Shown one piece after another: positions 1 through 59,416 of a stretch of 59,416 bases of DNA. The notes under the pieces were generated by a model. It ran no database searches. It saw only the letters and a list, made by a program, of their open reading frames with translations, and had not been told where the DNA came from. A program made the position numbers and the translations under genes. How positions within the stretch are numbered: the stretch's first letter is position 1; each line of letters begins with the position of its first letter. Source of the stretch: Clostridia bacterium (GTDB lineage Bacteria > CBDUZB01 > JAGLHV01); assembly GCA_030637025.1 (NCBI GenBank), contig DAOVVV010000014.1:1-59416 (forward strand). The letters are read 5' to 3'.

Positions 1-755
1 CCTGCATTTTTCTTTAAAACATCAATTGCTTCCTTACGGGAAAAAGGAACACAAAAAGAACATTGAGAGGTCAAACCATCAAACGTCTCTGCTATGGCAA
101 TCATTCTTGCCCCAAGCGGAATTTCCTCCCCTTTCAATCCACAGGGATAACCGGTACCATCAAATCGTTCATGATGTGATAAAATCAAGGGAGCTGTTTC
201 GTTTAATGCTTCTATTTCTTTAACAATACTTTCTCCGATTTCCGGATGTTGCTTAATTTTATCAAATTCTGATTCGGTTAATTCTTCCGATTTGTTTAAA
301 ATGTTTTCATCAATTTCTATTTTACCAATATCATGTAAAAGAGCAGCTAATTCTACCTTTCTTGCTTCATCAGAGGAAAGGCCTACTTTTTCCGCCATAA
401 AATTAACATGCCTGGCTACCCTTTTAGAATGGGCCCAGGGAAAAATTTGTTTTTTATCAAGAACCTGAAGTAAAGCACTTAGGGCAATAAAATAAACTTT
501 TTGCCTTTCATCAAGTACTTCTTCCGTAAGTCCCTTTTTTTCTTCCTTTATCTTTTCCTCCTCCAATCCTTTCATCAAAACTTCTAATTGACTGAGAAGT
601 TCCGACTCCAAAATACGATGATGTCCACCAGGGGTCTTAAATGTTTTAAGTTTTCCCTGATAAATATAATTTTTAATAGTTTGCACACTCACTTTAAGTA
701 ATTCCGCTACTTCTTTAGTTGTTAAAACCTTTCCCCCTTCAGAAAAGTCTGCCAT
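1..755 (-). CDS. Excisionase/MerR-like HTH fused to an HD-GYP phosphohydrolase domain; runs off the left edge (not in the ORF track)
   Basis: Manual translation from ATG 755 (SD GGAGG): MADFSEGGKVLTTKEVAELLKVSVQTIKNYIYQGKLKTFKTPGGHHRI... then AHSKRVA, LHDIGK, HHERFDGTGYP. Confidence 0.85.
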   Translation of the reverse strand, partial: MADFSEGGKVLTTKEVAELLKVSVQTIKNYIYQGKLKTFKTPGGHHRILESELLSQLEVLMKGLEEEKIKEEKKGLTEEVLDERQKVYFIALSALLQVLDKKQIFPWAHSKRVARHVNFMAEKVGLSSDEARKVELAALLHDIGKIEIDENILNKSEELTESEFDKIKQHPEIGESIVKEIEALNETAPLILSHHERFDGTGYPCGLKGEEIPLGARMIAIAETFDGLTSQCSFCVPFSRKEAIDVLKKNA

Positions 756-782
756 ACTTCCTCCATACTTAATAATTTAACA

Positions 783-912
783 AGAGTTCTGCAAAATACA
801 ATATTCTGTCATTCCGCACTTGATGCGGAATCTATAATGTTTTTAAATATCAATAGATTCCTGCTTTCGCAGGAATGACAATCAAGGTAAAAAGGCTATT
901 TTGCAGAAGTCT
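783..912. mobile_element. MITE-like element carrying two palindromes; second copy at 33968-34121
   Basis: TIR AGAGTTCTGCAAAATA / TATTTTGCAGAAGTCT; 12-bp direct repeat TAATAATTTAAC at 770-781 and 913-924; internal GTCATTCCGC..GCGGAATC and GATTCCTGCTTTCGCAGGAATGAC. Confidence 0.75.
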
Positions 913-1024
913 TAATAATTTAACCATAAAAAAAGCGACATTAATTATCTGCACAAACAAAAAATTAATATCACTTTTTATATCAACAAACTTCCACCTA
1001 ATGAAAAACCCATCACCTTTTTGT

Positions 1025-1053
1025 ATCCTAACATATTAATTTTCACTGGTCAA
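1025..1053 (-). promoter_or_regulatory. Putative sigma70 promoter for the HTH/HD-GYP gene
   Basis: TTGACC-17 nt-TAGGAT with extended -10 TG. Confidence 0.5.
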
Positions 1054-1183
1054 GTCTTTTTTTGATTTCAGCAAATTGTAAAATGTTTGGTCTATTTGGC
1101 TTAATAAAGAGGTAAGTTATTTTTTCCGGAAGGAATTTAATAGAAAGGTAAAACTATTCAACCAAGATTTTTTTCCAAATCAT

Positions 1184-1230
1184 TAACCAATTAAACAAAT
1201 TAAACCAATAAAACTAATTAACTGTCTTTT
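1184..1230. repeat. 9-mer tandem module (AAACCAATT family)
   Basis: TAACCAATTAAACAAATTAAACCAATAAAACTAATTAACTGTCTTT; relatives at 42708-42755, 43938-44200, 57514-57620. Confidence 0.75.
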
Positions 1231-1231
1231 T

Positions 1232-3184
1232 TTATTTAATAATCGAAAACTTACCATATTTTTTCGCTCCCTGTTCATTGGTAACCAAATAAACATAGAC
1301 CCCACTAACTACCCCTTCTCCCTGACTATTCTTCACATTCCATTCTACTGCGGAATTATTCCCTATTTCTTCTTTAGTTATCTTTTTTACTAATTCCCCG
1401 GATACTGTATATATTTTAATTTCCGGATTACCACGAAGATTAATAAACTTTATTGTACTATCTCCTTTACTGGGTTTAAACGGATTAGGAAAAACCTTGA
1501 CATTGGAAAGACTACTTGCCAAAAAAAGATAATCTTCCGCCCATTCATAAGCTCCAATATCATATCTGGAAGCTGGATTTGGAGTTCTTAAAACCCCATC
1601 AAAATCTCTACTAACAATACTACTTACAGCAAAAGTTCCTCTATCCCGAGCAGGACTTTCATCTTTAAGACGAAAATCATTCCTTTCTGAATCAACAAAT
1701 AAAGGATCTTCAGTGATAACATTAGTTGCCCAGGAAGGAGGAGAATCATTGCCATACCACACATCATAATTAGAAGTTCGCGTACCTATATATTCATTAT
1801 CACTATAATAAGCTGTTCCGCCTAAAGAATATATTATATTATTTTTCATTGTTATATTTACGAATTTTTTAAAATTTATCATTGATAACGATCCGAAACT
1901 ATAAACTGTATTATTATAGAATAATATATTTGGAGTTCCCTCCTTTTGAATGGTAAAATAAACAGGGCTTCTACTAAAAGCTGACCCGCAATTGTAAATA
2001 ATATTATTGTATATTCTAATATCTTCTACTCTTGAACTTATGTGAATACCTGAACATTCTAAAGAATAACACAAATTATTGTGGATATTTATTTCATCAG
2101 CGTATTTTTTCGGAACAGTTACATCTGTATCTCTGGGATGAATATAAATACCTGAAACATCAGGCCCTAAATCGTGAAATTCATTCCATCCTATATCGTA
2201 ATATTCAATGTTTTGCACACATTCATAAGTCCCAGCATAAATACCATGGTCATATTTATCATGTCCCCAATCATAAATATGACAACCAAAAATATCAAAA
2301 TGACTGACACAATCTGTCTTTATAGCTCCTGTTCTACATTCACCTAATGGATATTTTTTTTGTCCATCAATTTCTAATGCGATTATTCTATAATGGCCTA
2401 CATTACTCCTATCTATAACAATACCTGCTTTACACGCTAAAATTTTCAATTTTGCTATTACTGTATATCCTGTATTAGAATAATTATTTCTTATAGCTGC
2501 TCCTCCTGCAGTAGGAATAGCATCAAGTATAGGCATTTCTGAAGGATACCCAACAAAACCAGTATACCTGTTTACCGACCCATTGAAACCAGGATATAAA
2601 TATAAAATCGCTCCATATAAATCATGTTCATCATATATCCCGCTTCTAATATAAACTATATCCCCACCGCTGATCTGCCGTCTGGCATAAGCAATTGTCT
2701 CCCACGAACCATTATTTCCAATTCTAAAAGAACCATATCGTCCATTATTCTCATTATTTCCATCAGATTTAGCAACAAAATAAATATTGCCGTCTCTTAC
2801 AGTAAAAGGCAAACTATTGGAACTAATTCCATTAACTGTCACTTTTATAATGCCCGTCCCATCACTACAATCACTATTTAACCAAAAAGTTATTCTTTCC
2901 AAATCTACTGCATTACCTGCTGTCTCTCCCCATTCCGCATAATCTGAATTCTGCCTTAAATCCGTTCCGCAAACTGTAACATAATTGGCAGCTCTTATAG
3001 AACCAAAATTCCTTCCCCAAATAGTAACAGCACAACCCTTTGTAGGGCTTTCTTCCCACCCTGTTTTAGGCCCATCCACCAAATCAGAAAAACAAAGAAC
3101 CGGTACAGGGGTAGCCGCAAAAACAACCAAGCTTCTAACAATCACCAATAATAATGTAAAAACTATTAACTTCTTCATCATCAC
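1232..3184 (-). CDS. Secreted parallel beta-helix (pectin-lyase-like) protein with T9SS-like C-terminal domain
   Basis: Signal peptide; repeated IYNNIIYN/FYNNTVY/MKNNII; DPLFVD..DFRL..SPARDRG..DIGAYE; CTD NVKVFPNPFKP..IKIYTVSGELVK..W..SGVYVY. Confidence 0.8.
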   Translation of the reverse strand: MMMKKLIVFTLLLVIVRSLVVFAATPVPVLCFSDLVDGPKTGWEESPTKGCAVTIWGRNFGSIRAANYVTVCGTDLRQNSDYAEWGETAGNAVDLERITFWLNSDCSDGTGIIKVTVNGISSNSLPFTVRDGNIYFVAKSDGNNENNGRYGSFRIGNNGSWETIAYARRQISGGDIVYIRSGIYDEHDLYGAILYLYPGFNGSVNRYTGFVGYPSEMPILDAIPTAGGAAIRNNYSNTGYTVIAKLKILACKAGIVIDRSNVGHYRIIALEIDGQKKYPLGECRTGAIKTDCVSHFDIFGCHIYDWGHDKYDHGIYAGTYECVQNIEYYDIGWNEFHDLGPDVSGIYIHPRDTDVTVPKKYADEINIHNNLCYSLECSGIHISSRVEDIRIYNNIIYNCGSAFSRSPVYFTIQKEGTPNILFYNNTVYSFGSLSMINFKKFVNITMKNNIIYSLGGTAYYSDNEYIGTRTSNYDVWYGNDSPPSWATNVITEDPLFVDSERNDFRLKDESPARDRGTFAVSSIVSRDFDGVLRTPNPASRYDIGAYEWAEDYLFLASSLSNVKVFPNPFKPSKGDSTIKFINLRGNPEIKIYTVSGELVKKITKEEIGNNSAVEWNVKNSQGEGVVSGVYVYLVTNEQGAKKYGKFSIIK

Positions 3185-3217
3185 ACCTCCATTTTCTTGA
3201 TTAAGAAAATGTCTAAT

Positions 3218-3868
3218 TTAAATTAAATATTTATTTAGTTCCGGATTTATTTCCCTAATAAATTGCTTTAATATTTTTAAACTTTTATCTGGGCTCTGCT
3301 CAATAACAGCAGAAACTTTTACTAATGCACCTGCATTGCTTTTTGCCATTAATTTATTTTTCATCATTTGCCAACGTAAAGTTGTATAACTATTCGTTTG
3401 TAAACTTCCTATTTTAAAATAGTAAAGAACAAGTTTATCCTCTCTAGGACTTGTTGTTATAAATTTGGTAGCAAAAAAACTTTGTTGTTCATCTATTTCT
3501 ACTTTTTCTTTTTTTCTACTTGTAAGTCGCGAACCTTTCCCGGTTAAACAACTTTCCGGCAAATGGAAGGCTACTCGACTATCTTTGTAATAAACAATGG
3601 ACAAAAAAACTTTTTCTTCCTTAGAATTAATATATCTTCTAATTAGCACCTCTTCTGTCTCTAATATATTTTTAGTTTCATCATCTACTGAAATATATTC
3701 TCCCTTCCAGTCTCCAACATTCAAAGGTATTTTAGCAGATATGTTTACATTAGTTTTTTCTATATAAGGTCTACTCTGTACCCATAAAATAATACCTGCA
3801 AAAAAAACAAATATACCTATTAGAATAATATACCTTTTTTGAAATTTTTGCATCGTGATTTTTGTCAC
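3218..3868 (-). CDS. epsI: EpsI family exosortase-associated protein
   Basis: N-terminal TM, IPLNVGDWKG, FHLPESCLTGKG, VLYYF; directly downstream of the exosortase. Confidence 0.85.
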   Translation of the reverse strand: MTKITMQKFQKRYIILIGIFVFFAGIILWVQSRPYIEKTNVNISAKIPLNVGDWKGEYISVDDETKNILETEEVLIRRYINSKEEKVFLSIVYYKDSRVAFHLPESCLTGKGSRLTSRKKEKVEIDEQQSFFATKFITTSPREDKLVLYYFKIGSLQTNSYTTLRWQMMKNKLMAKSNAGALVKVSAVIEQSPDKSLKILKQFIREINPELNKYLI

Positions 3869-3869
3869 T

Positions 3870-4133
3870 CTCTTTCTTTGTCCCCTTTTTTATTTCTTTA
3901 CTCTGTGTCTTTTTCTTTTGTCTTTGTTTTGAATTTCGGATTTAATATTCGTTTTTTATTTCTTTAATTCATAACTTATAACTATTAACTCATAACTGTA
4001 GTTTCTGTCTATGGACTATGGACTGTCGACTATGGACTAAATCTGTTTTTGTTTTTAACTCATAACTAATAACTTATAACTTTCTGTTATTTGTTGCCTT
4101 TATCTATGGACTATCGACTGTGGACTATGGACT
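3870..4133. repeat. Mosaic intergenic repeat block (AGTCCAT and AGTTATA/G heptamer modules); includes one arm of a 117-bp inverted repeat
   Basis: 3951-4067 is the exact reverse complement of 22531-22647; heptamer modules at 4007-4039 and 4103-4133. Confidence 0.9.
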
Positions 4134-4967
4134 TTTGTTTGTCTTTCCCTTTCCCTCCAACTTCCCCCAACACAACCATAAACTAACAAAGGCAATAACA
4201 AATACTAAATATCCTGTGAAATCATGAAAAAGACCTTTGGTCATTTGACTCCCATAAATAAATACACCTAAAGATAATATAATTACTCGAATAATATTAG
4301 ACATTAAGGCAATCGGTATAGCTAAAGAAAAAAGTATAATTTTTTTGAACATAGTTGTTTTTGTTAAATAAGCAAAAATACTTCCCAAAGCCAACATTGA
4401 AATAAGGGAACGCAAACCACTGCAAGGATTTCCCACAACCAGACTGGCATTGGGAAAGAATATTTGAAACCCTTCATTCTTCATTGGTAATTTCATAAAT
4501 GTCTGTAAGATAAATACCGCACTCTTGGTAGCAAACATCTTCATCGGAAAACTGATGGCATTAATTGCTACTTTAGGAATAGGAATCATAAAAATCAAAA
4601 AAGCTAAAGGAAATAAAATTTTCTTAGTAATTTCCTTCCCATATAAAAACAAACTAATTCCAAAAACCAAAGACAAAATAGAAAAACCGCTTACAAAAAA
4701 TACTTCGGCTAACACACCCAACAGATGTATGAGTAGAGAAAAAATTATTAATCCTACTCCCCATAAATCATTTTTCTTGTTGATATTTTTTAATTGCTTT
4801 TTCCCAAGGAAAATTAAATATCCGGTAACAAAGGGAATCAAAAATCCATGCGAATAATAAGAGTCAGCGGCTACATATCTCTCGTAAAGCCAAACAAAAG
4901 TAGAACGATAAATTAATCCTATAAAAAATAACATCAACCCTAATTGAATAAATGTGTTTTTTTTCAT
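4125..4967 (-). CDS. xrt: Exosortase (EpsH-type transpeptidase)
   Basis: Multi-TM; YYSHGFLIP; catalytic Cys in NPCSGLRSL, Arg in NIIR, His in FHDFTG. Confidence 0.9.
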   Translation of the reverse strand: MKKNTFIQLGLMLFFIGLIYRSTFVWLYERYVAADSYYSHGFLIPFVTGYLIFLGKKQLKNINKKNDLWGVGLIIFSLLIHLLGVLAEVFFVSGFSILSLVFGISLFLYGKEITKKILFPLAFLIFMIPIPKVAINAISFPMKMFATKSAVFILQTFMKLPMKNEGFQIFFPNASLVVGNPCSGLRSLISMLALGSIFAYLTKTTMFKKIILFSLAIPIALMSNIIRVIILSLGVFIYGSQMTKGLFHDFTGYLVFVIAFVSLWLCWGKLEGKGKTNKSP

Positions 4968-4982
4968 CTATCTCCTCTCTAC

Positions 4983-5078
4983 AAAACAGTCACAAATAGT
5001 CATATACTCACTTCGTTCGTGTCACATATTGTCACACACTACCATCCTGTATAACTATGTTTGACTACTTACAACTAT
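4983..5078. repeat. Empty copy of the inverted AGTCA/TGACT arms that flank the four-helix-bundle gene at 11775-12146
   Basis: 4983-5036 resembles 11711-11765; 5041-5078 resembles 12180-12235. Confidence 0.8.
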
Positions 5079-5199
5079 TTTTTAACATTCCTTGACCTCT
5101 GTAAACCATTCCCCACAGGAAATACTATTTTCTCACCAATTTCCAAACTATTTTTTTATCTTACCCGCATGTTCTACAAATTTTTTCATAAAAAATACG

Positions 5200-6186
5200 C
5201 TAATTTTCCATATTTTCATTAATTTTAAGAGTCATATACCATTCTACCATTCGTTTAAATCCATCGGTCAAATCAATTTTCGGTTTAAAACCCAACTCCC
5301 TAATTTTATCAGAGGTGTGGTGTGTATCAGTATTAAATTTTTTCATTCTTTTAGCCGTAATAGGAAAATTATACCCGGTTACCTTAGCCAATATATCAAA
5401 TATATAGCCCATACTTAATGCCACCCCTAAAGGAATCCTAACCTTAGGGATATTTCTGGATAAATATTGGGCAATGATTTCTGCTATCCGGGTTGAGGTC
5501 ATCTGGGGATAATCTGAATAATTATAAATCTCCAGGCCTGATTTTAAATTTTCTAATAAAAAAATAGTGGCCTCTACTAAATTTTCCACATAACCAACTG
5601 ATTTAAGGTTTTCACCTTTTCCTACAAAGAGAAATCTTTTTTTGTAAATATTATTAATTAGATTAAACATATTAGCGTAGTTATACGGGCCAAAAACTAC
5701 GGTGGGGCGTAAAATAACCGCCTGACGGGAAGAATCTTCTTTAACCCAATTATAAACTACTTTTTCCGCGGCTAATTTAGATGCCCCATAATCATTAACC
5801 GGGGAAGGAGAAGTCTCCTCGGTACTAGGAATATTTTGTTCCCCATAAACAGCTACGGTACTATAAAAAATAAATTTCTTAATACCCAATTGGGACGCAC
5901 AACGAAGAATATTTGCTGTTCCTTCTTCATTAACGCGAAAAAATTCACTACGGGAAATACCAAAATCATGATGTTTTGCCGCTAAATTTATTATCACTTC
6001 TGCTCCATCTGCGGCTTTAAGAACATCCTGATAATTTAAAATGTCTCCTATAATAAAATGCCCCAATTCTTCTCTGGGGCCATAAGGATTAATATCTAAT
6101 CCTACAAGCTCGTATCCTTGGTCAATTAATTTCCGATTAAGAAAACCACCAATAAACCCGGCATTACCGGTGACTAAAATTTTCAT
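5200..6186 (-). CDS. NAD-dependent epimerase/dehydratase
   Basis: ILVTGNAGFIG, YSTVAVYG, YGASK. Confidence 0.9.
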   Translation of the reverse strand: MKILVTGNAGFIGGFLNRKLIDQGYELVGLDINPYGPREELGHFIIGDILNYQDVLKAADGAEVIINLAAKHHDFGISRSEFFRVNEEGTANILRCASQLGIKKFIFYSTVAVYGEQNIPSTEETSPSPVNDYGASKLAAEKVVYNWVKEDSSRQAVILRPTVVFGPYNYANMFNLINNIYKKRFLFVGKGENLKSVGYVENLVEATIFLLENLKSGLEIYNYSDYPQMTSTRIAEIIAQYLSRNIPKVRIPLGVALSMGYIFDILAKVTGYNFPITAKRMKKFNTDTHHTSDKIRELGFKPKIDLTDGFKRMVEWYMTLKINENMEN

Positions 6187-6218
6187 TCTTACCTCTTCAA
6201 GATAATTCTACCATATTT

Positions 6219-6306
6219 TTACAAATTTTTCCTCTCTTTTTTAATAAATATTTTCCAAAATTTATAATACAGCTTGTATGGAATCATTTTTTGAAATTGC
6301 TTTTTT
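6219..6306 (-). pseudogene. Relic 3' end of a second polysaccharide deacetylase allele
   Basis: Reads KQFQKMIPYKLYYKFWKIFIKKERKNL*, versus KQFLKQVIPYKIYYKLWEMFNKKEKEDL* at the end of 6542-7333. Confidence 0.75.
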
Positions 6307-6330
6307 TATAAAATATGTCTTTCCTGCGAA

Positions 6331-6471
6331 CAAACTGTGTCATAACTGCCGTTTTTGGCTTTGTCATTCCCGAAATCTTTTATCGGGAATCCATTTTCCG
6401 ACGATAATATTTTACTGGATCTCCGGGTCAAGCCCGAAGATGACAGAAAAAAGCAATTGTGACACAGTCTG
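6331..6471. mobile_element. MITE-like element inserted in the loop of a CCTGCGAAAGCAGG palindrome
   Basis: TIR CAAACTGTGTCATAA / TTGTGACACAGTCTG; GAA duplicated at 6328-6330 and 6472-6474; two internal hairpins; lone right end near 34835-34849. Confidence 0.75.
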
Positions 6472-6541
6472 GAAAGCAGGAATCCATAACCTTCAATACT
6501 TTTTTATCCTTTTCAGGATATTATAAAAAACTAATTATATC

Positions 6542-7333
6542 TTATAAATCTTCTTTCTCCTTCTTATTGAACATCTCCCAGAGTTTATAATATATTTTAT
6601 ACGGAATTACTTGTTTCAAAAACTGTTTTATCATAAACTTTATCAGTTGTCTATAATAAAAATATTTTCCCCCGGAAACTATTTCCTGAAAATATTCTAT
6701 ATCGATATTATTAAAAATAGGTATCCGTCCAAACTCTACGATTTCGTCCCCTTCACTAACAAAATTAATCCCGGGTTTAGAAGTAAAAAAATAACGATAC
6801 CCACATTCTTCCAATAATGCTTTTATCTCTTTAGGCTTCTCTCCCCGGGGCAAAGATAAGGCCAGAGGATTTTCACCTGTTTCTCTGACAATAATATCTT
6901 TTGATGATAACAATTCCTGCCTGATTTCTTCTTCACTTAACCGGGTCAATAAATTATGACTTTTAGTGTGCGATTGAATAGAAAATCCTTTTTCTTTCAA
7001 CCCCTGTATTTGAACCCAGGTCATATATCCCTTATTTCCGATATAATCAGTAGTAATAAAGTGAATACTTTTTAAACCATATTTTTGTAATATTGGCAAA
7101 GCAACTATATAATCAGTATCAAACCCATCATCAAAAGTAACCATAACCGGTTTTATATCCCCGGATAATCCTTTAGCTAATTCATTTATGGTTACCGCTG
7201 TATATCCCTGTTTTTTTAGATATTCCATCTGCAGTATAAATGTTTCCTTCGTTACTACATAGCGGTTACGGCTTACATTGTTTTCTGCAATTTCATGATA
7301 CATTAATACCGGAATTATCATCCCCTGCTCCAA
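6542..7333 (-). CDS. Polysaccharide deacetylase (CE4, PgaB/IcaB-like)
   Basis: PVLMYHEI, VTFDDG, QSHTKSH. Confidence 0.9.
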   Translation of the reverse strand: MEQGMIIPVLMYHEIAENNVSRNRYVVTKETFILQMEYLKKQGYTAVTINELAKGLSGDIKPVMVTFDDGFDTDYIVALPILQKYGLKSIHFITTDYIGNKGYMTWVQIQGLKEKGFSIQSHTKSHNLLTRLSEEEIRQELLSSKDIIVRETGENPLALSLPRGEKPKEIKALLEECGYRYFFTSKPGINFVSEGDEIVEFGRIPIFNNIDIEYFQEIVSGGKYFYYRQLIKFMIKQFLKQVIPYKIYYKLWEMFNKKEKEDL

Positions 7334-8268
7334 TTACGAACATCTATCAAACAAATAGCTCTGGCAATGCCAAAAACAAAAAACAATAATGTAAGCGGTA
7401 TTATATATCTAATCCTTTTTTTTTCAAAATTAACCTTCATTGCCCAGATAAAAGAGACGATAAACATTGTTACTACTGCCAACACCATCAATTTAATCTT
7501 CACTAATAAAATCGAAAGACAAAAAACAAAAATACAAAGTAAAAAAAACAACGGCAAACTTAAACTTTTAAAATATTTTTTTTTATTTTTTGATTTAAAA
7601 AACACCCGCAAAACATCTTTACCATACCATAATTGTTTTTTAAAAAAAGTTATTAATGTTTCAGCAAAACCTAAATGATATGAACCTATAGCTTTATTGG
7701 ATACTATTTTATATCCTTTATCCTTGATTCTATAGCAAATATCCGAATCTTCACATACATTTAACTGTTCATCAAACCCTCCGACAGCATCAAAAGATTC
7801 CTTTTTAATTATTAAATTACCACTTTGAATCCATTCTACTTCGCATCGATCTTTTCTGGTTTTTTTATTAAATTCCCAAGCTCTGGAAACCCAGGACCCT
7901 TTACCGTACAGCTTATAATTAGAACCTGTAGCTCCTACTTGTTTATCACTCAATTCTCTCAATGCTTCTTGTAACCATTCTTTTGCTACCACACAATCTG
8001 CATCCACAAAGGCAAAAATATTCCCCTGTGCTATTGTCACCCCAAAATTTCTCAATCCTGCAATATTAATATCAGTCTTTATAAAAACTCTCACCTCTAA
8101 ATCTTTAGCTGCTTCAACAGTTTTATCGGTAGACCCGTTATCTACTACAATTATTTCATAATCACATCCACTGCTGTCTACTTTTTGAATGGATTCGACA
8201 CACCTTTTAATATTTGATTCCTCATTCAATGCAGGAATAATGATTGAGACAAAAGGAATATCACTCAT
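7318..8268 (-). CDS. Glycosyltransferase family 2
   Basis: SIIIPALNEE, VVDNGSTD, FVDAD, GGFDE..EDSD; C-terminal TMs. Confidence 0.9.
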   Translation of the reverse strand: MSDIPFVSIIIPALNEESNIKRCVESIQKVDSSGCDYEIIVVDNGSTDKTVEAAKDLEVRVFIKTDINIAGLRNFGVTIAQGNIFAFVDADCVVAKEWLQEALRELSDKQVGATGSNYKLYGKGSWVSRAWEFNKKTRKDRCEVEWIQSGNLIIKKESFDAVGGFDEQLNVCEDSDICYRIKDKGYKIVSNKAIGSYHLGFAETLITFFKKQLWYGKDVLRVFFKSKNKKKYFKSLSLPLFFLLCIFVFCLSILLVKIKLMVLAVVTMFIVSFIWAMKVNFEKKRIRYIIPLTLLFFVFGIARAICLIDVRNWSRG

Positions 8269-8290
8269 AAAAAAATTCCTTTATCAATAG

Positions 8291-9436
8291 CTATCTTTCC
8301 GGTTTCCATATCATCTCCTCTTTCCCTACTAAAAACCGTATAATACCAAACAATATCCCCAGATTAGTAACGCAAAAATAGAAGGGAATATAAAAAAGTC
8401 TACTTTTTCTTTGCATCCTTTGCAATATATATCCAATTAAAGCAAAAGAATAAAATATCACTTGCATCAAAGCAATAATTTTATAAATCTGAGCATTGTT
8501 TAACAATAAAATATTGGCAAACACAATAAACAGCAAAAAAACAGGCACTGTCAAACGTAATATCTTATGAGAAAATAATTCCAGAGAAAATATCCCATAT
8601 TTAAAAAAATTAAACAATGTTTTCATATAAAATAAACCCTTAATATTTCTTAGAGCAATGCGTGCTCTTTTTGATAATTCGTTTTTATTTTTACTTACCG
8701 TCTCTTCTACACACACTGCTTCTGTTTCATAAACACAGTAATATCCTTGTTTTTTAACCATCAAGGGTGAAATAAAATCATCAGCCAGTTCTTTGGAAGG
8801 AAATTTATAAAGTTCCTTTCTTATTGCATAAATGGCTCCTGAAACCGCCATAAGATTTCCTAACCTGCTTTCTTTTCTTCTCAACATTACTTCATACCGC
8901 CAATACAATCCTTCTCCCTCTCCCACCATAGAATTTTTAGGATTAATATACCTTAAAAAACCACCCACACACCCTACCCGTGAATCATTGAAATTTCGCA
9001 CTAATTTCTTAATTACATCTTTATTATACATTCCCGTGGCATCAGAAAAAACAAGCATATCTCCCCGTGTTAACTTCATTGCTTCATTTCTACAGGCTGT
9101 CTTACCCAAACGTTTTGAGAAAACACATAGTTTTACACCCTGTAAAGCAAATTTTTGAACAATCTCATTAGTTTTATCGGTAGAGCCATCAGAGACAACA
9201 ATAATTTCTAATTTATCCTTTGGATAATCTAAAGCTAAACTATTCTTTATTTTTTCTTCAATTGCTTTTTCCTCATTGTAGGCAGCAATCACTAAGCTTA
9301 CATTAGGGATAATCTCCCCTTTTTTAATTGTTTTTGACATAAAGATAGTCAATATAATCAAAAGCAAAGGATAACCAAAATATGTATAAAAAACACCCAC
9401 TATTAAAAACCAAAAAAGGAATTCAGCTATATTCAT
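8291..9436 (-). CDS. Glycosyltransferase family 2 (membrane-bound)
   Basis: VIAAYNEE, VSDGSTD, VSGAIYAIRKELY, LADDF. Confidence 0.9.
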   Translation of the reverse strand: MNIAEFLFWFLIVGVFYTYFGYPLLLIILTIFMSKTIKKGEIIPNVSLVIAAYNEEKAIEEKIKNSLALDYPKDKLEIIVVSDGSTDKTNEIVQKFALQGVKLCVFSKRLGKTACRNEAMKLTRGDMLVFSDATGMYNKDVIKKLVRNFNDSRVGCVGGFLRYINPKNSMVGEGEGLYWRYEVMLRRKESRLGNLMAVSGAIYAIRKELYKFPSKELADDFISPLMVKKQGYYCVYETEAVCVEETVSKNKNELSKRARIALRNIKGLFYMKTLFNFFKYGIFSLELFSHKILRLTVPVFLLFIVFANILLLNNAQIYKIIALMQVIFYSFALIGYILQRMQRKSRLFYIPFYFCVTNLGILFGIIRFLVGKEEMIWKPER

Positions 9437-9512
9437 ATTACTCTAATCCTTCATCTTTCATTATTTGCAATCTTTTATCTTTTATCTCTTGTCTTCCTGC
9501 CCTCACAAACGG

Positions 9513-9607
9513 CATCATAAATAGTCATATACGCACTTCTTTCCCATCATACCTTGTCATAAACTATGTTTGACTATTTTTTGACTATTGTCTGACTACT
9601 TATGACT
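9513..9607. repeat. Second empty copy of the AGTCA/TGACT inverted arms
   Basis: 9562-9607 matches 12190-12235 at 43/46 nt; left arm ATAGTCATATAC...TTGTCATA directly abuts it. Confidence 0.85.
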
Positions 9608-9625
9608 ATTATTGGTTTTATTCAC

Positions 9626-9663
9626 TATATATTTTTATATACTTCTCTGCCATTTTTTTTGAA
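9626..9663 (-). repeat. 38-bp exact duplicate of the 3' end of the GT4 gene (10476-10513)
   Basis: TATATATTTTTATATACTTCTCTGCCATTTTTTTTGAA at both sites; this copy reads SKKMAEKYIKIYSE*. Confidence 0.9.
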
Positions 9664-9703
9664 AATTAACTTTTTAATCTTTTTCTTAAATTTTTCAATT
9701 ACA

Positions 9704-10447
9704 TTAAACTTGTTTTGTTTTAGTAGCAACAAGAATTATTGTTTCTCTTAAATATTTTAGAAAATTATATCGGCGAATAAGTTTTGTATATATTATTTCT
9801 AAATAAGTTGTAATTGCTGAAAAAGTCAAAGTTTTAGGAGAACCTTCGAAAAAAAAATTTTCAACAATTCGAAGTTCAGAATTTTTAAGCAATTTTCTCA
9901 ATTTCAAAAAAGTATTTGCCCGATAATATGTAGGAAATATATCGTCCTGCTCAATTTGGTAAAGTTGTTTATTCATAAGTGTATGAAACCAATAAGGTGT
10001 AAATTTAGATGTCAGAGATCTCCATCCTATCAAATTAGGAGTCATCATAATAAAAATACCCCCCCTCTTTAGTATTCTTGAAACTTCTTTGAAAAATTTA
10101 TAAGGATATTCTAAATGCTCAATTAACTCCTGACAAACAACAATATCTATTGAATTATCAATTAAAGGAATTTCATAAACATTACTCACCATTTTTTTAT
10201 GTATCGTTTGATTTTTTTTAATTTCAGTTGATAAATCTACTCCTATTGCTAATTTAACTCTTTCCTTATAATTAATTGGTGTTGCCTTCCCTCTCCCGCA
10301 TCCCGCATCAAGTAAAATACTTGATGATGATAAATATTGCTCTAGGAATTTTTTATATGGGATATTTCTTCCCTCATAAACAGGATAATATTTTTTGATA
10401 ATATTCCAACAGTCTTTTTTTGCTTTAACCCTTGCAAATATACTCAT
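9704..10447 (-). CDS. Class I SAM-dependent methyltransferase
   Basis: LLDAGCGRG, GVDLS, ELIEHL, RILKRGG..TPN. Confidence 0.9.
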   Translation of the reverse strand: MSIFARVKAKKDCWNIIKKYYPVYEGRNIPYKKFLEQYLSSSSILLDAGCGRGKATPINYKERVKLAIGVDLSTEIKKNQTIHKKMVSNVYEIPLIDNSIDIVVCQELIEHLEYPYKFFKEVSRILKRGGIFIMMTPNLIGWRSLTSKFTPYWFHTLMNKQLYQIEQDDIFPTYYRANTFLKLRKLLKNSELRIVENFFFEGSPKTLTFSAITTYLEIIYTKLIRRYNFLKYLRETIILVATKTKQV

Positions 10448-10449
10448 TT

Positions 10450-11643
10450 TTAAGCAATCCTTTCATAAATTGATTTATATATTTTTATATACTTCTCTGC
10501 CATTTTTTTTGAAGAAAATTCATTTATAACTTTTTCATAGCCATTTTGAGCTAAAAAACTTGCTTTTTCCTTGTCTTTCAAAAGACCTACGATTAAATCA
10601 GCTAATTTTTTCTCATCCCCAGGCTCCACAAGTAATCCCGTGTAACCATCTTTAATTATCTCAGGAATTGCTCCCACTCTGGTAGCAACAATTGGTTTCC
10701 TGGCAGCCATTGCTTCAAGTAATACTATAGGCATCCCCTCTTTTAAAGAGGACATCACAAACACATCTATAATATCAAGTATCTCGGGAATATCCCTTCT
10801 TATCCCGGTAAATATCACCTTGTTTTCCAATCTCAAACTCCCAACTTTAAGTTTCAGATCTTTCATAAGAGGACCATCACCTACAATTAAAAATTTAGTA
10901 TTGGGAAAAACAGTTAAAATTTTTTTCGCTGCTTCTAAGAAATAAATATGTCCTTTACTATTAGCTAATCGGCCTATAATTCCGACTACTTTTTCATCCT
11001 TTCTAATTCCAAATTCTTCTCTGATTTTGACTCTTCTGTCCTTCGCCATCCGTTCTCCGCCATCTGGCTCTATTTTGCCTTTGTGCCCCAATGCCTCTGT
11101 ACCTTGTTTCTGGTACTCTTCCTCATTTCCTATATCAATTCCATTATCAATAACTAAAATCTTTTTTTTAGAAATTCCACACTCAATAATATTATGTTTC
11201 AATTCCTCTGAAATTGCTATCACTTTATTAAATCTCTTAAGTAATAATTTATCTACTCTTTCATAAAACTTCAATTTTAGACTAATCGAATACCAGGTGT
11301 GACAGGTAGCAACATTTTTAATCCCCATATTTAAACTACTCAATAATCCATAAAAATTAGATTTATATCCGTGCGAATGAATAATATCTATTTTATTTTC
11401 TCTCAAAAAATATCTTATACTTAAGATTGTTTTAATATCAAATCTACCTTTGCAATCAAAAATTTCTACAGGCAAATTACATTTATGAGCATTTTGGGCA
11501 ACTTCAAGATGTGGATTATTATAATTTTTAAAAACCCCAACATAGGCCCCCAAACCTTGTTTTATTTGTTCCCGGGCTAAAGTAACCACAACCCTCTCCG
11601 CCCCAAAAAAACCCCCACTACTTATTAAGTGAAGAACCCTCAT
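10450..11643 (-). CDS. Glycosyltransferase family 4 with an in-frame repeat-derived insertion
   Basis: GGFFGAER, GRLANSKG, EGMPIVLLEAMA; insertion QGTEALGHKGKIEPDGGERMAKDRR. Confidence 0.9.
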   Translation of the reverse strand: MRVLHLISSGGFFGAERVVVTLAREQIKQGLGAYVGVFKNYNNPHLEVAQNAHKCNLPVEIFDCKGRFDIKTILSIRYFLRENKIDIIHSHGYKSNFYGLLSSLNMGIKNVATCHTWYSISLKLKFYERVDKLLLKRFNKVIAISEELKHNIIECGISKKKILVIDNGIDIGNEEEYQKQGTEALGHKGKIEPDGGERMAKDRRVKIREEFGIRKDEKVVGIIGRLANSKGHIYFLEAAKKILTVFPNTKFLIVGDGPLMKDLKLKVGSLRLENKVIFTGIRRDIPEILDIIDVFVMSSLKEGMPIVLLEAMAARKPIVATRVGAIPEIIKDGYTGLLVEPGDEKKLADLIVGLLKDKEKASFLAQNGYEKVINEFSSKKMAEKYIKIYKSIYERIA

Positions 11644-11665
11644 TTTTTACCCTCTAAACCCTGCT

Positions 11666-11767
11666 ATAGTCATAATTAAAATCGTCATATATAGTCTCAT
11701 GGTTATATTAAAAACCGTCATACATAGTCATATACTCGCTTTACTCGTGTCATAATATTGTCATAAC
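11666..11767. repeat. Downstream arm (AGTCA units) of four-helix-bundle cassette 1
   Basis: GTCATA recurring with about 10-11 nt period; inverted relative to 12180-12235. Confidence 0.8.
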
Positions 11768-11774
11768 AGAATTA

Positions 11775-12146
11775 TTATACAATAGCTGTTTTGCCTATAC
11801 AATTAATATAGTTATTGATTTTTATTTGTAATTGTTTGTATTTACTCAAGAAATGGTTTAAAATATTCTCTGTAATATAATTACGTTTTTTACTAAAAAG
11901 CATAAAATGTTTTATTTCTACCAGAGAACCCCTTGCCTGACGACAAAATTGAATATTCTCCTTATAATGAAAACGCCCATAGCCTTCAGCAATATTGGCT
12001 CCAACAGAGGTAACAGCTCTTCTTAATTGCGAAATTACATTAAATTTTTCATCAGAAGGAAATTTGTCTGTTAAATCATATATCCAACCTGCTAAATCTT
12101 CTGCTAATTTATATATTTCTAAATCATCAAAATCCTTTATCATCAT
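11775..12146 (-). CDS. Four-helix-bundle protein (23S rRNA IVS-protein / Avd-like family)
   Basis: FDDLEIYK, FPSDEKF, SQLRRAVTSVGANIAEGYGR, ARGSLVE. Confidence 0.9.
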   Translation of the reverse strand: MMIKDFDDLEIYKLAEDLAGWIYDLTDKFPSDEKFNVISQLRRAVTSVGANIAEGYGRFHYKENIQFCRQARGSLVEIKHFMLFSKKRNYITENILNHFLSKYKQLQIKINNYINCIGKTAIV

Positions 12147-12179
12147 CGTTCCCTTTATTATTAAATCCTTTATATTTTT

Positions 12180-12235
12180 ACCATTCTTTAACTATGTTTG
12201 ACTATCTTTTGACAATTGTTTGACTACTTATGACT
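12180..12235. repeat. Upstream arm (TGACT units) of four-helix-bundle cassette 1
   Basis: AACTATGTTTGACTATCTTTTGACAATTGTTTGACTACTTATGACT; overlaps the stop codon of the upstream gene. Confidence 0.85.
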
Positions 12236-13580
12236 TGTTGTTTATTTTGCCATTAGCTATTATTTCTCCTCTGCTATTCACCATCTTTTCCTGATTCATA
12301 ATAATATATGCACGCGTTGTAATTCCTAAAAATATCCAAAAATAAGCGCCTAAAGGAAGAAAACTCCACCTGTCACCAAAGCCATTGGTGAGCATAACTG
12401 AAATCACACAAGCGGCAAAACCCAACCCAATTGCTTTAAAGAAATCATCATCTGCTTCCTTATATAATCTCCAGGCAGTAATAAAAGCTCTATAACACAA
12501 AAAAAGGAATGTTCCCAATCCTAAAACACCTAATTCGGCTAAAAGTTTTAGATAAAAATTATGGGTATCTCTCCATTTTCCCGATTGAAATGTATTAAAT
12601 CCTTTTCCTATAAGCGGAGAACTCATAAACATTCCCCAGGCTGTGTTCCACAATTCAACCCTTACGGCTGCGGAATGTTCCAATTCTCCTCCTTCAGTTC
12701 TTGTCATTTCTATTCTTTCTTTCACGACAGGAGGAACTAACGAACGCCAAAAAATAAAAAACAAAATTAACAAAAGCAGTATCTTTTTATCTTTAACCAA
12801 TCCAATAAATAAAATTCCGCCAAGAAAAGCTATATAAGCACCCCTTGAAAGGGTATAGATTAAACAATAACCTGCAAGTGAAATACTCCCTAACAAAATC
12901 ATTTTTCTTATTTTAGACTTGTCAAACAAAAAAAAGGCTATTAATATAAAAACAAAATGGGCAAAAAAAGCACCATAATGATTGGCCCCCAGATAAACAA
13001 ACAATCCGGTCATCATATTTCTAGCTTTATGGGAAAAATGATATATATTCATCCACTGAAGATTATTATAAAAATAGAAACTAACCCCCAATATGCCTAT
13101 AACCATTAAACAACTAAGTAATTTAAGGGTTTTTCTATCCTTAATGGCATAAACAGTTAAAAACCATACCAATGGTAATAACATATAGTTTTTCCATTCC
13201 AAAAGATAGGGATTTCTTAAATCAAAAGACAAGCCAGTACTTAATGAACCATTAATAAACCCCACAAAAGTAACAATAACTATCAACATTATCGGCAAAT
13301 TTAAGTCTGTTTTTTCAACTAAAGATGTATTTTCTGAGACACCTCCAGTCTTATTCCCTTTTCGCATAAACCAGCCAATCAGTATTACCCCAAACATTAT
13401 ATCGTTTAAATCTTTTCCTAAAGGAAAATCCTGAATTTTCTGAAATATATTTTGATAAGGTAAAAGAGGAAAAAGAAATAATACTCCAATTTTAGGACTC
13501 CAAAACATTGATAAAAGAACAATAATCATACTCGTATAATAAATAATTAATGGTACATATTGAGCAAGTCCTAAACCCAT
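12228..13580 (-). CDS. O-antigen ligase / Wzy polymerase family protein
   Basis: Multi-TM; TLSRGAY, SAAVRVELW, PLIGKG, THNFYLKLLAELG. Confidence 0.85.
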   Translation of the reverse strand: MGLGLAQYVPLIIYYTSMIIVLLSMFWSPKIGVLFLFPLLPYQNIFQKIQDFPLGKDLNDIMFGVILIGWFMRKGNKTGGVSENTSLVEKTDLNLPIMLIVIVTFVGFINGSLSTGLSFDLRNPYLLEWKNYMLLPLVWFLTVYAIKDRKTLKLLSCLMVIGILGVSFYFYNNLQWMNIYHFSHKARNMMTGLFVYLGANHYGAFFAHFVFILIAFFLFDKSKIRKMILLGSISLAGYCLIYTLSRGAYIAFLGGILFIGLVKDKKILLLLILFFIFWRSLVPPVVKERIEMTRTEGGELEHSAAVRVELWNTAWGMFMSSPLIGKGFNTFQSGKWRDTHNFYLKLLAELGVLGLGTFLFLCYRAFITAWRLYKEADDDFFKAIGLGFAACVISVMLTNGFGDRWSFLPLGAYFWIFLGITTRAYIIMNQEKMVNSRGEIIANGKINNKS

Positions 13581-13589
13581 ATTAGCCTC

Positions 13590-14156
13590 TCATTTTTTTT
13601 CATTCTTCCAAAAATATTCTATTAATTGTTCTTTCCAAGTTTCACGAGGACCTTTTATATTAAGTGTCTTCCATTTTTTAACACATTTTTTTTTATATTC
13701 ATCCATTGTACAAATCGCTCTTGCAGGAACCCCGGCTACTACAGTATTAGGAGGCACATCCTTACTAACTACTGCCCCTGCTCCCACTACAGAATTAGGA
13801 CCAATAGTTACATTTGGTAAAATAATACTATTAACTCCAATAAAAGAGTTATCTTTAATCTCTATTTTTCCAAACACATTCAAATCTAATATCTCTTCTC
13901 TAAACATCCCTGATCCTCCATCATGAGTTATAAACATAACTCCTTTTGCAATTGCACAATGATTCCCTATTTTAACCAAGTAGGGCTCGCTGCCAAAATC
14001 TCTTATTAAAATTCTATTGTTTTTTCCTACAAAATAGCCCTTTTTTCTAAAATATTCCTCAATAGTATATTCATTATATTTTCGCATCTCCATTTTGTTT
14101 ATAAAATCTTTAAACAGCTGTTTAATAGTTTTAATCATATTATTCCACCGTTCCAT
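13590..14156 (-). CDS. Hexapeptide-repeat (LbH) acyltransferase
   Basis: EPYLVKIG, FITHDG, ILPNVTIGPNSVVGAGAVV..VAGVPAR. Confidence 0.9.
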   Translation of the reverse strand: MERWNNMIKTIKQLFKDFINKMEMRKYNEYTIEEYFRKKGYFVGKNNRILIRDFGSEPYLVKIGNHCAIAKGVMFITHDGGSGMFREEILDLNVFGKIEIKDNSFIGVNSIILPNVTIGPNSVVGAGAVVSKDVPPNTVVAGVPARAICTMDEYKKKCVKKWKTLNIKGPRETWKEQLIEYFWKNEKK

Positions 14157-14164
14157 TCCTTCCT

Positions 14165-15364
14165 TTATAATTTTTTATTAAAAGACTCGTATATTTGTTC
14201 ATAAATTAAAAGTGCTTTATCCCAGCTATACTCTTTCTCTACAGTTTTACGTGCTTCTTTTCCTAAACTCATTCTAAGCTTTCTATTTCTGATTAAAGCA
14301 ATTACTTTATTAGCAAATCGAGATGGGTCATCAGCCAAAAAAATATTCGTGTTATTCACAACTGAAATTGACTCTACTCCTAGGGAACTAGAAACAATGG
14401 CCTTATTCATAGCCATTGCTTGTAACACCTTGTTTTTTATTCCACAACCACTTATCATAGGATTAATAAAAACAGTTGCTCTTGTTAAAAAAGGTCTAAT
14501 ATCATCTACTCGCCCTGTCACGATTATACCATTTTTATTATTAAATTTTCTTATCTCTTCAGTTTCATCTGTTCCTACAATATAGAACTTTACCTGTGGA
14601 ATTTCCTTCTTAATTAATCGATATATTCTATTAATAAAATATTTAACGGCCTCAATATTCGGGGCAAAGTTCATTTTCCCGGTAAATATTAAAGTTGCAG
14701 ATTCTTCTATTGAATCACTTTGGGGTTTAAAATAATCTAAATCTACGCCATTAGGTATTACATATATTTTATCTCTGAGATTCAACTTATTATATACATT
14801 AGCATCAATTGAAGAAACAAATATTGTAGTAAAAAATTTTTTTATTATTTCTTTTTCGTAATTAAATAATCTTAACATATAAATAAATAAGCCTATCTTT
14901 GAAAAATTAGGTGCATTTTTAATCTTTCTTTTCACATCTAGAGAATAAGAATCGGCAACATCCCAAATTTTAATAATATTTTCAAAATCTTTTACATATT
15001 GACTCGTAAAGCACCCGAAAACATGTATTACCTCAATTTTATTTTTCCGAATAAATTCTTTTAATCTTTTTTTTACATTATCATAGTCTTCTTTAAATTT
15101 ATACTTCGCGCAAAAACCTGGTTTTAATTGTAAAACATTAAACACTTTTCCTAAAAAAAATTCTTTCTTCTTTAACGAAATATGATTAATTGTTATACAA
15201 AAATCCTGTAATATTTCTTGATGTTCGCGTTGGATTTTTTCATTTCCTATATACACAAAATGAACATCATTTTTTTTACTTATTTCTCTAAAAACATTAA
15301 TAACTCTTAAAGTCATGCCAGAATATTTAGGAAGTAATACATCAATTAATAATAAGATATTCAT
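14165..15364 (-). CDS. Glycosyltransferase family 4
   Basis: IPNGVDLDYF, FTGKMNFAPN, GIKNKVLQAMAM. Confidence 0.9.
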   Translation of the reverse strand: MNILLLIDVLLPKYSGMTLRVINVFREISKKNDVHFVYIGNEKIQREHQEILQDFCITINHISLKKKEFFLGKVFNVLQLKPGFCAKYKFKEDYDNVKKRLKEFIRKNKIEVIHVFGCFTSQYVKDFENIIKIWDVADSYSLDVKRKIKNAPNFSKIGLFIYMLRLFNYEKEIIKKFFTTIFVSSIDANVYNKLNLRDKIYVIPNGVDLDYFKPQSDSIEESATLIFTGKMNFAPNIEAVKYFINRIYRLIKKEIPQVKFYIVGTDETEEIRKFNNKNGIIVTGRVDDIRPFLTRATVFINPMISGCGIKNKVLQAMAMNKAIVSSSLGVESISVVNNTNIFLADDPSRFANKVIALIRNRKLRMSLGKEARKTVEKEYSWDKALLIYEQIYESFNKKL

Positions 15365-15402
15365 TTACTTTTTCCTTCCCTCTAAAAATTTTAACTATCA
15401 TT

Positions 15403-16617
15403 CTATAAGATTTCCCTAACATATTTAATATTTGCCCGAGCTAAACTATTTATTTGAGGAATCTTTTCAGACAGTAATTCACATATTCTCGTTTTTTCAT
15501 TAACCATTTTTGTGAATTTATCAAAAAGAGTTTTAGCTGATAAATCATTTATATCCAGCAAAAAATCATAACTTCCAAAAATATCTTTATTAATCCCTTT
15601 ACTTTTTACACTATATCCTATACTTAATGTTGGGACACCCGTTGACAAGGCTGCTATGGTAGCATGGGTTCGAGCTCCAATAAAAAAATTACATTTGGAT
15701 ATAATATATTTCATTTGCATAGCATTGTAATCTGGAGAAATAATATTTATCATCCTGAGGTTTTTGAATTGTTTATAAATTTTTTCCATAAAAATATAAT
15801 CATTGCTTAACTTATCGGGTTTCATTACATGTGGAATTAGCAAAATATAAAGACCAAAACCCTTTATAACTTTATGAAAAAAAATACCAATTTCATCAAT
15901 AATTTTTGAATTACATTTTTCTCCATAACGACTTAAAATGGGCGAAATAGTTATCCCTAAAATTCCTTTCGAATTATTTAAACAAAAATCCTCCAAGGAT
16001 ACTGATTCCAAAGGCAATAAAAAAGCTGGATCGGCTACAAGTTTTACATTTTTAGTAATACCTAATTGCAATAAATAATTAAGAGTTTTTGTCTCTCGAA
16101 CAGTTATTAAATCTACCGATTGTAAATTATCAATAATTTCTTTTAACCTTTCATCTTCCGGAAATGGTCCAATAGAAGCTGCCCATAAAACAAGTTTTTT
16201 TTTCTTTTCTTTTACTAAACGATTAAGATTAAGAAAATATTTCGGAAACCCATAATCCATAGAATAGTTATCTCCACCAACAGAAAGAACCAAATCAGTT
16301 TCTTCTATAGCTGAAATTATTGGTAAATATTCTACTTTCCAATAATTTTTTCTATATGTCGCAGAAAAAACTTTATGTAATTGCCTAATCATCCATGAGG
16401 CTGTCCAACGACCCCGTAGTTTTTTAGATGGAAGAATCTTAACATGGGAACCGAAATCAATCAACTTTTCTTTTTCATGATAAAAAGTAGATATTATAAT
16501 TTCTGGATCCTTAAATTCCTTGCGCAGCATTGATATGGTAGTGCGAATAATTGCTTCGCAACCCCGATTAAATGACCCACTATGTCCTACTAATAAAAAT
16601 TTCATTCTATTCTCCAT
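15403..16617 (-). CDS. Polysaccharide pyruvyl transferase family protein
   Basis: NRGCEAI, GGDNYS, SIGPF, ITVRE, ADPAF, GARTHATIAA. Confidence 0.9.
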   Translation of the reverse strand: MENRMKFLLVGHSGSFNRGCEAIIRTTISMLRKEFKDPEIIISTFYHEKEKLIDFGSHVKILPSKKLRGRWTASWMIRQLHKVFSATYRKNYWKVEYLPIISAIEETDLVLSVGGDNYSMDYGFPKYFLNLNRLVKEKKKKLVLWAASIGPFPEDERLKEIIDNLQSVDLITVRETKTLNYLLQLGITKNVKLVADPAFLLPLESVSLEDFCLNNSKGILGITISPILSRYGEKCNSKIIDEIGIFFHKVIKGFGLYILLIPHVMKPDKLSNDYIFMEKIYKQFKNLRMINIISPDYNAMQMKYIISKCNFFIGARTHATIAALSTGVPTLSIGYSVKSKGINKDIFGSYDFLLDINDLSAKTLFDKFTKMVNEKTRICELLSEKIPQINSLARANIKYVREIL

Positions 16618-17843
16618 TTTCTAATTAAATTAAATATAAATATCTTTGTTAACTTGTACTTTCGCATAACCAGAGACATAAATAGTATATATAATTTTAA
16701 CATACTCATTCCTATTATCTTAACCCAAAAATCACCTGAATAAATTTTACTTGATACCCAGCTATTAAATAAAAAAATCCTTTTTTTATCAATACTATTT
16801 TTTTTAAAAATTAATGCACCCTTTTGTGAGTTTATTACTTTCTCTTCTTCAATTGAACTTAAAGATATATGCTCTGCTCGCATTTCTTTTTCGATAATAG
16901 CTTTTAACTTTTCATTCCTTATTGCAATAATAGAGGTTCCTTTAGGATCATTTATATACGGTTTTAACCACGCATCCATAAAGGATATATCCGCATATTT
17001 TGCAAAAAGGTCTTCACAATAAAAACAAGCATTTGTTGAAAAAAAATAATTGCACCATATTTTTCCTACCAAACTATCAGAAAAATTCAATTGCCTTGTA
17101 TTTTCACCATTTTTTAATATTCCTTTAAATCCATAATTGCTAGCCTTATTGGTATTTTCTTTACACCTAAATTGAACATCCTTTACATCTTTTTCCCTAG
17201 TTCCTGTCAACCTAATAAGAAAAGAAGTGTAATTCTTGTTTTTATTATGCCCACAAATTAATCCGAGTAAATACTTAATTTTCCCCCCAATTAAAGAATT
17301 CTTTTGTTGAACTAATCGCAATGCATCAACAACACAAGGTAATCCTACAATTGCATATTGTCCAACCTCTTTCTTTAGAAGTTTTAAAACAGAAGAAAAT
17401 TCTACTGGATAATATTTTGAACCTGCATAATTAGCAAGTTCTTTGGATTTTTTCACTATAACTGGTTCAAAAAAACGGTCCTTTTTCTTAGAAGAACCCA
17501 CAACAATCACCCCATCTACCATTTTCCTTTCCAACAACACTCTTAATACTCTAGTCGCTAATCCCCCAGACGCCCCCTTTATTCTTTCTTCTTCTATATT
17601 AGAATACCCCACATAGTTTTTTATATAATTTCCTAAAGGAGAAACCAAAGAACTTTTAGTTGTGCTCTGTGCAAATGGACAAACAGAAAGACAATTTCCA
17701 CAATCCTTACAGTTTAAAACGATAGGAACTAACTGTCCATACTTATCAAAAACCATTTTTAAACACTTTTCTGTTATACCAACACAAACTCCGCAACCAG
17801 AACACAAACCATTTTTAACTATCTCTGTTACTACATTTTTCAT
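16602..17843 (-). CDS. Coenzyme F420 hydrogenase/dehydrogenase beta-subunit-like Fe-S protein
   Basis: CSGCGVC, CKDCGNCLSVCP, ASGG, GSKY, VGLPC, GLIC, ADIS.MDAW. Confidence 0.85.
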   Translation of the reverse strand: MKNVVTEIVKNGLCSGCGVCVGITEKCLKMVFDKYGQLVPIVLNCKDCGNCLSVCPFAQSTTKSSLVSPLGNYIKNYVGYSNIEEERIKGASGGLATRVLRVLLERKMVDGVIVVGSSKKKDRFFEPVIVKKSKELANYAGSKYYPVEFSSVLKLLKKEVGQYAIVGLPCVVDALRLVQQKNSLIGGKIKYLLGLICGHNKNKNYTSFLIRLTGTREKDVKDVQFRCKENTNKASNYGFKGILKNGENTRQLNFSDSLVGKIWCNYFFSTNACFYCEDLFAKYADISFMDAWLKPYINDPKGTSIIAIRNEKLKAIIEKEMRAEHISLSSIEEEKVINSQKGALIFKKNSIDKKRIFLFNSWVSSKIYSGDFWVKIIGMSMLKLYILFMSLVMRKYKLTKIFIFNLIRKWRIE

Positions 17844-17891
17844 TTTAAAAATCCCTTTAGTTAAAATTTATTTATAAATCTTCAAGTAATT

Positions 17892-19400
17892 TTATTCATT
17901 ACTAAAAATTAACTTTTTAAAATAATTTTGCTCTATGTTATTTAACCCAACAAAAAACACAGCACCTGCAAAAAAAACAAGTTCACAAGAAATTAGAACC
18001 AACAAATTTAAATAATTTGGAATAATAAAACTTTTTATTATCCACCAAAACCCAATAAAACCTATCAAGGATTTTAATAATATTGAAAATACTATTTCAA
18101 AATAATATTTCCAAACACTTAATTTAATCGCTTTACAAGTATAAACAGGCTGAACAAACAATTTAATTATTATCATCGGTATAGCTGTCCCAAATGCTAC
18201 ACCCATAAGTCCAAATTTTTGTACAAGAATTAAGCTAAGAATAAGATTTGCCACCCCTTCAACCGAATTGGATATAGCAAAAAATTTATGTTTAGAAATA
18301 CCATATAACAACTGAATAGATGGACTTTGCATTAAAGCAATAATTATCGGTATCACCAACACTACAAGAAGGGGATAAGCAGATAAATAATCTTTTCCCA
18401 TCCACCGTTCAATAAATACTTTACCAAAGAGTATTACCGTTCCACCTATTAATACTGATAAATAACTACTAAGTTTTGTCACTAATATAAATTTCTTTCT
18501 TATCGAATTATAATCGCCTTTACTTTCATACTGACTAAAGACCGGAATCATTAAACCAACAGCACTAACTATAAAATTCATAAAATATTGGATCAAACGA
18601 GATGCTATAGAATAAACAGTTACAAAATTTAGTCCAACAAAAGCAGCAATTATAAAATTATCAATATTAAAGCGTAATTTATCAGCAATTTGAGCAATAA
18701 AAGTAAAAATACTATATTTAAAAAGAGACTTAATTTTTGTTTTATCTACCAATGTTTTCGATAAAACAATATATTTAGCTATTTTTTTTGCAAAAATAAA
18801 AGCAAAAAAATAACTAATTATATCAGAAATAAAAGTAATTAAAGCTAAAGCTAATACCCCATATCCCTTTTTTAAAAAAATAACGACTAAAATGGTTCTA
18901 ATTAACAATTTTGACATTGTAACAATAGTATTTAAATCATATCGGAGATGTGCAGTTAATATCCCGGAAAAAACACGCATTGGTAAACCTATTGCAAAAC
19001 TGCATCCTAAAACAATTATAACCTGGCGAAAGATAACAACTTCTGCTATATTCTTCATAAATAACGGGCTAATAAAAGAGACAACAAAAGATATAAATAA
19101 TGTGAACAGTCCAATTATTAAAAATAGAAATAAAGAACTATTTATAACCAAATTTGCTTCTTTATAATCTTCTTTCCCTATTGCCCTGGAAACATATCTT
19201 TGGATAGCGGAACCCAAACCAAAATCAAAAAGCCAATAAAAACCCAAAAAAGAACCTATCACCATCCATAACCCGTACATTCTATCACCTAAAGAATGAA
19301 TAATAAAAGGCATTAAAAAAAACGCGATAACAATATTTACAAAAAAATTAAAAGTCCTTAATATAGAACCTTTTACCAATGTTTTTGCTTTTGAACCCAT
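17892..19400 (-). CDS. wzx: Wzx-type oligosaccharide flippase
   Basis: About 12-14 TM helices; LGDRMYGLW, FDFGLGSA, YSIASRL. Confidence 0.85.
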   Translation of the reverse strand: MGSKAKTLVKGSILRTFNFFVNIVIAFFLMPFIIHSLGDRMYGLWMVIGSFLGFYWLFDFGLGSAIQRYVSRAIGKEDYKEANLVINSSLFLFLIIGLFTLFISFVVSFISPLFMKNIAEVVIFRQVIIVLGCSFAIGLPMRVFSGILTAHLRYDLNTIVTMSKLLIRTILVVIFLKKGYGVLALALITFISDIISYFFAFIFAKKIAKYIVLSKTLVDKTKIKSLFKYSIFTFIAQIADKLRFNIDNFIIAAFVGLNFVTVYSIASRLIQYFMNFIVSAVGLMIPVFSQYESKGDYNSIRKKFILVTKLSSYLSVLIGGTVILFGKVFIERWMGKDYLSAYPLLVVLVIPIIIALMQSPSIQLLYGISKHKFFAISNSVEGVANLILSLILVQKFGLMGVAFGTAIPMIIIKLFVQPVYTCKAIKLSVWKYYFEIVFSILLKSLIGFIGFWWIIKSFIIPNYLNLLVLISCELVFFAGAVFFVGLNNIEQNYFKKLIFSNE

Positions 19401-19403
19401 TTT

Positions 19404-20438
19404 TTATTCCTTAAAACCAAGATGACTTTTTGATTTTGCACTATCAATATCTTTTTTTGATAAATCCAAATATTTTAAAAATGTTTCTAAAGATTCTAAT
19501 TTTTCGCTATATTCTTCTTCTTTAGCTTTTTTTAATGCTTCTTCTTTGGTCATTTGACCTGCTCTTATCATTGCACTATATTTGGTGGTTTTTTCCCCAA
19601 AGCCCCATTTTTGGACTACCAGATAATTTTTCATAGGGGCAAATAAACAATCGATATGGTCGGTAGAGCCATCTTCCCGTGCCTGCCAATGAAGTTCTTT
19701 AGTTATGGTCCCTTTAATTTCACTATCTACCCAGGAAATATAATCAGGTAATGAAATCTGTTTTCTGTATCTTTTTAATGTAAAATGCTTGAGTCTTCTG
19801 ACAATTTTTTGCCAGTTAGTTTCCGGTAAAAAATCTTTTGCTTCTTCAGGACTTATCAAATTTCCTGCTATTCTTTTGAAAAGATTACTATTATAAGAAT
19901 ATATCTTCGCTCCCCGTGATTCTATCTGAGCAGAAAACCCGGAAACGATTAAAGGAACATCGTACTGTTCAGCCACCCTATGCACAGTTGCCCATATTCC
20001 CATATCACAAGCAAAACAAAATTGACCGGTTTTTAATAAAAATTCACGATACAATTTCTTCATTAATTTCCAGTTTGGTCCGTAACAAACATACCCCACA
20101 TCGGTTTTCTTAACTATATTATCAATGTTTTTTATTGCTGAAGGAGTACGCAATCCGTTATTAAAATTAACTGCTAAAACTTTAAGTTTATATTTTTCTT
20201 TACACAAATAAAGGGTATAGGAACTGTCTTTCCCCCCGCTAAAAGGAACAATACAATCATATCGTTTGTTTTGTTTTTTAGCCCAATTAATAATATTATC
20301 TAATTCCACCTCAAGTTTTTTATAATCTTTATTAAGATACTTTTCCTCATATTCCTTACACTTATTACAAACACCGTTCTTATCAAAAGTAATATCAGGG
20401 TAAGTTTCCGGTAATATACATCTTGTGCAACGGTTCAT
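19404..20438 (-). CDS. N-acetyl sugar amidotransferase (WbpG-like PP-loop protein)
   Basis: CTRCILPETYPDITFD..GVCNKC, YDCIVPFSGGKDS. Confidence 0.8.
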   Translation of the reverse strand: MNRCTRCILPETYPDITFDKNGVCNKCKEYEEKYLNKDYKKLEVELDNIINWAKKQNKRYDCIVPFSGGKDSSYTLYLCKEKYKLKVLAVNFNNGLRTPSAIKNIDNIVKKTDVGYVCYGPNWKLMKKLYREFLLKTGQFCFACDMGIWATVHRVAEQYDVPLIVSGFSAQIESRGAKIYSYNSNLFKRIAGNLISPEEAKDFLPETNWQKIVRRLKHFTLKRYRKQISLPDYISWVDSEIKGTITKELHWQAREDGSTDHIDCLFAPMKNYLVVQKWGFGEKTTKYSAMIRAGQMTKEEALKKAKEEEYSEKLESLETFLKYLDLSKKDIDSAKSKSHLGFKE

Positions 20439-20456
20439 AAATTCCTCCTAGAATTT

Positions 20457-20550
20457 ATAGTCCATAGTCCACAGTCGATAGTCCATAGACAAAGACAAAA
20501 ATAAAGTCAAAATTCAAAACAAAAGATAAAAAACTACAGACAAAGAATAT
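20457..20550. repeat. AGTCCAT heptamer module plus A-rich linker, downstream of four-helix-bundle gene 2
   Basis: Exact 31-mer AGTCCATAGTCCACAGTCGATAGTCCATAGA at 20459, 23923, 25602 and (reverse complement) 4103. Confidence 0.9.
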
Positions 20551-20573
20551 GGAGCAAACTGATAATTTAAAGA

Positions 20574-20927
20574 TTATTTAAGTGAATTACGCAATCCTTG
20601 AAGCATTTTAATAATCTCTTGAAGTTCATTATACAATTTTTTAAACTTATTTTCATTAATTATCTTTCGCTTTTTACTTAAATAAAGACAAGAAACAACT
20701 TCAATTGCTGACCTAATAGCATAACCAATAAATAGTCTAAACTCCGCATTTGTCTGACCAGTTGACCCTTCTGCAACATTTAAAGCAATTGAATCCGCTG
20801 CTCGCTTAATTTGCGAAGTCATAATATACAACTCTTCTTTAGGAAAATCTCTGGTTAATTCATGAATTTGAAAACTAAATTCTACAGATTTTCTCCACAC
20901 TTCTAACTTCTCAAACTTAAAGGCCAT
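20574..20927 (-). CDS. Four-helix-bundle protein (IVS / Avd-like), second paralogue
   Basis: FKFEKLEVWRKS, FPKEELY, SQIKRAADSIALNVAEGS, AIRSAIE. Confidence 0.9.
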   Translation of the reverse strand: MAFKFEKLEVWRKSVEFSFQIHELTRDFPKEELYIMTSQIKRAADSIALNVAEGSTGQTNAEFRLFIGYAIRSAIEVVSCLYLSKKRKIINENKFKKLYNELQEIIKMLQGLRNSLK

Positions 20928-20958
20928 TATTTAATCCTTCACTATTATATATTGTAGA

Positions 20959-21308
20959 TTATATGAATTTCTTTAATATTTTCTTTATTTTTATCTTCAT
21001 ATAAATAATGTTGACATAGAGGTTGTTTTTTATGTTCTTGTTTATTATAGTCACTTTTAGGGTTTTTTTGGCTGTTTTAGTCCATTTTGATTTGTAGAAT
21101 TCATTTTATCTTAAATAATGAAATTCGTGTAATCCTTCTTTTATACTATCCTTTATACTATCCTTGAATGTCTAATCGAAAAAGCATTACCCAAACCCTG
21201 CTTTTGCCAATCGGAATTAAAACCGGGTTGGGAATAAACCAATCTATCTTTATATTTAAAGGCATAAAGACAAGCTATTAATTCCTCAACATTGTACCTA
21301 ATAAAATA
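20959..21308 (-). pseudogene. 5'-truncated, frameshifted GNAT acetyltransferase (CelD/BcsL-like)
   Basis: EELIACLYAFKYKDRLVYSQPGFNSDWQKQGLG, frameshift, then DSIKEGLHEFHYLR*NEFYKSKWT; 12-bp tandem duplication at 21140-21163. Confidence 0.75.
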
Positions 21309-21311
21309 TTA

Positions 21312-22445
21312 CTACCGCAATAATAAGACATCGTACAACTTTTCTGTGTTTTCGGTCATTTTTTTTAAAGAAAAAAACTTTTCAATTCTTTTTCGGCCTG
21401 CCTGTCCCATTTTTTGAGCTAACTCTTTATTCTTTAGTAAACGCAGCATTGCCTTAGCTAACATTTCCGAATTAGCCGGTGGAACCAATATCCCTGTCTC
21501 ATTATCAACGACAACCTCCGGATTTCCTCCTACATTAGTAGCAACTACAGATTTACCTGCAGCCATAGACTCTAATATAGTATTGGAAAATCCTTCACTT
21601 AAAGAGGATAACACTGATATATCCATCACAGAAAGAAGTTCCGGAATATCAGAACGCTCACCGGTAAAAACAACATTGTCGGTAATTCTTAATTTTTTAG
21701 CTACTTCTAATGGATTATCTTTTCCCACATTTTTAAAAATATAACCAACGATTAAAAATTGCACCTCCGGTATTTCTTTTAAAACAATGGAAGCTGCCTC
21801 TAAAAAATACTTATGGCCTTTTATAGGGCGTAACCCGGCAATAATACCTACAACCGGGGCAATAGATTTAAATCCTAATTCTTTTTTTATACCCAAAATG
21901 TCTTGTTTTTTTGAAAATTTATTAATTTCTACACCGTTATAAATAGTATTTATTTTCTTGGGTAATATATTTTGTTTCTCAATGAGAATATTTTTTACTG
22001 CCTCTGAAACCGTAATTATTTTGTCAAATATAAAATTATTTATTAGTTTATAGAAAAAAATATGTCTTTTTTTTAATTTATAGCCCATATCTCTTCTGCT
22101 GGAAATGATAACCGGAACACCGGATAACTTAGCAATTATTCCACCCCAAAAATCAGAACCTTCATGATAAGTTACTACTATTTTAACTTTTTCTTTTTTT
22201 ATGAATTTTATTAATTTAATGCCTTCTCTTAATGCTTTGAACCCATAGATTTTTTTTACGCCTAAATCTTTAGTTGATATATCTTTTTGTCTCAGAATAT
22301 GTATTACTTTTCCCGAAGTTAAAATATACACTATTGGTTTATATTTTTTTTTATCCAACAGGGTAACAACTTCGTAAAGGTTTTTTTCCGCTCCTGCAAG
22401 ATTGGTAAAAGTGTCCATTATATATAAAATTGTGGTTTTTTTCAT
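21312..22445 (-). CDS. Glycosyltransferase family 4
   Basis: AGAEK, IYNGV, IKGHKYF, SEGFSNTILESMA. Confidence 0.9.
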   Translation of the reverse strand: MKKTTILYIMDTFTNLAGAEKNLYEVVTLLDKKKYKPIVYILTSGKVIHILRQKDISTKDLGVKKIYGFKALREGIKLIKFIKKEKVKIVVTYHEGSDFWGGIIAKLSGVPVIISSRRDMGYKLKKRHIFFYKLINNFIFDKIITVSEAVKNILIEKQNILPKKINTIYNGVEINKFSKKQDILGIKKELGFKSIAPVVGIIAGLRPIKGHKYFLEAASIVLKEIPEVQFLIVGYIFKNVGKDNPLEVAKKLRITDNVVFTGERSDIPELLSVMDISVLSSLSEGFSNTILESMAAGKSVVATNVGGNPEVVVDNETGILVPPANSEMLAKAMLRLLKNKELAQKMGQAGRKRIEKFFSLKKMTENTEKLYDVLLLR

Positions 22446-22473
22446 AAGTTTAACCGGGTAAAAGAATTAAACA

Positions 22474-22820
22474 ACAGTCCATAGTCCATAGACAGAAACT
22501 ACAGTTATGAGTTAATAGTTATAAGTTATAAGTTATGAGTTAAAAACAAAAACAGATTTAGTCCATAGTCGACAGTCCATAGTCCATAGACAGAAACTAC
22601 AGTTATGAGTTAATAGTTATAAGTTATGAATTAAAGAAATAAAAAACAAATACTAAATTCAAAATAAAAAAATAACTACTAGATTCCTGCTTCCGCAGGA
22701 ATGACAGACTAAAAACAAAAACTACCCTCCCTTACCTTAATCCTTCCTCCTTATCCGCTTGAGGCGGAGCGGACAGGAATTTTTTTTAAATTCCTGGATT
22801 CCTGCTTCCGCAGGAATGAC
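22474..22820. repeat. Mosaic repeat block: heptamer modules, 117-bp inverted-repeat arm, two GATTCCTGC..GCAGGAATGAC palindromes, a TCCGC..GGCGGA element
   Basis: Internal duplication 22474-22528 / 22573-22627; palindromes at 22682-22705 and 22797-22820. Confidence 0.9.
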
Positions 22821-22920
22821 AATACACAGTTTAATAAGTATACTAAAGTAAATTATTTAATAATTTAATTGTTGGAACGGTCAGGAATGATTAGGTTGGT
22901 GAGATTTTATCACTAATATT

Positions 22921-23895
22921 TTATTCTGTACCAAATTTAAAAGTAAGTGCTACTCTGTGAGTAACACCTAAATCACCGTAATCTACAAAAGCATAATCAA
23001 AATTTACTTCTGCTACAGGCATAAAAGCAATGTCGACTTCTTTTAAACCAATACCCAGTCCCATACTTATTCCATTGCCTATATCGTTGTCTGAATCATA
23101 TCCTAACCTTAACTTAAATACCTTATCTATCTTCCATTCAGCTCCTATATTAGTATAATAATTACTATATTTAGGTTTATTAAAATCTGCGGCTAATAAA
23201 AATTTATCCTCTAAAATTCTGCCGGCAATACCCAATTTAATATTAAATGGCAGGGAATCTTCCTGGCTCAAAAATTTATAGCTATTACCCATATTTTGTA
23301 ATGTAATTCCTAAACTTATCCCTTCCCTCCGGGGATAATAAAGCAAACCTGCATCAAAAGCATAAGTTTCACCATTTTCATTTTGTATTTCCTGTTTTAT
23401 ATGTTTACCAGTTACACCGAAAAAAGTATCTTTTATGATTTTTTTCCCGTAAGAAAGAACAATTATTCTATCCTTTACGGTAAAATCAGAAGTTCTATTT
23501 CCCCATATATCCCGGCCGGGAATATCTCCTGAATTCAAAAGAATTAAACTTAATCCCAAAGCTCCCATTTCATCAACATTAGAAGCTCTCACTCCCCTCA
23601 ACGGATAAACAATATTTATAAAATTATAGTTTAAATCTTGCAGCCATTGATATTGGCCGGGACTAACTTCTATTTTCCATAATTGTCCTAAACCTGCCGG
23701 ATTCCAGGAAATAGCATTATTATCGTCGGCTACGGCACAAAAAGCCCCTCCCATACCTGCTGCCCGCACTCCCATTCCTATTTCCAGGGATTGAGCACCG
23801 GAAGTACCTGCACGATAATGAGTAGACCAACCGTAAGAACAAAAAGTGAGAATAATTATTAGGGTGCTAATTAAAAGATATACTTGTTTTTTCAT
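22921..23895 (-). CDS. PorV/PorQ-like outer-membrane beta-barrel
   Basis: GVRAAGMGGAFCAVADD..WNPAGL; C-terminal DYAFVDYGDLGVTHRVALTFKF; start moved to ATG 23895 (SD GGAG) because the track's extension is repeat DNA. Confidence 0.85.
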   Translation of the reverse strand: MKKQVYLLISTLIIILTFCSYGWSTHYRAGTSGAQSLEIGMGVRAAGMGGAFCAVADDNNAISWNPAGLGQLWKIEVSPGQYQWLQDLNYNFINIVYPLRGVRASNVDEMGALGLSLILLNSGDIPGRDIWGNRTSDFTVKDRIIVLSYGKKIIKDTFFGVTGKHIKQEIQNENGETYAFDAGLLYYPRREGISLGITLQNMGNSYKFLSQEDSLPFNIKLGIAGRILEDKFLLAADFNKPKYSNYYTNIGAEWKIDKVFKLRLGYDSDNDIGNGISMGLGIGLKEVDIAFMPVAEVNFDYAFVDYGDLGVTHRVALTFKFGTE

Positions 23896-23921
23896 TGTTT
23901 TCTCCAACTTAATATGAAAAT

Positions 23922-24003
23922 TAGTCCATAGTCCACAGTCGATAGTCCATAGACAAAGACAAAGCAACTAAAAACTTATAAGCAGAGCAAGCTCTGCGAC
24001 TAC
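23922..24003. repeat. AGTCCAT module followed by a GTAG-type REP-like hairpin
   Basis: 31-mer at 23923-23953; GCAGAGCAAGCTCTGCGACTAC ending at 24003. Confidence 0.8.
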
Positions 24004-24033
24004 AAGTTTAGAAAAACATCTTACAAAAAATAA

Positions 24034-24399
24034 TTACCGGATGATTACTATTTTTCCGGTGGCTTTTTCACCTTTTAAATTCGTAATTAAATAAAGATAT
24101 ATTCCACTGCCTACTTTTTCTTCTGAATTATTGGTCACATCCCAAGCAACCATACCACTAGTATTATCAGTTATACTTTCATCGGTGATTAATTTGCCTT
24201 TTAGATTGTAAATTTTTATGGTTACCTCTTCGGTTAAATGGCTAAAAATCACCTGGTTATGGCCTTTACTTAAAATACAGGGGTTAGGATAAACAATTAC
24301 ATTGTTTAAATTATCAGCTACTCCCTGGGAAAATAAGAAATTCGCTCCTAATAATGTGATTAAACAAATAGAAAAAATTAATAATGAAATTTTTTTCAT
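24034..24399 (-). CDS. Signal peptide plus a stand-alone T9SS-like C-terminal domain
   Basis: NVIVYPNP..IKIYNLKGKLI..WDVTN..GSGIYLYLI..GKIVIIR begins right after the signal peptide. Confidence 0.8.
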   Translation of the reverse strand: MKKISLLIFSICLITLLGANFLFSQGVADNLNNVIVYPNPCILSKGHNQVIFSHLTEEVTIKIYNLKGKLITDESITDNTSGMVAWDVTNNSEEKVGSGIYLYLITNLKGEKATGKIVIIR

Positions 24400-24418
24400 G
24401 ATTCCTCCGAAAAAAAAT

Positions 24419-24760
24419 TAAATTTCAAACTTCAAATTTCAAAATCCAAAATTTTAAAAAAAAACAACTAATAACTATCCACGGGCGTCATGAATGTCGC
24501 CCCTACAATTCTAAATCCAAAATTCAAAGCAAAAAAACAACTACTGGATTCCTGCTTCCGCAGGAATGACAGAATTTAAAACCAAGAATGACCCGCCTTA
24601 CTGACTGGAGGACAGGCAAATTCAAAATACAAAATTCTAAATTCAAAAGAAAACCTGATAAATCAGGCAACTACAAACTGAAAAACAACTATAGATTCCT
24701 GCTTCCGCAGGAATGACAGGCAAATAAAAACTTATAGGCAGGCTAAGAGCCTGCAGCTAC
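24419..24760. repeat. Mosaic block of REP-like palindromes and AAATT(C/T) heptamers
   Basis: GTAG-type hairpins at 24481-24506, 24654-24674, 24738-24760; GATTCCTGC palindromes at 24547-24570 and 24694-24717. Confidence 0.85.
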
Positions 24761-24773
24761 CTAATGCCTTTGT

Positions 24774-25547
24774 CTATTTATAATAATAATCGTCGGTGTA
24801 TTCCAGGGGTTTATAAAAATATCTAGGAACATAATGTTCCACCTGAGTAAAAATAAACCCTAGCATGTTTGCATGCACCTGTCTCAATAAATCCTGAGCG
24901 TGTAAAACATGTGCTCTTTGAATATGATTTGCCCTTACTACCATTATTACACCATCCACAAGATGAGCTAAAATATGAGTATCAGTCACCGGTAAAACAG
25001 GAGGTGCATCGATAATTATCACGTCATACTTTGATTTTAATAGTTCCAGTAAATTTTTCATTCTCCCTGAAGACAATAACTCACTGGGATTGGGTGGATT
25101 ATCCCCATGGGTTATTATATCTAAATTTGATATCTTGTTTTTTTGAATAATCATATCTAAAAGAACTTCTCCGGAAAGAATTTCCGACAACCCGGGTAAC
25201 TGTTTTAATCCCATTAGTTGATGTACCGTTCCTTTTCGCATATCACAATCCAACAGGCATATTTTTTTTTCTTCGTCTCTTTTAGCCATAACAATAGCTA
25301 AATTTACCGCAGTAACTGATTTTCCTTCTTTATGAGCGGTACTGGTCACTACTAATGTTTTAAGCGGTGTTTCAGGGTTTATCTGACGAATATGGGTGCG
25401 GATAATGCGATATTGTTCCGCTAGTATTGACTCCGGGTCATAATAAGTAACTATTTCCGGAGCAATACCCGAACCGTCCGTTCTTTGGGCAACATATAAT
25501 CCTAATAAATCATCTGTTGTGGTTTTTTTCTTGGTTTTTTTAAACAT
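24774..25547 (-). CDS. CpsD/CapB-family BY tyrosine kinase (split Wzc catalytic subunit)
   Basis: EQYRIIRT, Walker A EGKS, DCDMRK, IIIDAPP, C-terminal Tyr cluster YTDDYYYK. Confidence 0.9.
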   Translation of the reverse strand: MFKKTKKKTTTDDLLGLYVAQRTDGSGIAPEIVTYYDPESILAEQYRIIRTHIRQINPETPLKTLVVTSTAHKEGKSVTAVNLAIVMAKRDEEKKICLLDCDMRKGTVHQLMGLKQLPGLSEILSGEVLLDMIIQKNKISNLDIITHGDNPPNPSELLSSGRMKNLLELLKSKYDVIIIDAPPVLPVTDTHILAHLVDGVIMVVRANHIQRAHVLHAQDLLRQVHANMLGFIFTQVEHYVPRYFYKPLEYTDDYYYK

Positions 25548-25600
25548 TTTTTTTACCTTTAATCCAAAAATAAATACTCAATTCTAAACAAAAACAAATT

Positions 25601-25926
25601 TAGTCCATAGTCCACAGTCGATAGTCCATAGATAGAGACAAAGAATAAATAATAACTAAATTCAAAATCTAAAATTCTAAATTCAAAACAAAGACAACTA
25701 CTGGATTCCTGCTTCCGCAGGAATGACCCGCCTTATCCGCCTAAGGCGGAGCGGACACTCGCTTTGCTCCTGAAAAATAACTTATTCGCAGGCTGAAGCC
25801 TGCGGCTACCTAAAAACATTCTATCCGATGGAATGACAAAATATTTTAAATCAACAAAACTAATTTAAAAAACACAATAGATTCCTGCTTTCGCAGGAAT
25901 GACAGAATTTAAAACATGGAATGACA
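25601..25926. repeat. Mosaic repeat block
   Basis: 31-mer at 25602; palindromes at 25704-25727 and 25880-25903; TCCGCCTAAGGCGGA; GTAG-type hairpin at 25787-25809. Confidence 0.85.
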
Positions 25927-25935
25927 GAGTTTCTT

Positions 25936-27291
25936 TTATCTGCTTTTTTTATAATCTTTGGCTATGATTATTTTTGAAGTTACCCCTAAATAGGGGATTT
26001 TTAAAACTTCTTTTACTTCTTCAATTTTTCTAAAGGAATGGTCCATATAATCAAATAAAAAAACCAGTCCTCCCCCGCTCATTGTTCCTAAAAATAAACC
26101 CAATAAAGCAATTTTTTTCTTATTGGGTTTTATCGGTTTTAAAGGTAACCTTGCCGGCTCTATTATCCTGAATTTCTTTCCTTTTTCCGCTTCTTCTAAT
26201 TTTTTGGAAATACGGGCAGTTTCTAATCTTTGCAAGAGTGTTCCATAAATTTTTTCACTTACCCGGGAATCCCTATCCAAAGCGGATAATTCTGCGGCGG
26301 TCACACTTCCTTTTTTGTATTTAGATGCACCATATTTTCTTATATCTCTTATCTGCCGTTTCAACCCATTTCTAGTTAATTCTAATTCTTTAAGTTTTTG
26401 TTTTAAACTTTGATAAATAGGATTCCTCTCTGAAGTTTCACTACTTACTACGGTTTTTTCCATTTCAGAATCTATCTTTTCCCTGATGGTTTTAATCTCT
26501 TCGTTCAACTCTATCACTAAGGGATGATCTTCTTTAGCATCTATTAACAATTGGGTTAATTGTGCCTGTGATTGAGCCAATCGCCCAGTTAATTGGCGTA
26601 CCAGTGGATTTTGCTCCCTCTTTACCTCGGAAACAATTGTTTCATTATGCTGAGCAAGTTGTTCTTCTATTATTTTATACTCTTTATTAACTTCGTCTAA
26701 TTCCGCCTTAATTTTGTATTCACTCAATTTTTTCTCCGATTTTTCCAGGTCTTTACCGTAAACTTTTAATTGGTCCTGAATAAAATTAATCGCACTTTCT
26801 ACCCCTTCGCTTTTAAAATGCACATTCTCATCGATAAAAATTTGAGTAATATTGTCGGTTATTTTTTTTACCAGATAAGGGTCTTCTCCTTCATAAGAGA
26901 CATAAATTAAATTTTTCAACCTCATCTTTACATTAATGCGTTTCCTAAAACTTAGAAGAAATTTCTCAAATTCCAATTGGGTTTTAATATCTTTAGTTAA
27001 TTTTAATTTAGCTACCAATTCGGCCAGACGGGGCCAGGTCAAAATACGGGCAGTTAAAGTATTTATCTGAGTTCCCATTTTAGGAGAAATGGCTAAATTC
27101 TTTACCAGGGGATCAATAATCCCTTCTGATTCTAATAAAATAATACTGGTAGCTTCGTATTGTTTGGGTAAAAAGAAAATAGAGATGATAAAACCGGTAA
27201 AAACAAGCATAAAAGGAACAATAAAAAGCCATTTCCTGCGGAAAAAAACCTCTAAATATTCTCTTACATCCATTTGAGTGTTTTGTTGCAT
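25936..27291 (-). CDS. Polysaccharide co-polymerase / chain-length determinant (GumC / Wzc N-terminal part)
   Basis: REYLEVFFRRKW, LPKQYEATS, coiled coil, DHPLV, IIEPARLPLKPIKPN plus TM. Confidence 0.9.
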   Translation of the reverse strand: MQQNTQMDVREYLEVFFRRKWLFIVPFMLVFTGFIISIFFLPKQYEATSIILLESEGIIDPLVKNLAISPKMGTQINTLTARILTWPRLAELVAKLKLTKDIKTQLEFEKFLLSFRKRINVKMRLKNLIYVSYEGEDPYLVKKITDNITQIFIDENVHFKSEGVESAINFIQDQLKVYGKDLEKSEKKLSEYKIKAELDEVNKEYKIIEEQLAQHNETIVSEVKREQNPLVRQLTGRLAQSQAQLTQLLIDAKEDHPLVIELNEEIKTIREKIDSEMEKTVVSSETSERNPIYQSLKQKLKELELTRNGLKRQIRDIRKYGASKYKKGSVTAAELSALDRDSRVSEKIYGTLLQRLETARISKKLEEAEKGKKFRIIEPARLPLKPIKPNKKKIALLGLFLGTMSGGGLVFLFDYMDHSFRKIEEVKEVLKIPYLGVTSKIIIAKDYKKSR

Positions 27292-28908
27292 TTATTCTTC
27301 CTTGGGTAATAAAGAGCCCTCATCAATGGGTTGAGCCAGAGCCCGGGTTTTATAGAAAGGATCAAGCAAATGAGCCAGGGAACTGGATATCTTACCTAAA
27401 AGAGTCAAAGGCACATAAACTATATCCCCCGGTTCCAAATTTATATTATTTTTTAGTTCACCTTTATATAATAATTTGTATAAATTTACTACTTTATAAG
27501 GAGGATTTTCTTCATTACGGGATTTAATAATATACACCCGCCACAAAGCAGCTAAATTAGTAGGCAGTCCTGCCTGAAAAATAACTTCTCTTAAAGTTAA
27601 TTTTTCTCCTTCGATATAATATTTTCCCGGACGATTTACTTGACCAAGGACATATACTACTTTACTTCTGTATTCAGTAATTACCACACTCACTTTAGGT
27701 CTTCCAATATAAGAAAGCAAATCCTTTTCCAGAGCATTAGCTACTTCCTGCCTGGTCATCCCTTCTACCCCCATTTCTCCTAATAAGGGAATAACAATAT
27801 TTCCGTAGGGATCTACTTTGGCAGCGGTACTAAATTCCGGGTGTTTTCTCACCAAAACTTCCACTTCATCATCCGGACCGAGAAGATAGGGAACCACCTC
27901 TTCTGTTTCTTTTTCTTCGTAAGTTTCGTCCCATGATAAATCTCTATCTTTACCTATTCTTGCTCCCAGTGAAAACCAATGAGTTAGGTCGTTTTCTTCT
28001 GAATCAAAAGGATATTCAAAGGTATAGTCAAGATGTAAATCTATATTTTTATAAAATAGTTTACCCAGGCTAATGCCTATTGCCCCGGTATCTAAGTTTA
28101 TCCCGCTTCTTAATCCTATTTTTTTATCCAAAAACCATATTTCACCACCGATATTGACCTGCCATTCATCTTCCTGCCGGGATAAATCCAGAGCTAAAAT
28201 TTTGTCCTCATCTACCTGCCAGGCAGCACCTATTCCTAATTTCAAGGCTATCTCTTCCTCTGTCTCCAGCTCTATAGTAGGCTGGGTTAAGTTTTTTACA
28301 CTCATTCCCAGAGATAACCGGCCTGTAGGTTTACATAATATTCCCCAGTCTGCTGTTATTGCTGTTTCTTTTTCCCGGGAGTCAAATAATAATAAATCCA
28401 GGGAATCTTTTTCTGCTGTTTTTGGTATATAATTAAGGGATTTTAGACTAAATCCTGTATAAATAGTATCTCTATCCAAAAGAGTAATAAAGGCTTCTAA
28501 ATCTACCCCATAATTTAATATAAAAGTATCCTCTCGATGTAAATCAGAAAAGTCAACCCCTGTCCACCCTATTCCTATTGTTCCCAGATTTTTTCCTAAG
28601 GGTTGCACAAAAGCAACATAATTTAACTTTAAATCCGGCCGATTATCCGTAACAGCAGGCTGAGCATACATAAGATTTATTTGCGTATCTTCTATTTGGG
28701 CCACCCCTGCCGGATTCCACAAAAGAGCACTGGTATCATCAGCTACGGCAATAAATGCCCCTCCCATTCCTGTTGGGCGGGCAGCACCTATCTCTTTAAA
28801 AAAAGCATAAGCAGGAATAATTGACATTAAGTAAAAACTAATTGCTATAACTATTCCTGAAGGAAAAAATTTAATTATTCTTTTAACGCGTAGTATTTTA
28901 GCTTTCAT
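27292..28908 (-). CDS. Fusion of a PorV-like beta-barrel and a Wza-type polysaccharide export domain (Poly_export + SLBB)
   Basis: N-half ARPTGMGGAFIAVADD..WNPAG; C-half YLLGPDDEVEV, VDPYGNIVIPLLG, VYVLGQVNRPG, LEPGDIVYVP. Confidence 0.85.
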   Translation of the reverse strand: MKAKILRVKRIIKFFPSGIVIAISFYLMSIIPAYAFFKEIGAARPTGMGGAFIAVADDTSALLWNPAGVAQIEDTQINLMYAQPAVTDNRPDLKLNYVAFVQPLGKNLGTIGIGWTGVDFSDLHREDTFILNYGVDLEAFITLLDRDTIYTGFSLKSLNYIPKTAEKDSLDLLLFDSREKETAITADWGILCKPTGRLSLGMSVKNLTQPTIELETEEEIALKLGIGAAWQVDEDKILALDLSRQEDEWQVNIGGEIWFLDKKIGLRSGINLDTGAIGISLGKLFYKNIDLHLDYTFEYPFDSEENDLTHWFSLGARIGKDRDLSWDETYEEKETEEVVPYLLGPDDEVEVLVRKHPEFSTAAKVDPYGNIVIPLLGEMGVEGMTRQEVANALEKDLLSYIGRPKVSVVITEYRSKVVYVLGQVNRPGKYYIEGEKLTLREVIFQAGLPTNLAALWRVYIIKSRNEENPPYKVVNLYKLLYKGELKNNINLEPGDIVYVPLTLLGKISSSLAHLLDPFYKTRALAQPIDEGSLLPKEE

Positions 28909-28949
28909 ATATCCGTTATCCGTCCTTTTTTAAATCCATGATTATAGAC

Positions 28950-28979
28950 AAAAACCCCGCCACAAAAACAATGGCGGGT
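28950..28979 (-). terminator. Intrinsic terminator-like hairpin about 40 nt upstream of the first EPS gene
   Basis: CCCGCCA-9 nt-TGGCGGG followed by GTTTTT on the minus strand. Confidence 0.65.
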
Positions 28980-29061
28980 AGATACTTTTTATATAATTTT
29001 AAAAGTTTATAAGACACAAACTTCCTGACTCAAACCTCTAACCACCAAGTTTTTCAAAAAT

Positions 29062-29091
29062 ATTGTAGCATATTTGGTCAAAAAGTGTCAA
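29062..29091 (-). promoter_or_regulatory. Putative sigma70 promoter of the EPS operon
   Basis: TTGACA-18 nt-TACAAT with extended -10 TG. Confidence 0.6.
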
Positions 29092-29112
29092 GAATTTCTT
29101 TTGGCAAATTTT

Positions 29113-29439
29113 TTACAATAGTTTACCTATAGCACTATTACCATCTTCTGACATTAAGTCTCTATACTTTCTTATTTCTTTTTTGTAGATTTCTAACTCT
29201 TCATTCCTCTTTTCTATTTCCTTTTTATATTTTGCATTAAATCTCATGCTTTTTATAATTCCAAACAAGAAAGACATGGACGTTGCTATTAATAAGGGAA
29301 TAATTACCAAAAAAAGTATGGGACAATTCTTAATTTCCCAGATAAAAAATTTTATATTTACGACTACAGGGTTTTGAATGATAAATATAACCACAATTAT
29401 AAAAAACAAAAAACCGGTATAAAATTTAAAACGAGTCAT
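29113..29439 (-). CDS. LapA-family membrane protein
   Basis: IFIIQNPVVVNIKFFIW, second TM, then coiled coil. Confidence 0.75.
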   Translation of the reverse strand: MTRFKFYTGFLFFIIVVIFIIQNPVVVNIKFFIWEIKNCPILFLVIIPLLIATSMSFLFGIIKSMRFNAKYKKEIEKRNEELEIYKKEIRKYRDLMSEDGNSAIGKLL

Positions 29440-29485
29440 TGTTGTTCCCCTTTTTTACATAGATTCCATTTATCCCAAAATAACC

Positions 29486-29586
29486 TCTCCGCAGCAAGAT
29501 CAATCAATGTCACTCCTGCGAAAGCAGGAGTCTATCCCTGTAGATTCCCGCTTTCGCGGGAATGACACAACAAGCTGCGGGGAATT
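29486..29586. repeat. Palindrome doublet nested in a CCGCAGCAAGCTGCGG hairpin
   Basis: Inverted pair at 29509-29532 and 29543-29566; CAAG duplicated at 29495-29498 and 29571-29574. Confidence 0.75.
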
Positions 29587-30184
29587 AAACTTGAATTAAA
29601 TCAAGAATGTTTATGTTTAATTTTTTAAGTAATTGCTTTAGCTTAAATAAAGGCAAACCTAATATATTAAAATAAGAACCCCGGATATCATCAAAAATAA
29701 TAGCCCCGGCCCCTTCTATAGAAAACCCGCCTGCTTTATCGTAAGATTTTAAGATTTTTAAATATTTTTCAATCTCACTGTCCGAAAGGGGTTTTACTTT
29801 TAATCCGGACACCTGCACCCCTGATACCGTTTTACCTGCCGGCATATCAATTAAGCAAAGGCCGGTATAAACAGCAATTGTATTCCCGCTAAAAAGATGT
29901 AAAAATCTTTTTGCTTCTTTCCTGTTTTTGGGTTTACCTATAATTTCATTCTTCACTATTACTAAGCTGTCCGCTCCGATAATAATACCTTCTTTAACTT
30001 TTTGGGCCACTGCATATGCTTTTTTATGTGCATTGCTAATAGTTAAATCCTTTATGTGTTTACCGTTTTTAAATTCTTCTTTCACTGCGGAAACAACAAC
30101 TCGATGTTTTATGCCGCAAGCACTGAGTATTTCTGTACGTTTTTTAGACGCAGAAGCTAAAATAACCGGTTTTTTTTTCATCAA
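29585..30184 (-). CDS. maf: Maf-family nucleoside triphosphate pyrophosphatase
   Basis: ILASAS..R, IIGADS, IGKP, DKAGGFSIEG, NILGLP. Confidence 0.9.
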   Translation of the reverse strand: MMKKKPVILASASKKRTEILSACGIKHRVVVSAVKEEFKNGKHIKDLTISNAHKKAYAVAQKVKEGIIIGADSLVIVKNEIIGKPKNRKEAKRFLHLFSGNTIAVYTGLCLIDMPAGKTVSGVQVSGLKVKPLSDSEIEKYLKILKSYDKAGGFSIEGAGAIIFDDIRGSYFNILGLPLFKLKQLLKKLNINILDLIQV

Positions 30185-30193
30185 TTATATTTT

Positions 30194-32170
30194 TTACTTT
30201 CCTTTTACTTTTTTTACTCTTGCTAAAAATTTTAGTGCTTGTTCATTAGTGGGATCTAAATTAAGAATCTCTGTTAAAACTTCAATAGACTTTTCGTATC
30301 TATTCTCAAAATAATAATCCTCTGCTTTCTTAAGAAGGTTGTCTATTTTTTTATAGTCTATCTGTTGACTAACAGGACTGCTCTCCGAAATATGTTGTTT
30401 ATTCTTTTTTATTTTTTTAAGCTTTTTTCGTGCCAGAGCAATACCTTTTTTTGCTTCCTGATTACCTGCATCCAACTTTAACACAGATACGAATTTTTCT
30501 ATTGCTTTATTTAAGTTTTTCGCTCTTAATTCTCTTCTTCCTTCTACAAGCTGTTCCTGAATCAAACCTCTTATTTTCTTTCCGGCCTGTATTATTCTTT
30601 TCTTTATTGCTTCACTTCCGGGATTATCCCCTAATGCCTGTTCCCATTCTTTTATTGCCTGTAAGTACTCCTTGTTTTGATAATGCCTGTCTCCTAATCG
30701 AACAGGAATAGGTATTCTTTTTTGCTTTTCCTGTCTTACTTTTTCAATATATTCATTTAGTTTTTTAAAGCCCGGATTTATGATTAAAATTTTCTTCCAT
30801 TCTATAATAGTATCATTATATCTTCCGCTTGCATAAATATTTAAGCCTCGCTCAAAATGAAATTTTGCTTTTTCACCAAGATTAACAGTTCCTATCATTT
30901 TATTTTTTACTTCCTCCGCCTGTAATATCGCATCTTTATATAAAGGATTTATTTTTAATACCTGTTTGAATTTTTTATAAGCTTTAAGATATTCTCCTTC
31001 CTGAATAAATCTTATTCCTCCGGCAAAAAAGCGTACTTCTCTTTCTTTGTTTATTTCTTTTTCTATCTCTTTTATACTTTCTTTTATTTTACTTTCTAAT
31101 TTTTCGTCTCCACTCATTCGTGTCCAGGGTAACGCCTCCTTCTTCCAAATATCCACTGCTTCCTGATAACATTTTTCCTTTGCTCTTTTCTGTCCTTCTT
31201 TATAATATTTTTCTGCTTGAATTTTTTTTCCTTTTCGCTCCTCTTGCTGGACTTTTCTCCCTTCTTCTTCCAGAGAAGACCCAAATCGAGTGGTAAAAGA
31301 AAAACGATGGGTTTCTCCTAATTGATGAGGAGCAAAAGCATAATCACAGTTAAAATTACGATACTTGACCCCTAATCCCGCAGTAAGATTATCCTCATTA
31401 TATCCACCCCTTAAGGCAAATCTATTCTCAATCCAATATTCTAACCCATAATGTTGTTTAGTAGTTAATCCTTCCGTTTCATCTACATCAACGGCTAAAA
31501 TTATTTTGTTATTATGCCGGGGCAGTACATTGCATAAATGGTAAGCTACTCCAATCTTAGCATTTAAAGGATATTTTTCTTCTACTGATTTTAATTTTAA
31601 AACCGGGGATAAAGCATTTTGAAAATTAACTGCTGTGGAAATATTTGCATTGATGTTCCATAAAAAACCAACATCTATACCCCATCCCGTATCAGAATAT
31701 ATATCTATCTTTTGGTTTATTGCTTTAAAATTTATTCCGGCGGATATCGCTTTGGAAATATTTCTACTGTAAGCAGCTAAAAAAGCTATTTGTGTATCAC
31801 TAAAAGTAGAAACCTGGGCCAAAGGACCTTCTCTTTTTTCAATTTCCCCTGTAGAAAGACGAATAATCCCTACTCCAAAAGTTCCCAGTTCAGCAAAAGG
31901 ATGAACATAGTTTAAAGAATCATACAGGGTATCTTCCCATAAATTAATGTGTAATCCCGTAACTTCCGGTTTGGATAGAAAAGTAAGACCGGCCGGATTC
32001 CAATAAACAGCATTAGCATCGTCCGCCACTGCACAAAAAGCACTACCCATTCCTAAAGCACGGGCACCTGTACCCATAGTAAGAAAAGACCCTTTTGTAT
32101 TGGCATCAACATTATCGGCACAAATTATCAAGGAAATAAATCCCATTACAAAAAGAGTAAATTTTTTCAA
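30194..32170 (-). CDS. PorV/PorQ-like beta-barrel with C-terminal TPR repeats
   Basis: GARALGMGSAFCAVADDANAVYWNPAGL; DYAF..LGETHRFS; TPRs such as KQVLKINP and EILNLDPTN. Confidence 0.85.
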   Translation of the reverse strand: MKKFTLFVMGFISLIICADNVDANTKGSFLTMGTGARALGMGSAFCAVADDANAVYWNPAGLTFLSKPEVTGLHINLWEDTLYDSLNYVHPFAELGTFGVGIIRLSTGEIEKREGPLAQVSTFSDTQIAFLAAYSRNISKAISAGINFKAINQKIDIYSDTGWGIDVGFLWNINANISTAVNFQNALSPVLKLKSVEEKYPLNAKIGVAYHLCNVLPRHNNKIILAVDVDETEGLTTKQHYGLEYWIENRFALRGGYNEDNLTAGLGVKYRNFNCDYAFAPHQLGETHRFSFTTRFGSSLEEEGRKVQQEERKGKKIQAEKYYKEGQKRAKEKCYQEAVDIWKKEALPWTRMSGDEKLESKIKESIKEIEKEINKEREVRFFAGGIRFIQEGEYLKAYKKFKQVLKINPLYKDAILQAEEVKNKMIGTVNLGEKAKFHFERGLNIYASGRYNDTIIEWKKILIINPGFKKLNEYIEKVRQEKQKRIPIPVRLGDRHYQNKEYLQAIKEWEQALGDNPGSEAIKKRIIQAGKKIRGLIQEQLVEGRRELRAKNLNKAIEKFVSVLKLDAGNQEAKKGIALARKKLKKIKKNKQHISESSPVSQQIDYKKIDNLLKKAEDYYFENRYEKSIEVLTEILNLDPTNEQALKFLARVKKVKGK

Positions 32171-32221
32171 ATTTCCCCCATTTTAACCCTTTAGTTGAAT
32201 AGTTTAATTTATAGATAAAAC

Positions 32222-32410
32222 AAAAAATAAATCCGAAATTCTAAACAAAGGATAAATCCCCCTAACCCCCTTTTCCAAAGGGGGGAACTCAATGAGGACT
32301 GTCGCTTTGCTCCAGCAAAACAAAAGACAAAAAATAGTCCATAGTCCACAGTCCATAGATAAAGACAACAAAATAAATTATAAATCCGAAATAAAGATAA
32401 AAAACTAACT
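32222..32410. repeat. Mosaic repeat block
   Basis: CCCCCTTT..AAAGGGGG hairpin; GACTGTCGCTTTGCTCCAG (inverted copy at 57428-57446); AGTCCAT module at 32334-32359. Confidence 0.75.
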
Positions 32411-32431
32411 GCTGAAATATATGCTAAAAGT

Positions 32432-33937
32432 TTATTTTACAATACTTATTTTTATCGTTTCTTTCTTAATATCTGTCTTAACCAGGCAAAAGTAAGTCCC
32501 GTTAGCAACCACATTTCCATCCTTATCCCGGCCATCCCATTGAAAAGCGGAATTAATTCCTCCCCCCGCCTCTACTTTCCATTCATTTACTAAATTCCCG
32601 GTAAGGGTATATATCTTTATTTGGGCCTTTCCTGTTTTACCCATATAAAATTGAATAGTGGTTGTTCCCTGATGAGGATCAAAGGGATTAGGATAATTTA
32701 TGGAACGATAACTGTTCTCTTCTCCCTGTACTATGACCCCTTGTCCCCCGCAAATAATGCAGTTAACAGTATCCGCCATCATTATTGTCTGATAGCCGGG
32801 TGTTTTAAAAGTTATTGCTTCGGGAAAAAATTTGTTAAGTTCGCCTTCGCTAAAAGTATAATTTTCCGCTAAAATCGCCTGACTATCCGTAGAAGTAAAT
32901 TGTGTTGTTCCGGAATAAGTGAATACATTCCGATAAGGTTCGTATACCTCTACCCTGATATCTGCCGACGTTTCCACCGGCATATCCTGCGGCAATGAAA
33001 ACTTAAATTTAACCCCCGGTTGTATAGTAAAAGAATTAGTTTCTTTTTCTTCTCCTTCATTGCTTATTTTTAATTTTCTATCCTCCTCTGCACAACACAA
33101 AATAACCGCAAATATTTTCTCCCCTCCATCGCTAATCCCCTGCCAGTATTCAGCAGTCGGATAGAAAGGAACTGTTCCGTCCGGGGCATTACCCGGGGCA
33201 AAAACACCGTCGGCTCCGGTTACAAACACCATTCCCCCTGAATAATCCAGGTCAAGATTGCCATAATTATCTAACATCTGTATTCTCACTTCAAAGGGAC
33301 CCCCAGCCATTTGCGTACCAATAGTATTAATTTCATAATGAGTTTTTGTTACAGTTACGGTATCAATACCAACAGAATTAAGTGCTCTGCCCCCGGAAAA
33401 AACAATCACAGGATCATCACTCAAACTTGCCCCCGCTTTTATATGAACAGTACCGGATATTTGAACATCTACTGTCTGTAAGTCTGTCACTAATGTTTTT
33501 AAATCATAGGTAACAAAAAAATATCCCTCACCCCCAGTAGATATTGGATACCCGGGAGAAAAACAAACTGTAGCCGGTGAGCCGGAATTGAATGTTTGTG
33601 TATCCTTAAGTACAGATTCAGACGGATCAAAAACAGAATCATTATCAACCCAAATCTTAACTGTGTTTGCCTTAATACATAAGGCTGTGTCGGGATTGCC
33701 ACAAAAAGTAAGCGTAATTTTATCAACAGTATAAATATCTGATGAAGATTTATTTTCTGCTTTTAGTATTAAAATCAATTGTTCTTCTGTTCCCGGAAAA
33801 ACATCTTTATCTCCTACTAAAAGCGATGACCAGACAAAATCAGAAGCCCATCCCGACTTTATTCCCACCATCAGTAAATAAAAAGTAAAAAATAATATAC
33901 TTAATGCTTTCCAGCCATTACTCCTCACATGGGTCAT
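32432..33937 (-). CDS. Secreted protein with T9SS-like / FlgD-Ig C-terminal domain
   Basis: Signal peptide; NYPNPF..IKIYTLTGNLV..WDGRDKDGNVVANGTY. Confidence 0.8.
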   Translation of the reverse strand: MTHVRSNGWKALSILFFTFYLLMVGIKSGWASDFVWSSLLVGDKDVFPGTEEQLILILKAENKSSSDIYTVDKITLTFCGNPDTALCIKANTVKIWVDNDSVFDPSESVLKDTQTFNSGSPATVCFSPGYPISTGGEGYFFVTYDLKTLVTDLQTVDVQISGTVHIKAGASLSDDPVIVFSGGRALNSVGIDTVTVTKTHYEINTIGTQMAGGPFEVRIQMLDNYGNLDLDYSGGMVFVTGADGVFAPGNAPDGTVPFYPTAEYWQGISDGGEKIFAVILCCAEEDRKLKISNEGEEKETNSFTIQPGVKFKFSLPQDMPVETSADIRVEVYEPYRNVFTYSGTTQFTSTDSQAILAENYTFSEGELNKFFPEAITFKTPGYQTIMMADTVNCIICGGQGVIVQGEENSYRSINYPNPFDPHQGTTTIQFYMGKTGKAQIKIYTLTGNLVNEWKVEAGGGINSAFQWDGRDKDGNVVANGTYFCLVKTDIKKETIKISIVK

Positions 33938-33967
33938 ATTCTACCCCCCCGAACTACTTCGGTAATA

Positions 33968-34121
33968 AGAGTTCTGCAAAATAACAGATTCTGTCATTCC
34001 GCTCCGCCTCATCCGCCTTAGGCGGAGGATGATGCGGAATCTATAATGTTCTTAAATATCAATAGATTCCTGCTTTCGCAGGAATGACAATAAAGCTAAA
34101 AAGGCTATTTTGCAGAAGTCT
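33968..34121. mobile_element. Second copy of the 783-912 MITE, with an extra nested TCCGCC..GGCGGA palindrome
   Basis: Same TIRs and body; ACTT of copy 1 is replaced by TCCGCCTCATCCGCCTTAGGCGGAGGAT. Confidence 0.8.
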
Positions 34122-34129
34122 AACATTGG

Positions 34130-34255
34130 TAATGTCAAAAATGTTCAGTCTCGCCTCGGCGAAACATGGGTAATTCATTTTGTTAAAAGTACTTGTTTTC
34201 CCCCTTTTTCAAAGGGGGAAATTGCTTACCATTTCTCTCATTTTTTTTGACATTA
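34130..34255. mobile_element. Further MITE-like element
   Basis: 12-bp TIR TAATGTCAAAAA / TTTTTGACATTA; 34129-34176 matches 57306-57353 at 44/48 nt. Confidence 0.6.
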
Positions 34256-34280
34256 GTTCTACTTCCATACAATTTTACCA

Positions 34281-34309
34281 ATTATAACAAACATAAAAGA
34301 GAAATTCAA
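34281..34309 (-). promoter_or_regulatory. Putative sigma70 promoter
   Basis: TTGAAT-17 nt-TATAAT with extended -10 TG. Confidence 0.6.
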
Positions 34310-34327
34310 TTGAAAACAGAAGTAAAA

Positions 34328-34693
34328 TCAATTATTTGCTTTTTCCAGTAAGGCCCATAATTTATTCATATTTATGGGTTTCTGGATAATTTCAAAATTA
34401 ACATTTCTCAGTTTTTCTTTATAAAAAGCATCGTCGGCAAAAGCGGTAACCATTATAACCATTATATCCGGAACAATTCCCCTTAAAGTTTTTAAAGTAT
34501 CTACACCGTCTATTCCCGGCATTTTAATATCTAAAAGAACCACATCAAACCCATTATTCTTAACTAATTCTATTGCCTGATATCCATCTCCCACTTCAAC
34601 AACTTCATATCCTTTTAACTGCAGAATATCAAATAAATTATTCCGTAATTTTTCATTGTCGTCTACTATTAATATTTTAAGTTTTTCAGACAA
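34328..34693 (-). CDS. Single-domain response regulator
   Basis: ILIVDD, LLDIKMPGIDG, MVTA, QKP. Confidence 0.9.
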   Translation of the reverse strand: MSEKLKILIVDDNEKLRNNLFDILQLKGYEVVEVGDGYQAIELVKNNGFDVVLLDIKMPGIDGVDTLKTLRGIVPDIMVIMVTAFADDAFYKEKLRNVNFEIIQKPINMNKLWALLEKANN

Positions 34694-34788
34694 TTTTCTT
34701 CTCCTTTATAAAATACTTCCTAAGAGTAGTTGCCCAATGAACTTGTACTGAATGTAATCAAAGTGTGGGGCTAATGAATACTTTTTCG

Positions 34789-34814
34789 ACGGGCGTCATA
34801 AATGTCGCCCCTAC
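34789..34814 (-). repeat. GTAG-type REP-like hairpin
   Basis: 25/26 nt identical to 24481-24506. Confidence 0.8.
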
Positions 34815-34932
34815 AATTGCTTTAAAAATCCGGGTTGTGACACAATCTGCAACCACGAAATGACAAATTTCCCGGATTATTACTTCTTCCTATCATGAGT
34901 GAGAACAAATTTTACAGGAATGCCGACAATCG

Positions 34933-37900
34933 TCAAGCAAGGGGTAAGGTTATAATTACTTCTGTTCCCCGGCCAACTTTAGATTTAATTTTAATACCCC
35001 CTTTATGTTTCTCAAAAATCATTTTACAAATGGAGAGACCAAACCCAAATCCCCGCGTTTTAGTACTAAATAAAGGTTTAAATATTTTATCTACACATTC
35101 CGGATCAATACCCGCTCCGGTATCTATAAACGATATTTCAACCTGTTTATCTGCTTGCCGGAAAACATCTATGTTAAGTACCCCCCCGTCATCACTCATT
35201 GACTCCACCGCATTTTTGATGATATTATTAAAAGCCATATAAAGTTGTTCTTTATCTGCATTTATAAAAATTTCTTCCACGGGAATATTTTTTATTATCT
35301 TTACTTTACTTAATACTTCCGATGAATCAATTGTATAATTAATAACTTCTATCAAATTTATCTTTTCCTTATGAGGATCTTTCATTCCGGAAAGACTTAA
35401 AAGACTGTCAATAATTAAGGCTGATTTTTTTACTTCCGCCTCGATAAATTCAATGTGTTTGCGCAACCCTTCATCTGCCGTTCCCAATTTCATTTTAAGA
35501 TAATAGGCAGAGGTATTAATAATACTCAGAGGGTTGCGAATCTCATGTGATATGCTTCCTGCCAATTGCCCCAGGGTAGCCAAACGCCCTGCCACCAATA
35601 AATCTTCCCGGGTTTTACGCAACTGACGAGTTCTTTGCTCCACCATTTCTTCCAGATGTTCCCTGTGCCGTTTTAAAACAGCTTCCGTCTGCTTCATTCT
35701 TTCTAACAATCGGGCATTATCCAGAGAAATAGCTGCCTGATAAGTAAATAATTTAGTTAAGTCTATTCTTTCCGCGGTAAAAATGGAATCACTTAAACGA
35801 TTTTCCAGATAAAGAATTCCGACTAATTTATTCTGCTTAACAATCTCCAGGCAAAGCACGGACTTAAGCTTCATTTCCTGAACTTCGGGATTATTTTTAA
35901 AAGGCCCTTTTTCCGAAGCATTTTCCAGCAATATCATTTCTTTAGTGCGATATACATAACGAACAATAGCATGACATATATCCGGAAAATCTTCCACCTT
36001 TTGATTTATGGTTTTTACCACGTTTTTTTCCAGAATATGACTCTCAGCACGAATAATCAAATCACCGTTTTCTTCCATAATCAAATATCCATGCTGGGCA
36101 CCGGAACTTTCCAAAACCACATTCATAATTTTGTGTAAAATGACATTTTCTTCTGTTTCCGCCGGAATAACCAGGCAGGATTTCATTAAATAGTTTACAT
36201 CTATATTGGGAAGCACGGGAACAGATTCAAGGGGTGCAGGCAAAAGAACCGGTAAATCTTCCTTAAAATGTTCCGAATATTTTTCCTTCAAACAAATTTC
36301 TTTTTGTTCCGCATGACATTTTTTATATAATCGAATTGCTTCCCTCAAAAAAGAACCTCTTAGATCTTCATAATGAGGTTTTGCTTTTATATATTCTTCC
36401 TCGGGGGTACAAATCCACCATCTATCACAATGAGGCCTTTTCTTCTGGCATTCTTTATACCTGGGACAAATTTTAGCAAAATCAGAAAGATCTGCGATAA
36501 ATTCCCCCAAACATTCATTAAGATACCCTTCTAAAAATGTATAGCGGTATTGACAGGCCAGACTGATGGCATCAAAATATAAATTTCTGGCTTCCCTTAA
36601 GTCTCCCACTACCCGTTCTTTTTCTGCATAAACAAAAACCAGATAAGCTTTCAACAAAGGCCCTAAAGAAGCCCATTTTTCAATCTTCTTTATCAACGGC
36701 TGGATATATGATATTAACTTTTCTTTATCCTTATATTTAATTCCCCGTTCATGCAAACGTAAAGCGTTCAGTACTAAAAAAATATGCCATTGCCGTTTCA
36801 ATACATTATCGGTCAAACCGGTTAAATAATCTTTGACCTTTTGTAAAAACTCCTCAGCTTTTTTATATTCTCCAAAATAATAACAGGAAAAAGCCATATG
36901 CACATAATAACTTCCTACCGAAGCAATATGATTTTCTTTTTCCCATTGTTTTAGTTTTTTCTCCATGGAAACAGGAATATAATCCTTTTTCATTGGTTCT
37001 ACCCAGGAAGCCTGCATTGCCTCTGCCAGATGAACGGAAAAATATAAATGATATTTATTAGAAAATTCCAGACATTCCCGGGCATATTCCTGGATTTTCA
37101 AAAAATCAGCTCCCTGCACCTGTAAATTCCACATCAACGGTCCATAAGAAAGTCCTGCATTATAAAGGTCACCTGAATTTTTACCGCATTGTATGGACTT
37201 TAGACAATAATCAACGATATCTTCCGGATGACTACGGGAATGCATATTACACCAGACTATACCGTTCATTCCCCGGGTAGCGCCAAAAGTATTGGGATAT
37301 TTTTCACATAAATTACGCGCAAGGTCTTCGTATTTAAAAGCTTTTTCAAATTCACCTTTTTCTGCCAAATAAAGGCCCATAATAGAAAAAGAATAAATTA
37401 CCGATTCATCCATTATTCCGGCCAAACATTGCTGAGTTGACTGTACTGCGGAAAGATACAATTGCTCTACAAAACCCGACATATATAAATCCGGAATAAG
37501 TTCACTATAAAAAGATAATTCGATTTTTCCTCTTCGATCCTGAGTAAAGGGCATATTAAGAATTGTCTTCCAGATATCAATATCTTTGGTTTCAATCTCT
37601 TTCATCAGTTGTTCTCTTTTCCGGTCTGCTTTCCGGGAATTAACCGGTATTTTTTTATTAAAATAAGCTAAACCGCGATTGGCAATCTCAATAGCTTTAA
37701 TAAAATTACCAATGGAAGAAAGAGAGGTAGTCTGTTCTGCCAAACATTCTGCTTTATCCAGATCTGTCTTGGCATTATCCAGTAATTGATTGATTAATTT
37801 CTCGGAATTATCATAATTGCCGCACATTAATTCTGTCTTTGCTGCCTTTTGATAAATCTTAAACGTTTCTTCATAATGGGTTGCCCAGCAATCTTCGGGA

Positions 37901-40209
37901 AGAATTTCTCTGGCTAATCTAAAATATTCATTAGCTGCTTTTGTTGCCAGGGCAGCCAAAGCTTTATTTCCCGCTTTATAATTTATCATTGATAAATGAT
38001 AAGTAGTTTTATTATCCAACACCCCGGGGCGCCCCAGATTTAAATGGTTAGCTATGGAAAAAAAATTATCCAGTTTTTCCAAATCCGTTCCTTCCGGGAT
38101 AACTGATAATAGGTGATTTCCTATATCCCAATGTATTCTAACCCTTTTTTCAGAATCAATTTTATTCAAAATGGCTTCCTGCACCCGATCGTGAACAAAC
38201 TGCAAATCATTTTTATTTTCCATCAAAAGGCCCTGTACTAATGTGAGCTTTAAAATCTCAAAAGTATTTACTAAGGGGACTTCTTTAACCATTGAAATAT
38301 CAGTGGGTGAAAAAAGATTACCCATACAAGCACAATATTCAAGTAAGTCTCTAGTCAAAAAAGGTAATTTCTGCATTTTAGCACTAAAAAGAGCTACTAC
38401 AGTAGACGGCATATTTGTTTCTCTTATTTTATTAAAATCCCATTGCCAATGTTGACTTTCATCTAAAAAAATCAAATTTTCATTATGAAGATAAGATAAA
38501 ATCTCACTTACGAATAAAGGATTTCCTTCTGAAAGGTCGGTGATGAAAATAGATAATTCTTCATTTTGAGCAAGAGGCGAATCAAGAATATAAGCTACCA
38601 TCTCATGACAATATTTGTGTTCCAACGGTACCAGTTCAATTTGTTGAAGCGGTTGCTTGTTTTCTTTAATTTTTTGTATCAACCGTAGTAAAGGATGACC
38701 GGTCTTTACTTCATTGTGACGATAAGCTCCAATAAAAAAAAGATAGCTGTAATCCCGGCAATTATTAAAGACACTCTCTAAAAAATCAAAAGTAGCTGTA
38801 TCACACCACTGAAGGTCATCAATAAATAAAATAAGAGGGTTTTCCCGGCTGGCCAAACAACTTAAAAATTTACCAAAAAGGTCATTAAACCGATTTTTTG
38901 ATTCCACCGGGGGAAGCAATTTAACTTCCGGCTGAGACCCAATCAATATTTCCAATTCCGGAATAACATCGGTTATAATTTTAGCATTTGATCCTACAAC
39001 CTTAATGATTTTCTCTTTCCAGATTTTAACCCGGGCATCACTTTCGGTTAATAATGTTCTGATTAAATTAGATAAACTTTGAATAAGTGCACTATAAGGA
39101 ACTTTCTTTTGATAAAGATCGAATTTTCCGGAACTAAAATAACCCCTCTGTTCAATAATCGGCTTTTGCAGTTCCTGAATCAACCTGGTCTTTCCAATAC
39201 CCGGTAATCCGGAAACAAATAAAGAACGAAAAAAACCCTGTGTTACCTGTTGATATTCATTCAGAATTGTTTTTACTTCATTCTTGCGGCCTACCATTTT
39301 TGAAATAAAGGTAACCCTCCAGGCATAAGTATCGCTGCCCAGAGCAAAGTCAGCAATAGTTCCCCCATCCAGATATTGATCACGGCATTGTATAATATCT
39401 GCCAGCAGTATCTTCCCACTCTGATAACGTTTTTCCGGCTGTTTGAGAATCAACTTAGCCACTATCTTACTTATCATTTTAGGAATTCGAGGATTCAACT
39501 CGCTAATATATAAAGCTTCTTCTGCCAGATGAGAATGAATTAATTCCAAAGGATCAAGCGAAAAAAAAGGAAGTTTGCCGGTTAATAATTCATAAAAAAT
39601 AATCCCTAAGGAATAAAGGTCGGAAGAAAATTCCACCCGGTGATTTATCCGGCCGGTTTGTTCCGGAGAAGTATAAGCCAGGGTTCCTTCAACAAATGAA
39701 CGGTCATAAATAAAGTGACTTACTTCCCTGACGTCTATGGAAGAGATAAAATCTATTAATCGAATTTCCAGTGTCTGAGGATTAATTAATATATTATGCG
39801 GCTTAACGCCCCCATAAATAATACCCGCTTCATGGACTTTATTTAATGCCTGAGTTAAAGGGCAACTTATTGCAAAAAAATCTTCCAAAGAAACTTCATC
39901 TTGAGTTGAGGCCCATTCATTAAGCGGAATACCGTCAAAATAATCCCGAACAATAAAAGGAATATTATTCTTAATTTCAAAAGATAAAGGCTTTACCAGC
40001 ACAGGATCTTTTAAAACTTTTAACCGTTCAATTTTTTGCCGGAAATGTATTTTTCGATGTTCGGGAAGATAACTAACTTTTAAAATCTTTAAAACCAATA
40101 GTTTCTCAGGGTCTTTTTTATTAAAAACTTTATAAATAATTGATTGGGTGTCTTCTCTAAGTTTCCGGACAATTTCATAATTGGAAATAGATATCTTTTT
40201 TTCGTTCAT
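34933..40209 (-). CDS. Multidomain Ser/Thr-kinase-like / AAA ATPase / GAF / histidine kinase
   Basis: GTLAYTSPEQTGR, SDLYSLG, GLPGIGKT, FIDDLQW, GILYLEN, SHEIRNPL, DTGAGI, GFGFGL. Confidence 0.9.
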   Translation of the reverse strand: MNEKKISISNYEIVRKLREDTQSIIYKVFNKKDPEKLLVLKILKVSYLPEHRKIHFRQKIERLKVLKDPVLVKPLSFEIKNNIPFIVRDYFDGIPLNEWASTQDEVSLEDFFAISCPLTQALNKVHEAGIIYGGVKPHNILINPQTLEIRLIDFISSIDVREVSHFIYDRSFVEGTLAYTSPEQTGRINHRVEFSSDLYSLGIIFYELLTGKLPFFSLDPLELIHSHLAEEALYISELNPRIPKMISKIVAKLILKQPEKRYQSGKILLADIIQCRDQYLDGGTIADFALGSDTYAWRVTFISKMVGRKNEVKTILNEYQQVTQGFFRSLFVSGLPGIGKTRLIQELQKPIIEQRGYFSSGKFDLYQKKVPYSALIQSLSNLIRTLLTESDARVKIWKEKIIKVVGSNAKIITDVIPELEILIGSQPEVKLLPPVESKNRFNDLFGKFLSCLASRENPLILFIDDLQWCDTATFDFLESVFNNCRDYSYLFFIGAYRHNEVKTGHPLLRLIQKIKENKQPLQQIELVPLEHKYCHEMVAYILDSPLAQNEELSIFITDLSEGNPLFVSEILSYLHNENLIFLDESQHWQWDFNKIRETNMPSTVVALFSAKMQKLPFLTRDLLEYCACMGNLFSPTDISMVKEVPLVNTFEILKLTLVQGLLMENKNDLQFVHDRVQEAILNKIDSEKRVRIHWDIGNHLLSVIPEGTDLEKLDNFFSIANHLNLGRPGVLDNKTTYHLSMINYKAGNKALAALATKAANEYFRLAREILPEDCWATHYEETFKIYQKAAKTELMCGNYDNSEKLINQLLDNAKTDLDKAECLAEQTTSLSSIGNFIKAIEIANRGLAYFNKKIPVNSRKADRKREQLMKEIETKDIDIWKTILNMPFTQDRRGKIELSFYSELIPDLYMSGFVEQLYLSAVQSTQQCLAGIMDESVIYSFSIMGLYLAEKGEFEKAFKYEDLARNLCEKYPNTFGATRGMNGIVWCNMHSRSHPEDIVDYCLKSIQCGKNSGDLYNAGLSYGPLMWNLQVQGADFLKIQEYARECLEFSNKYHLYFSVHLAEAMQASWVEPMKKDYIPVSMEKKLKQWEKENHIASVGSYYVHMAFSCYYFGEYKKAEEFLQKVKDYLTGLTDNVLKRQWHIFLVLNALRLHERGIKYKDKEKLISYIQPLIKKIEKWASLGPLLKAYLVFVYAEKERVVGDLREARNLYFDAISLACQYRYTFLEGYLNECLGEFIADLSDFAKICPRYKECQKKRPHCDRWWICTPEEEYIKAKPHYEDLRGSFLREAIRLYKKCHAEQKEICLKEKYSEHFKEDLPVLLPAPLESVPVLPNIDVNYLMKSCLVIPAETEENVILHKIMNVVLESSGAQHGYLIMEENGDLIIRAESHILEKNVVKTINQKVEDFPDICHAIVRYVYRTKEMILLENASEKGPFKNNPEVQEMKLKSVLCLEIVKQNKLVGILYLENRLSDSIFTAERIDLTKLFTYQAAISLDNARLLERMKQTEAVLKRHREHLEEMVEQRTRQLRKTREDLLVAGRLATLGQLAGSISHEIRNPLSIINTSAYYLKMKLGTADEGLRKHIEFIEAEVKKSALIIDSLLSLSGMKDPHKEKINLIEVINYTIDSSEVLSKVKIIKNIPVEEIFINADKEQLYMAFNNIIKNAVESMSDDGGVLNIDVFRQADKQVEISFIDTGAGIDPECVDKIFKPLFSTKTRGFGFGLSICKMIFEKHKGGIKIKSKVGRGTEVIITLPLA

Positions 40210-40293
40210 TATTCCAATCTATCCTTTTTTTTAAATTGAGTTCTAATTCATCAAGTACTATTTCAATCTTTAAATTATTATTCCGCTTGAATT

Positions 40294-40662
40294 TCACACT
40301 AACAATGCTTTTTCAATCATCACTTTTAAATCATCTACATTAAAGGGTTTTTGCATAAAAGCAAAAGCACCATCATCAATTGCTTTATCCGAATTTTTTA
40401 TAGAACTAAAACCGGTCAAAATAATTACTATTATTTTCTCATTTATTTTTTTTATTTCCTTTAATAAATCTAACCCCGACCCATCGGAAAGCTTAATATC
40501 GACCAGAGCTAAATGATAAAGATTTTCTGTTATTTCTTTTTTTGCTTGAGCAATACTTTCAACAGCAGTTATCTTATAACCTTCTTCTTCTAATATTAGA
40601 CCCAGAATCTCACTATTTCTGGCATCATCATCTACAATAAGAATATTAATGTTTTTCTTCAT
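40294..40662 (-). CDS. Single-domain response regulator
   Basis: ILIVDDD, LVDIKLSDGSG, LTG, QKPF. Confidence 0.9.
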   Translation of the reverse strand: MKKNINILIVDDDARNSEILGLILEEEGYKITAVESIAQAKKEITENLYHLALVDIKLSDGSGLDLLKEIKKINEKIIVIILTGFSSIKNSDKAIDDGAFAFMQKPFNVDDLKVMIEKALLV

Positions 40663-40711
40663 TTTTATTTTATTCTTCCTCTTTCTAAACTACTCGCTAC
40701 AACTTACTTGC

Positions 40712-40820
40712 CCATGAACCACTCGTTTGTCTCGGGTACATGGTTAAAGAATGGTACATGGACACAAACTTTTTAACAATACATTCTGCCATGAACCACT
40801 CGCTACGCTCGGGTACATGG
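40712..40820. repeat. Two 32-bp palindromic repeats downstream of the tRNA
   Basis: CCATGAACCACTCG....CTCGGGTACATGG at 40712-40743 and 40789-40820. Confidence 0.8.
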
Positions 40821-40845
40821 CTCTCCGCCACAAACTGAAAGTTTG

Positions 40846-40935
40846 TGGCGGAGAGAGAGGGATTTGAACCCCCGGTAGCCTTTCGGCTACACTGGTTTTC
40901 AAGACCAGCGCCTTCAACCACTCGGCCATCTCTCC
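40846..40935 (-). tRNA. tRNA-Ser(TGA) with encoded CCA
   Basis: GGAGAGA acceptor stem, anticodon arm CTGGT-CTTGAAA-ACCAG, long variable arm GTAGCCGAAAGGCTAC, GGTTCAAATCC, G73-CCA. Confidence 0.95.
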
Positions 40936-40936
40936 A

Positions 40937-41257
40937 TTAACCCTCTTCTTTTTTTGCACTAATCTGAGCCCATCGTCCTCCTGTTTTTTTCCAGCCTTCC
41001 ATTTTAAAGTGCACAGATCTTACTTGAGGAATAGCCAATATTGCTAATTCTAAATTTTTAAGAATACCCATTACGACCGTCAGAACACCGGCATCATCCT
41101 GCCCCTTACCGGTAAAAGTTAAAACTCCTTTTAAATTAACCACCCCTTTGACTGTACTAATTCTGAGTTTACCCGGATCTATCCACCGTTTTACTAACTC
41201 TCTTTTGACTGCAGTATTGATTTTCCAGTCATCTTTTACACTTGTAGGACCTGCCAT
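40937..41257 (-). CDS. Hypothetical protein, possibly BON-domain-like
   Basis: SD GGAGG; DWKINTAVKREL..LRISTVKGVVNLKG..IPQVRSV. Confidence 0.65.
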   Translation of the reverse strand: MAGPTSVKDDWKINTAVKRELVKRWIDPGKLRISTVKGVVNLKGVLTFTGKGQDDAGVLTVVMGILKNLELAILAIPQVRSVHFKMEGWKKTGGRWAQISAKKEEG

Positions 41258-41275
41258 AATGCATATACCTCCTTT

Positions 41276-42538
41276 TTAAACAATTTCTTTTCCACAGCGT
41301 GATTCTAAAACTTTGGGAATTTTCACACTGCCGTTTTTTTGTTGATAATTTTCTAAAATCGCGGCAAAAGTTCTTCCTATAGCTAATCCTGAACCGTTTA
41401 AAGTATGTACTAATTTGAGCTTTTTACCCTGGGGTTCTTTATATTTTATATTCATCCTCCGGGACTGAAAATCAGTAAAATTAGAACAGGAGGAAATCTC
41501 TCTCCACCGTTTTTCCCCCGGCATCCAGACCTCAATATCATAAGTTTTTGCCGAACTAAATCCCAAATCACCGCTACAGAGAATTATTATCCGATACGGT
41601 ATTTCCAATAACTGCAAAACTTTTTCTACATCCGCTAATAATTTTTCCAATTCCTTTTCCGAATTTTCCGGCTTTACTAATTTTACTAATTCTACTTTAT
41701 TAAATTGATGATTTCTGATTAATCCTTTAGTATCTTTACCGTAAGAACCCGCTTCCCTGCGAAAACAAGGAGTATAAGCAACATAATTTAAAGGTAATTC
41801 TCCCTGGGAAATAATTTGACCCCGATACATATTGGTCAAAGGCACTTCTGCCGTAGGGATAAGATACAAATCGTCATCCCTGCATTTGTATAATTCTTCT
41901 TCAAATTTCGGCAATTGCCCCGTCCCCCGCATAGTCTCCGCAGTAACCATAAAAGGCGGCATTACTTCCTCATATCCCTCTTCAATATGTAAAGTAAGCA
42001 TAAAATCAATCAATGCCCGTTCCAATAAAGCCCCTTTCCCTTTTAAAAAAGAAAATCTACTCCCGGATAATTTAGTAGCAATATTAAAATCAAGAATATT
42101 TAAACCTGTCCCGATTTCCCAATGTTCTCTTGCCTGGAAATCAAAAACTCTTTTCGTCCCCCATTCTTTAATTATTTTATTATCCTGCGCATTACTTCCT
42201 ACCGGCACAGAACTATCCGGAAGGTTGGGAATGATAAAAAGAACTTTTTTTATTTTCTCTCTTATTTCTCTAATCTTTTGATCTAACTCTTTAATATTTA
42301 CCCCTATTTTTTTCGTTTCCAGGGTTACGGCTGCTATATCCTCGCCTTTTCTTTTTAACACTGCTACCTGATTAGATATTTCTTTGCGCTGATGTTTTAG
42401 CTTTTCTACTTCGGTTAAAAATTCCCGACTGGTTTTATCCTGTGATAAAAGTTCTTCCAGAAAAATAGTCTCCTTTCTATCCTTTAAGCCCTTTTCCACT
42501 TTTTGTTTGTTTTCCCTGATAAATTTTAAATCCAACAC
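41276..42538 (-). CDS. serS: Serine--tRNA ligase
   Basis: MLDLKFIREN, GTGQLPKF, LIPTAEVP, FRREAGSYG, EISSCSN, TLNGSGLA. Confidence 0.97.
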   Translation of the reverse strand: MLDLKFIRENKQKVEKGLKDRKETIFLEELLSQDKTSREFLTEVEKLKHQRKEISNQVAVLKRKGEDIAAVTLETKKIGVNIKELDQKIREIREKIKKVLFIIPNLPDSSVPVGSNAQDNKIIKEWGTKRVFDFQAREHWEIGTGLNILDFNIATKLSGSRFSFLKGKGALLERALIDFMLTLHIEEGYEEVMPPFMVTAETMRGTGQLPKFEEELYKCRDDDLYLIPTAEVPLTNMYRGQIISQGELPLNYVAYTPCFRREAGSYGKDTKGLIRNHQFNKVELVKLVKPENSEKELEKLLADVEKVLQLLEIPYRIIILCSGDLGFSSAKTYDIEVWMPGEKRWREISSCSNFTDFQSRRMNIKYKEPQGKKLKLVHTLNGSGLAIGRTFAAILENYQQKNGSVKIPKVLESRCGKEIV

Positions 42539-42707
42539 CTTGCTCTCTCCTAAAATAATTTATATTTTTTCAATTTATAAATCACAACAAGTCCCGAATA
42601 TATCTACTCAATACTTTGATTAGACTCAGTACAAGTTCATTGAGCGACTACAAACTTTTTGTTTTATCGATGAACTGTCTTTTCCGACTCTCTTTTTCTT
42701 TTATATT

Positions 42708-42985
42708 TTAACCAATCCAACGAATAAAACCAATCTAAACTAATTCCACCGTCTTTAATCTAAATCCCCCTACAAAGGGGGAACATTGTTTTGTCTTTAT
42801 TTTTTATTCTTTTGTCTTTATCTGTTATCTGTAATCTATGGACTAATTTTTGTCTTGAGTTCTTTAACTTTGTGCCTCTGTGCCTTGATGCCTTTGTGCC
42901 TGTCTTTGTCTGTAATCTGTGGACTATGGACTGTCGACTATGGACTTTTGTTTCTTTTTTTAATCTATGGATTATCTGATGCCTT
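42708..42985. repeat. Mosaic repeat block (9-mer, 8-mer TGCCTTTG, 7-mer TGGACTA, C/G hairpin)
   Basis: 9-mer at 42708-42755; 8-mer at 42873-42904; 7-mer at 42916-42945. Confidence 0.85.
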
Positions 42986-43086
42986 TTCTCTTGTCATTTA
43001 CGGTTTTTATTATACTATATAAAGCAAGATAAAACAAGAAAATCTCCAATAGTTTTTAAAGTTTTCTTTACCCCTTTAACTTTATT

Positions 43087-43851
43087 TTACTCTTCTATTA
43101 CTAAATTCATTCCATCATAAGCAGCAATAACCCTCGTTTTTAATTTTTCTTCCAGATGTTTTGCTACTTTATAGGGATTAGCTTTAAGCATTGACATTCC
43201 GAAATGAGTAAGAATAGTTATTTTGGGTTTACGATTAATGATGATTTTTTCTACATCATCAACACTTAAATGTTTAATCTTTTTTTTCTCTTCATAACGA
43301 ACAACATTAATTACCAGAATTTCTCCAGGATAAAATTTTTCCAGATTATCAAAATAAAGAGTGTCGGCAATAAGAGAAAGAAGAACTTTATTTTTTTCTT
43401 CAAAATTTAATCCATAAGCTTCTACACCATGAATGTGTTCTACCGGGGTATTAAACACCAAATTGCCTACTTTGTATTTCTTTCCTTTTTTTAAAAGCTC
43501 AATTTTTTCTACATAATTTCGTATGTATTTCAAAATTACCGGATCTTCTTCCAAAGCATCCCGGGGAACAAAAACCGTTCCTCTTTTTTTAAATCCCCCC
43601 TCAGTCATTGCTTCAATCATTATATTTATATCCGTAGAATGATCTATGTGCCGATGGGTAAGAATAATGGCATCGATTTTTGCCGGGTCAAGACGAGGCC
43701 TGCTGGAAAAACATTTAACCAGGGTTCCCGGACCCGGATCTACCACAATGTTTGTCCCTTCCCATTCAATCCATAAACCTCCTGAAGCCCGTAGTTGTTT
43801 TGCAACTACAAATCGGGCTCCCGCCGTACCTAAAAACTTTATTTTTTTCAT
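43087..43851 (-). CDS. MBL-fold metallo-hydrolase
   Basis: FLGTAG, VDPGPG, THRHIDH, ADT, LTHFG. Confidence 0.9.
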   Translation of the reverse strand: MKKIKFLGTAGARFVVAKQLRASGGLWIEWEGTNIVVDPGPGTLVKCFSSRPRLDPAKIDAIILTHRHIDHSTDINIMIEAMTEGGFKKRGTVFVPRDALEEDPVILKYIRNYVEKIELLKKGKKYKVGNLVFNTPVEHIHGVEAYGLNFEEKNKVLLSLIADTLYFDNLEKFYPGEILVINVVRYEEKKKIKHLSVDDVEKIIINRKPKITILTHFGMSMLKANPYKVAKHLEEKLKTRVIAAYDGMNLVIEE

Positions 43852-43907
43852 TTATCCTCTATCCTCCCGTAAATTTTTTAAAAATCATAGTTTTAAATTG
43901 GCTTTAT

Positions 43908-43936
43908 ATTATACTGTACCCAAAATCAAAAAGCAA
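43908..43936 (-). promoter_or_regulatory. Putative sigma70 promoter for the MBL gene
   Basis: TTGCTT-17 nt-TATAAT. Confidence 0.6.
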
Positions 43937-43937
43937 G

Positions 43938-44283
43938 GGGTTAAAAGACGATGCATTAGTTTTATTGGTTTAGATTATTTTAAATTGGTTAGAAAAAATA
44001 AAAGAAAAAGACGGTTAAAAGACGGTTCAATTGGTTTAGATTGATTTTATTCGTTGGATTGGTTAAAGACAAAAGATATAAAGACGGTTAAAAAACGGTG
44101 CATTGGTTTTATTGGTTTAGATTAGTTTAGATTGGTTAGAAAAAAATAAAAGAAAAAGACGGTTAAAAGACAGTTCAATTGGTTTAGATTAGTTAAAAGA
44201 TAAAAGAAATTAGTTTTAAAAAAATTTGAAGTTTGCTTGTCCGCCAGTCAGTGAGACGGGAAGTTGGAATTTGGGAGTTTGAA
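43938..44283. repeat. Array of 9-mer (ATTGGTTTA) modules with AAAGACGGTT linkers, then a heptamer run with a nested palindrome
   Basis: Four modules in a higher-order duplication of about 145 bp; inverted relatives at 42708 and 57514. Confidence 0.85.
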
Positions 44284-44422
44284 AAGATAGTTACCCTGGT
44301 TATTAATAATAAAAAAGAAATTATTGTTTAATAATAAAATTTCTTGTATAATCGTTATTGTTCATCATTTAATGGATATAATCATTCTTTCATCTAAATC
44401 AATAATAAGGAGTACAAGTTTT

Positions 44423-44785
44423 ATGTCACCTATTTGTCTTTATTTAATAATAGGCTTGCTGGCAGGAAGTTTAAGTGGATTGCTGGGTATTGGCGGTGGA
44501 ACTATCATTATCCCTATTCTCATTTATTTATTCGGACTAAGTCAACATCAAGCTCAGGGAACAACCTTAGCTCTTATGGTCCCCCCTATTGGATTACTTG
44601 CTGCCTGGCATTATTACCGTAACGGAAACGTAAATATTTATATGGCTTCTTACATCTGTATTGGTTTTCTTATCGGAGGATTAATCGGTGCTTTCCTGGC
44701 TCATTCCATATCCGCTATAATCTTAAAAAGAATATTCGGCGTTTTTCTTTTGATCATTAGCATTAAAATGATTATAGGACGGTAA
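44423..44785 (+). CDS. TauE/SafE (TSUP) family membrane protein, half-size
   Basis: GLLGIGGGTIIIP, QHQAQGTTLA; SD AAGGAG at 44407 supports start 44423. Confidence 0.85.
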   Translation: MSPICLYLIIGLLAGSLSGLLGIGGGTIIIPILIYLFGLSQHQAQGTTLALMVPPIGLLAAWHYYRNGNVNIYMASYICIGFLIGGLIGAFLAHSISAIILKRIFGVFLLIISIKMIIGR

Positions 44786-44791
44786 AAACCA

Positions 44792-44820
44792 TTGACATTT
44801 ATTACCTTTTTTAGTATACT
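44792..44820 (+). promoter_or_regulatory. Near-consensus sigma70 promoter for the PKS-like cluster
   Basis: TTGACA-17 nt-TATACT. Confidence 0.7.
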
Positions 44821-45022
44821 TAAAATTAGTTTAAATATATTTAACCTAATCTCTTTCTTTATTATGATAAATGATTTTGTTGTTCCTTAGATTTGTTCCG
44901 GGAAAAAAATTATATTTTTTTTAAAATTTTTGTTCAGTAAAAATAAAAAATGTCCACTAATACAATAATAAGGGAAAATCCCCTTAAGCCTTCCTATAAA
45001 AAATACCCCCGGAGGATAAAAT

Positions 45023-45466
45023 ATGACCAAACTGGAAAATTCTATTATAATTAACGCTGACTTAGAAAAAATTTATCAACTTGCCCAGGCAGTAGAAAAA
45101 TATCCTGAATTCATTCCCGAATATAAAGAAAGCAAAATTATAGGTCGTGAAAATGGAAAAATAATAATAGCAAGAGCAGCTTTAATTAATCAACACCTCA
45201 TGCGATGGAAATCTAAAGTCTGGTTCAGTCCTAACAAATCAATAGAGTTTGAACAGATAGAAGGCAAATTAAAAGGTATGCAAGTCAAATGGACTTTTGA
45301 ACAAATTCCCGGCGGAACAAAAGTAACTATTCTTCATTTGTTTAAATTAAATATCCCCCTTATCGGTTGGTTTTTGGAAAAACTTGTTGCCCGTCCCCGT
45401 ATAGAAAAAACGGCCAGGAATGTGTTAATATCTCTAAAAAAAAGAATAGAACAAATAGGGTACTAA
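45023..45466 (+). CDS. SRPBCC / polyketide cyclase-aromatase family protein
   Basis: SIIINA..IYQLAQAVEKYPEFIP, IEFEQIEG, WTFE..GGTKVT. Confidence 0.85.
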   Translation: MTKLENSIIINADLEKIYQLAQAVEKYPEFIPEYKESKIIGRENGKIIIARAALINQHLMRWKSKVWFSPNKSIEFEQIEGKLKGMQVKWTFEQIPGGTKVTILHLFKLNIPLIGWFLEKLVARPRIEKTARNVLISLKKRIEQIGY

Positions 45467-45552
45467 AGGTCTGAGAAATTATATGTCTCCATTTTAATTT
45501 AAAGAATCTATTCTGAGAATAAACCATTAGTTAAAAAATTAGGAGAAAATAT

Positions 45553-46848
45553 ATTCAATACCGTAAGGAAGTACAAACTTCTTTTCTTTTACCTTTAGGT
45601 AAAAATAAACAACTTTACCGACAAAACAAAAAGCGGGTAGTAATTACCGGATTAGGGGTAATCGCCTCTAACGGAATCGGTAAAGAAGAATTCTGGAAAA
45701 ACTTATTAGCAGGCCAACCGGGAATTAAAAAATTAACCCGGTTTAATTCTGAAGCAGAAAACAATCAAATTGCCGGAGAAATACAAGGATTTGATGCTTT
45801 AGCATACTTTAAAGCAAAAGAGATAAGACACACCGACCGTTCTAACCGATACGCGCTCGCTGCTGCTTTGATGGCTCTGGAAGACAGCCAACTGGAAATT
45901 GAAAAAGAAAACAGACAAAAAATCGGCAGTATAATCGGCAATGCCGTTTGCGGAGTAGAATTTGCTGATAAAGAATTAGCTATCCTCAGAAAGTTCGGAC
46001 CAAAAAGAGGCAGTCCTTTTTTATCCGTTGCTTTTTTTCCCTGCGGAACCGGTGGATTACTTTCTATCCGCCTGGGAATAAAAGGAGAAACACTAACAGT
46101 ATGTAACGGCAATACTTCCGGAAGTGATGCACTGGGAATGGCTTACCGAATAATTCAGGAAAGCAAAAATGAAATAATGTTTGCCGGAGGAACAGAAGCA
46201 CCTTTAATTCCTGCTTTTTTCTATTCCCTTAATAAATTAGGTGTATTGTCTCAAAAAGGAAGCCGTCCTTTCAATCAGGATACCGACGGTTTTGTTTTAG
46301 CAGAGGGAGCAGGAATTCTTGTTTTAGAGGAACTTCAACATGCTTTGCAGCGTAAAGCAAATATATACTGTGAAATTGTAGGTTTCAAAAGCACTAACAG
46401 TGCTCATCATTCATTTCATGCGGATAGAAAAGGGACAGAAATGCAAAGAGCAATTAAAGAAACGATTAACGAAGCGAAGATACAAAGTAAAGATATAGAC
46501 TATATAAATATCCATGGACTATCTCTTAAAGAATATGATATAATGGAGATGAATTCTATAGAATTCATATTCAAAGGAAAAAATGATACTTCCTTAATCA
46601 GTACTATTTCTCCGATAACGGGAAACACTTTAGGTGCACAAGGAGCATTACAGGGGGTAACATCAGCTCTGGCTATCAAAAACAAGACTATTCCTCCTTT
46701 AATCAATTGTGATTTGCCTTATTCCAAAGATAGTTCCAAATGTTTAGTCAGGAAAATTTGCAAAAGGAATATTAATTTTGTCTTACAAACTTCTTGCTGC
46801 TTTATGGGAAAAAATTCCTGCTTGTTACTAAAAGATTATCGGGGATAA
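45553..46848 (+). CDS. Non-catalytic ketosynthase (chain-length-factor-like); start uncertain, possibly ATT at 45553
   Basis: Frame open from 45535; KRVVITGLGVIASNGIG lies upstream of the track's start 45868; active-site Cys to Asn (CNGNTSG); second His to Asn (GNTLGA). Confidence 0.75.
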   Translation: MQYRKEVQTSFLLPLGKNKQLYRQNKKRVVITGLGVIASNGIGKEEFWKNLLAGQPGIKKLTRFNSEAENNQIAGEIQGFDALAYFKAKEIRHTDRSNRYALAAALMALEDSQLEIEKENRQKIGSIIGNAVCGVEFADKELAILRKFGPKRGSPFLSVAFFPCGTGGLLSIRLGIKGETLTVCNGNTSGSDALGMAYRIIQESKNEIMFAGGTEAPLIPAFFYSLNKLGVLSQKGSRPFNQDTDGFVLAEGAGILVLEELQHALQRKANIYCEIVGFKSTNSAHHSFHADRKGTEMQRAIKETINEAKIQSKDIDYINIHGLSLKEYDIMEMNSIEFIFKGKNDTSLISTISPITGNTLGAQGALQGVTSALAIKNKTIPPLINCDLPYSKDSSKCLVRKICKRNINFVLQTSCCFMGKNSCLLLKDYRG

Positions 46849-46849
46849 A

Positions 46850-48097
46850 TTGCACAAAAAAAGAAGGGTTGTTGTTACCGGCTTAGGTATTATAGCACCG
46901 AACGGCGTCGGAAAAGAAGCTTTCTGGCAGGGACTTGTTTCCGGTAAAAATTGTGTAGTAAGAATTACCCGTTTTGATGCTGCTAATTTTTATAGCCAAA
47001 TGGCCGGAGAAATACACAATTTTAATCCTGCCGGTTATATTGAAAAAGAAAAACTACCTTTTATAGATAGGTCTTTTCAATTTGCTTTAGTAGCAGCAAA
47101 ATTAGCTATTAATGATGCCAAATTAAAAATTGAAGAAGAAAACAGGGAGAAAATAGGAACTTTTGTCGGATTAGGCGTAGGCGGAGTAAATATTGCCGAA
47201 CCACAATTTAACCTTTATGCAGCTAAAGGGCCGGAAAGTATTAGCCCTTATTTATATCTTTCCTGGCTTCCCAGCGCCTGTTCAGGATATATTTCTCTGG
47301 AATTTAAATTAAAAGGACAGAGTAATGTTATTTCTACCGGATGTACTTCAGCTACTGACGCTATCGGCCTGGGATACTGGACAATAAGAGACAATTTACA
47401 GGATATTATTCTGGCAGGAGGAACAGAAGCACCGCTTACACCCGGAACTTTTAATTCATTCTGTTCCTTACGGGCTTTATCCCATCGTAACGATGCACCG
47501 GAAATAGCCAGCCGTCCATTTGATAAAGAGCGGGACGGTTTTATTCTGGCCGAGGGAGCAGGAATAATTATTTTAGAAGAACTTGAGCATGCTTTAAAAA
47601 GAAAAGTCCCTATATACGGAGAAATTGTCGGCTATGGAGCAAGTTCCACTGCTTATCATATGACTGCGCTCGATCCAAACGGAGAAGAATCAGCCCGGGC
47701 AATGAAAGAATCTCTACAAGCAGGTAAAATAAAAAAAGAGCAAATTGGATATCTTTGTGCTCACGGAAGTTCTACCCCTTTAAACGGAAAAATGGAAACG
47801 ATAGCCATAAAAAAAGTATTTGGAAAATACGCTTATAAAATTCCTATAAGTTCTATAAAATCAATGTTAGGGCACCCTCCGGGTGCCGCAGGGGTAATGC
47901 AGACAATAACCTGTTTGTTGGTAATGGAGAAAAATTTTATTCCCCCTACTATAAATTATCAATATCCTGATTCTGATTGTGATTTAGATTATGTGCCTAA
48001 TTGCGCACGTTCGGCTCAGGTAGAAGTTACATTAATCAATACCTCCGGCTTTGCCGGAAGATGTGCAGCATTAACTATAAAAAGATACCTTAATTAA
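46850..48097 (+). CDS. Beta-ketoacyl-ACP synthase (FabF / type II PKS KS-alpha-like)
   Basis: RRVVVTGLG, STGCTS, AHGSST, KSMLGH; Cys-His-His triad intact. Confidence 0.9.
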   Translation: MHKKRRVVVTGLGIIAPNGVGKEAFWQGLVSGKNCVVRITRFDAANFYSQMAGEIHNFNPAGYIEKEKLPFIDRSFQFALVAAKLAINDAKLKIEEENREKIGTFVGLGVGGVNIAEPQFNLYAAKGPESISPYLYLSWLPSACSGYISLEFKLKGQSNVISTGCTSATDAIGLGYWTIRDNLQDIILAGGTEAPLTPGTFNSFCSLRALSHRNDAPEIASRPFDKERDGFILAEGAGIIILEELEHALKRKVPIYGEIVGYGASSTAYHMTALDPNGEESARAMKESLQAGKIKKEQIGYLCAHGSSTPLNGKMETIAIKKVFGKYAYKIPISSIKSMLGHPPGAAGVMQTITCLLVMEKNFIPPTINYQYPDSDCDLDYVPNCARSAQVEVTLINTSGFAGRCAALTIKRYLN

Positions 48098-48110
48098 GGA
48101 AAACTTTATT

Positions 48111-50342
48111 ATGCGCGTTTATCTCTTTCCTATTTTAATTGCCAGTTTACTAAATTATTCTTTAGCTACTTTCATTTTAGTTAAAAACCCCCGTTGTATC
48201 ATCAACAAAGTTTTTGCTCTTTTAAATCTTTCTATCGGAATATGGAATACCGGGGTCTTTCTTATGTACACCAGTTCTTCTTATCAGGAAGCAGTTTTTT
48301 TTAATAAATTTGTTCTCACAACCGGGCTGGTTTTTCTTCATTCTTGTTTTTTTCACTTTGTTTTAGTCTTCACCGAAAACAAAAATAAAACAAATAAAAA
48401 AATTATGCAGATAGGATATCTTTTAAGTTTTCTTTCCGTAATATCAACCGGTATCGGTTTCCCTTTACTCAGTCAAAAGTTAATAAAAAATTATTGGGGA
48501 TATTATCCTAAAGCCGGTATAGGGGATTTGTTCTTTGTAATTATTTTTGCTTTTTATGTTCTTTACTCTCTTTATCTGTTACACAATGCTTGTAAAAAAT
48601 CAAACAGTTACCACTCCAATCAAATAAAATATGTTTTCTGGGGATCTTTTATCGCTATTATCGGCGGGAGCACAAATTTTCTATCTGTATTCGGCCTTTC
48701 TATTTATCCTCTGGGTTATATCTCTAATTGTATTTACTCTTTAATCATAACCTATGCTATTATCGAATTCAGATTACTGGACATCCATATCGTTTTTAAA
48801 AAAGGGCTTGTTTATTCCTGCTGGCTATTTTTTGTAGGGCTCAGTTATGTCTCAATCATTTCTTTAATTAAAGAAATGACTCATACCCATAAAATAGAGG
48901 ACCCTTATATTTTAATTCTGGCAGCTATTCTTTCTTTCCTTATGGTATTTTTTTTCCTACGAAAAATATTAGAAAATTTATTAAATAAGATCATTTTTAA
49001 GAATAAATATAATTATCAGATTATTATTAAAGATTTTACCGCATCCCTGCTTACCATTTTAGAAACGGAAGAATTAATCCCTTTAATTGTAAGCACTATT
49101 TATAAAACAATGCATCTAACCTCTTGTTCTTTAATTCTTTATGACCCGACAAAAAATTCCTACGCCTTGAAACATCTCGAAGGTTTGAAAAAAAATAATG
49201 AGTTCGGAGAAATTCAATTAAACAGCCAAAACAAGTTAGTTCAATATTTCAACAAGCATAATTTTATCTTATTACAAGATGAATTGAAAAGAAATATTTT
49301 TTACAATAAAAAAGATGAAAAATTAAAACAGCTTCACCAAAGCTTACTTTATATACAATCCAAAGTATGCATTCCTCTTTATGTAAATAATAAATTAATC
49401 GGTCTGCTAAATCTGGGAAACAAGCAATCAGGAGATTTATTTAATCGGGAAGATTTAAAATTGTTAACCACTCTGGCCAATCAATCAGCTATTGCTATTA
49501 GTAACGCCCAATCAATTGAAAAAATAAAAAAACAACAGGAACGGATCGCTAAAAATGAACAACTTGCTGTAATCGGGCAATTATCCAATGAAATGTTTCA
49601 CGAAATAAATAAATCATTAACCAGAATAAATTTAAACGAACAATTATTAAAAAAGAGTATCCATAAAGACCAAACTAAAGATTTAACAGTTATCGAAAAA
49701 GAAGTAAAAAGAGTGGCAAAAATTGTAGAAGGGTTCTCTGTCTTTTCTCAACAGAATATACCCAATAAAAACTTAATACATATCAATAAACTTATTGAAA
49801 ACTCATTAGATTTTCTTATTCTCCAAATTTCTAAAAATAAGATAAAAATTATAAAACAACTTGATTACACCCTCCCGGAAATAAAAATAAACCCCATTCA
49901 AATTGAACAGGCACTTATTAATATAATAGAAAATAGTATCCAGGCTATGTCTTCTAACAAAAAAACAATCCGGATAAAAACATCCCAAACTTGCTTTTTT
50001 CCCCAGGAATCGTTATTTTTAACTCCCACAATAAACATTGAAATTACTGATACAGGCAACGGAATCCCCAAAGAAAATATTGACAAAATTTTCAATCCGT
50101 TTTATACTACCAAAGAGGACCAATCCTGTGCAGGATTAGGTTTGGGCATTAGTTCCCGTATAATTGAGCAACATCAGGGAAACATTGAGATAGAAAGCAA
50201 ATTACATAAAGGTACAAAAGTAACTATACAACTTCCCTTAACTGACGAATTATTATATAAACAACCTTTTAATCATACTCTATATGAAAATTTGAGAAAA
50301 AAGCAAAAAGTAAACAATTTAAAAAATAATCAGGGAAAGTAA
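48111..50342 (+). CDS. Membrane sensor histidine kinase (multi-TM N-terminus, GAF, HisKA/HATPase)
   Basis: 7TM-type N-terminus; GLLNLGNKQSG..LANQSAIAISNA; FHEINK; DTGNGI; FNPFYTTK; GLGLGIS. Confidence 0.9.
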   Translation: MRVYLFPILIASLLNYSLATFILVKNPRCIINKVFALLNLSIGIWNTGVFLMYTSSSYQEAVFFNKFVLTTGLVFLHSCFFHFVLVFTENKNKTNKKIMQIGYLLSFLSVISTGIGFPLLSQKLIKNYWGYYPKAGIGDLFFVIIFAFYVLYSLYLLHNACKKSNSYHSNQIKYVFWGSFIAIIGGSTNFLSVFGLSIYPLGYISNCIYSLIITYAIIEFRLLDIHIVFKKGLVYSCWLFFVGLSYVSIISLIKEMTHTHKIEDPYILILAAILSFLMVFFFLRKILENLLNKIIFKNKYNYQIIIKDFTASLLTILETEELIPLIVSTIYKTMHLTSCSLILYDPTKNSYALKHLEGLKKNNEFGEIQLNSQNKLVQYFNKHNFILLQDELKRNIFYNKKDEKLKQLHQSLLYIQSKVCIPLYVNNKLIGLLNLGNKQSGDLFNREDLKLLTTLANQSAIAISNAQSIEKIKKQQERIAKNEQLAVIGQLSNEMFHEINKSLTRINLNEQLLKKSIHKDQTKDLTVIEKEVKRVAKIVEGFSVFSQQNIPNKNLIHINKLIENSLDFLILQISKNKIKIIKQLDYTLPEIKINPIQIEQALINIIENSIQAMSSNKKTIRIKTSQTCFFPQESLFLTPTINIEITDTGNGIPKENIDKIFNPFYTTKEDQSCAGLGLGISSRIIEQHQGNIEIESKLHKGTKVTIQLPLTDELLYKQPFNHTLYENLRKKQKVNNLKNNQGK

Positions 50343-50425
50343 GTACTCTTGGTTATAAGAAGTTATATTAAAAACAATAAAGAATAAAAGAGTTAGATAG
50401 TAGTAATAACTCTGGGAGGAAAATT

Positions 50426-51028
50426 ATGGTAAAATCAGCAATAAGAATACTTGTTATTGACGATCAAAAAGAGCTCTGCCTGTTTATTAAAGAAAAACTC
50501 TCTTCTTGCGGATGGGAAGTTATTTACTTTACCGATGAACAAAAAGCAATAGAGCAATTCAAACCCGATTATTTTACCATTGTAATTATTGATTTAAAAT
50601 TACCTACAATTAATGGATTGGAAGTTTTTAAAAAGATAAAAGAAATAGACTCTCACGTAGGAATAATTATTTTAACCGGTTATCCTTCGATAGATAGTGC
50701 TCTGGTTACACTTAAAAGCGGGGCGTTTGATTATTTAAAAAAACCTTTAGATATTGAACACTTGAAAAATTCCATCAAAAAACAACTCAGTCATATGGGT
50801 ATCATTGAAAATGTTACTTCTAAAGTAAATACCCAAATAGGAAAACTTATAAAAAAATATCGAAAAGATAAAGACTGGACTTTAGCCCAGCTTTCTCAGC
50901 ACACTAACTTATCTAAGAGTTTGATTTCCCAACTTGAACATGCCCGTAATTCAGCATCAGTAATGACTCTTTATAAAATATCCCATGCTCTGGGAATAAA
51001 AATGAAAGATTTAATCGGAGATCTTTAA
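50426..51028 (+). CDS. Response regulator, receiver plus XRE-type HTH
   Basis: ILVIDD, IDLKLP, LTGY, KKP; IGKLIKKYR..WTLAQLS..SKSLISQLE. Confidence 0.85.
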   Translation: MVKSAIRILVIDDQKELCLFIKEKLSSCGWEVIYFTDEQKAIEQFKPDYFTIVIIDLKLPTINGLEVFKKIKEIDSHVGIIILTGYPSIDSALVTLKSGAFDYLKKPLDIEHLKNSIKKQLSHMGIIENVTSKVNTQIGKLIKKYRKDKDWTLAQLSQHTNLSKSLISQLEHARNSASVMTLYKISHALGIKMKDLIGDL

Positions 51029-52912
51029 TTCAGAAACATCTAAAATCTCCGGAGAAGCGTAATTACCGTGTTCGGTTTTTATTTCTTCTAATTTTTGTTT
51101 TTGCTCTTGTAGAACTTCAAACAATACTTGGGGAGCATCTGTAACCTTAGTCTTATATATCGTAACAATTCTTTCAATTTTAGCAATGTTTTCGTCAACA
51201 CTTAAGGTAAATTGTTTTATATAATCTTCTTTAGTATAATTCCGGTCTAAAACCTCTTTAAATAACCGTTTAAGGTCTTCGTATTTAGGAATAAAACCCG
51301 TCGGAGTCTTAATTGCCTCTATTTCCTTATGTATCCGCTGTTCCATCCATTTTAGCCATACATGTTTATCTTCCTTCCCGTTCAAATAATTACCCTGGTT
51401 ATCTTTTAGAAAATAATTAACCGCAAAAATAACCGGGACTGTATTCAGCTTACTTCCAAAATCAAGGTGTTTATTTATATACTTACTCAAAGGAATAGAT
51501 AAGAAATCAAGGTTAGACATAAGATTAAATTTTCTTACCCCTTCCTGTCCTAAAGTTGCCGCAGTAGTTTCCGATTCCAGGGAAGCCCCCATCGTTAATA
51601 CTCCATGCTTCCAATCAAACGCTTCCTGCACCGGAACAGAAATATTGGAATCTCTGCCTCCATAAATAACTCCCCCTATCAACACGCCTCCAGGATCGTC
51701 GGCTTTAACATCACGATTTTTTAACCGGCTAATACTAACCGTATATCTTGCGTTTTTATGGGAAGAGGTAATTTCCTTTCCCTGGGAATCCTTTTGCCCT
51801 TTTGTCCACTCTCCTGAATAATTAATTCCTGATTCCGGAATTTTACTCCCATTGCCCAACCAGGAAGGCACCCCTTTTTCCGTCACCAGAACATTGGAAA
51901 AAATAACTTCTCCCGGAGAATTAAGCACTTCCCAGATTAAAGGATCACCCTGGGAATTAACATCCCTAATAATTCCAAAAATTCCGCTTTCTACATTTAC
52001 TGCATATGCTTTACCTTCTTTAGTCCTTAAATAAGCAATATCATCTCCAATAATAGTCTCTCCGGTCAACATTGAAGTTGAAGTTTTCCCACAAGCACTG
52101 GGAAAAGCCCCGGTAAAATAAGTCACCCGCCCTTTTGCATTATGTACACCCATAACAAACATATGTTCTGCTAACCAATCCTCCCCGGAAGCCTGATAAA
52201 TAGCCAGGCGTAAAGCAAGTTTCTTAAGCCCTACGGTATTTCCTGCATATTGAGTATTAGTACTAAAAACAATTCTATCCCCCAGGTCTATATATATGCA
52301 GCGTTTAGCAACGTCTTTACTTACTCCGGATTCTATAACCCCGGCACTATGAATGAATCTAAAAAAATTATTAAAATTTCCTTTCCTCTTAAACTCACTA
52401 TATCCACTACGATAAAGAATACCCTCGGAATGAGCAACATAACTTGAATCTGTTATTTGTACACAAGAAATGGAAAATTTAGAATTTAGAGGCCCTAAAC
52501 AAAAAAAACAAACATACATTTCTTTACCGGACATACTATCTTTCAAATATTCGTGAACCTCATCAAGACCTTTTTCTCTATCTATTCCTTTAATGCTGGG
52601 ACCTAAATCTATCCCTTTTTCCAATAAATACCTGGTCTTATCTTTATCTCTGGCCTGATCATAATATCCATCAAAATGAACCGTATGCCCATTAATAGCC
52701 AGTTTCTTTTCCTCTCCGTTTTCTATTGCTTTATTTCTGATATACAAAGCATCTTCTGCAGAATCCGTACGAACAAAAACTCTATCCGGATTACACTGTT
52801 GAATATATTTAGCAACAAAATCATACACCTTCTGATTATTTAACACTGCCAGTTTTTTATAATTTTCTTCCCCGCATTTATTTTTGATTAAGTCCATTAC
52901 TTTTTGTTCCAT
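51011..52912 (-). CDS. pckG: Phosphoenolpyruvate carboxykinase (GTP)
   Basis: YAGNTVGLKK, WLAEHM, GAFPSACGKT, GDDIA, HKNARY; likely start ATG 52912. Confidence 0.93.
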   Translation of the reverse strand: MEQKVMDLIKNKCGEENYKKLAVLNNQKVYDFVAKYIQQCNPDRVFVRTDSAEDALYIRNKAIENGEEKKLAINGHTVHFDGYYDQARDKDKTRYLLEKGIDLGPSIKGIDREKGLDEVHEYLKDSMSGKEMYVCFFCLGPLNSKFSISCVQITDSSYVAHSEGILYRSGYSEFKRKGNFNNFFRFIHSAGVIESGVSKDVAKRCIYIDLGDRIVFSTNTQYAGNTVGLKKLALRLAIYQASGEDWLAEHMFVMGVHNAKGRVTYFTGAFPSACGKTSTSMLTGETIIGDDIAYLRTKEGKAYAVNVESGIFGIIRDVNSQGDPLIWEVLNSPGEVIFSNVLVTEKGVPSWLGNGSKIPESGINYSGEWTKGQKDSQGKEITSSHKNARYTVSISRLKNRDVKADDPGGVLIGGVIYGGRDSNISVPVQEAFDWKHGVLTMGASLESETTAATLGQEGVRKFNLMSNLDFLSIPLSKYINKHLDFGSKLNTVPVIFAVNYFLKDNQGNYLNGKEDKHVWLKWMEQRIHKEIEAIKTPTGFIPKYEDLKRLFKEVLDRNYTKEDYIKQFTLSVDENIAKIERIVTIYKTKVTDAPQVLFEVLQEQKQKLEEIKTEHGNYASPEILDVSELKISD

Positions 52913-53028
52913 AATTCTTCCCCTATTTTTATATTTTAAAAATCCCCATACCCCCTTCGACTCCCTACTGTCTCTCAAGACCAATTCGACTACAGAGTTT
53001 TGTCAGCGAGTGGAAAAAACTAGAACGC

Positions 53029-53934
53029 TCATTGAATTAAATCTTTTCCCGTAATTATCCGATAAATATCCAGATACTTCCGGCTGGTTCTTTGCACTAT
53101 CTCCTCGGGTAAAGGAACGGAAAAAGTTTTCTTTTTATCCAAATTCCCGCGACTAATCAAATAATCCCGTACAAATTGTTTATCAAAACTTGACTGGGCT
53201 CTGCCGGGTTCATATTCATTCCTGGGCCAAAATCGAGAAGAATCCGGGGTCAACACCTCATCAATTAAAATAAGTTCATCTTCATATAAACCAAACTCAA
53301 ACTTAGTATCAGCAATAATTATTCCTTTACTTTCAGCGTATTGGGCTCCTTTTTTATAAAGAGCAATACTCTTTTCCTTGATTTGCTGCGTAAGGTCTAC
53401 CCCGATTAACTTTTGCACCTCTTTTTCGCTAATATTTTCATCATGTCCGATTTCTGCTTTTGTTGACGGAGTAAAAAGAACATCCGGTAATTTATCCGAT
53501 TCTTTAAGCCCGGAAGGTAAGTTTATTCCACAAACCGAAGATTTATTTTTATATTCTTTCCATGCCGAACCGGAAAGATATCCCCTCACTACACATTCTA
53601 CGGAAAGGGGTTGTGTTTTTTTAACCCACATTGCCCGGCCCCGGATTGAATCTTTGTATTTTAAAACAGACGGGGGAAATTGGGTTGCATCTATAGTAAT
53701 AAAATGATTATCGATAATATCCCGGGTAAAAGCAAACCAGAAAGCAGATAACCTGGTCAATACTTCACCTTTATAGGGTATACAGGAAGATAAAATAACA
53801 TCAAAACAGGAAATTCTATCCGTAGCTATAATTAACAACTTTTGGTCAAAATCATAAAGGTCGCGAACTTTTCCTTTTTTTAAAAATTTCAAATCGGATA
53901 ATTTAGATTCTCCTAAAACATTTTTTTCTATCAT
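53029..53934 (-). CDS. purC: SAICAR synthase
   Basis: GKVRDLY, TDRISCFD, ECVVRGYLSGS, FTPSTKA, ADTKFEFG, TPDSSRFW; start from SD GGAGG. Confidence 0.95.
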   Translation of the reverse strand: MIEKNVLGESKLSDLKFLKKGKVRDLYDFDQKLLIIATDRISCFDVILSSCIPYKGEVLTRLSAFWFAFTRDIIDNHFITIDATQFPPSVLKYKDSIRGRAMWVKKTQPLSVECVVRGYLSGSAWKEYKNKSSVCGINLPSGLKESDKLPDVLFTPSTKAEIGHDENISEKEVQKLIGVDLTQQIKEKSIALYKKGAQYAESKGIIIADTKFEFGLYEDELILIDEVLTPDSSRFWPRNEYEPGRAQSSFDKQFVRDYLISRGNLDKKKTFSVPLPEEIVQRTSRKYLDIYRIITGKDLIQ

Positions 53935-54016
53935 CACCTTATCCTCCTCTTTATATTTCAAACACTGAAAAAAAACCGGGTTTAATTTTATCTTTTATTT
54001 TTTATAAAGTCAATAT

Positions 54017-54727
54017 TTAAAAACCAATTTTTACATCTCCCCAAATGCCCATTTTATCGTTTTTAATTATGAGTATTCCACTTACTCCGTCTATTTTTCG
54101 GGCTAATTCTATCCCTTCTGAAATGTCTTCTTCTGTTTTTACCAAATTTCCAATTGCCGTTGCTGAAGCATCGGATAAAATAGCAGAAGAAGAACTCACC
54201 ACCACTGCATCTGCTCTTCCTAAACTTAAAGAATGCCCCATTGTTCCGGAAGAAGTACAAATTCCCATGGGAGTCTTTTGAGGAGAAATTTCTATAGCGA
54301 TTTTTCCTGTAAAAGATGAACTCCCGCTATAAATACCTATCCTCCTGACTTTAATTGTTTTTATAAATATATCCCCTCCGTTTTCTATAATTACTTCCGG
54401 AGAATAATTCAATAAATCCCGGCCTACAAATTCAGCTATTGCCCCGGCTACTGCGGCCATAGGCCCTACCCCTGCTTTTTTAGCTGCTTCAGCCATTTTT
54501 TCTACAATAAGCGGTGCCTTTTTTTTCAGAGAAACCGGCTTAAGGCTACTTTCAAAAAACGGATTACAGGCAATATATTTTTCTAAAATTAAACGGTACT
54601 TAGAAAGAGATTTAAATGCTTTTTTTTCTAAATTTTTTTGCGCCCTAATATATAAATCACTCTCTTTTATTACTACATTACAGGAAACTAAATCTTTATC
54701 CTCACACCAATAACGATAAGATTTCAT
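54017..54727 (-). CDS. UPF0280 / ApbE-superfamily protein
   Basis: VGPMAAVAGAIA, ENGGD, ICTSSGTMGHSLSLG. Confidence 0.85.
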   Translation of the reverse strand: MKSYRYWCEDKDLVSCNVVIKESDLYIRAQKNLEKKAFKSLSKYRLILEKYIACNPFFESSLKPVSLKKKAPLIVEKMAEAAKKAGVGPMAAVAGAIAEFVGRDLLNYSPEVIIENGGDIFIKTIKVRRIGIYSGSSSFTGKIAIEISPQKTPMGICTSSGTMGHSLSLGRADAVVVSSSSAILSDASATAIGNLVKTEEDISEGIELARKIDGVSGILIIKNDKMGIWGDVKIGF

Positions 54728-54836
54728 TACAATTATTCCTTTTGTTATAGCTGTTTTTCTAATAATCTATATTTTTTTACTGCTTCGTCATTAATAAAAT
54801 TGTTCTCTATTCTTTACTAACTATTATTTCAGTAAT

Positions 54837-54912
54837 ATTATACACAATAAGCAAATTCTTTCAAGCAAAAAGCAAATTTTTGATTGAAGGATTATTGTAA
54901 ATATGTTATATT
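54837..54912. promoter_or_regulatory. Divergent putative sigma70 promoters
   Basis: Minus: TTGAAA-16 nt-TATAAT (54864-54837); plus: TTGAAG-17 nt-TATATT with TG (54884-54912). Confidence 0.45.
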
Positions 54913-54958
54913 CAAGTGGAACTTTTAAGTTTATACTGATACTGCCGGGGAGGAACTA

Positions 54959-57100
54959 ATGGCTAAAATGATTTTTAAAAATTATAATGGAAATTACCAG
55001 TTAAGCATTCAAAATGCACAGGATTTAGAAAATATTCAAATGCTCGATGAAAGCTGCTGGGTTGCTACCAGCATTCCCATAGATAATATTAATTGTGATG
55101 TTCTCTTTGCCAAACATGTAGATAGCGACCATAACGGCCGAATACGCACTGACGAACTAAAGGAAGCTCAGAGTTGGCTTTTTCATTTTCTCAAAAACAG
55201 GGAAGACCTGGGTAATGATACCTTAAAACTAAGTAATATAGATACCTCTCATCCGGAAGGACAAAAACTACTTAGTGCCGCCGAATTAATTCTCCACAAT
55301 CTTGATTCTTCCAACACCGAAAAAATTACCCTCCATCAGGTACAAAATATACAAAAAATCATGGCTAACGGAATAAATAATGGTGACGGTATCATTCCGC
55401 CGGAAGCAATAGATGATCCCGATGCTGTACAATTTCTTAAAGTTGTCATTGAAACAATGGGCTCAGTGATGGACGCCAGCAACAAAGTCGGTATTACTCA
55501 AAATCATCTCACCGAATTTTTCCAGGAAGCCGAGGCTTATCTTACATGGAAAGCACAGGGTGAAATTGCAGAAGGGGAAAAAACAACTAAAATTATGCCC
55601 TGGGGAAAAGATACTCCCCAGGCTTACCAAATAATTACTGCTTTAGACGAAAAAATAGAAGAGTATTTTACACAATGCTCCCTGCTTGACTTTGACCCGC
55701 AAGCATCTGAAAAAATAAAAATTCGGCAGGAAGAAATAAATAAGCTTGATTCTACCAATCATATTGATATAGAATCGTGGCTTAAAAACGCTCCTTTAGC
55801 TTTACCCGGGACAGACGGTATTCTGGATCTGGAAGGGAAAATCAATCCTGCATACAAAAATTCTTTGTCTGAATTAAAAGAAAAAGTCCTCAAACCCGCT
55901 CTGGGAAAATCAACAGCCCAGCTGAATCAAAATAAATGGAACAAAGTAAAGGCAATATTTCTTCCTTATCGGGAATGGATGGAAAATAAACAAGGCCCAC
56001 GGGTAGAAGGATTAGGACGTGATAAGCTCAAAGCTTTTCTTGAGGGGCCTTACAAAGAACAATTGACCCAATTCATGATCAAAGACAAGACTGTAGCAGA
56101 AGAACTGGACCAGATACACAATGTAGAAAAACTCGTTCTTTATCAAAAATGGCTTTTGGAATTAGCTAACAATTTAGTAAGTTTTTCTCCTATATATAAC
56201 CCGGACCTTCATTCACTCTTTGAAATAGGCAAACTAATAATAGACAGCAAAGAGTTAACTTTTACCATAAGGGTACCTGATAGACAAAAACATAAAGAGA
56301 TAGCAAAAAACAGCTATATCTATCTACTTTATGTAGAAGTTAGCCGCAGACAAGACAAAGGAGATAAATTTGAAATCGCTGCAGCAGTAACCAGCGGCGA
56401 AGCAGACGGATTGCGAATAGGTAAACGGGGTATTTTTTTAAGTATCGACGGGCAGGAATGGGATGCAGAAGTAGTGGATATTATCACTAATCCCATCAGT
56501 CTCTGGGAATCAATAAAAGCACCTTTTCAACAATTATCTAATTTTATAGAAAAACAAATAGATAAATTTAATAAATCTCAGTATACTGCACTGGAAAGCG
56601 GTATAGGTAAAAGTTTTTCCAATATGGGAAAACCAAATGCCGGCGGCGGTTCATCAACAGCAATACGGGATTTATTACTGGGGGGAGGTATTGCCATTGC
56701 TGCTTTAGGTTCGGCTTTTGCTTATATTACCAAAGCTCTCTCCCAGGTGAAAATCATTCATGTTATTCTTACTATATTGGGAATAGCATCAGTAATCATT
56801 ATCCCCAGTATTATCATGGGATTCCTGCGGTTACGGCGTAGAAATATGTCCGTTGTTTTGGAAGCATCCGGCTGGGCAATAAATCCGCCTATGCGCCTGA
56901 CCCGAAAATTAGGAAGGATTTTTACTCATAAAGCATCTTTTCCTAAAGATTCCTGTAAAGAACACCGGGATATTATAAAACGATTTGCGCGAAAATTTGC
57001 CGACAGTTCTTTCAGTTTATCCAGACTAGTAATTACCCTTTCAATTGCCCTGCCTTTGCTCTGGTTAGTTATTTGGGTAATTATCCATATCCTTTATTAA
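54959..57100 (+). CDS. Large hypothetical membrane-anchored protein with EF-hand-like motifs
   Basis: SD GGAGG; DSDHNGRIRTDE, NGDGII; three C-terminal hydrophobic helices. Confidence 0.75.
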   Translation: MAKMIFKNYNGNYQLSIQNAQDLENIQMLDESCWVATSIPIDNINCDVLFAKHVDSDHNGRIRTDELKEAQSWLFHFLKNREDLGNDTLKLSNIDTSHPEGQKLLSAAELILHNLDSSNTEKITLHQVQNIQKIMANGINNGDGIIPPEAIDDPDAVQFLKVVIETMGSVMDASNKVGITQNHLTEFFQEAEAYLTWKAQGEIAEGEKTTKIMPWGKDTPQAYQIITALDEKIEEYFTQCSLLDFDPQASEKIKIRQEEINKLDSTNHIDIESWLKNAPLALPGTDGILDLEGKINPAYKNSLSELKEKVLKPALGKSTAQLNQNKWNKVKAIFLPYREWMENKQGPRVEGLGRDKLKAFLEGPYKEQLTQFMIKDKTVAEELDQIHNVEKLVLYQKWLLELANNLVSFSPIYNPDLHSLFEIGKLIIDSKELTFTIRVPDRQKHKEIAKNSYIYLLYVEVSRRQDKGDKFEIAAAVTSGEADGLRIGKRGIFLSIDGQEWDAEVVDIITNPISLWESIKAPFQQLSNFIEKQIDKFNKSQYTALESGIGKSFSNMGKPNAGGGSSTAIRDLLLGGGIAIAALGSAFAYITKALSQVKIIHVILTILGIASVIIIPSIIMGFLRLRRRNMSVVLEASGWAINPPMRLTRKLGRIFTHKASFPKDSCKEHRDIIKRFARKFADSSFSLSRLVITLSIALPLLWLVIWVIIHILY

Positions 57101-57293
57101 CCCCTATTATTATACTAGAACTATGACTCTTAAATTGTTGACCGTGTTCAAGAATAAACCACATAAAGCTTGCCACAAACAAAATAACTACAATAAAAAT
57201 AGTTAAAATTCTATTAATTCCTAAATAAATATTTAAGAAGTAATATAAAGCTAACATACCAAAAAAACTTAAAAATAAATTCATTATCCCCAC
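57081..57293 (-). CDS. Possible small two-TM protein
   Basis: Two hydrophobic stretches only; overlaps the convergent gene by 20 nt. Confidence 0.3.
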   Translation of the reverse strand: MGIMNLFLSFFGMLALYYFLNIYLGINRILTIFIVVILFVASFMWFILEHGQQFKSHSSSIIIGVNKGYG

Positions 57294-57305
57294 TTTTTAA
57301 AAAAA

Positions 57306-57620
57306 GTAATGTCAAAAATATTCAATCTCGCCTCAGCGAAGCATGGGTAATTCTTTTATATTTGTATAATTGTAAACTATTTTTTGCTATTCGCAGTCCT
57401 TTGTCTTTTAACTTTGTCTTTATTTTTCTGGAGCAAAGCGACAGTCTCGCCGGTCAATAAGGCGGATACCTTGATGTCTTTGTGCTTGTATGTTGTTTTT
57501 ATCTGTAATCTTTAAACCAATTCAACCAATTAAACTGTCTTTTAACTGTCTTTATATCTTTTGTCTTTAACCAATTCAACCAATAAAACCAATTTAAACT
57601 AATTGAACCGTCTTTTATCT
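57306..57620. repeat. Mosaic repeat block (MITE left end, CTGGAGCAAAGCGAC, 8-mer and 9-mer modules)
   Basis: 57306-57353 resembles 34129-34176; 57514-57617 resembles the reverse complement of 44015-44118. Confidence 0.8.
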
Positions 57621-58316
57621 CTTCTTATTCTTCTTTGGGGAAAGAGACTTAATATGCCTGTTTTTTTTTGCTCGTATTTTACGCCAATGGAAAAACAAAA
57701 TCATCCCGATAATAATAACTACCACCGCACCGGGAGCTATCGTTCCCACTTTCCGGGCAAATCTAAAGATATAATCAAACCCAAAAGACCAGGAAAAAGC
57801 ACTTAATACCATTGAGAAAAATACTACCATTAATATCACCCGGGTACGCATACCAATAAGATAACCTATTATTGCTCCTACTAAAGAACCGGTCATAGTA
57901 AAAGGAACCCAAACAAATATACCCAAACCTAAAATTCCATATCTTTCTACTTTAGCCTGATTTCTTTCAGCCATTTTTCTGATAGATTTAAAAAAATTGC
58001 CTATAATCTTTATTTTTATTACTTTCTGATGATAATAGACAAATAAAGGATAAAAGATAAACAGCCAGATGGTATTAATCAAAATGGAAATAAAAGCAAC
58101 CAGCGTATGAGACATTCCCGCACCCAAACCCATACAAATACTTGCACCTCTACCTGCAAGAATATCCAGGGCAATCATGGGTAAAATCTTTTCCAGTAAT
58201 TTTATTCCAATTAATTGAAAAAAAGAAAAAAGGATAATTATTCCGACGAATAAAATACAGCCTACAAAAAAAATAAGTCCTTCTTTCGTTTTTAAAAAAC
58301 CAGACTTCCTTTCCAT
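57615..58316 (-). CDS. Small multi-drug export (COG2426-like) membrane protein
   Basis: AGRGASI, RYGILGLGIFVWVPFTMTGSLVG; SD GGAGG and promoter TTGACC-18 nt-TATACT (58372-58343) support start 58316. Confidence 0.8.
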   Translation of the reverse strand: MERKSGFLKTKEGLIFFVGCILFVGIIILFSFFQLIGIKLLEKILPMIALDILAGRGASICMGLGAGMSHTLVAFISILINTIWLFIFYPLFVYYHQKVIKIKIIGNFFKSIRKMAERNQAKVERYGILGLGIFVWVPFTMTGSLVGAIIGYLIGMRTRVILMVVFFSMVLSAFSWSFGFDYIFRFARKVGTIAPGAVVVIIIGMILFFHWRKIRAKKNRHIKSLSPKKNKKR

Positions 58317-58650
58317 AATTTTCCCTCCCTTTAAGACATTATAGTATATCAAATAATCCGGAAAAGGGTCAAGGTTTTAAAGTTCAAAGTAATGTCAACG
58401 AAAAAACAAAACCCTCTTATTCTAAAGTTGAATCCTGCATAAGCAAAATCTGTGGGATAAAAAAACGCAATAAGATAGTTAGTACTTTATTGCTTGGGGT
58501 AACTACAATCCCACTTTACAAGAATTTATAAAAAAAACACGAAATAAAATTAGTCAGTACTTTCGGCAGCGTGGTGAGTAGATTAATTACCCCAGGAAGA
58601 TTAGCAAAAAAAACCGGAAGAGGATTAAAGAGAGGGAAATAACTTTTTAT

Positions 58651-59415
58651 CTACGGTTGTTCTTCAGCAGTTATAGTTACAGTTATTGTTTGTTGTATAG
58701 TTAAACTCGTGCTTGTTGGTGCTTCAAATCTAAACCATAAATATCTATCTTGAGTGGGCGGCACATTATATCCTTTGACCCCCTCTCCTTCGTCATCTTT
58801 GCCAAAATCTCCTGTAGAACATAACCGCTGAATAGTTCCAATAGCATCGGAAAAACTTCCCCCAATATCAAAATGACTGCTTTGGGCCGTAGCAGTCTGA
58901 AAATTGCCACACATACGGAATTCTTCTGCCCCAGGGACAGTATCAGTCACACAGGCCCAACCTGCAGGGGCAGTAAGATGTAAAGAATATCGTTCATTTA
59001 CAGTGCCATTATTAGTGACGGTAATTGAACTATTTGCCGTAGTTGTACTTCCTTTAATTACCGCACCAAAATCATAAGAGGAAGAACCAATAAAGATACT
59101 TAAAGTGCTATCTTGCTTTGACACAGCATTGACCTTATTGGATAAATCAGACCAATTTGACATTTCATCGGCAGTTTTAATATAAAAATAATAAACAATT
59201 CCTTCTATTAAACTACCAATAGTTTTATTTTCACTATTTCCAGGGGATGTATCAGTTGACCATTGGATTTCATAAGGCATATCTTCCCATGTGTCAGTAG
59301 AGGTAGAAGAGTATTTAATGTGATATTGTCCATTGGTAATATCCCCTGTATTTCCATCATCTCCAGGGGCGGTCCAGGATAGGTCTATTTCCCCAGAGTT
59401 GGTTCCAGTTTGTGC
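58651..59415 (-). CDS. C-terminal part of an extracellular protein with a fibronectin-III-like domain; starts beyond the right edge
   Basis: Frame open to the window end: GEIDLSWTAPGDDG..YHIKYS..YYFYIKTADEMSNWSDLSN. Confidence 0.8.
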   Translation of the reverse strand, partial: AQTGTNSGEIDLSWTAPGDDGNTGDITNGQYHIKYSSTSTDTWEDMPYEIQWSTDTSPGNSENKTIGSLIEGIVYYFYIKTADEMSNWSDLSNKVNAVSKQDSTLSIFIGSSSYDFGAVIKGSTTTANSSITVTNNGTVNERYSLHLTAPAGWACVTDTVPGAEEFRMCGNFQTATAQSSHFDIGGSFSDAIGTIQRLCSTGDFGKDDEGEGVKGYNVPPTQDRYLWFRFEAPTSTSLTIQQTITVTITAEEQP

Positions 59416-59416
59416 A

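What the first reader, a model, noticed from the sequence alone, without database searches (positions are those of the whole stretch)
1184..57620. Mosaic intergenic arrays built from interchangeable 7-, 8-, 9- and 10/11-mer tandem modules with AAAGAC-type linkers
Seen: at least six unit families (AGTCCAT, AGTTATA/G, AAATT(C/T)C-like, TGCCTTTG, ATTGGTTTA, AGTCA-based 10/11-mer), each usually 4-5 imperfect units long. They are strung together in different orders at 3.9, 20.5, 22.5, 24.4, 25.6, 32.3, 42.8, 44.0 and 57.5 kb. The AGTCCAT and 9-mer families keep a fixed polarity relative to the A-rich linker strand (AAAGACAAA, AAAAACAAC). Simple slippage does not explain fixed module length, shared linkers or exact dispersed copies. 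Inference: a dedicated copy/insert mechanism. Because four-helix-bundle proteins resemble the DGR reverse-transcriptase cofactor Avd, an RNA-templated route is conceivable, but no RT is in this window.
Basis: partly seen in the sequence, partly recalled or inferred. Interest (0 to 1): 0.75.

Follow-up and report, generated by a model that had tools for sequence, protein, structure and literature searches.

The report
Heptamer repeat arrays around four-helix-bundle genes
The spaces between genes in this bacterial DNA are packed with short 7-letter tandem repeats of a widespread but unexplained kind, and such repeats turn out to form the matching arms of small cassettes that carry a gene of the 'ribosomal RNA intervening sequence' protein family.

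Summary
Tandem arrays with 7-, 8-, 9- and 11-base units fill the intergenic DNA: 585 of 602 array bases lie in the 14% that is non-coding, against 0.6 bases expected from shuffles. They recur as dispersed, near-identical composite copies with fixed polarity. They belong to a known but unexplained class, heptanucleotide arrays of the LSSR/STRR and TAACTGA kind, mixed with REP-like hairpins into BIME-like mosaics.

The reverse-transcriptase/Avd idea has no support. The window holds no RT. Both four-helix-bundle (4HB) proteins match TIGR02436 and fall far below the Avd cut-off.

In 12 of 21 4HB genes examined the two flanks are reverse-complementary tandem arrays, against 2 of 218 control ORFs. 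This is the layout of the 23S rRNA intervening sequence. In the window, one 4HB gene is a 424-nt indel at the centre of an inverted 11-mer element that also occurs twice without the gene. The other has an AGTCCAT array after its stop.

Best reading (confidence 0.4): the arrays are arms, gene-less derivatives and solo remnants of IVS-like 4HB cassettes, shuffled by slippage and recombination.

The parts
4009..4039 (+). A array, (TATGGAC)x4.4, unit order TATGGAC-TATGGAC-TGTCGAC-TATGGAC
   Evidence: TRF; sequence
4104..4133 (+). A array x4.3, unit order TATGGAC-TATCGAC-TGTGGAC-TATGGAC; overlaps the stop of ORF 4125-4967
20457..20488 (-). A array x4.6. It lies 18 nt upstream of the start of ORF 19404-20438, next to an AGGAGG ribosome-binding site, and 86 nt after the stop of 4HB gene 2
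22476..22491 (-). A array, short form (2.3 units), 30 nt upstream of the start of ORF 21312-22445
22559..22589 (-). A array x4.4 inside the tandemly duplicated [A-linker-B] composite (98-nt period, 22474-22633)
   Evidence: family D12
23922..23952 (-). A array x4.4 followed by the linker GACAAAGACAAA
   Evidence: D2
25601..25631 (-). A array x4.4, 53 nt upstream of the start of ORF 24774-25547
   Evidence: D2, D3
32334..32358 (-). A array x3.6
42917..42946 (+). A array x3.9; a single unit also sits at 42836-42846
3971..4082 (+). Two B arrays (ATAACTT-type, 3971-3997 and 4056-4082) interleaved with the A array; part of the 155-nt inverted copy of 22517-22671
   Evidence: I1
22503..22627 (-). 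Two B arrays (22503-22545, 22601-22627) interleaved with the A array
24420..24648 (+). Three C arrays (AAATTCA, which by rotation is TTCAAAA) at 24420, 24507 and 24618, separated by hairpin modules; the first ends 20 nt before the start codon at 24399
25658..25688 (+). C array x4.4
42870..42901 (+). 8-mer array (TGCCTTTG type)
   Evidence: same module in relative L017
43939..44185 (+). 9-mer composite: (ATTGGTTTA)n with AAAGACGGTT linkers, 73-nt higher-order period x3.3
   Evidence: D8, D11
42707..42756 (-). 9-mer composite, inverted partner of 44018-44067 (92%); the pair brackets the MBL-fold gene 43087-43851
   Evidence: I6
57512..57617 (-). 9-mer composite, inverted partner of 44016-44118 (103 nt, 83%)
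   Evidence: I2
1185..1221 (-). 9-mer array x4.1 with the AAAGACAGTT linker
11766..12189 (-). 4HB cassette 1: a 424-nt indel holding ORF 11775-12146 (TIGR02436/PF05635), 43 nt of leader and 9 nt of trailer. It sits at the centre of the inverted 11-mer element, between arms about 11650-11765 and 12190-12235
   Evidence: alignment A2
9519..9612 (-). Gene-less copy of the inverted 11-mer (GTCATA... / ...TGACTA) element; its outer ends pair in the fold
   Evidence: z -2.6; D9, D10
4990..5080 (-). Second gene-less copy of the 11-mer element; it keeps about 14 nt that match the leader of cassette 1
   Evidence: z -3.1
20574..20927 (-). 4HB gene 2 (TIGR02436, 115.2 bits); an A array lies downstream, no inverted partner upstream
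   Evidence: (z 0.3)
22683..22705 (+). One of 10 copies of the REP-like hairpin H1. The others are at 857, 22798, 24548, 24695, 25705, 25881, 29509 (-), 29544 and 34066
   Evidence: (D1)
24738..24760 (-). GTAG-tagged hairpin just after the end of ORF 24774-25547; like ones at 23982-24003 and 25787-25809

Best explanation
The intergenic 'mosaic' consists of dispersed copies of a few short composite repeats. Each has a core of tandem units, mostly 7 nt but also 8, 9 or 11 nt, set in A/C-rich linkers (T/G-rich on the other strand). These are interleaved with REP-like hairpins.

I read the tandem cores as the arms of small IVS-like cassettes of about 0.42-0.45 kb. [quoted passage not shown] The window would then hold full cassettes, gene-less miniature derivatives and solo remnants.

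Shown:
- The arrays are real and are copied as units.
- 4HB genes are bracketed by inverted arrays far more often than other genes.
- One window 4HB gene is a clean 424-nt indel in the centre of an inverted 11-mer element that also exists empty.
- Related 4HB proteins carry related repeat units, and cassette homology ends at the arrays.

Inferred:
- When both arms are co-transcribed they form a long stem with the gene in the loop, as in rRNA IVSs, where RNase III cuts a 28-bp stem.
- Tandem arms keep such a stem intact despite indels, because any unit pairs with any unit. They grow and shrink by slippage in unit steps.
- Recombination at the shared linkers shuffles the modules into mosaics and leaves solo arms.

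No reverse transcriptase is involved as far as the data go. How cassettes reach new sites is unknown.
For: Arrays are real and intergenic: 585 of 602 array bases are intergenic, against 0.6 bases in shuffles.

Arrays are copied as composites, with the same imperfect unit order plus flanks at 5 or more sites, a 117-nt exact copy and a 155-nt inverted pair at 95%.

Window cassette: alignment A2 shows a 424-nt indel (11766-12189) holding the 4HB ORF, between the two arms of an element that is present without the gene at 9.5 and 5.0 kb. The 5.0 kb copy keeps about 14 nt of the cassette leader. The outer ends pair in folds.

Generality of the inverted flanks: the flank complementarity z-score exceeds 5 in 12 of 21 4HB genes (window 2, genome loci 3, plasmid loci 16). 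It does so in only 2 of 218 non-4HB ORFs from array-rich loci. Counting plasmid genes by protein cluster, 9 of 12 clusters are positive. A tenth, L122, has inverted arrays that my flank window missed.

A true rRNA IVS (L133, flanks are 23S rRNA) has heptamer arms, z 14.7. The Coxiella IVS is 428 nt with a 28-bp stem cut by RNase III and tandem heptamers of variable number (PMC4990558, passages).

Unit period at 4HB flanks: 15 of 42 flanks reach 24 of 28 matches at lag 7, and none reaches that at another lag.

The cassette behaves as a unit. L129 (Nostoc) and L135 (Stanieria) share DNA only over 420-872 and 435-860, with unrelated flanks. Proteins that are 80% identical share the heptamer family.

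The A family and 4HB gene 2: its closest relatives among the fetched loci, L083 and L086, have an AGTCCAY arm 18 nt before the ATG and a TATGGAC arm 7 nt after the stop. Gene 2 itself has TATGGAC 86 nt after its stop.

On plasmid pANA02 the only period-7/35 arrays in 50 kb are the family that flanks its 4HB gene, including one solo array 650 nt away.
Against: Arrays greatly outnumber 4HB genes. Only 4 of 120 array loci hold one, and only 80 of those loci had full 4-kb flanks.

In the window the AGTCCAT, AGTTATA, AAATTCA and 8-mer arrays are not in local inverted pairs. They occur in both orientations relative to the genes.

No decayed 4HB ORF lies next to any solo array (own HMM, best other hit E 0.83).

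4HB gene 2 has no upstream arm (z 0.3). The arms of cassette 1 pair only modestly (z 3.3; whole-cassette fold z -1.7).

Nine of 21 4HB genes fall below z 5.

L058, L076, L083 and L086 were found through an AGTCCAT-type pattern, so their array type is not independent evidence.

Heptamer arrays of about 4 units also abound where no stem partner is evident (Xanthomonas, PMC4692102).

RNase III cleavage outside rRNA is untested.

A arrays alone do not fold better than shuffles (z -1.3).
Confidence: 0.4

Rival explanations
1. Ordinary long simple-sequence repeats. The arrays arise in place by replication slippage, which favours 7-nt units, and spread by gene conversion or segmental duplication between intergenic regions. 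4HB cassettes simply insert into pre-existing hairpin-forming arrays or are tolerated there. The arrays have no tie to 4HB genes in origin or function.
For: Heptanucleotide repeats are the most abundant long SSR class in most prokaryotic genomes, and slippage was proposed as the cause (Mrazek 2007, as summarised in PMC4679880, Introduction).

In the foreign loci 156 of 220 other arrays have period 7, with very diverse units.

Arrays occur about every 4 kb in those genomes, and 116 of 120 array loci lack a 4HB gene.

In the window the gene sits exactly at the centre of an element that also exists empty, which fits insertion into a hairpin loop.
Against: Slippage alone does not give the same imperfect unit order with the same flanks at many sites.

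It does not explain why both flanks of a 4HB gene carry the same unit in opposite orientation (12 of 21 against 2 of 218).

It does not explain why 80% identical 4HB proteins in different genera carry the same unit while the DNA beyond the arrays is unrelated.

The 5.0 kb empty copy keeps a piece of the cassette leader, which favours gene loss over insertion.
Confidence: 0.28
2. The arrays are cis-acting binding sites on DNA or RNA for multimeric proteins. Each pentameric 4HB paralogue might read its own unit, one subunit per unit, or the readers might be Csp, S1 or CsrA-type proteins. The result would be a distributed regulatory code at 5' leaders and gene ends.
For: Arrays of 4-5 units are modal (four units in Xanthomonas, PMC4692102), and 4HB proteins crystallise with 5 chains (2GSC, 2RLD).

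Some window arrays abut ribosome-binding sites (20457 and 24420), as reported for TAACTGA repeats (PMC4679880, abstract).

Deleting heptamer repeats changed reporter activity in Nostoc and E. coli constructs (bioRxiv 10.1101/2022.06.06.494920, passages).

Repeat units track 4HB protein similarity.
Against: Window arrays occur in both orientations relative to genes and in convergent gaps (57.1-57.6 kb), which does not fit a strand-specific RNA site.

The inverted arrangement around 4HB genes, and the proven RNase III stem in rRNA IVSs, point to base-pairing instead.

No binding data exist. The lower limit of 4 units is partly a detection threshold.
Confidence: 0.15
3. REP/BIME-type miniature mobile DNA. 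The whole mosaic, hairpins and tandem modules alike, is moved in trans by a REP-associated HUH tyrosine transposase (RAYT) or another transposase encoded elsewhere in the genome.
For: The window holds REP-like hairpins: family H1 in 10 copies with compensatory stem changes, and 7 GTAG-tagged hairpins against 1.8 in shuffles.

GTAG REPs are thought to be mobilised by RAYTs (PMC3733652, abstract).

Mosaics of hairpins and linker motifs are the BIME pattern.
Against: None of the 47 window ORFs scanned is a Y1 or HUH transposase, and none of the 110 ORFs scanned next to arrays elsewhere is either.

The tandem modules are not palindromic and carry no tag.

No target-site duplications were seen at module borders.
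Confidence: 0.08
4. One reading: an RNA-templated copy/insert process in which the Avd-like 4HB proteins assist a reverse transcriptase that writes the arrays into intergenic DNA.
For: 4HB proteins are distant homologues of Avd (weak NF033474 hits, E 1.4e-5 and 4.4e-3).

An excised stem-loop RNA carrying the gene would be a conceivable template.

The cyanobacterial plasmids that hold 4HB cassettes also hold RT genes, though not adjacent to them.
Against: There is no RT in the window.

Both proteins score far below the Avd cut-off (25.4 and 17.3 bits against 80).

No RT lies next to any of the 21 4HB genes examined (feature tables) or among the 110 array neighbours scanned.

No template/variable repeat pair was seen.
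Confidence: 0.05

Closest known systems
Heptanucleotide long simple-sequence repeats, including TAACTGA direct repeats of Beggiatoaceae, Cyanobacteria and Bacteroidetes (MacGregor 2015, PMC4679880) and the cyanobacterial STRR sequences (recalled, not read here)
   Same: Tandem 7-nt units in sets of 2-6. They are intergenic, often just upstream of start codons. Several unit families are mixed in one region, the distribution is scattered over distant phyla, and the function is unknown. The window's AGTTATA family differs from TAACTGA only at the variable sixth position. Its AAATTCA family is, by rotation, the TTCAAAA heptamer listed for Nostoc PCC 7120 (bioRxiv 10.1101/2022.06.06.494920).
   Different: Here the arrays are frozen imperfect copies with fixed flanks, dispersed as composites and tied to REP-like hairpins. 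Those papers make no link to four-helix-bundle genes.
23S rRNA intervening sequences carrying an S23p/four-helix-bundle ORF (Coxiella, Leptospira; Warrier 2016, PMC4990558)
   Same: The same protein family (PF05635/TIGR02436). The same size: 428 nt in Coxiella, 424 nt for the window indel and about 450 nt for L129/L135. Complementary termini built of tandem heptamers, with the ORF in the loop. The Azospirillum rRNA copy (L133) shows the same arms.
   Different: The window copies lie between protein-coding genes of a polysaccharide locus, not in rRNA. One uses 11-nt units and has only modest arm pairing, and the other has one arm only. RNase III excision is unknown here.
REP elements and BIMEs (GTAG-tagged REPs; Di Nocera 2013, PMC3733652)
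   Same: Short extragenic palindromes in many copies, some with a GTAG tag, placed after gene ends and combined with linker motifs into mosaics.
   Different: Most of the window's repeat mass is tandem and non-palindromic. No RAYT gene was seen.
G-rich GGGAATC heptamer arrays of Xanthomonas and GGGGA(C/T)T arrays of Nostoc (Rehm 2015, PMC4692102)
   Same: Intergenic heptamer arrays, mostly four units, some as inverted pairs, with unit number varying between close strains.
   Different: Those arrays can form G-quadruplexes. The window's units are not G-rich.
Avd of diversity-generating retroelements
   Same: Distantly related four-helix-bundle fold that forms pentamers.
   Different: Avd works with an adjacent RT and a template repeat. 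The window proteins fail the Avd model and have no RT nearby.

Membership tests
Heptanucleotide LSSR / STRR-type arrays | Head-to-tail repeats of a 7-nt unit, longer than chance allows | tested here: met
   17 arrays of period 7. 563 array bases in intergenic DNA against 0.6 in shuffles.
Heptanucleotide LSSR / STRR-type arrays | Mainly intergenic location | tested here: met
   585 of 602 array bases lie in the 14% of the window that is non-coding.
Heptanucleotide LSSR / STRR-type arrays | Several unit families in one genome, each at many sites | tested here: met
   Three heptamer families at 9, 4 and 4 sites. The same families occur in relatives L001, L004, L017, L026, L110 and L111.
Heptanucleotide LSSR / STRR-type arrays | Unit number varies between close strains (slippage) | not testable with these tools
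   No orthologous intergenic regions of close strains were obtainable. Only repeats match between the window and its relatives.
23S rRNA IVS-type element with S23p ORF | ORF of the PF05635 / TIGR02436 family | tested here: met
   PF05635 at 111.9 and 120.3 bits. TIGR02436 at 101.6 and 115.2 bits against a cut-off of 24.
23S rRNA IVS-type element with S23p ORF | Complementary termini that can form a stem around the ORF | tested here: inconclusive
   Cassette 1: z 3.3, with the ends paired in the fold (z -1.7). Gene 2: z 0.3, one arm only. Among all 21 4HB genes examined, 12 exceed z 5.
23S rRNA IVS-type element with S23p ORF | Inserted in a helix of the 23S rRNA gene | tested here: not met
   There is no rRNA in the window (Rfam). 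Both genes lie between protein-coding genes.
23S rRNA IVS-type element with S23p ORF | Excised from the transcript by RNase III | not testable with these tools
   This needs transcript-end mapping.
Diversity-generating retroelement | Avd-type accessory protein | tested here: not met
   NF033474 at 25.4 and 17.3 bits against a cut-off of 80.
Diversity-generating retroelement | Reverse transcriptase gene beside it | tested here: not met
   No RT family among the 47 ORFs scanned. Three ORFs match no family: 40937-41257, 54959-57100 and 58651-59280.
Diversity-generating retroelement | Template and variable repeat pair | tested here: not met
   No such direct pair among the 13 direct-repeat families of 45 nt or more.
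REP / BIME | Short imperfect palindromes, extragenic, in many copies | tested here: met
   Hairpin H1 in 10 copies with compensatory stem changes, plus further hairpin families.
REP / BIME | GTAG or CGTC tag at one end | tested here: inconclusive
   7 GTAG-tagged hairpins against a mean of 1.8 (maximum 6) in shuffles. Most H1 copies carry only TAG or TGG before the stem.
REP / BIME | Cognate RAYT transposase in the genome | not testable with these tools
   None in the window. The rest of the genome is not available.
MITE | Terminal inverted repeats and target-site duplication | tested here: inconclusive
   The 11-mer elements have paired ends of about 14-18 nt. No clear duplication was seen at the borders.
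CRISPR array | Repeats of 24-48 nt separated by unique spacers of like size | tested here: not met
   The units are 7-11 nt and abut each other.

The most novel reading that the evidence does not exclude
Tandem heptamer arrays and four-helix-bundle (S23p/TIGR02436) genes are two halves of one unrecognised kind of selfish cassette, found across many bacterial phyla and not only in rRNA. The arrays are its ends. The pentameric 4HB protein is its sequence-specific recognition or mobility factor, with one subunit reading one unit and each paralogue reading its own unit. It might work with a host enzyme, or even a host reverse transcriptase, in the way Avd does. The hundreds of solo arrays (STRR, LSSR) would then be its footprints or its trans-acting sites.
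Probability: 0.12. Interest if true: 0.9.

Novelty: new variant of a known kind. Interest (0 to 1): 0.62.

Why it matters
Two old puzzles may be one. Heptanucleotide arrays have been known since the cyanobacterial STRR work and were later found to be the commonest long simple repeats of prokaryotes, yet they still lack an origin or a function. The four-helix-bundle 'S23p' family, first seen in 23S rRNA intervening sequences and now annotated in many genomes and in cas loci, also has no known role.

Showing that 4HB genes outside rRNA are bracketed by inverted arrays, and that the unit travels with the protein, makes both questions testable. The tests are RNase III processing of operon transcripts, binding of a 4HB protein to its own array, and presence/absence polymorphism of whole cassettes.

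It also warns annotators. 4HB genes found inside cas, ribonucleotide-reductase or polysaccharide operons may be intruders and not parts of those systems.

Tried and rejected
- **Rfam scan of the window:** only tRNA-Ser was found.
- **Promoter and terminator consensus scan of 19-35 kb:** counts were at shuffle level (66 against 62.3; 14 against 11.1), so it was uninformative.
- **Folding A arrays alone:** no better than shuffles (z -1.3 and -1.4), so a self-contained hairpin role for single arrays was dropped.
- **Decayed 4HB ORFs beside solo arrays:** none found with my own HMM on the six-frame translation (best other hit E 0.83).
- **Cis-encoded machinery next to arrays:** Pfam on 110 of the 313 ORFs selected within 1.5 kb of arrays (loci L001-L036 only) gave housekeeping genes and one PIN/DUF2281 pair, with no RT, transposase, HUH or GIY-YIG enzyme. 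The other 203 ORFs were not scanned.
- **Taxonomy by the ESM Atlas with SerRS:** no useful answer. It has type IX secretion (T9SS) markers and an exosortase locus.
- **Synteny with relatives:** only repeats match between the window and the fetched loci, so empty-site comparison was impossible.
- **Shared horizontal transfer as the reason the AGTCCAT-type unit occurs in many phyla:** not needed. Units beside it are very diverse, and there are only about 1,170 heptamer classes, so recurrence is expected.
- **Collections:** 4HB genes of Bacteroidota-like chromosomes could therefore not be sampled independently.
- **Literature searches for a published link between 4HB genes outside rRNA and flanking heptamer arrays:** only the Coxiella IVS paper came up. 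Subscription papers are not covered.

Full report
**The window**

The window is 59,416 bases long with about 32% G+C, and most genes are on the minus strand. It encodes:
- an exosortase/EpsI and polysaccharide-synthesis locus;
- several proteins with type IX secretion (T9SS) sorting domains and a PorV/PorQ-family protein;
- two-component regulators;
- SerRS, PEPCK and PurC;

The only RNA gene found is tRNA-Ser. The closest fetched DNA comes from unclassified MAGs (L001, L004, L017, L026, L110, L111).

Yes.

Arrays with period 6-11, at least three copies and score at least 40 cover 602 bases. Of these, 585 lie in the 8,419 intergenic bases. In the concatenated intergenic DNA 563 bases are in arrays, against a mean of 0.6 (maximum 31) in 100 dinucleotide-preserving shuffles.

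Repeated exact 18-mers cover 1,379 bases, 1,246 of them intergenic.

The arrays are not independent slippage products. The AGTCCAT arrays share one of two imperfect unit orders and the same flanks (families D2, D3 and D6). A 117-nt stretch is identical between 3951-4067 and the opposite strand near 22.5 kb. The [AGTCCAT-linker-AGTTATA] composite is itself tandemly duplicated at both places (D12).

Polarity relative to the linkers is fixed. This follows simply from each 'module plus linker' being a copy of one composite element.

The '4-5 units' rule is only roughly true. AGTCCAT arrays have 1 to 4.6 units, and short arrays fall below detection.

**What else is in the mosaic**

Between the tandem modules lie REP-like hairpins.
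- Family H1 has 10 copies, with compensatory changes in the stem.
- Three hairpins carry a GTAG tag and lie just after gene ends on the gene strand. GTAG-tagged REPs are a known superfamily (PMC3733652, abstract).

The overall picture of hairpins, tandem modules and shared linkers resembles the mosaic BIMEs of enterobacteria.

**How general are the arrays?**

The hits came from many phyla, including Bacteroidota, Cyanobacteria, Acidobacteriota, Verrucomicrobiota, Planctomycetota, Chloroflexota, Gemmatimonadota, Omnitrophota and candidate-phyla-radiation (CPR) groups.

In the DNA around these hits, 156 of 220 further arrays have period 7, against 4 with period 6 and 11 with period 8. Their units are very diverse.

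In 46 loci of 7 kb or more:
- such arrays occur about every 4 kb and cluster within 250 bp of each other;
- 14 loci had no further array;
- the modal sizes are 4 units (59 of 154) and 5 units (42 of 154).

This is the known phenomenon of heptanucleotide long simple-sequence repeats.
- MacGregor (PMC4679880; abstract, Introduction and the section on Cyanobacteria and Bacteroidetes read) describes TAACTGA arrays mixed with other heptamers. That paper also summarises Mrazek's finding that heptanucleotides are the commonest long SSR class.
- Rehm et al. (PMC4692102, passages) describe GGGAATC arrays, mostly of four units.
- A Nostoc preprint (10.1101/2022.06.06.494920, passages) lists TTTTGAA/TTCAAAA arrays, which by rotation are the window's AAATTCA family.

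The mosaic is therefore a new case of a known, unexplained kind.

There is no RT, HUH or GIY-YIG enzyme among the 47 window ORFs scanned. Three ORFs match no family.

The two four-helix-bundle proteins pass TIGR02436 (101.6 and 115.2 bits, cut-off 24). They fail the DGR Avd model (25.4 and 17.3 bits, cut-off 80). Their solved relatives are 2GSC and 2RLD, each deposited with five chains.

Next to arrays in 36 foreign loci, 110 ORFs scanned were ordinary housekeeping genes. A further 203 selected ORFs were not scanned.

From the array side the link to 4HB genes is weak: 4 of 120 loci hold one.

**The link seen from the gene side**

Alignment of the three AGTCA-type elements shows that the 4HB gene at 11775-12146 is part of a clean 424-nt indel (11766-12189). 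It sits at the centre of an element whose left half is (GTCATA-N5)n and whose right half is (N5-TGACTA)n. The same element occurs without the gene at 9519-9612 and 4990-5080. The latter copy keeps about 14 nt of the cassette's leader. The outer ends pair in folds.

I then looked at every 4HB gene I could reach:
- 3 genes in genome loci (L058, and two in L076);
- 16 genes in plasmid records found by tblastn;
- the 2 window genes.

For each gene I aligned 160 nt upstream against the reverse complement of 160 nt downstream and compared the score with 200 shuffles. The z-score exceeds 5 in 12 of 21 genes:

| Locus | z |
|---|---|
| L076a | 30.5 |
| L076b | 21.8 |
| L131 | 19.7 |
| L121 | 18.6 |
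| L133 | 14.7 |
| L058 | 14.3 |
| L126 | 11.6 |
| L132 | 9.7 |
| L136 | 6.6 |
| L128 | 6.2 |
| L135 | 6.0 |
| L130 | 5.2 |

.

The nine below that line are win1 (3.3), L122, L124, win2 (0.3), L129, L123, L127, L125 and L134.
- L122 does have inverted arrays, one overlapping the ORF end, which the test missed.
- L123 has direct arrays on both sides.

The same test on 218 non-4HB ORFs from the array-rich loci gave 2 above 5.

The complementary flanks are tandem arrays. Fifteen of 42 flanks reach 24 of 28 matches at lag 7, and none reaches that at another lag. L130 and L136 are best at lag 8. Fifteen per cent of control flanks (65 of 436) also have lag-7 arrays, so it is the inverted pairing that is specific, not the mere presence of an array.

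**The cassette as a unit**

Each 4HB gene has its own unit, for example GTAGGGA, CAGGTGA, GGGTGTA, GGGAAAA, GAGTGCT, CGTTGTT or CAGGAGT.
- Proteins 80% identical share the unit family across genera: L129 Nostoc with L135 Stanieria, and L124 Aulosira with L128 Nostoc.
- Pairs at 65-72% identity share part of it.
- L129 and L135 are alike in DNA only over about 450 nt (420-872 and 435-860), ending in the arrays, with unrelated flanks.

The cassettes sit between genes of operons:
- ribonucleotide reductase beta and alpha;
- cas6 and cas4, in two species;
- cmr2 and cmr3;
- an HlyD-like gene and its ABC transporter.

They mostly run in the operon's direction. Earlier work noted 4HB genes in cas loci without explaining them (PMC3936711, passage).

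On pANA02 the only period-7/35 arrays in 50 kb are the family flanking its 4HB gene, including a solo array one gene away.

L133 is a true rRNA IVS, since its flanks are 23S rRNA sequence, and it has the same heptamer arms. For the Coxiella IVS the literature reports 428 nt, a 28-bp terminal stem cut by RNase III, and tandem heptamers whose number varies among strains (PMC4990558, passages). My two searches found no paper that extends this to 4HB genes outside rRNA or ties it to the heptamer arrays at large. The library lacks most subscription journals.

**Back to the window**

The 11-mer family is tied to 4HB cassette 1.

The AGTCCAT family is tied to 4HB gene 2, more loosely. The gene has a TATGGAC-reading array 86 nt after its stop. 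Its closest relatives among the fetched loci show an AGTCCAY arm 18 nt before the ATG (L083) and a TATGGAC arm 7 nt after the stop (L086), which together give an inverted pair. Those two loci were found through that very pattern, so only their protein similarity to gene 2 is independent.

The AGTTATA, AAATTCA, 8-mer and 9-mer families have no 4HB gene in the window, and no decayed 4HB ORF lies beside any solo array.

Inverted copies of composites also bracket larger pieces:
- 3927-4081 with 22517-22671, around 18.4 kb of the polysaccharide block;
- 42707-42756 with 44018-44067, around one MBL-fold gene;
- 44016-44118 with 57515-57617, around 13.4 kb.

**Mechanism**

I commit, at 0.4, to the reading that the tandem modules are arms, gene-less derivatives and solo remnants of IVS-like 4HB cassettes.

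Shown: the cassette architecture, its excess over controls, the window indel, and the co-variation of protein and unit.

Inferred:
- that co-transcribed arms form a stem that RNase III can cut;
- that tandem arms are favoured because any unit pairs with any unit, so the stem survives indels and changes length by slippage;
- that recombination at the shared linkers makes the mosaics.

How a cassette reaches a new site is unknown.

The rivals are:
- plain slippage plus gene conversion, with cassettes as lodgers (0.28);
- binding-site arrays for multimeric proteins, possibly the 4HB pentamers (0.15);
- REP/RAYT-type mobilisation (0.08);

**Verdict**

The arrays themselves are a known kind. The cassette link outside rRNA appears to be new and is worth a genome-wide test.

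Noticed in passing
window 3927-4081 and 22517-22671: A 155-nt inverted repeat pair (95% complementary) brackets 18.4 kb of the polysaccharide gene block. It could mediate inversion of the block.
   Followed up: partly
window 42707-42756 / 44018-44067 and 44016-44118 / 57515-57617: Inverted copies of the 9-mer composite bracket the MBL-fold gene 43087-43851. A second pair brackets 13.4 kb that includes the only plus-strand gene run of the window.
   Followed up: no
window 857, 22683, 22798, 24548, 24695, 25705, 25881, 29509, 29544, 34066: A 23-nt hairpin family (H1) occurs in 10 copies, 9 on the plus strand, with compensatory changes in the stem. It is REP-like and has not been assigned to a family.
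   Followed up: partly
window 23982-24003, 24738-24760, 25787-25809 (minus strand): GTAG-tagged hairpins followed by a T-rich tail lie directly after gene ends. They may double as terminators.
   Followed up: partly
window 11740-11765, 5020-5040: Inside the 11-mer element, two 7-nt direct repeats lie at 11-bp (or 10-bp) spacing upstream of polysaccharide genes. This recalls the direct-repeat sites of OmpR/PhoB-type regulators (resemblance recalled, not tested).
   Followed up: no
window 821-912 and 34030-34121: A 92-nt direct repeat (97% identical) that contains an H1 hairpin lies 33 kb apart.
   Followed up: no
window 22921-23967: This ORF matches the PorV/PorQ family only from residue 55. 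An AGTCCAT array lies within its first 15 codons, so the true start is probably further downstream.
   Followed up: no
L012 4001-4033; L006 4001-4024: Heptamer arrays lie inside coding sequence: in polA of a Saccharibacteria MAG and in metH of a Flavobacterium MAG.
   Followed up: no
L035 173-2077; L042 273-1484: These are the two control ORFs (a peptidase S9 gene and a 404-aa ORF) that are also bracketed by inverted arrays (z 19.9 and 9.6). Cargo other than 4HB genes therefore exists.
   Followed up: no
L123, L126, L130: 4HB cassettes sit between cas6 and cas4 (two species) and between cmr2 and cmr3. They look like intruders in cas operons and not like cas components.
   Followed up: partly
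L138 4100-4139: On pANA02 a 9-mer tandem array lies between the DGR avd gene and the RT gene.
   Followed up: no

What the first reader, a model, noticed from the sequence alone, without database searches (positions are those of the whole stretch)
4983..12235. Four-helix-bundle gene inside inverted repeat arms, with two empty copies of the same cassette nearby
Seen: the gene at 11775-12146 lies between an AGTCA-unit arm (11666-11767) and an inverted TGACT-unit arm (12180-12235). The same two arms occur joined with no gene at 9513-9607 (right arm 43/46 identical; junction TTGTCATA-AACTATG versus TTGTCATAAC..gene..TAACTATG) and at 4983-5078. Established: this protein family was first found in excised 23S rRNA intervening sequences and is structurally related to DGR Avd; its function is unknown. 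Inference: filled and empty forms of a small transposase-less element. In the operon mRNA the arms could pair and loop out the ORF like an IVS, or act as binding arrays for the protein. The 10-11 nt period would put sites on one face of a DNA helix. This is the best candidate for an undescribed system here.
Basis: partly seen in the sequence, partly recalled or inferred. Interest (0 to 1): 0.9.

Follow-up and report, generated by a model that had tools for sequence, protein, structure and literature searches.

The report
IVS-protein gene inside inverted repeat arms
A small four-helix-bundle gene of the kind first found inside ribosomal RNA sits here between two mirrored arrays of an 11-base motif in a sugar-polymer operon; the same mirrored arms go with its relatives in other phyla and gene-less copies are scattered through the genome, which points to an undescribed small mobile or regulatory cassette.

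Summary
The PF05635 gene at 11775-12146 (minus strand) lies between two inverted arms of GTCA/TGAC units spaced 10-11 nt. The stretches at 9510-9614 and 4987-5082 are the same two arms joined without a gene.

They are not just two copies. The arms belong to a modular repeat family with 25 loci in this 2.36-Mb genome. Of these, 22 have the same polarity to transcription as the filled copy, and each of three same-genus genomes holds 10 or more matches.

Two further results:
- The closest homologues (62-77% identity; Omnitrophota, Edwardsbacteria and Planctomycetota MAGs) carry arms of the same unit in the same layout, so gene and arms travel together.
- Among 100 testable PF05635 genes from many phyla, 44 have inverted tandem-unit arms, against 4 of 313 non-adjacent neighbour genes.

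Best reading: an IVS-type cassette living in operon spacers, with MITE/REPIN-like gene-less derivatives.

Whether the arms act as an RNA stem, as protein-binding arrays or as DNA ends is open. The RNA-specific tests across the family were negative, no RNA data exist, and no empty allele was seen.

A link between PF05635 genes and intergenic heptamer arrays is suggestive: 10 of 31 against 1 of 39 sampled genomes. I found none of this in print.

The parts
12180..12235 (-). Upstream (5') arm of the filled cassette. It holds four units, GTCA on the sense strand, spaced 10, 11 and 11 nt. It overlaps the stop codon of the upstream Wzy-like gene (12228-12230).
   Evidence: 43/46 to 9562-9607; profile positions 54-99, E 7e-6
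12147..12179 (-). Spacer between the arm and the start codon, with a Shine-Dalgarno-like AAGGGA (12150-12155 read on the sense strand). No promoter-like site lies on this strand upstream of the gene.
   Evidence: (read directly)
11775..12146 (-). PF05635 (23S rRNA intervening-sequence protein) gene of 123 codons. The product is modelled as a four-helix bundle.
   Evidence: 111.9 bits; pLDDT 95.5, four helices; 2GSC TM 0.85-0.94; Avd 4DWL TM 0.77/0.85
11715..11767 (-). Downstream (3') arm, with the same units inverted (TGAC on the sense strand). It starts 8 nt after the stop codon. Its outer end pairs with the outer end of the 5' arm: GUCAUAAGUAGUC with GACUAUGUAUGAC, 12 of 13 paired.
   Evidence: (profile positions 4-54, E 4.6e-6)
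11666..11700 (-). Further GTCAT-type units beyond the profile match, probably a remnant of a second left module.
   Evidence: units at 11687 and 11672
9510..9614 (-). Gene-less copy: the 5' arm is joined directly to the 3' arm at the tip of a hairpin. It lies in the spacer between the GT2 gene (8291-9436) and the methyltransferase gene (9704-10447).
   Evidence: sense RNA -22.7 kcal/mol, z -2.7; E 4.5e-27; this copy was in the profile
4987..5082 (-). Gene-less copy, shorter in the middle, lying 20 nt upstream of the exosortase gene start (4967).
   Evidence: (sense RNA -29.0, z -3.4)
20574..20927 (-). Second PF05635 gene of the window, about 33% identical to the first. It has no convincing inverted arms. 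A heptamer array (20457-20490) lies just downstream.

Best explanation
The gene and its two arms form one unit: an IVS-type cassette that lives in an operon spacer instead of in ribosomal RNA.

Anatomy (shown): the parts, in order, are
- a 5' arm of four units about 11 nt apart (core TAGTCAA);
- a 33-nt spacer with a ribosome-binding site;
- a 123-codon PF05635 gene;
- a 3' arm with the same units inverted.
The cassette is inserted in the sense direction between a Wzy-like gene and a GT4 glycosyltransferase gene of an exopolysaccharide/exosortase operon.

History (shown by comparison): the same gene-plus-arms unit occurs in Omnitrophota, Edwardsbacteria and Planctomycetota genomes, so it moves between lineages as a whole. 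In this genus the arms without the gene, with the 5' arm fused to the 3' arm at the hairpin tip, have multiplied to about 25 loci per genome. Nearly all have the polarity of the filled copy relative to transcription. This resembles MITEs, or REPINs around a RAYT gene.

Mechanism (inferred):
- The cassette is transcribed by read-through of the operon.
- In the RNA the outer ends of the arms pair and close the ORF into a long stem-loop, as in a 23S rRNA intervening sequence. This is a candidate site for RNase III, whose gene the genome has.
- The pentameric Avd-like protein is proposed to recognise the repeated units. That would explain why the unit changes with the protein subfamily.

How copies spread is not known.
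For: 1. Filled and empty forms. A profile built from gene-less copies splits at a single position around the gene.

2. A dispersed family with fixed polarity. Of 25 loci, 19 are antiparallel on the + strand to both flanking genes, as the filled copy is. Three more are antiparallel to the only flank on the contig, 2 lie in divergent spacers and 1 is reversed (22 against 1, binomial 6e-6). The three same-genus genomes hold 12, 10 and 11 matches.

3. The arms travel with the gene. The five closest homologues with both flanks (62-77% identity; L059, L060, L061, L062, L064) have 3-5 GTCA units upstream and 2-5 TGAC units downstream at about 11 nt, a ribosome-binding site next, and neighbours on the same strand. 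Among 100 PF05635 genes the median count of this motif pair is 0. The window scores 9 and these five score 9, 8, 6, 6 and 4. Their genomes hold 0-1 hits of the arm pattern, so there the arms are private to the cassette. The same holds for G029.

4. A property of the family. In the 80-locus set, inverted arms with score 30 or more occur in 34 of 73 PF05635 genes, 6 of 139 adjacent genes and 4 of 313 other genes, and in 3 of 144 small genes of 200 aa or fewer (Fisher 5e-24). With the first set added the count is 44 of 100. By 60%-identity clusters it is 27 of 48. In the own genome the background is 11 of 813. The arms are tandem units of period 8 (19 of 34), 7 or 14 (10), or 9-12 (5). They lie a median of 27.5 nt before the start codon and 9 nt after the stop codon. 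The 5' arm has more G than C in 31 of 34.

5. Operon hitch-hiking. In 59 of 71 cases both neighbours are on the gene's strand. No promoter-like site lies upstream on the sense strand. None of 10 loci scanned lies in rRNA, and the window region has no Rfam match.

6. RNA stem, local evidence only. All 7 full gene-less copies fold better as sense than as antisense RNA (mean -24.8 against -16.4 kcal/mol). They share a 13-15-bp terminal stem with two G.U pairs and one C-G to U-A double change. The same ends pair in the filled copy. An RNase III gene is present.

7. The protein.
- Fold matches are Xcc0516, BT_0352 and Avd.
- Avd is a pentamer that binds an RNA stem-loop and works beside a duplex formed by sequences on both sides of the template (passages of bioRxiv 10.1101/2023.10.23.563531).
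- In Coxiella the ORF-bearing IVS has a 28-bp terminal stem cut by RNase III (passages of PMC4990558).
Against: - Across the family nothing marks the RNA strand. At arm mismatches, 42 are wobble-compatible in the sense RNA against 52 in the antisense, with 101 transversions, in 42 arm pairs.
- Cognate arm pairs of the six closest cassettes do not pair better than non-cognate pairs (-38.1 against -35.6 kcal/mol).
- The 7 of 7 result rests on copies related by descent, so it counts as roughly one observation.
- The whole filled element folds no better than shuffles (z -1.5).
- A 13-bp stem is short for RNase III.
- 56 of 100 PF05635 genes show no arms at the threshold, including the second one in this window.
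- The left and right modules also occur alone. About 13 loci have the left module only, joined to other repeat modules, so the 'cassette' is modular.
- The closest homologues' genomes have no gene-less copies.
- The three same-genus genomes have the gene-less copies but no orthologue of this gene (best 37% identity).
- No empty allele of this site was seen in contigs of other samples.
- No RNA data exist (reported under Tried and rejected).
Confidence: 0.5

Rival explanations
1. The element is mobile at the DNA level. The arms would be terminal inverted repeats built of tandem units, as in foldback elements. The PF05635 protein would be the element's own end-binding or mobility factor. The gene-less copies would be non-autonomous derivatives moved in trans, the logic of RAYT and REPIN. 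RNA pairing would be a by-product.
For: - Gene and arms are transferred together across phyla.
- Gene-less copies are dispersed at 25 loci.
- The two arms mirror each other down to the order of unit variants, for example L084 with 33 of 35 identical.
- There is no strand bias at mismatches.
- The arms have a fixed head-to-head polarity, with the G-rich strand 5' on both strands in 31 of 34.
- Copies cluster near the genes. Three of 25 cassette loci and 8 of 46 heptamer arrays lie on this contig, which is 2.5% of the genome (binomial 0.024 and 2e-5).
- In CPR rRNA genes PF05635 ORFs occupy insertion sites otherwise held by homing endonucleases (passages of bioRxiv 10.1101/2024.02.27.582315).
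- Older authors already proposed a mobile IVS (passage of PMC4990558 citing Ralph and McClelland 1993).
Against: - No catalytic motif or nuclease or recombinase fold is known for this family. Avd sits about 40 A from the active site and is not thought to do chemistry.
- No target-site duplication is shown; three nucleotides at most.
- No presence/absence polymorphism was seen.
- The fixed polarity to transcription is at least as easy to explain by an RNA role.
- Gene-less copies persist in genomes without the cognate gene.
Confidence: 0.22
2. The protein is a post-transcriptional or transcriptional regulator that binds short tandem units. Arrays of those units in operon spacers would be its targets, and its own gene would be bracketed by the same sites for autoregulation. 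On this reading the cassette is a regulatory module and not a selfish element.
For: - Dispersed arrays share the unit of a resident PF05635 gene's arms. In G001, TTAGAGC and ACAGGAT arrays give 139 and 206 pattern hits, with 0 in the other three genomes of the genus.
- On two G001 contigs nearly every spacer carries both arrays, with up to 61 copies.
- In arbitrary samples of 18-60 kb, arrays of period 7-8 occur in 7 of 11 genomes with the gene and 0 of 19 without.
- The arrays are intergenic and biased in orientation, 26 against 12.
- MacGregor 2015 (PMC4679880; abstract and passages) proposed an unknown RNA-binding regulator for such heptamer arrays.
Against: - The genus-wide TATGGACT-type arrays are also present in G002, where no PF05635 gene was found (89% complete).
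- The second gene of this window has such an array on one side only.
- The replication of the genome association was not significant: 3 of 20 against 1 of 20 at 10 kb each, p 0.6.
- With periods 6-12 the first test gave p 0.053.
- Binding sites alone would not need the inverted layout.
- The two array-rich G001 contigs may belong to another replicon or organism.
Confidence: 0.15
3. It is a coincidence of a repeat-rich genome. The gene merely lies between two independent copies of common intergenic repeat modules, a left module on one side and a right module on the other, with no functional or historical link.
For: - The genome holds many repeat families with 30-60 copies.
- The left and right modules occur separately and in other combinations.
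- The operon's spacers are full of such modules.
Against: - The same arm unit, layout and polarity flank the closest homologues in other phyla, whose genomes lack dispersed copies.
- The family-wide enrichment is 34 of 73 against 4 of 313.
- The profile match breaks at one position exactly around the gene.
Confidence: 0.05

Closest known systems
ORF-bearing intervening sequences (IVS) of 23S rRNA (Leptospira, Coxiella)
   Same: A PF05635 ORF is enclosed by terminal inverted repeats that form a stem. The distribution is sporadic and suggests horizontal transfer. ORF-less forms exist at the same kind of site (passages of PMC4990558; bioRxiv 10.1101/2024.02.27.582315).
   Different: - Here the element sits in a spacer of a protein-coding operon, not in an rRNA helix.
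- The arms are arrays of short tandem units.
- Gene-less copies are dispersed at about 25 loci.
- Cleavage by RNase III is untested here.
REP/REPIN elements and their RAYT genes
   Same: A single small gene is flanked by inverted copies of a short repeat.
   Different: - The protein is a four-helix bundle, not a Y1 HUH transposase.
- The genome's own three Y1_Tnp genes have unrelated flanks.
- The arms are tandem arrays, not single palindromes.
Avd, the accessory protein of diversity-generating retroelements
   Same: Same fold (TM 0.77/0.85 to 4DWL; DGR RNP 8UB7). Avd is a pentamer, binds an RNA stem-loop, and acts beside a duplex formed by sequences flanking the template.
   Different: No reverse transcriptase is found anywhere in this genome (RVT_1: 0 matches at 97.8% completeness), so this is not a DGR. 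Sequence identity to Avd is 8-9%.
Intergenic heptamer arrays (TAACTGA repeats of Beggiatoaceae, Cyanobacteria and Bacteroidetes; cyanobacterial STRR)
   Same: Both are short tandem units in spacers, oriented relative to the downstream gene, with an unexplained patchy distribution (PMC4679880; STRR recalled). One PF05635 gene (L006) has arms of the CAGTTAA/TAACTG unit.
   Different: That paper does not contain the words '23S', 'intervening' or 'four helix'. The arrays described there are direct, not inverted around a gene. The arms of the gene in this window have an 11-nt period, not 7.
MITEs and foldback elements
   Same: Short non-coding derivatives that keep only the inverted ends of a coding element. 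Foldback elements have inverted arms made of tandem units (recalled).
   Different: No transposase is encoded, no target-site duplication is shown and no mobility is shown.

Membership tests
PF05635 / 23S rRNA intervening-sequence protein (TIGR02436-type four-helix bundle) | Match to the family profile above the curated cut-off | tested here: met
   111.9 bits against 33.8. The second gene scores 120.3 bits.
PF05635 / 23S rRNA intervening-sequence protein (TIGR02436-type four-helix bundle) | Four-helix-bundle fold like Xcc0516 and BT_0352 | tested here: met
   The model has pLDDT 95.5 and helices at 10-26, 37-56, 61-87 and 93-116. It matches 2GSC at TM 0.85-0.94 and 2RLD at TM 0.74-0.85. phmmer against 2GSC gives E 4e-10.
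PF05635 / 23S rRNA intervening-sequence protein (TIGR02436-type four-helix bundle) | Conserved R-x3-S-x3-N-x2-E motif (Zhang et al. 2014 give GxxRxxxSxxxNxxE) | tested here: met
   R43, S47, N51 and E54 are invariant or nearly so in 23 sequences. The leading G is not present in this protein (read). The motif is quoted from PMC3936711.
rRNA intervening sequence (IVS) element | Inserted in a helix of the 23S (or 16S) rRNA gene | tested here: not met
   The gene lies between a Wzy-like gene and a GT4 gene. Rfam gives no match in 3500-26000.
rRNA intervening sequence (IVS) element | Terminal inverted repeats that close the element into a stem | tested here: met
   The outer ends pair in 12 of 13 positions in the filled copy. 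The gene-less copies have a 13-15-bp stem. This is shorter than the 28 bp of the Coxiella IVS.
rRNA intervening sequence (IVS) element | Excision from the transcript by RNase III | not testable with these tools
   An RNase III gene is present. No RNA run holds the stretch.
Diversity-generating retroelement (Avd role) | Adjacent reverse transcriptase with template and variable repeats | tested here: not met
   RVT_1 has 0 matches in the whole genome.
REPIN/RAYT system | Gene flanked by inverted copies of a repeat that is also dispersed as gene-less hairpins | tested here: met
REPIN/RAYT system | The flanked gene encodes a Y1 (HUH) transposase | tested here: not met
   The gene is PF05635. The genome's Y1_Tnp genes lie elsewhere and have unrelated flanks.
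MITE | Terminal inverted repeats plus a target-site duplication | tested here: inconclusive
   Terminal inverted repeats of 13-15 bp are present. Only a possible 3-nt AAC repeat lies at the gene's borders. The outer borders were not resolved.
Intergenic heptamer arrays (TAACTGA/STRR type) | Tandem 7-nt units in spacers | tested here: not met
   The arms of this gene have a period of 10-11 nt. Arms of other PF05635 genes mostly have a period of 7-8. True heptamer arrays occur elsewhere in the window.

The most novel reading that the evidence does not exclude
PF05635 proteins are the specificity factor of a widespread, undescribed repeat system. Each subfamily would recognise its own short unit of 7-11 nt. 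The gene would sit between an inverted pair of arrays of that unit. The long-unexplained intergenic tandem arrays of many bacteria (STRR and TAACTGA-type heptamers, and the arrays and hairpin cassettes of this genus) would be its gene-less targets or offspring. Ribosomal IVSs would then be the special case of such a cassette landing in an rRNA helix.
Probability: 0.3. Interest if true: 0.9.

Novelty: new variant of a known kind. Interest (0 to 1): 0.72.

Why it matters
PF05635 is a large family, yet no function is known for it outside DGRs. Here it was found in 33 of 76 genomes of diverse families, often in several copies. Annotators have noticed its genes wedged into cas operons and capsule loci without explanation.

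If the gene normally comes as a unit with mirrored arrays of a subfamily-specific motif, three things follow:
- Its odd positions inside operons are explained as insertions of a cassette.
- The protein gets a concrete, testable ligand, namely its own arms.
- The origin of ribosomal IVSs and that of intergenic heptamer arrays, both open for some 30 years, become one question that a gel shift and an RNA end map in a cultivable carrier could address.

For annotation it matters too. Such arms can be mistaken for CRISPR-like or simple repeats, and they break metagenome assemblies.

Tried and rejected
- RNA evidence: no RNA holder is listed for window 4900-12400.
- Empty allele: contigs of coded runs X2-X5 were laid on 3500-13800. 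The filled cassette is covered without differences in X2 (11576-12279) and partly in X3 and X4. No joint skips 11767 to 12180. The joints that were seen (for example 5019 to 12190, side 24) fit other copies of the repeat.
- Orthologous sites of two gene-less copies in G001-G003: the flanking gene is 86-88% identical, but synteny or the contig ends at the repeat, so presence or absence could not be read.
- Orthologues: the window's DNA from 9400 to 13600 matches the same-genus genomes only in the repeats.
- Arm co-variation by duplex energy gave no difference.
- The wobble bias at arm mismatches gave none.
- Rfam gave no match in the window region or in 10 PF05635 loci.
- RAYT as mobiliser: the flanks of the three Y1_Tnp genes are unrelated to the arms.
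- DGR: no reverse transcriptase is present.
The single protein was used instead, so the 80 loci are the relatives nearest to this gene and not a random sample of the family.
The result is underpowered.
- Literature: six searches found no description of inverted tandem arms around non-ribosomal PF05635 genes. Ralph and McClelland 1993 is not held. Supplements were not seen and may list contexts.
- Rows left out:
  - L055-L057 and L020, as duplicates of L008, L017, L025 and L012.
  - L010, L012, L020, L021 and L028, left out of the alignment as partial or interrupted.
  - L263-L265, left out of the array test because they were picked as gene-bearing contigs.

Full report
WHAT IS IN THE WINDOW

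The window is a whole contig (C7) of a 2.36-Mb, 33.5% G+C metagenome-assembled genome of 77 contigs, 97.8% complete.

From 1 to about 27 kb all the larger ORFs lie on the minus strand. They form an exopolysaccharide/exosortase operon:
- DUF3485 (3218-3868);
- exosortase EpsH (4125-4967);
- an epimerase (5200-6186);
- GT2 (8291-9436);
- a methyltransferase (9704-10447);
- GT4 (10450-11643);
- the gene in question (11775-12146);
- a Wzy-like polymerase (12228-13580);
- a hexapeptide transferase (13590-14156).

The gene matches PF05635 at 111.9 bits against a cut-off of 33.8. Its model is a confident four-helix bundle (pLDDT 95.5). The model superposes on Xcc0516 (2GSC, TM 0.85-0.94), on BT_0352 (2RLD), and at 8-9% identity on the DGR protein Avd (4DWL, TM 0.77/0.85). 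The genome holds no reverse transcriptase, so this is not a DGR.

THE OBSERVATION

On the sense (minus) strand the gene is preceded by four GTCA units starting at 12234, 12224, 12213 and 12202. It is followed by TGAC units at 11763, 11752, 11730, 11720, 11687 and 11672. The arms are therefore inverted. The 10-11-nt period is exact upstream and looser downstream.

The right arm matches 9562-9607 in 43 of 46 positions. A profile made from five gene-less copies finds the filled copy as two halves that meet at one profile position: 4-54 at 11715-11766 and 54-99 at 12190-12235, with E about 5e-6 each against the whole genome. The stretches 9510-9614 and 4987-5082 are full gene-less copies.

THE ARMS BELONG TO A DISPERSED, POLAR FAMILY

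The profile finds 25 loci in the genome at E up to 1e-3. Six are full-length. Most of the rest are the left module alone, ending at profile position 56 and joined to other repeat modules.

Orientation of the 25 loci:
- 19 are antiparallel to both flanking genes, as the filled copy is;
- 3 are antiparallel to the only flank on the contig;
- 2 lie in divergent spacers;
- 1 is reversed.

Each of the three other genomes of the genus has 10-12 matches. None has an orthologue of the gene; the best match is 37% identical.

The genome is rich in other repeat modules as well. Among them are 46 arrays of a GGACTAT-type heptamer, 8 of them on this contig.

THE ARMS TRAVEL WITH THE GENE

A scan of one genome per species returned 80 loci. 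The nearest relatives are two Omnitrophota MAGs (76-77% identity), an Edwardsbacteria MAG (68%) and three Planctomycetota MAGs (62-69%). All others are at 52% or less.

In the five with both flanks, the gene is preceded by 3-5 TAGTCA-type units at about 11 nt followed by a ribosome-binding site. It is followed at once by 2-5 TGAC units, and both neighbours lie on the same strand.

Counting GTCA in the 100 nt upstream plus TGAC in the 100 nt downstream gives these totals:
- the window: 9;
- these five relatives: 9, 8, 6, 6 and 4;
- the median over 100 PF05635 genes: 0;
- the reverse arrangement: 0-1.

In the genomes of those five the arm pattern occurs 0-1 times. Outside this genus the arms are thus private to the cassette. 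The simplest history is that gene plus arms is one transferable unit and that the gene-less form arose and multiplied in this genus.

The gene-less form reads as the 5' arm joined to the 3' arm at a small palindrome (CATAGTTTATG). This is where the innermost arm ends face each other in the filled relatives.

THIS IS A PROPERTY OF THE FAMILY

I aligned the 220 nt upstream of each gene with the reverse complement of the 220 nt downstream, scoring +2/-3/-6/-3.

In a first set from 12 genomes of unrelated families, 11 of 28 PF05635 genes had arms far above shuffles (z 6.6-26).

In the 80-locus set, scores of 30 or more were found in:
- 34 of 73 PF05635 genes;
- 6 of 139 genes next to one;
- 4 of 313 other genes;
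- 3 of 144 other genes of 200 aa or fewer.

In the own genome the background is 11 of 813. Together 44 of 100 genes are positive. By single-linkage clusters the count is 27 of 48 at 60% identity and 15 of 26 at 50%. The test misses looser arms: the window's own gene scores only 21.

The arms are tandem units, different in different subfamilies (GGTTCATT, GGTTATT, GTGATTA, TTAGAGC, CAGGATA and others). The period is 8 in 19 of 34, 7 or 14 in 10, and 9-12 in the rest. They end a median of 27.5 nt before the start codon and begin 9 nt after the stop codon. The 5' arm has more G than C in 31 of 34. For an inverted repeat this is a head-to-head polarity that holds on both strands.

Both neighbours are on the gene's strand in 59 of 71 cases. 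None of 10 loci scanned lies in rRNA.

WHAT THE ARMS DO

For an RNA stem:
- All 7 full gene-less copies (6 from this genome, 1 from G001) fold better as sense than as antisense RNA, with means of -24.8 against -16.4 kcal/mol.
- They share a terminal stem of 13-15 bp with two G.U pairs, and one copy has a C-G to U-A double change.
- Two copies fold better than shuffles (z -2.7 and -3.4).
- The same ends pair in the filled copy.
- The polarity to transcription is fixed.
- RNase III is encoded.
- The ribosomal IVS of Coxiella, which carries the same ORF family, has a 28-bp terminal stem cut by RNase III (passages of PMC4990558).

Against an RNA stem:
- The 7 copies share descent.
- The filled element as a whole folds no better than shuffles (z -1.5).
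- Cognate and non-cognate arms of the six closest cassettes pair equally well.
- Over 42 arm pairs of the family, mismatches are wobble-compatible in the sense RNA 42 times and in the antisense 52 times, with 101 transversions. Nothing marks the RNA strand.

The arms mirror each other down to the order of unit variants. This fits selection for pairing, but it fits copying of one end from the other equally well.

That the protein binds the units is inference from three points:
- the unit differs between protein subfamilies, and one clade keeps its unit across four phyla;
- the protein is the only conserved product of the cassette;
- Avd, its structural relative, is a pentamer that grips an RNA stem-loop (passages of bioRxiv 10.1101/2023.10.23.563531).

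A WIDER LINK, SUGGESTIVE ONLY

In G001 two heptamers that form the arms of two of its PF05635 genes give 139 and 206 pattern hits, with none in the other three genomes of the genus. On two G001 contigs nearly every spacer carries both arrays, with up to 61 copies. One PF05635 gene there sits between a histidine-kinase gene and a sigma-54 regulator gene, with the array downstream and its inverted copy upstream. Those contigs may belong to another replicon or organism.

In arbitrary samples, the first 20 kb of contigs 1-3 or spaced stretches of single-contig genomes (18-60 kb per genome), arrays of period 7-8 occurred in 7 of 11 genomes with the gene and 0 of 19 without (Fisher 1.6e-4). The period was chosen. 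With periods 6-12 the test gave p 0.053.

A replication with 10 kb per genome gave 3 of 20 against 1 of 20 (p 0.6), with 8 arrays against 1. Pooled, the count is 10 of 31 against 1 of 39 (p 0.0016), with unequal sampling.

Against the link:
- The genus-wide GGACTAT-type arrays are present in G002, where no gene was found.
- In G029 the TAACTG-type arm unit occurs only at the gene itself.

Such heptamer arrays have been described in Beggiatoaceae, Cyanobacteria and Bacteroidetes, with an unknown binding factor proposed. That paper does not mention this protein family (PMC4679880; abstract and passages).

COMPARISON WITH WHAT IS KNOWN

It works like a ribosomal IVS (ORF in a stem-closed insert) and like a RAYT/REPIN pair (a gene between inverted repeats, with gene-less hairpins dispersed). 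It is a member of neither. It is not in rRNA, and the protein is not a Y1 transposase. The genome's three Y1_Tnp genes have unrelated flanks.

Others have noted PF05635 genes wedged into operons without comment on their flanks. Zhang et al. found 18 in cas loci, for example between cmr3 and cmr2 (PMC3936711). One lies between wbpP and ugd in a Riemerella capsule locus (PMC13688083).

Six literature searches found no description of inverted tandem arms around non-ribosomal members. The 1993 paper that first proposed a mobile IVS is not held, and supplements were closed.

VERDICT

The filled-and-empty reading is right in outline. The mechanism is open between an RNA stem, protein-binding arrays and DNA ends.

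I rate it a new variant of a known kind, with interest 0.72.

Noticed in passing
window 4008-4038, 4103-4133, 20457-20490, 22561-22585, 23924-23948, 25603-25627, 32334-32361, 42921-42945: Arrays of a GGACTAT/CGACTGT heptamer. The genome has 46 such arrays, almost all intergenic between co-directional genes, with an orientation bias of 26 to 12. Eight lie on this contig, which is 2.5% of the genome. The family is present in all four genomes of the genus (68, 216, 59 and 35 pattern hits).
   Followed up: partly
window 9626-9663 and 10476-10513: A 38-nt direct repeat, 100% identical, brackets the methyltransferase gene (9704-10447). One copy lies in the 3' end of the GT4 gene and the other in the spacer after the methyltransferase gene. 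It looks like the trace of a recent insertion or duplication of that gene (family D9).
   Followed up: no
G000:C23:2049-2336 and G000:C4:17050-17337 (L163, L164): Two 95-aa GIY-YIG genes are each flanked by the genome's most abundant repeat. It is a palindrome (TGTCATTCCTGCGAAAGCAGGAATGACA) whose 14-mers occur about 45-54 times. This is a second case in this genome of a small gene sitting among dispersed hairpin repeats.
   Followed up: partly
G000:C42:3515-4327 (L162): An ABC-transporter ATPase gene is flanked by a 69-nt perfect inverted repeat and by inverted copies of two heptamer arrays, AAGGCAC type and GGACTAT type.
   Followed up: no
L168 (G001:C103:24000-43000) and L169 (G001:C7:1-19184): Nearly every spacer of these minus-strand gene strings holds an (AGAGCTA)n array followed by a (TATCCTG)n array, with 5 to 61 copies. 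The genes include a tail-sheath-like protein, PorV, a two-component pair, AAA and VWA proteins. The genus-typical heptamer was not among the listed hits on these contigs, so they may be a separate replicon or a binning error.
   Followed up: partly
window 3869-4124: The spacer between the exosortase and DUF3485 genes is a mosaic. It holds two direct copies of an ATAACT-type array plus a heptamer array. Parts of it recur at 22474-22658 (98% over 142 nt) and on many contigs.
   Followed up: no
G020 (several contigs, e.g. C7:104028-104554): Sixteen partial PF05635-like matches (profile positions about 10-95, open frames of 73-114 aa) lie in divergent adjacent pairs. This is a different, shorter relative of the family with its own arrangement.
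   Followed up: no
G000:C26:35962-36951: A Y1_Tnp (IS200/RAYT-like) gene of 330 aa is preceded by two copies of a palindrome (AAGTAAACTATAAAAATCCATAGTTTACTT). This looks like a REP-type arrangement unrelated to the arms studied here.
   Followed up: no
PMC13688083, Table 2 primers: In the Riemerella capsule locus a PF05635 gene lies between wbpP and ugd. The published primers that abut it contain TGTAAAACTGTAAAAT-type repeats, which resemble the GTAAAA-unit arms seen at L121. I did not see the locus sequence itself.
   Followed up: no
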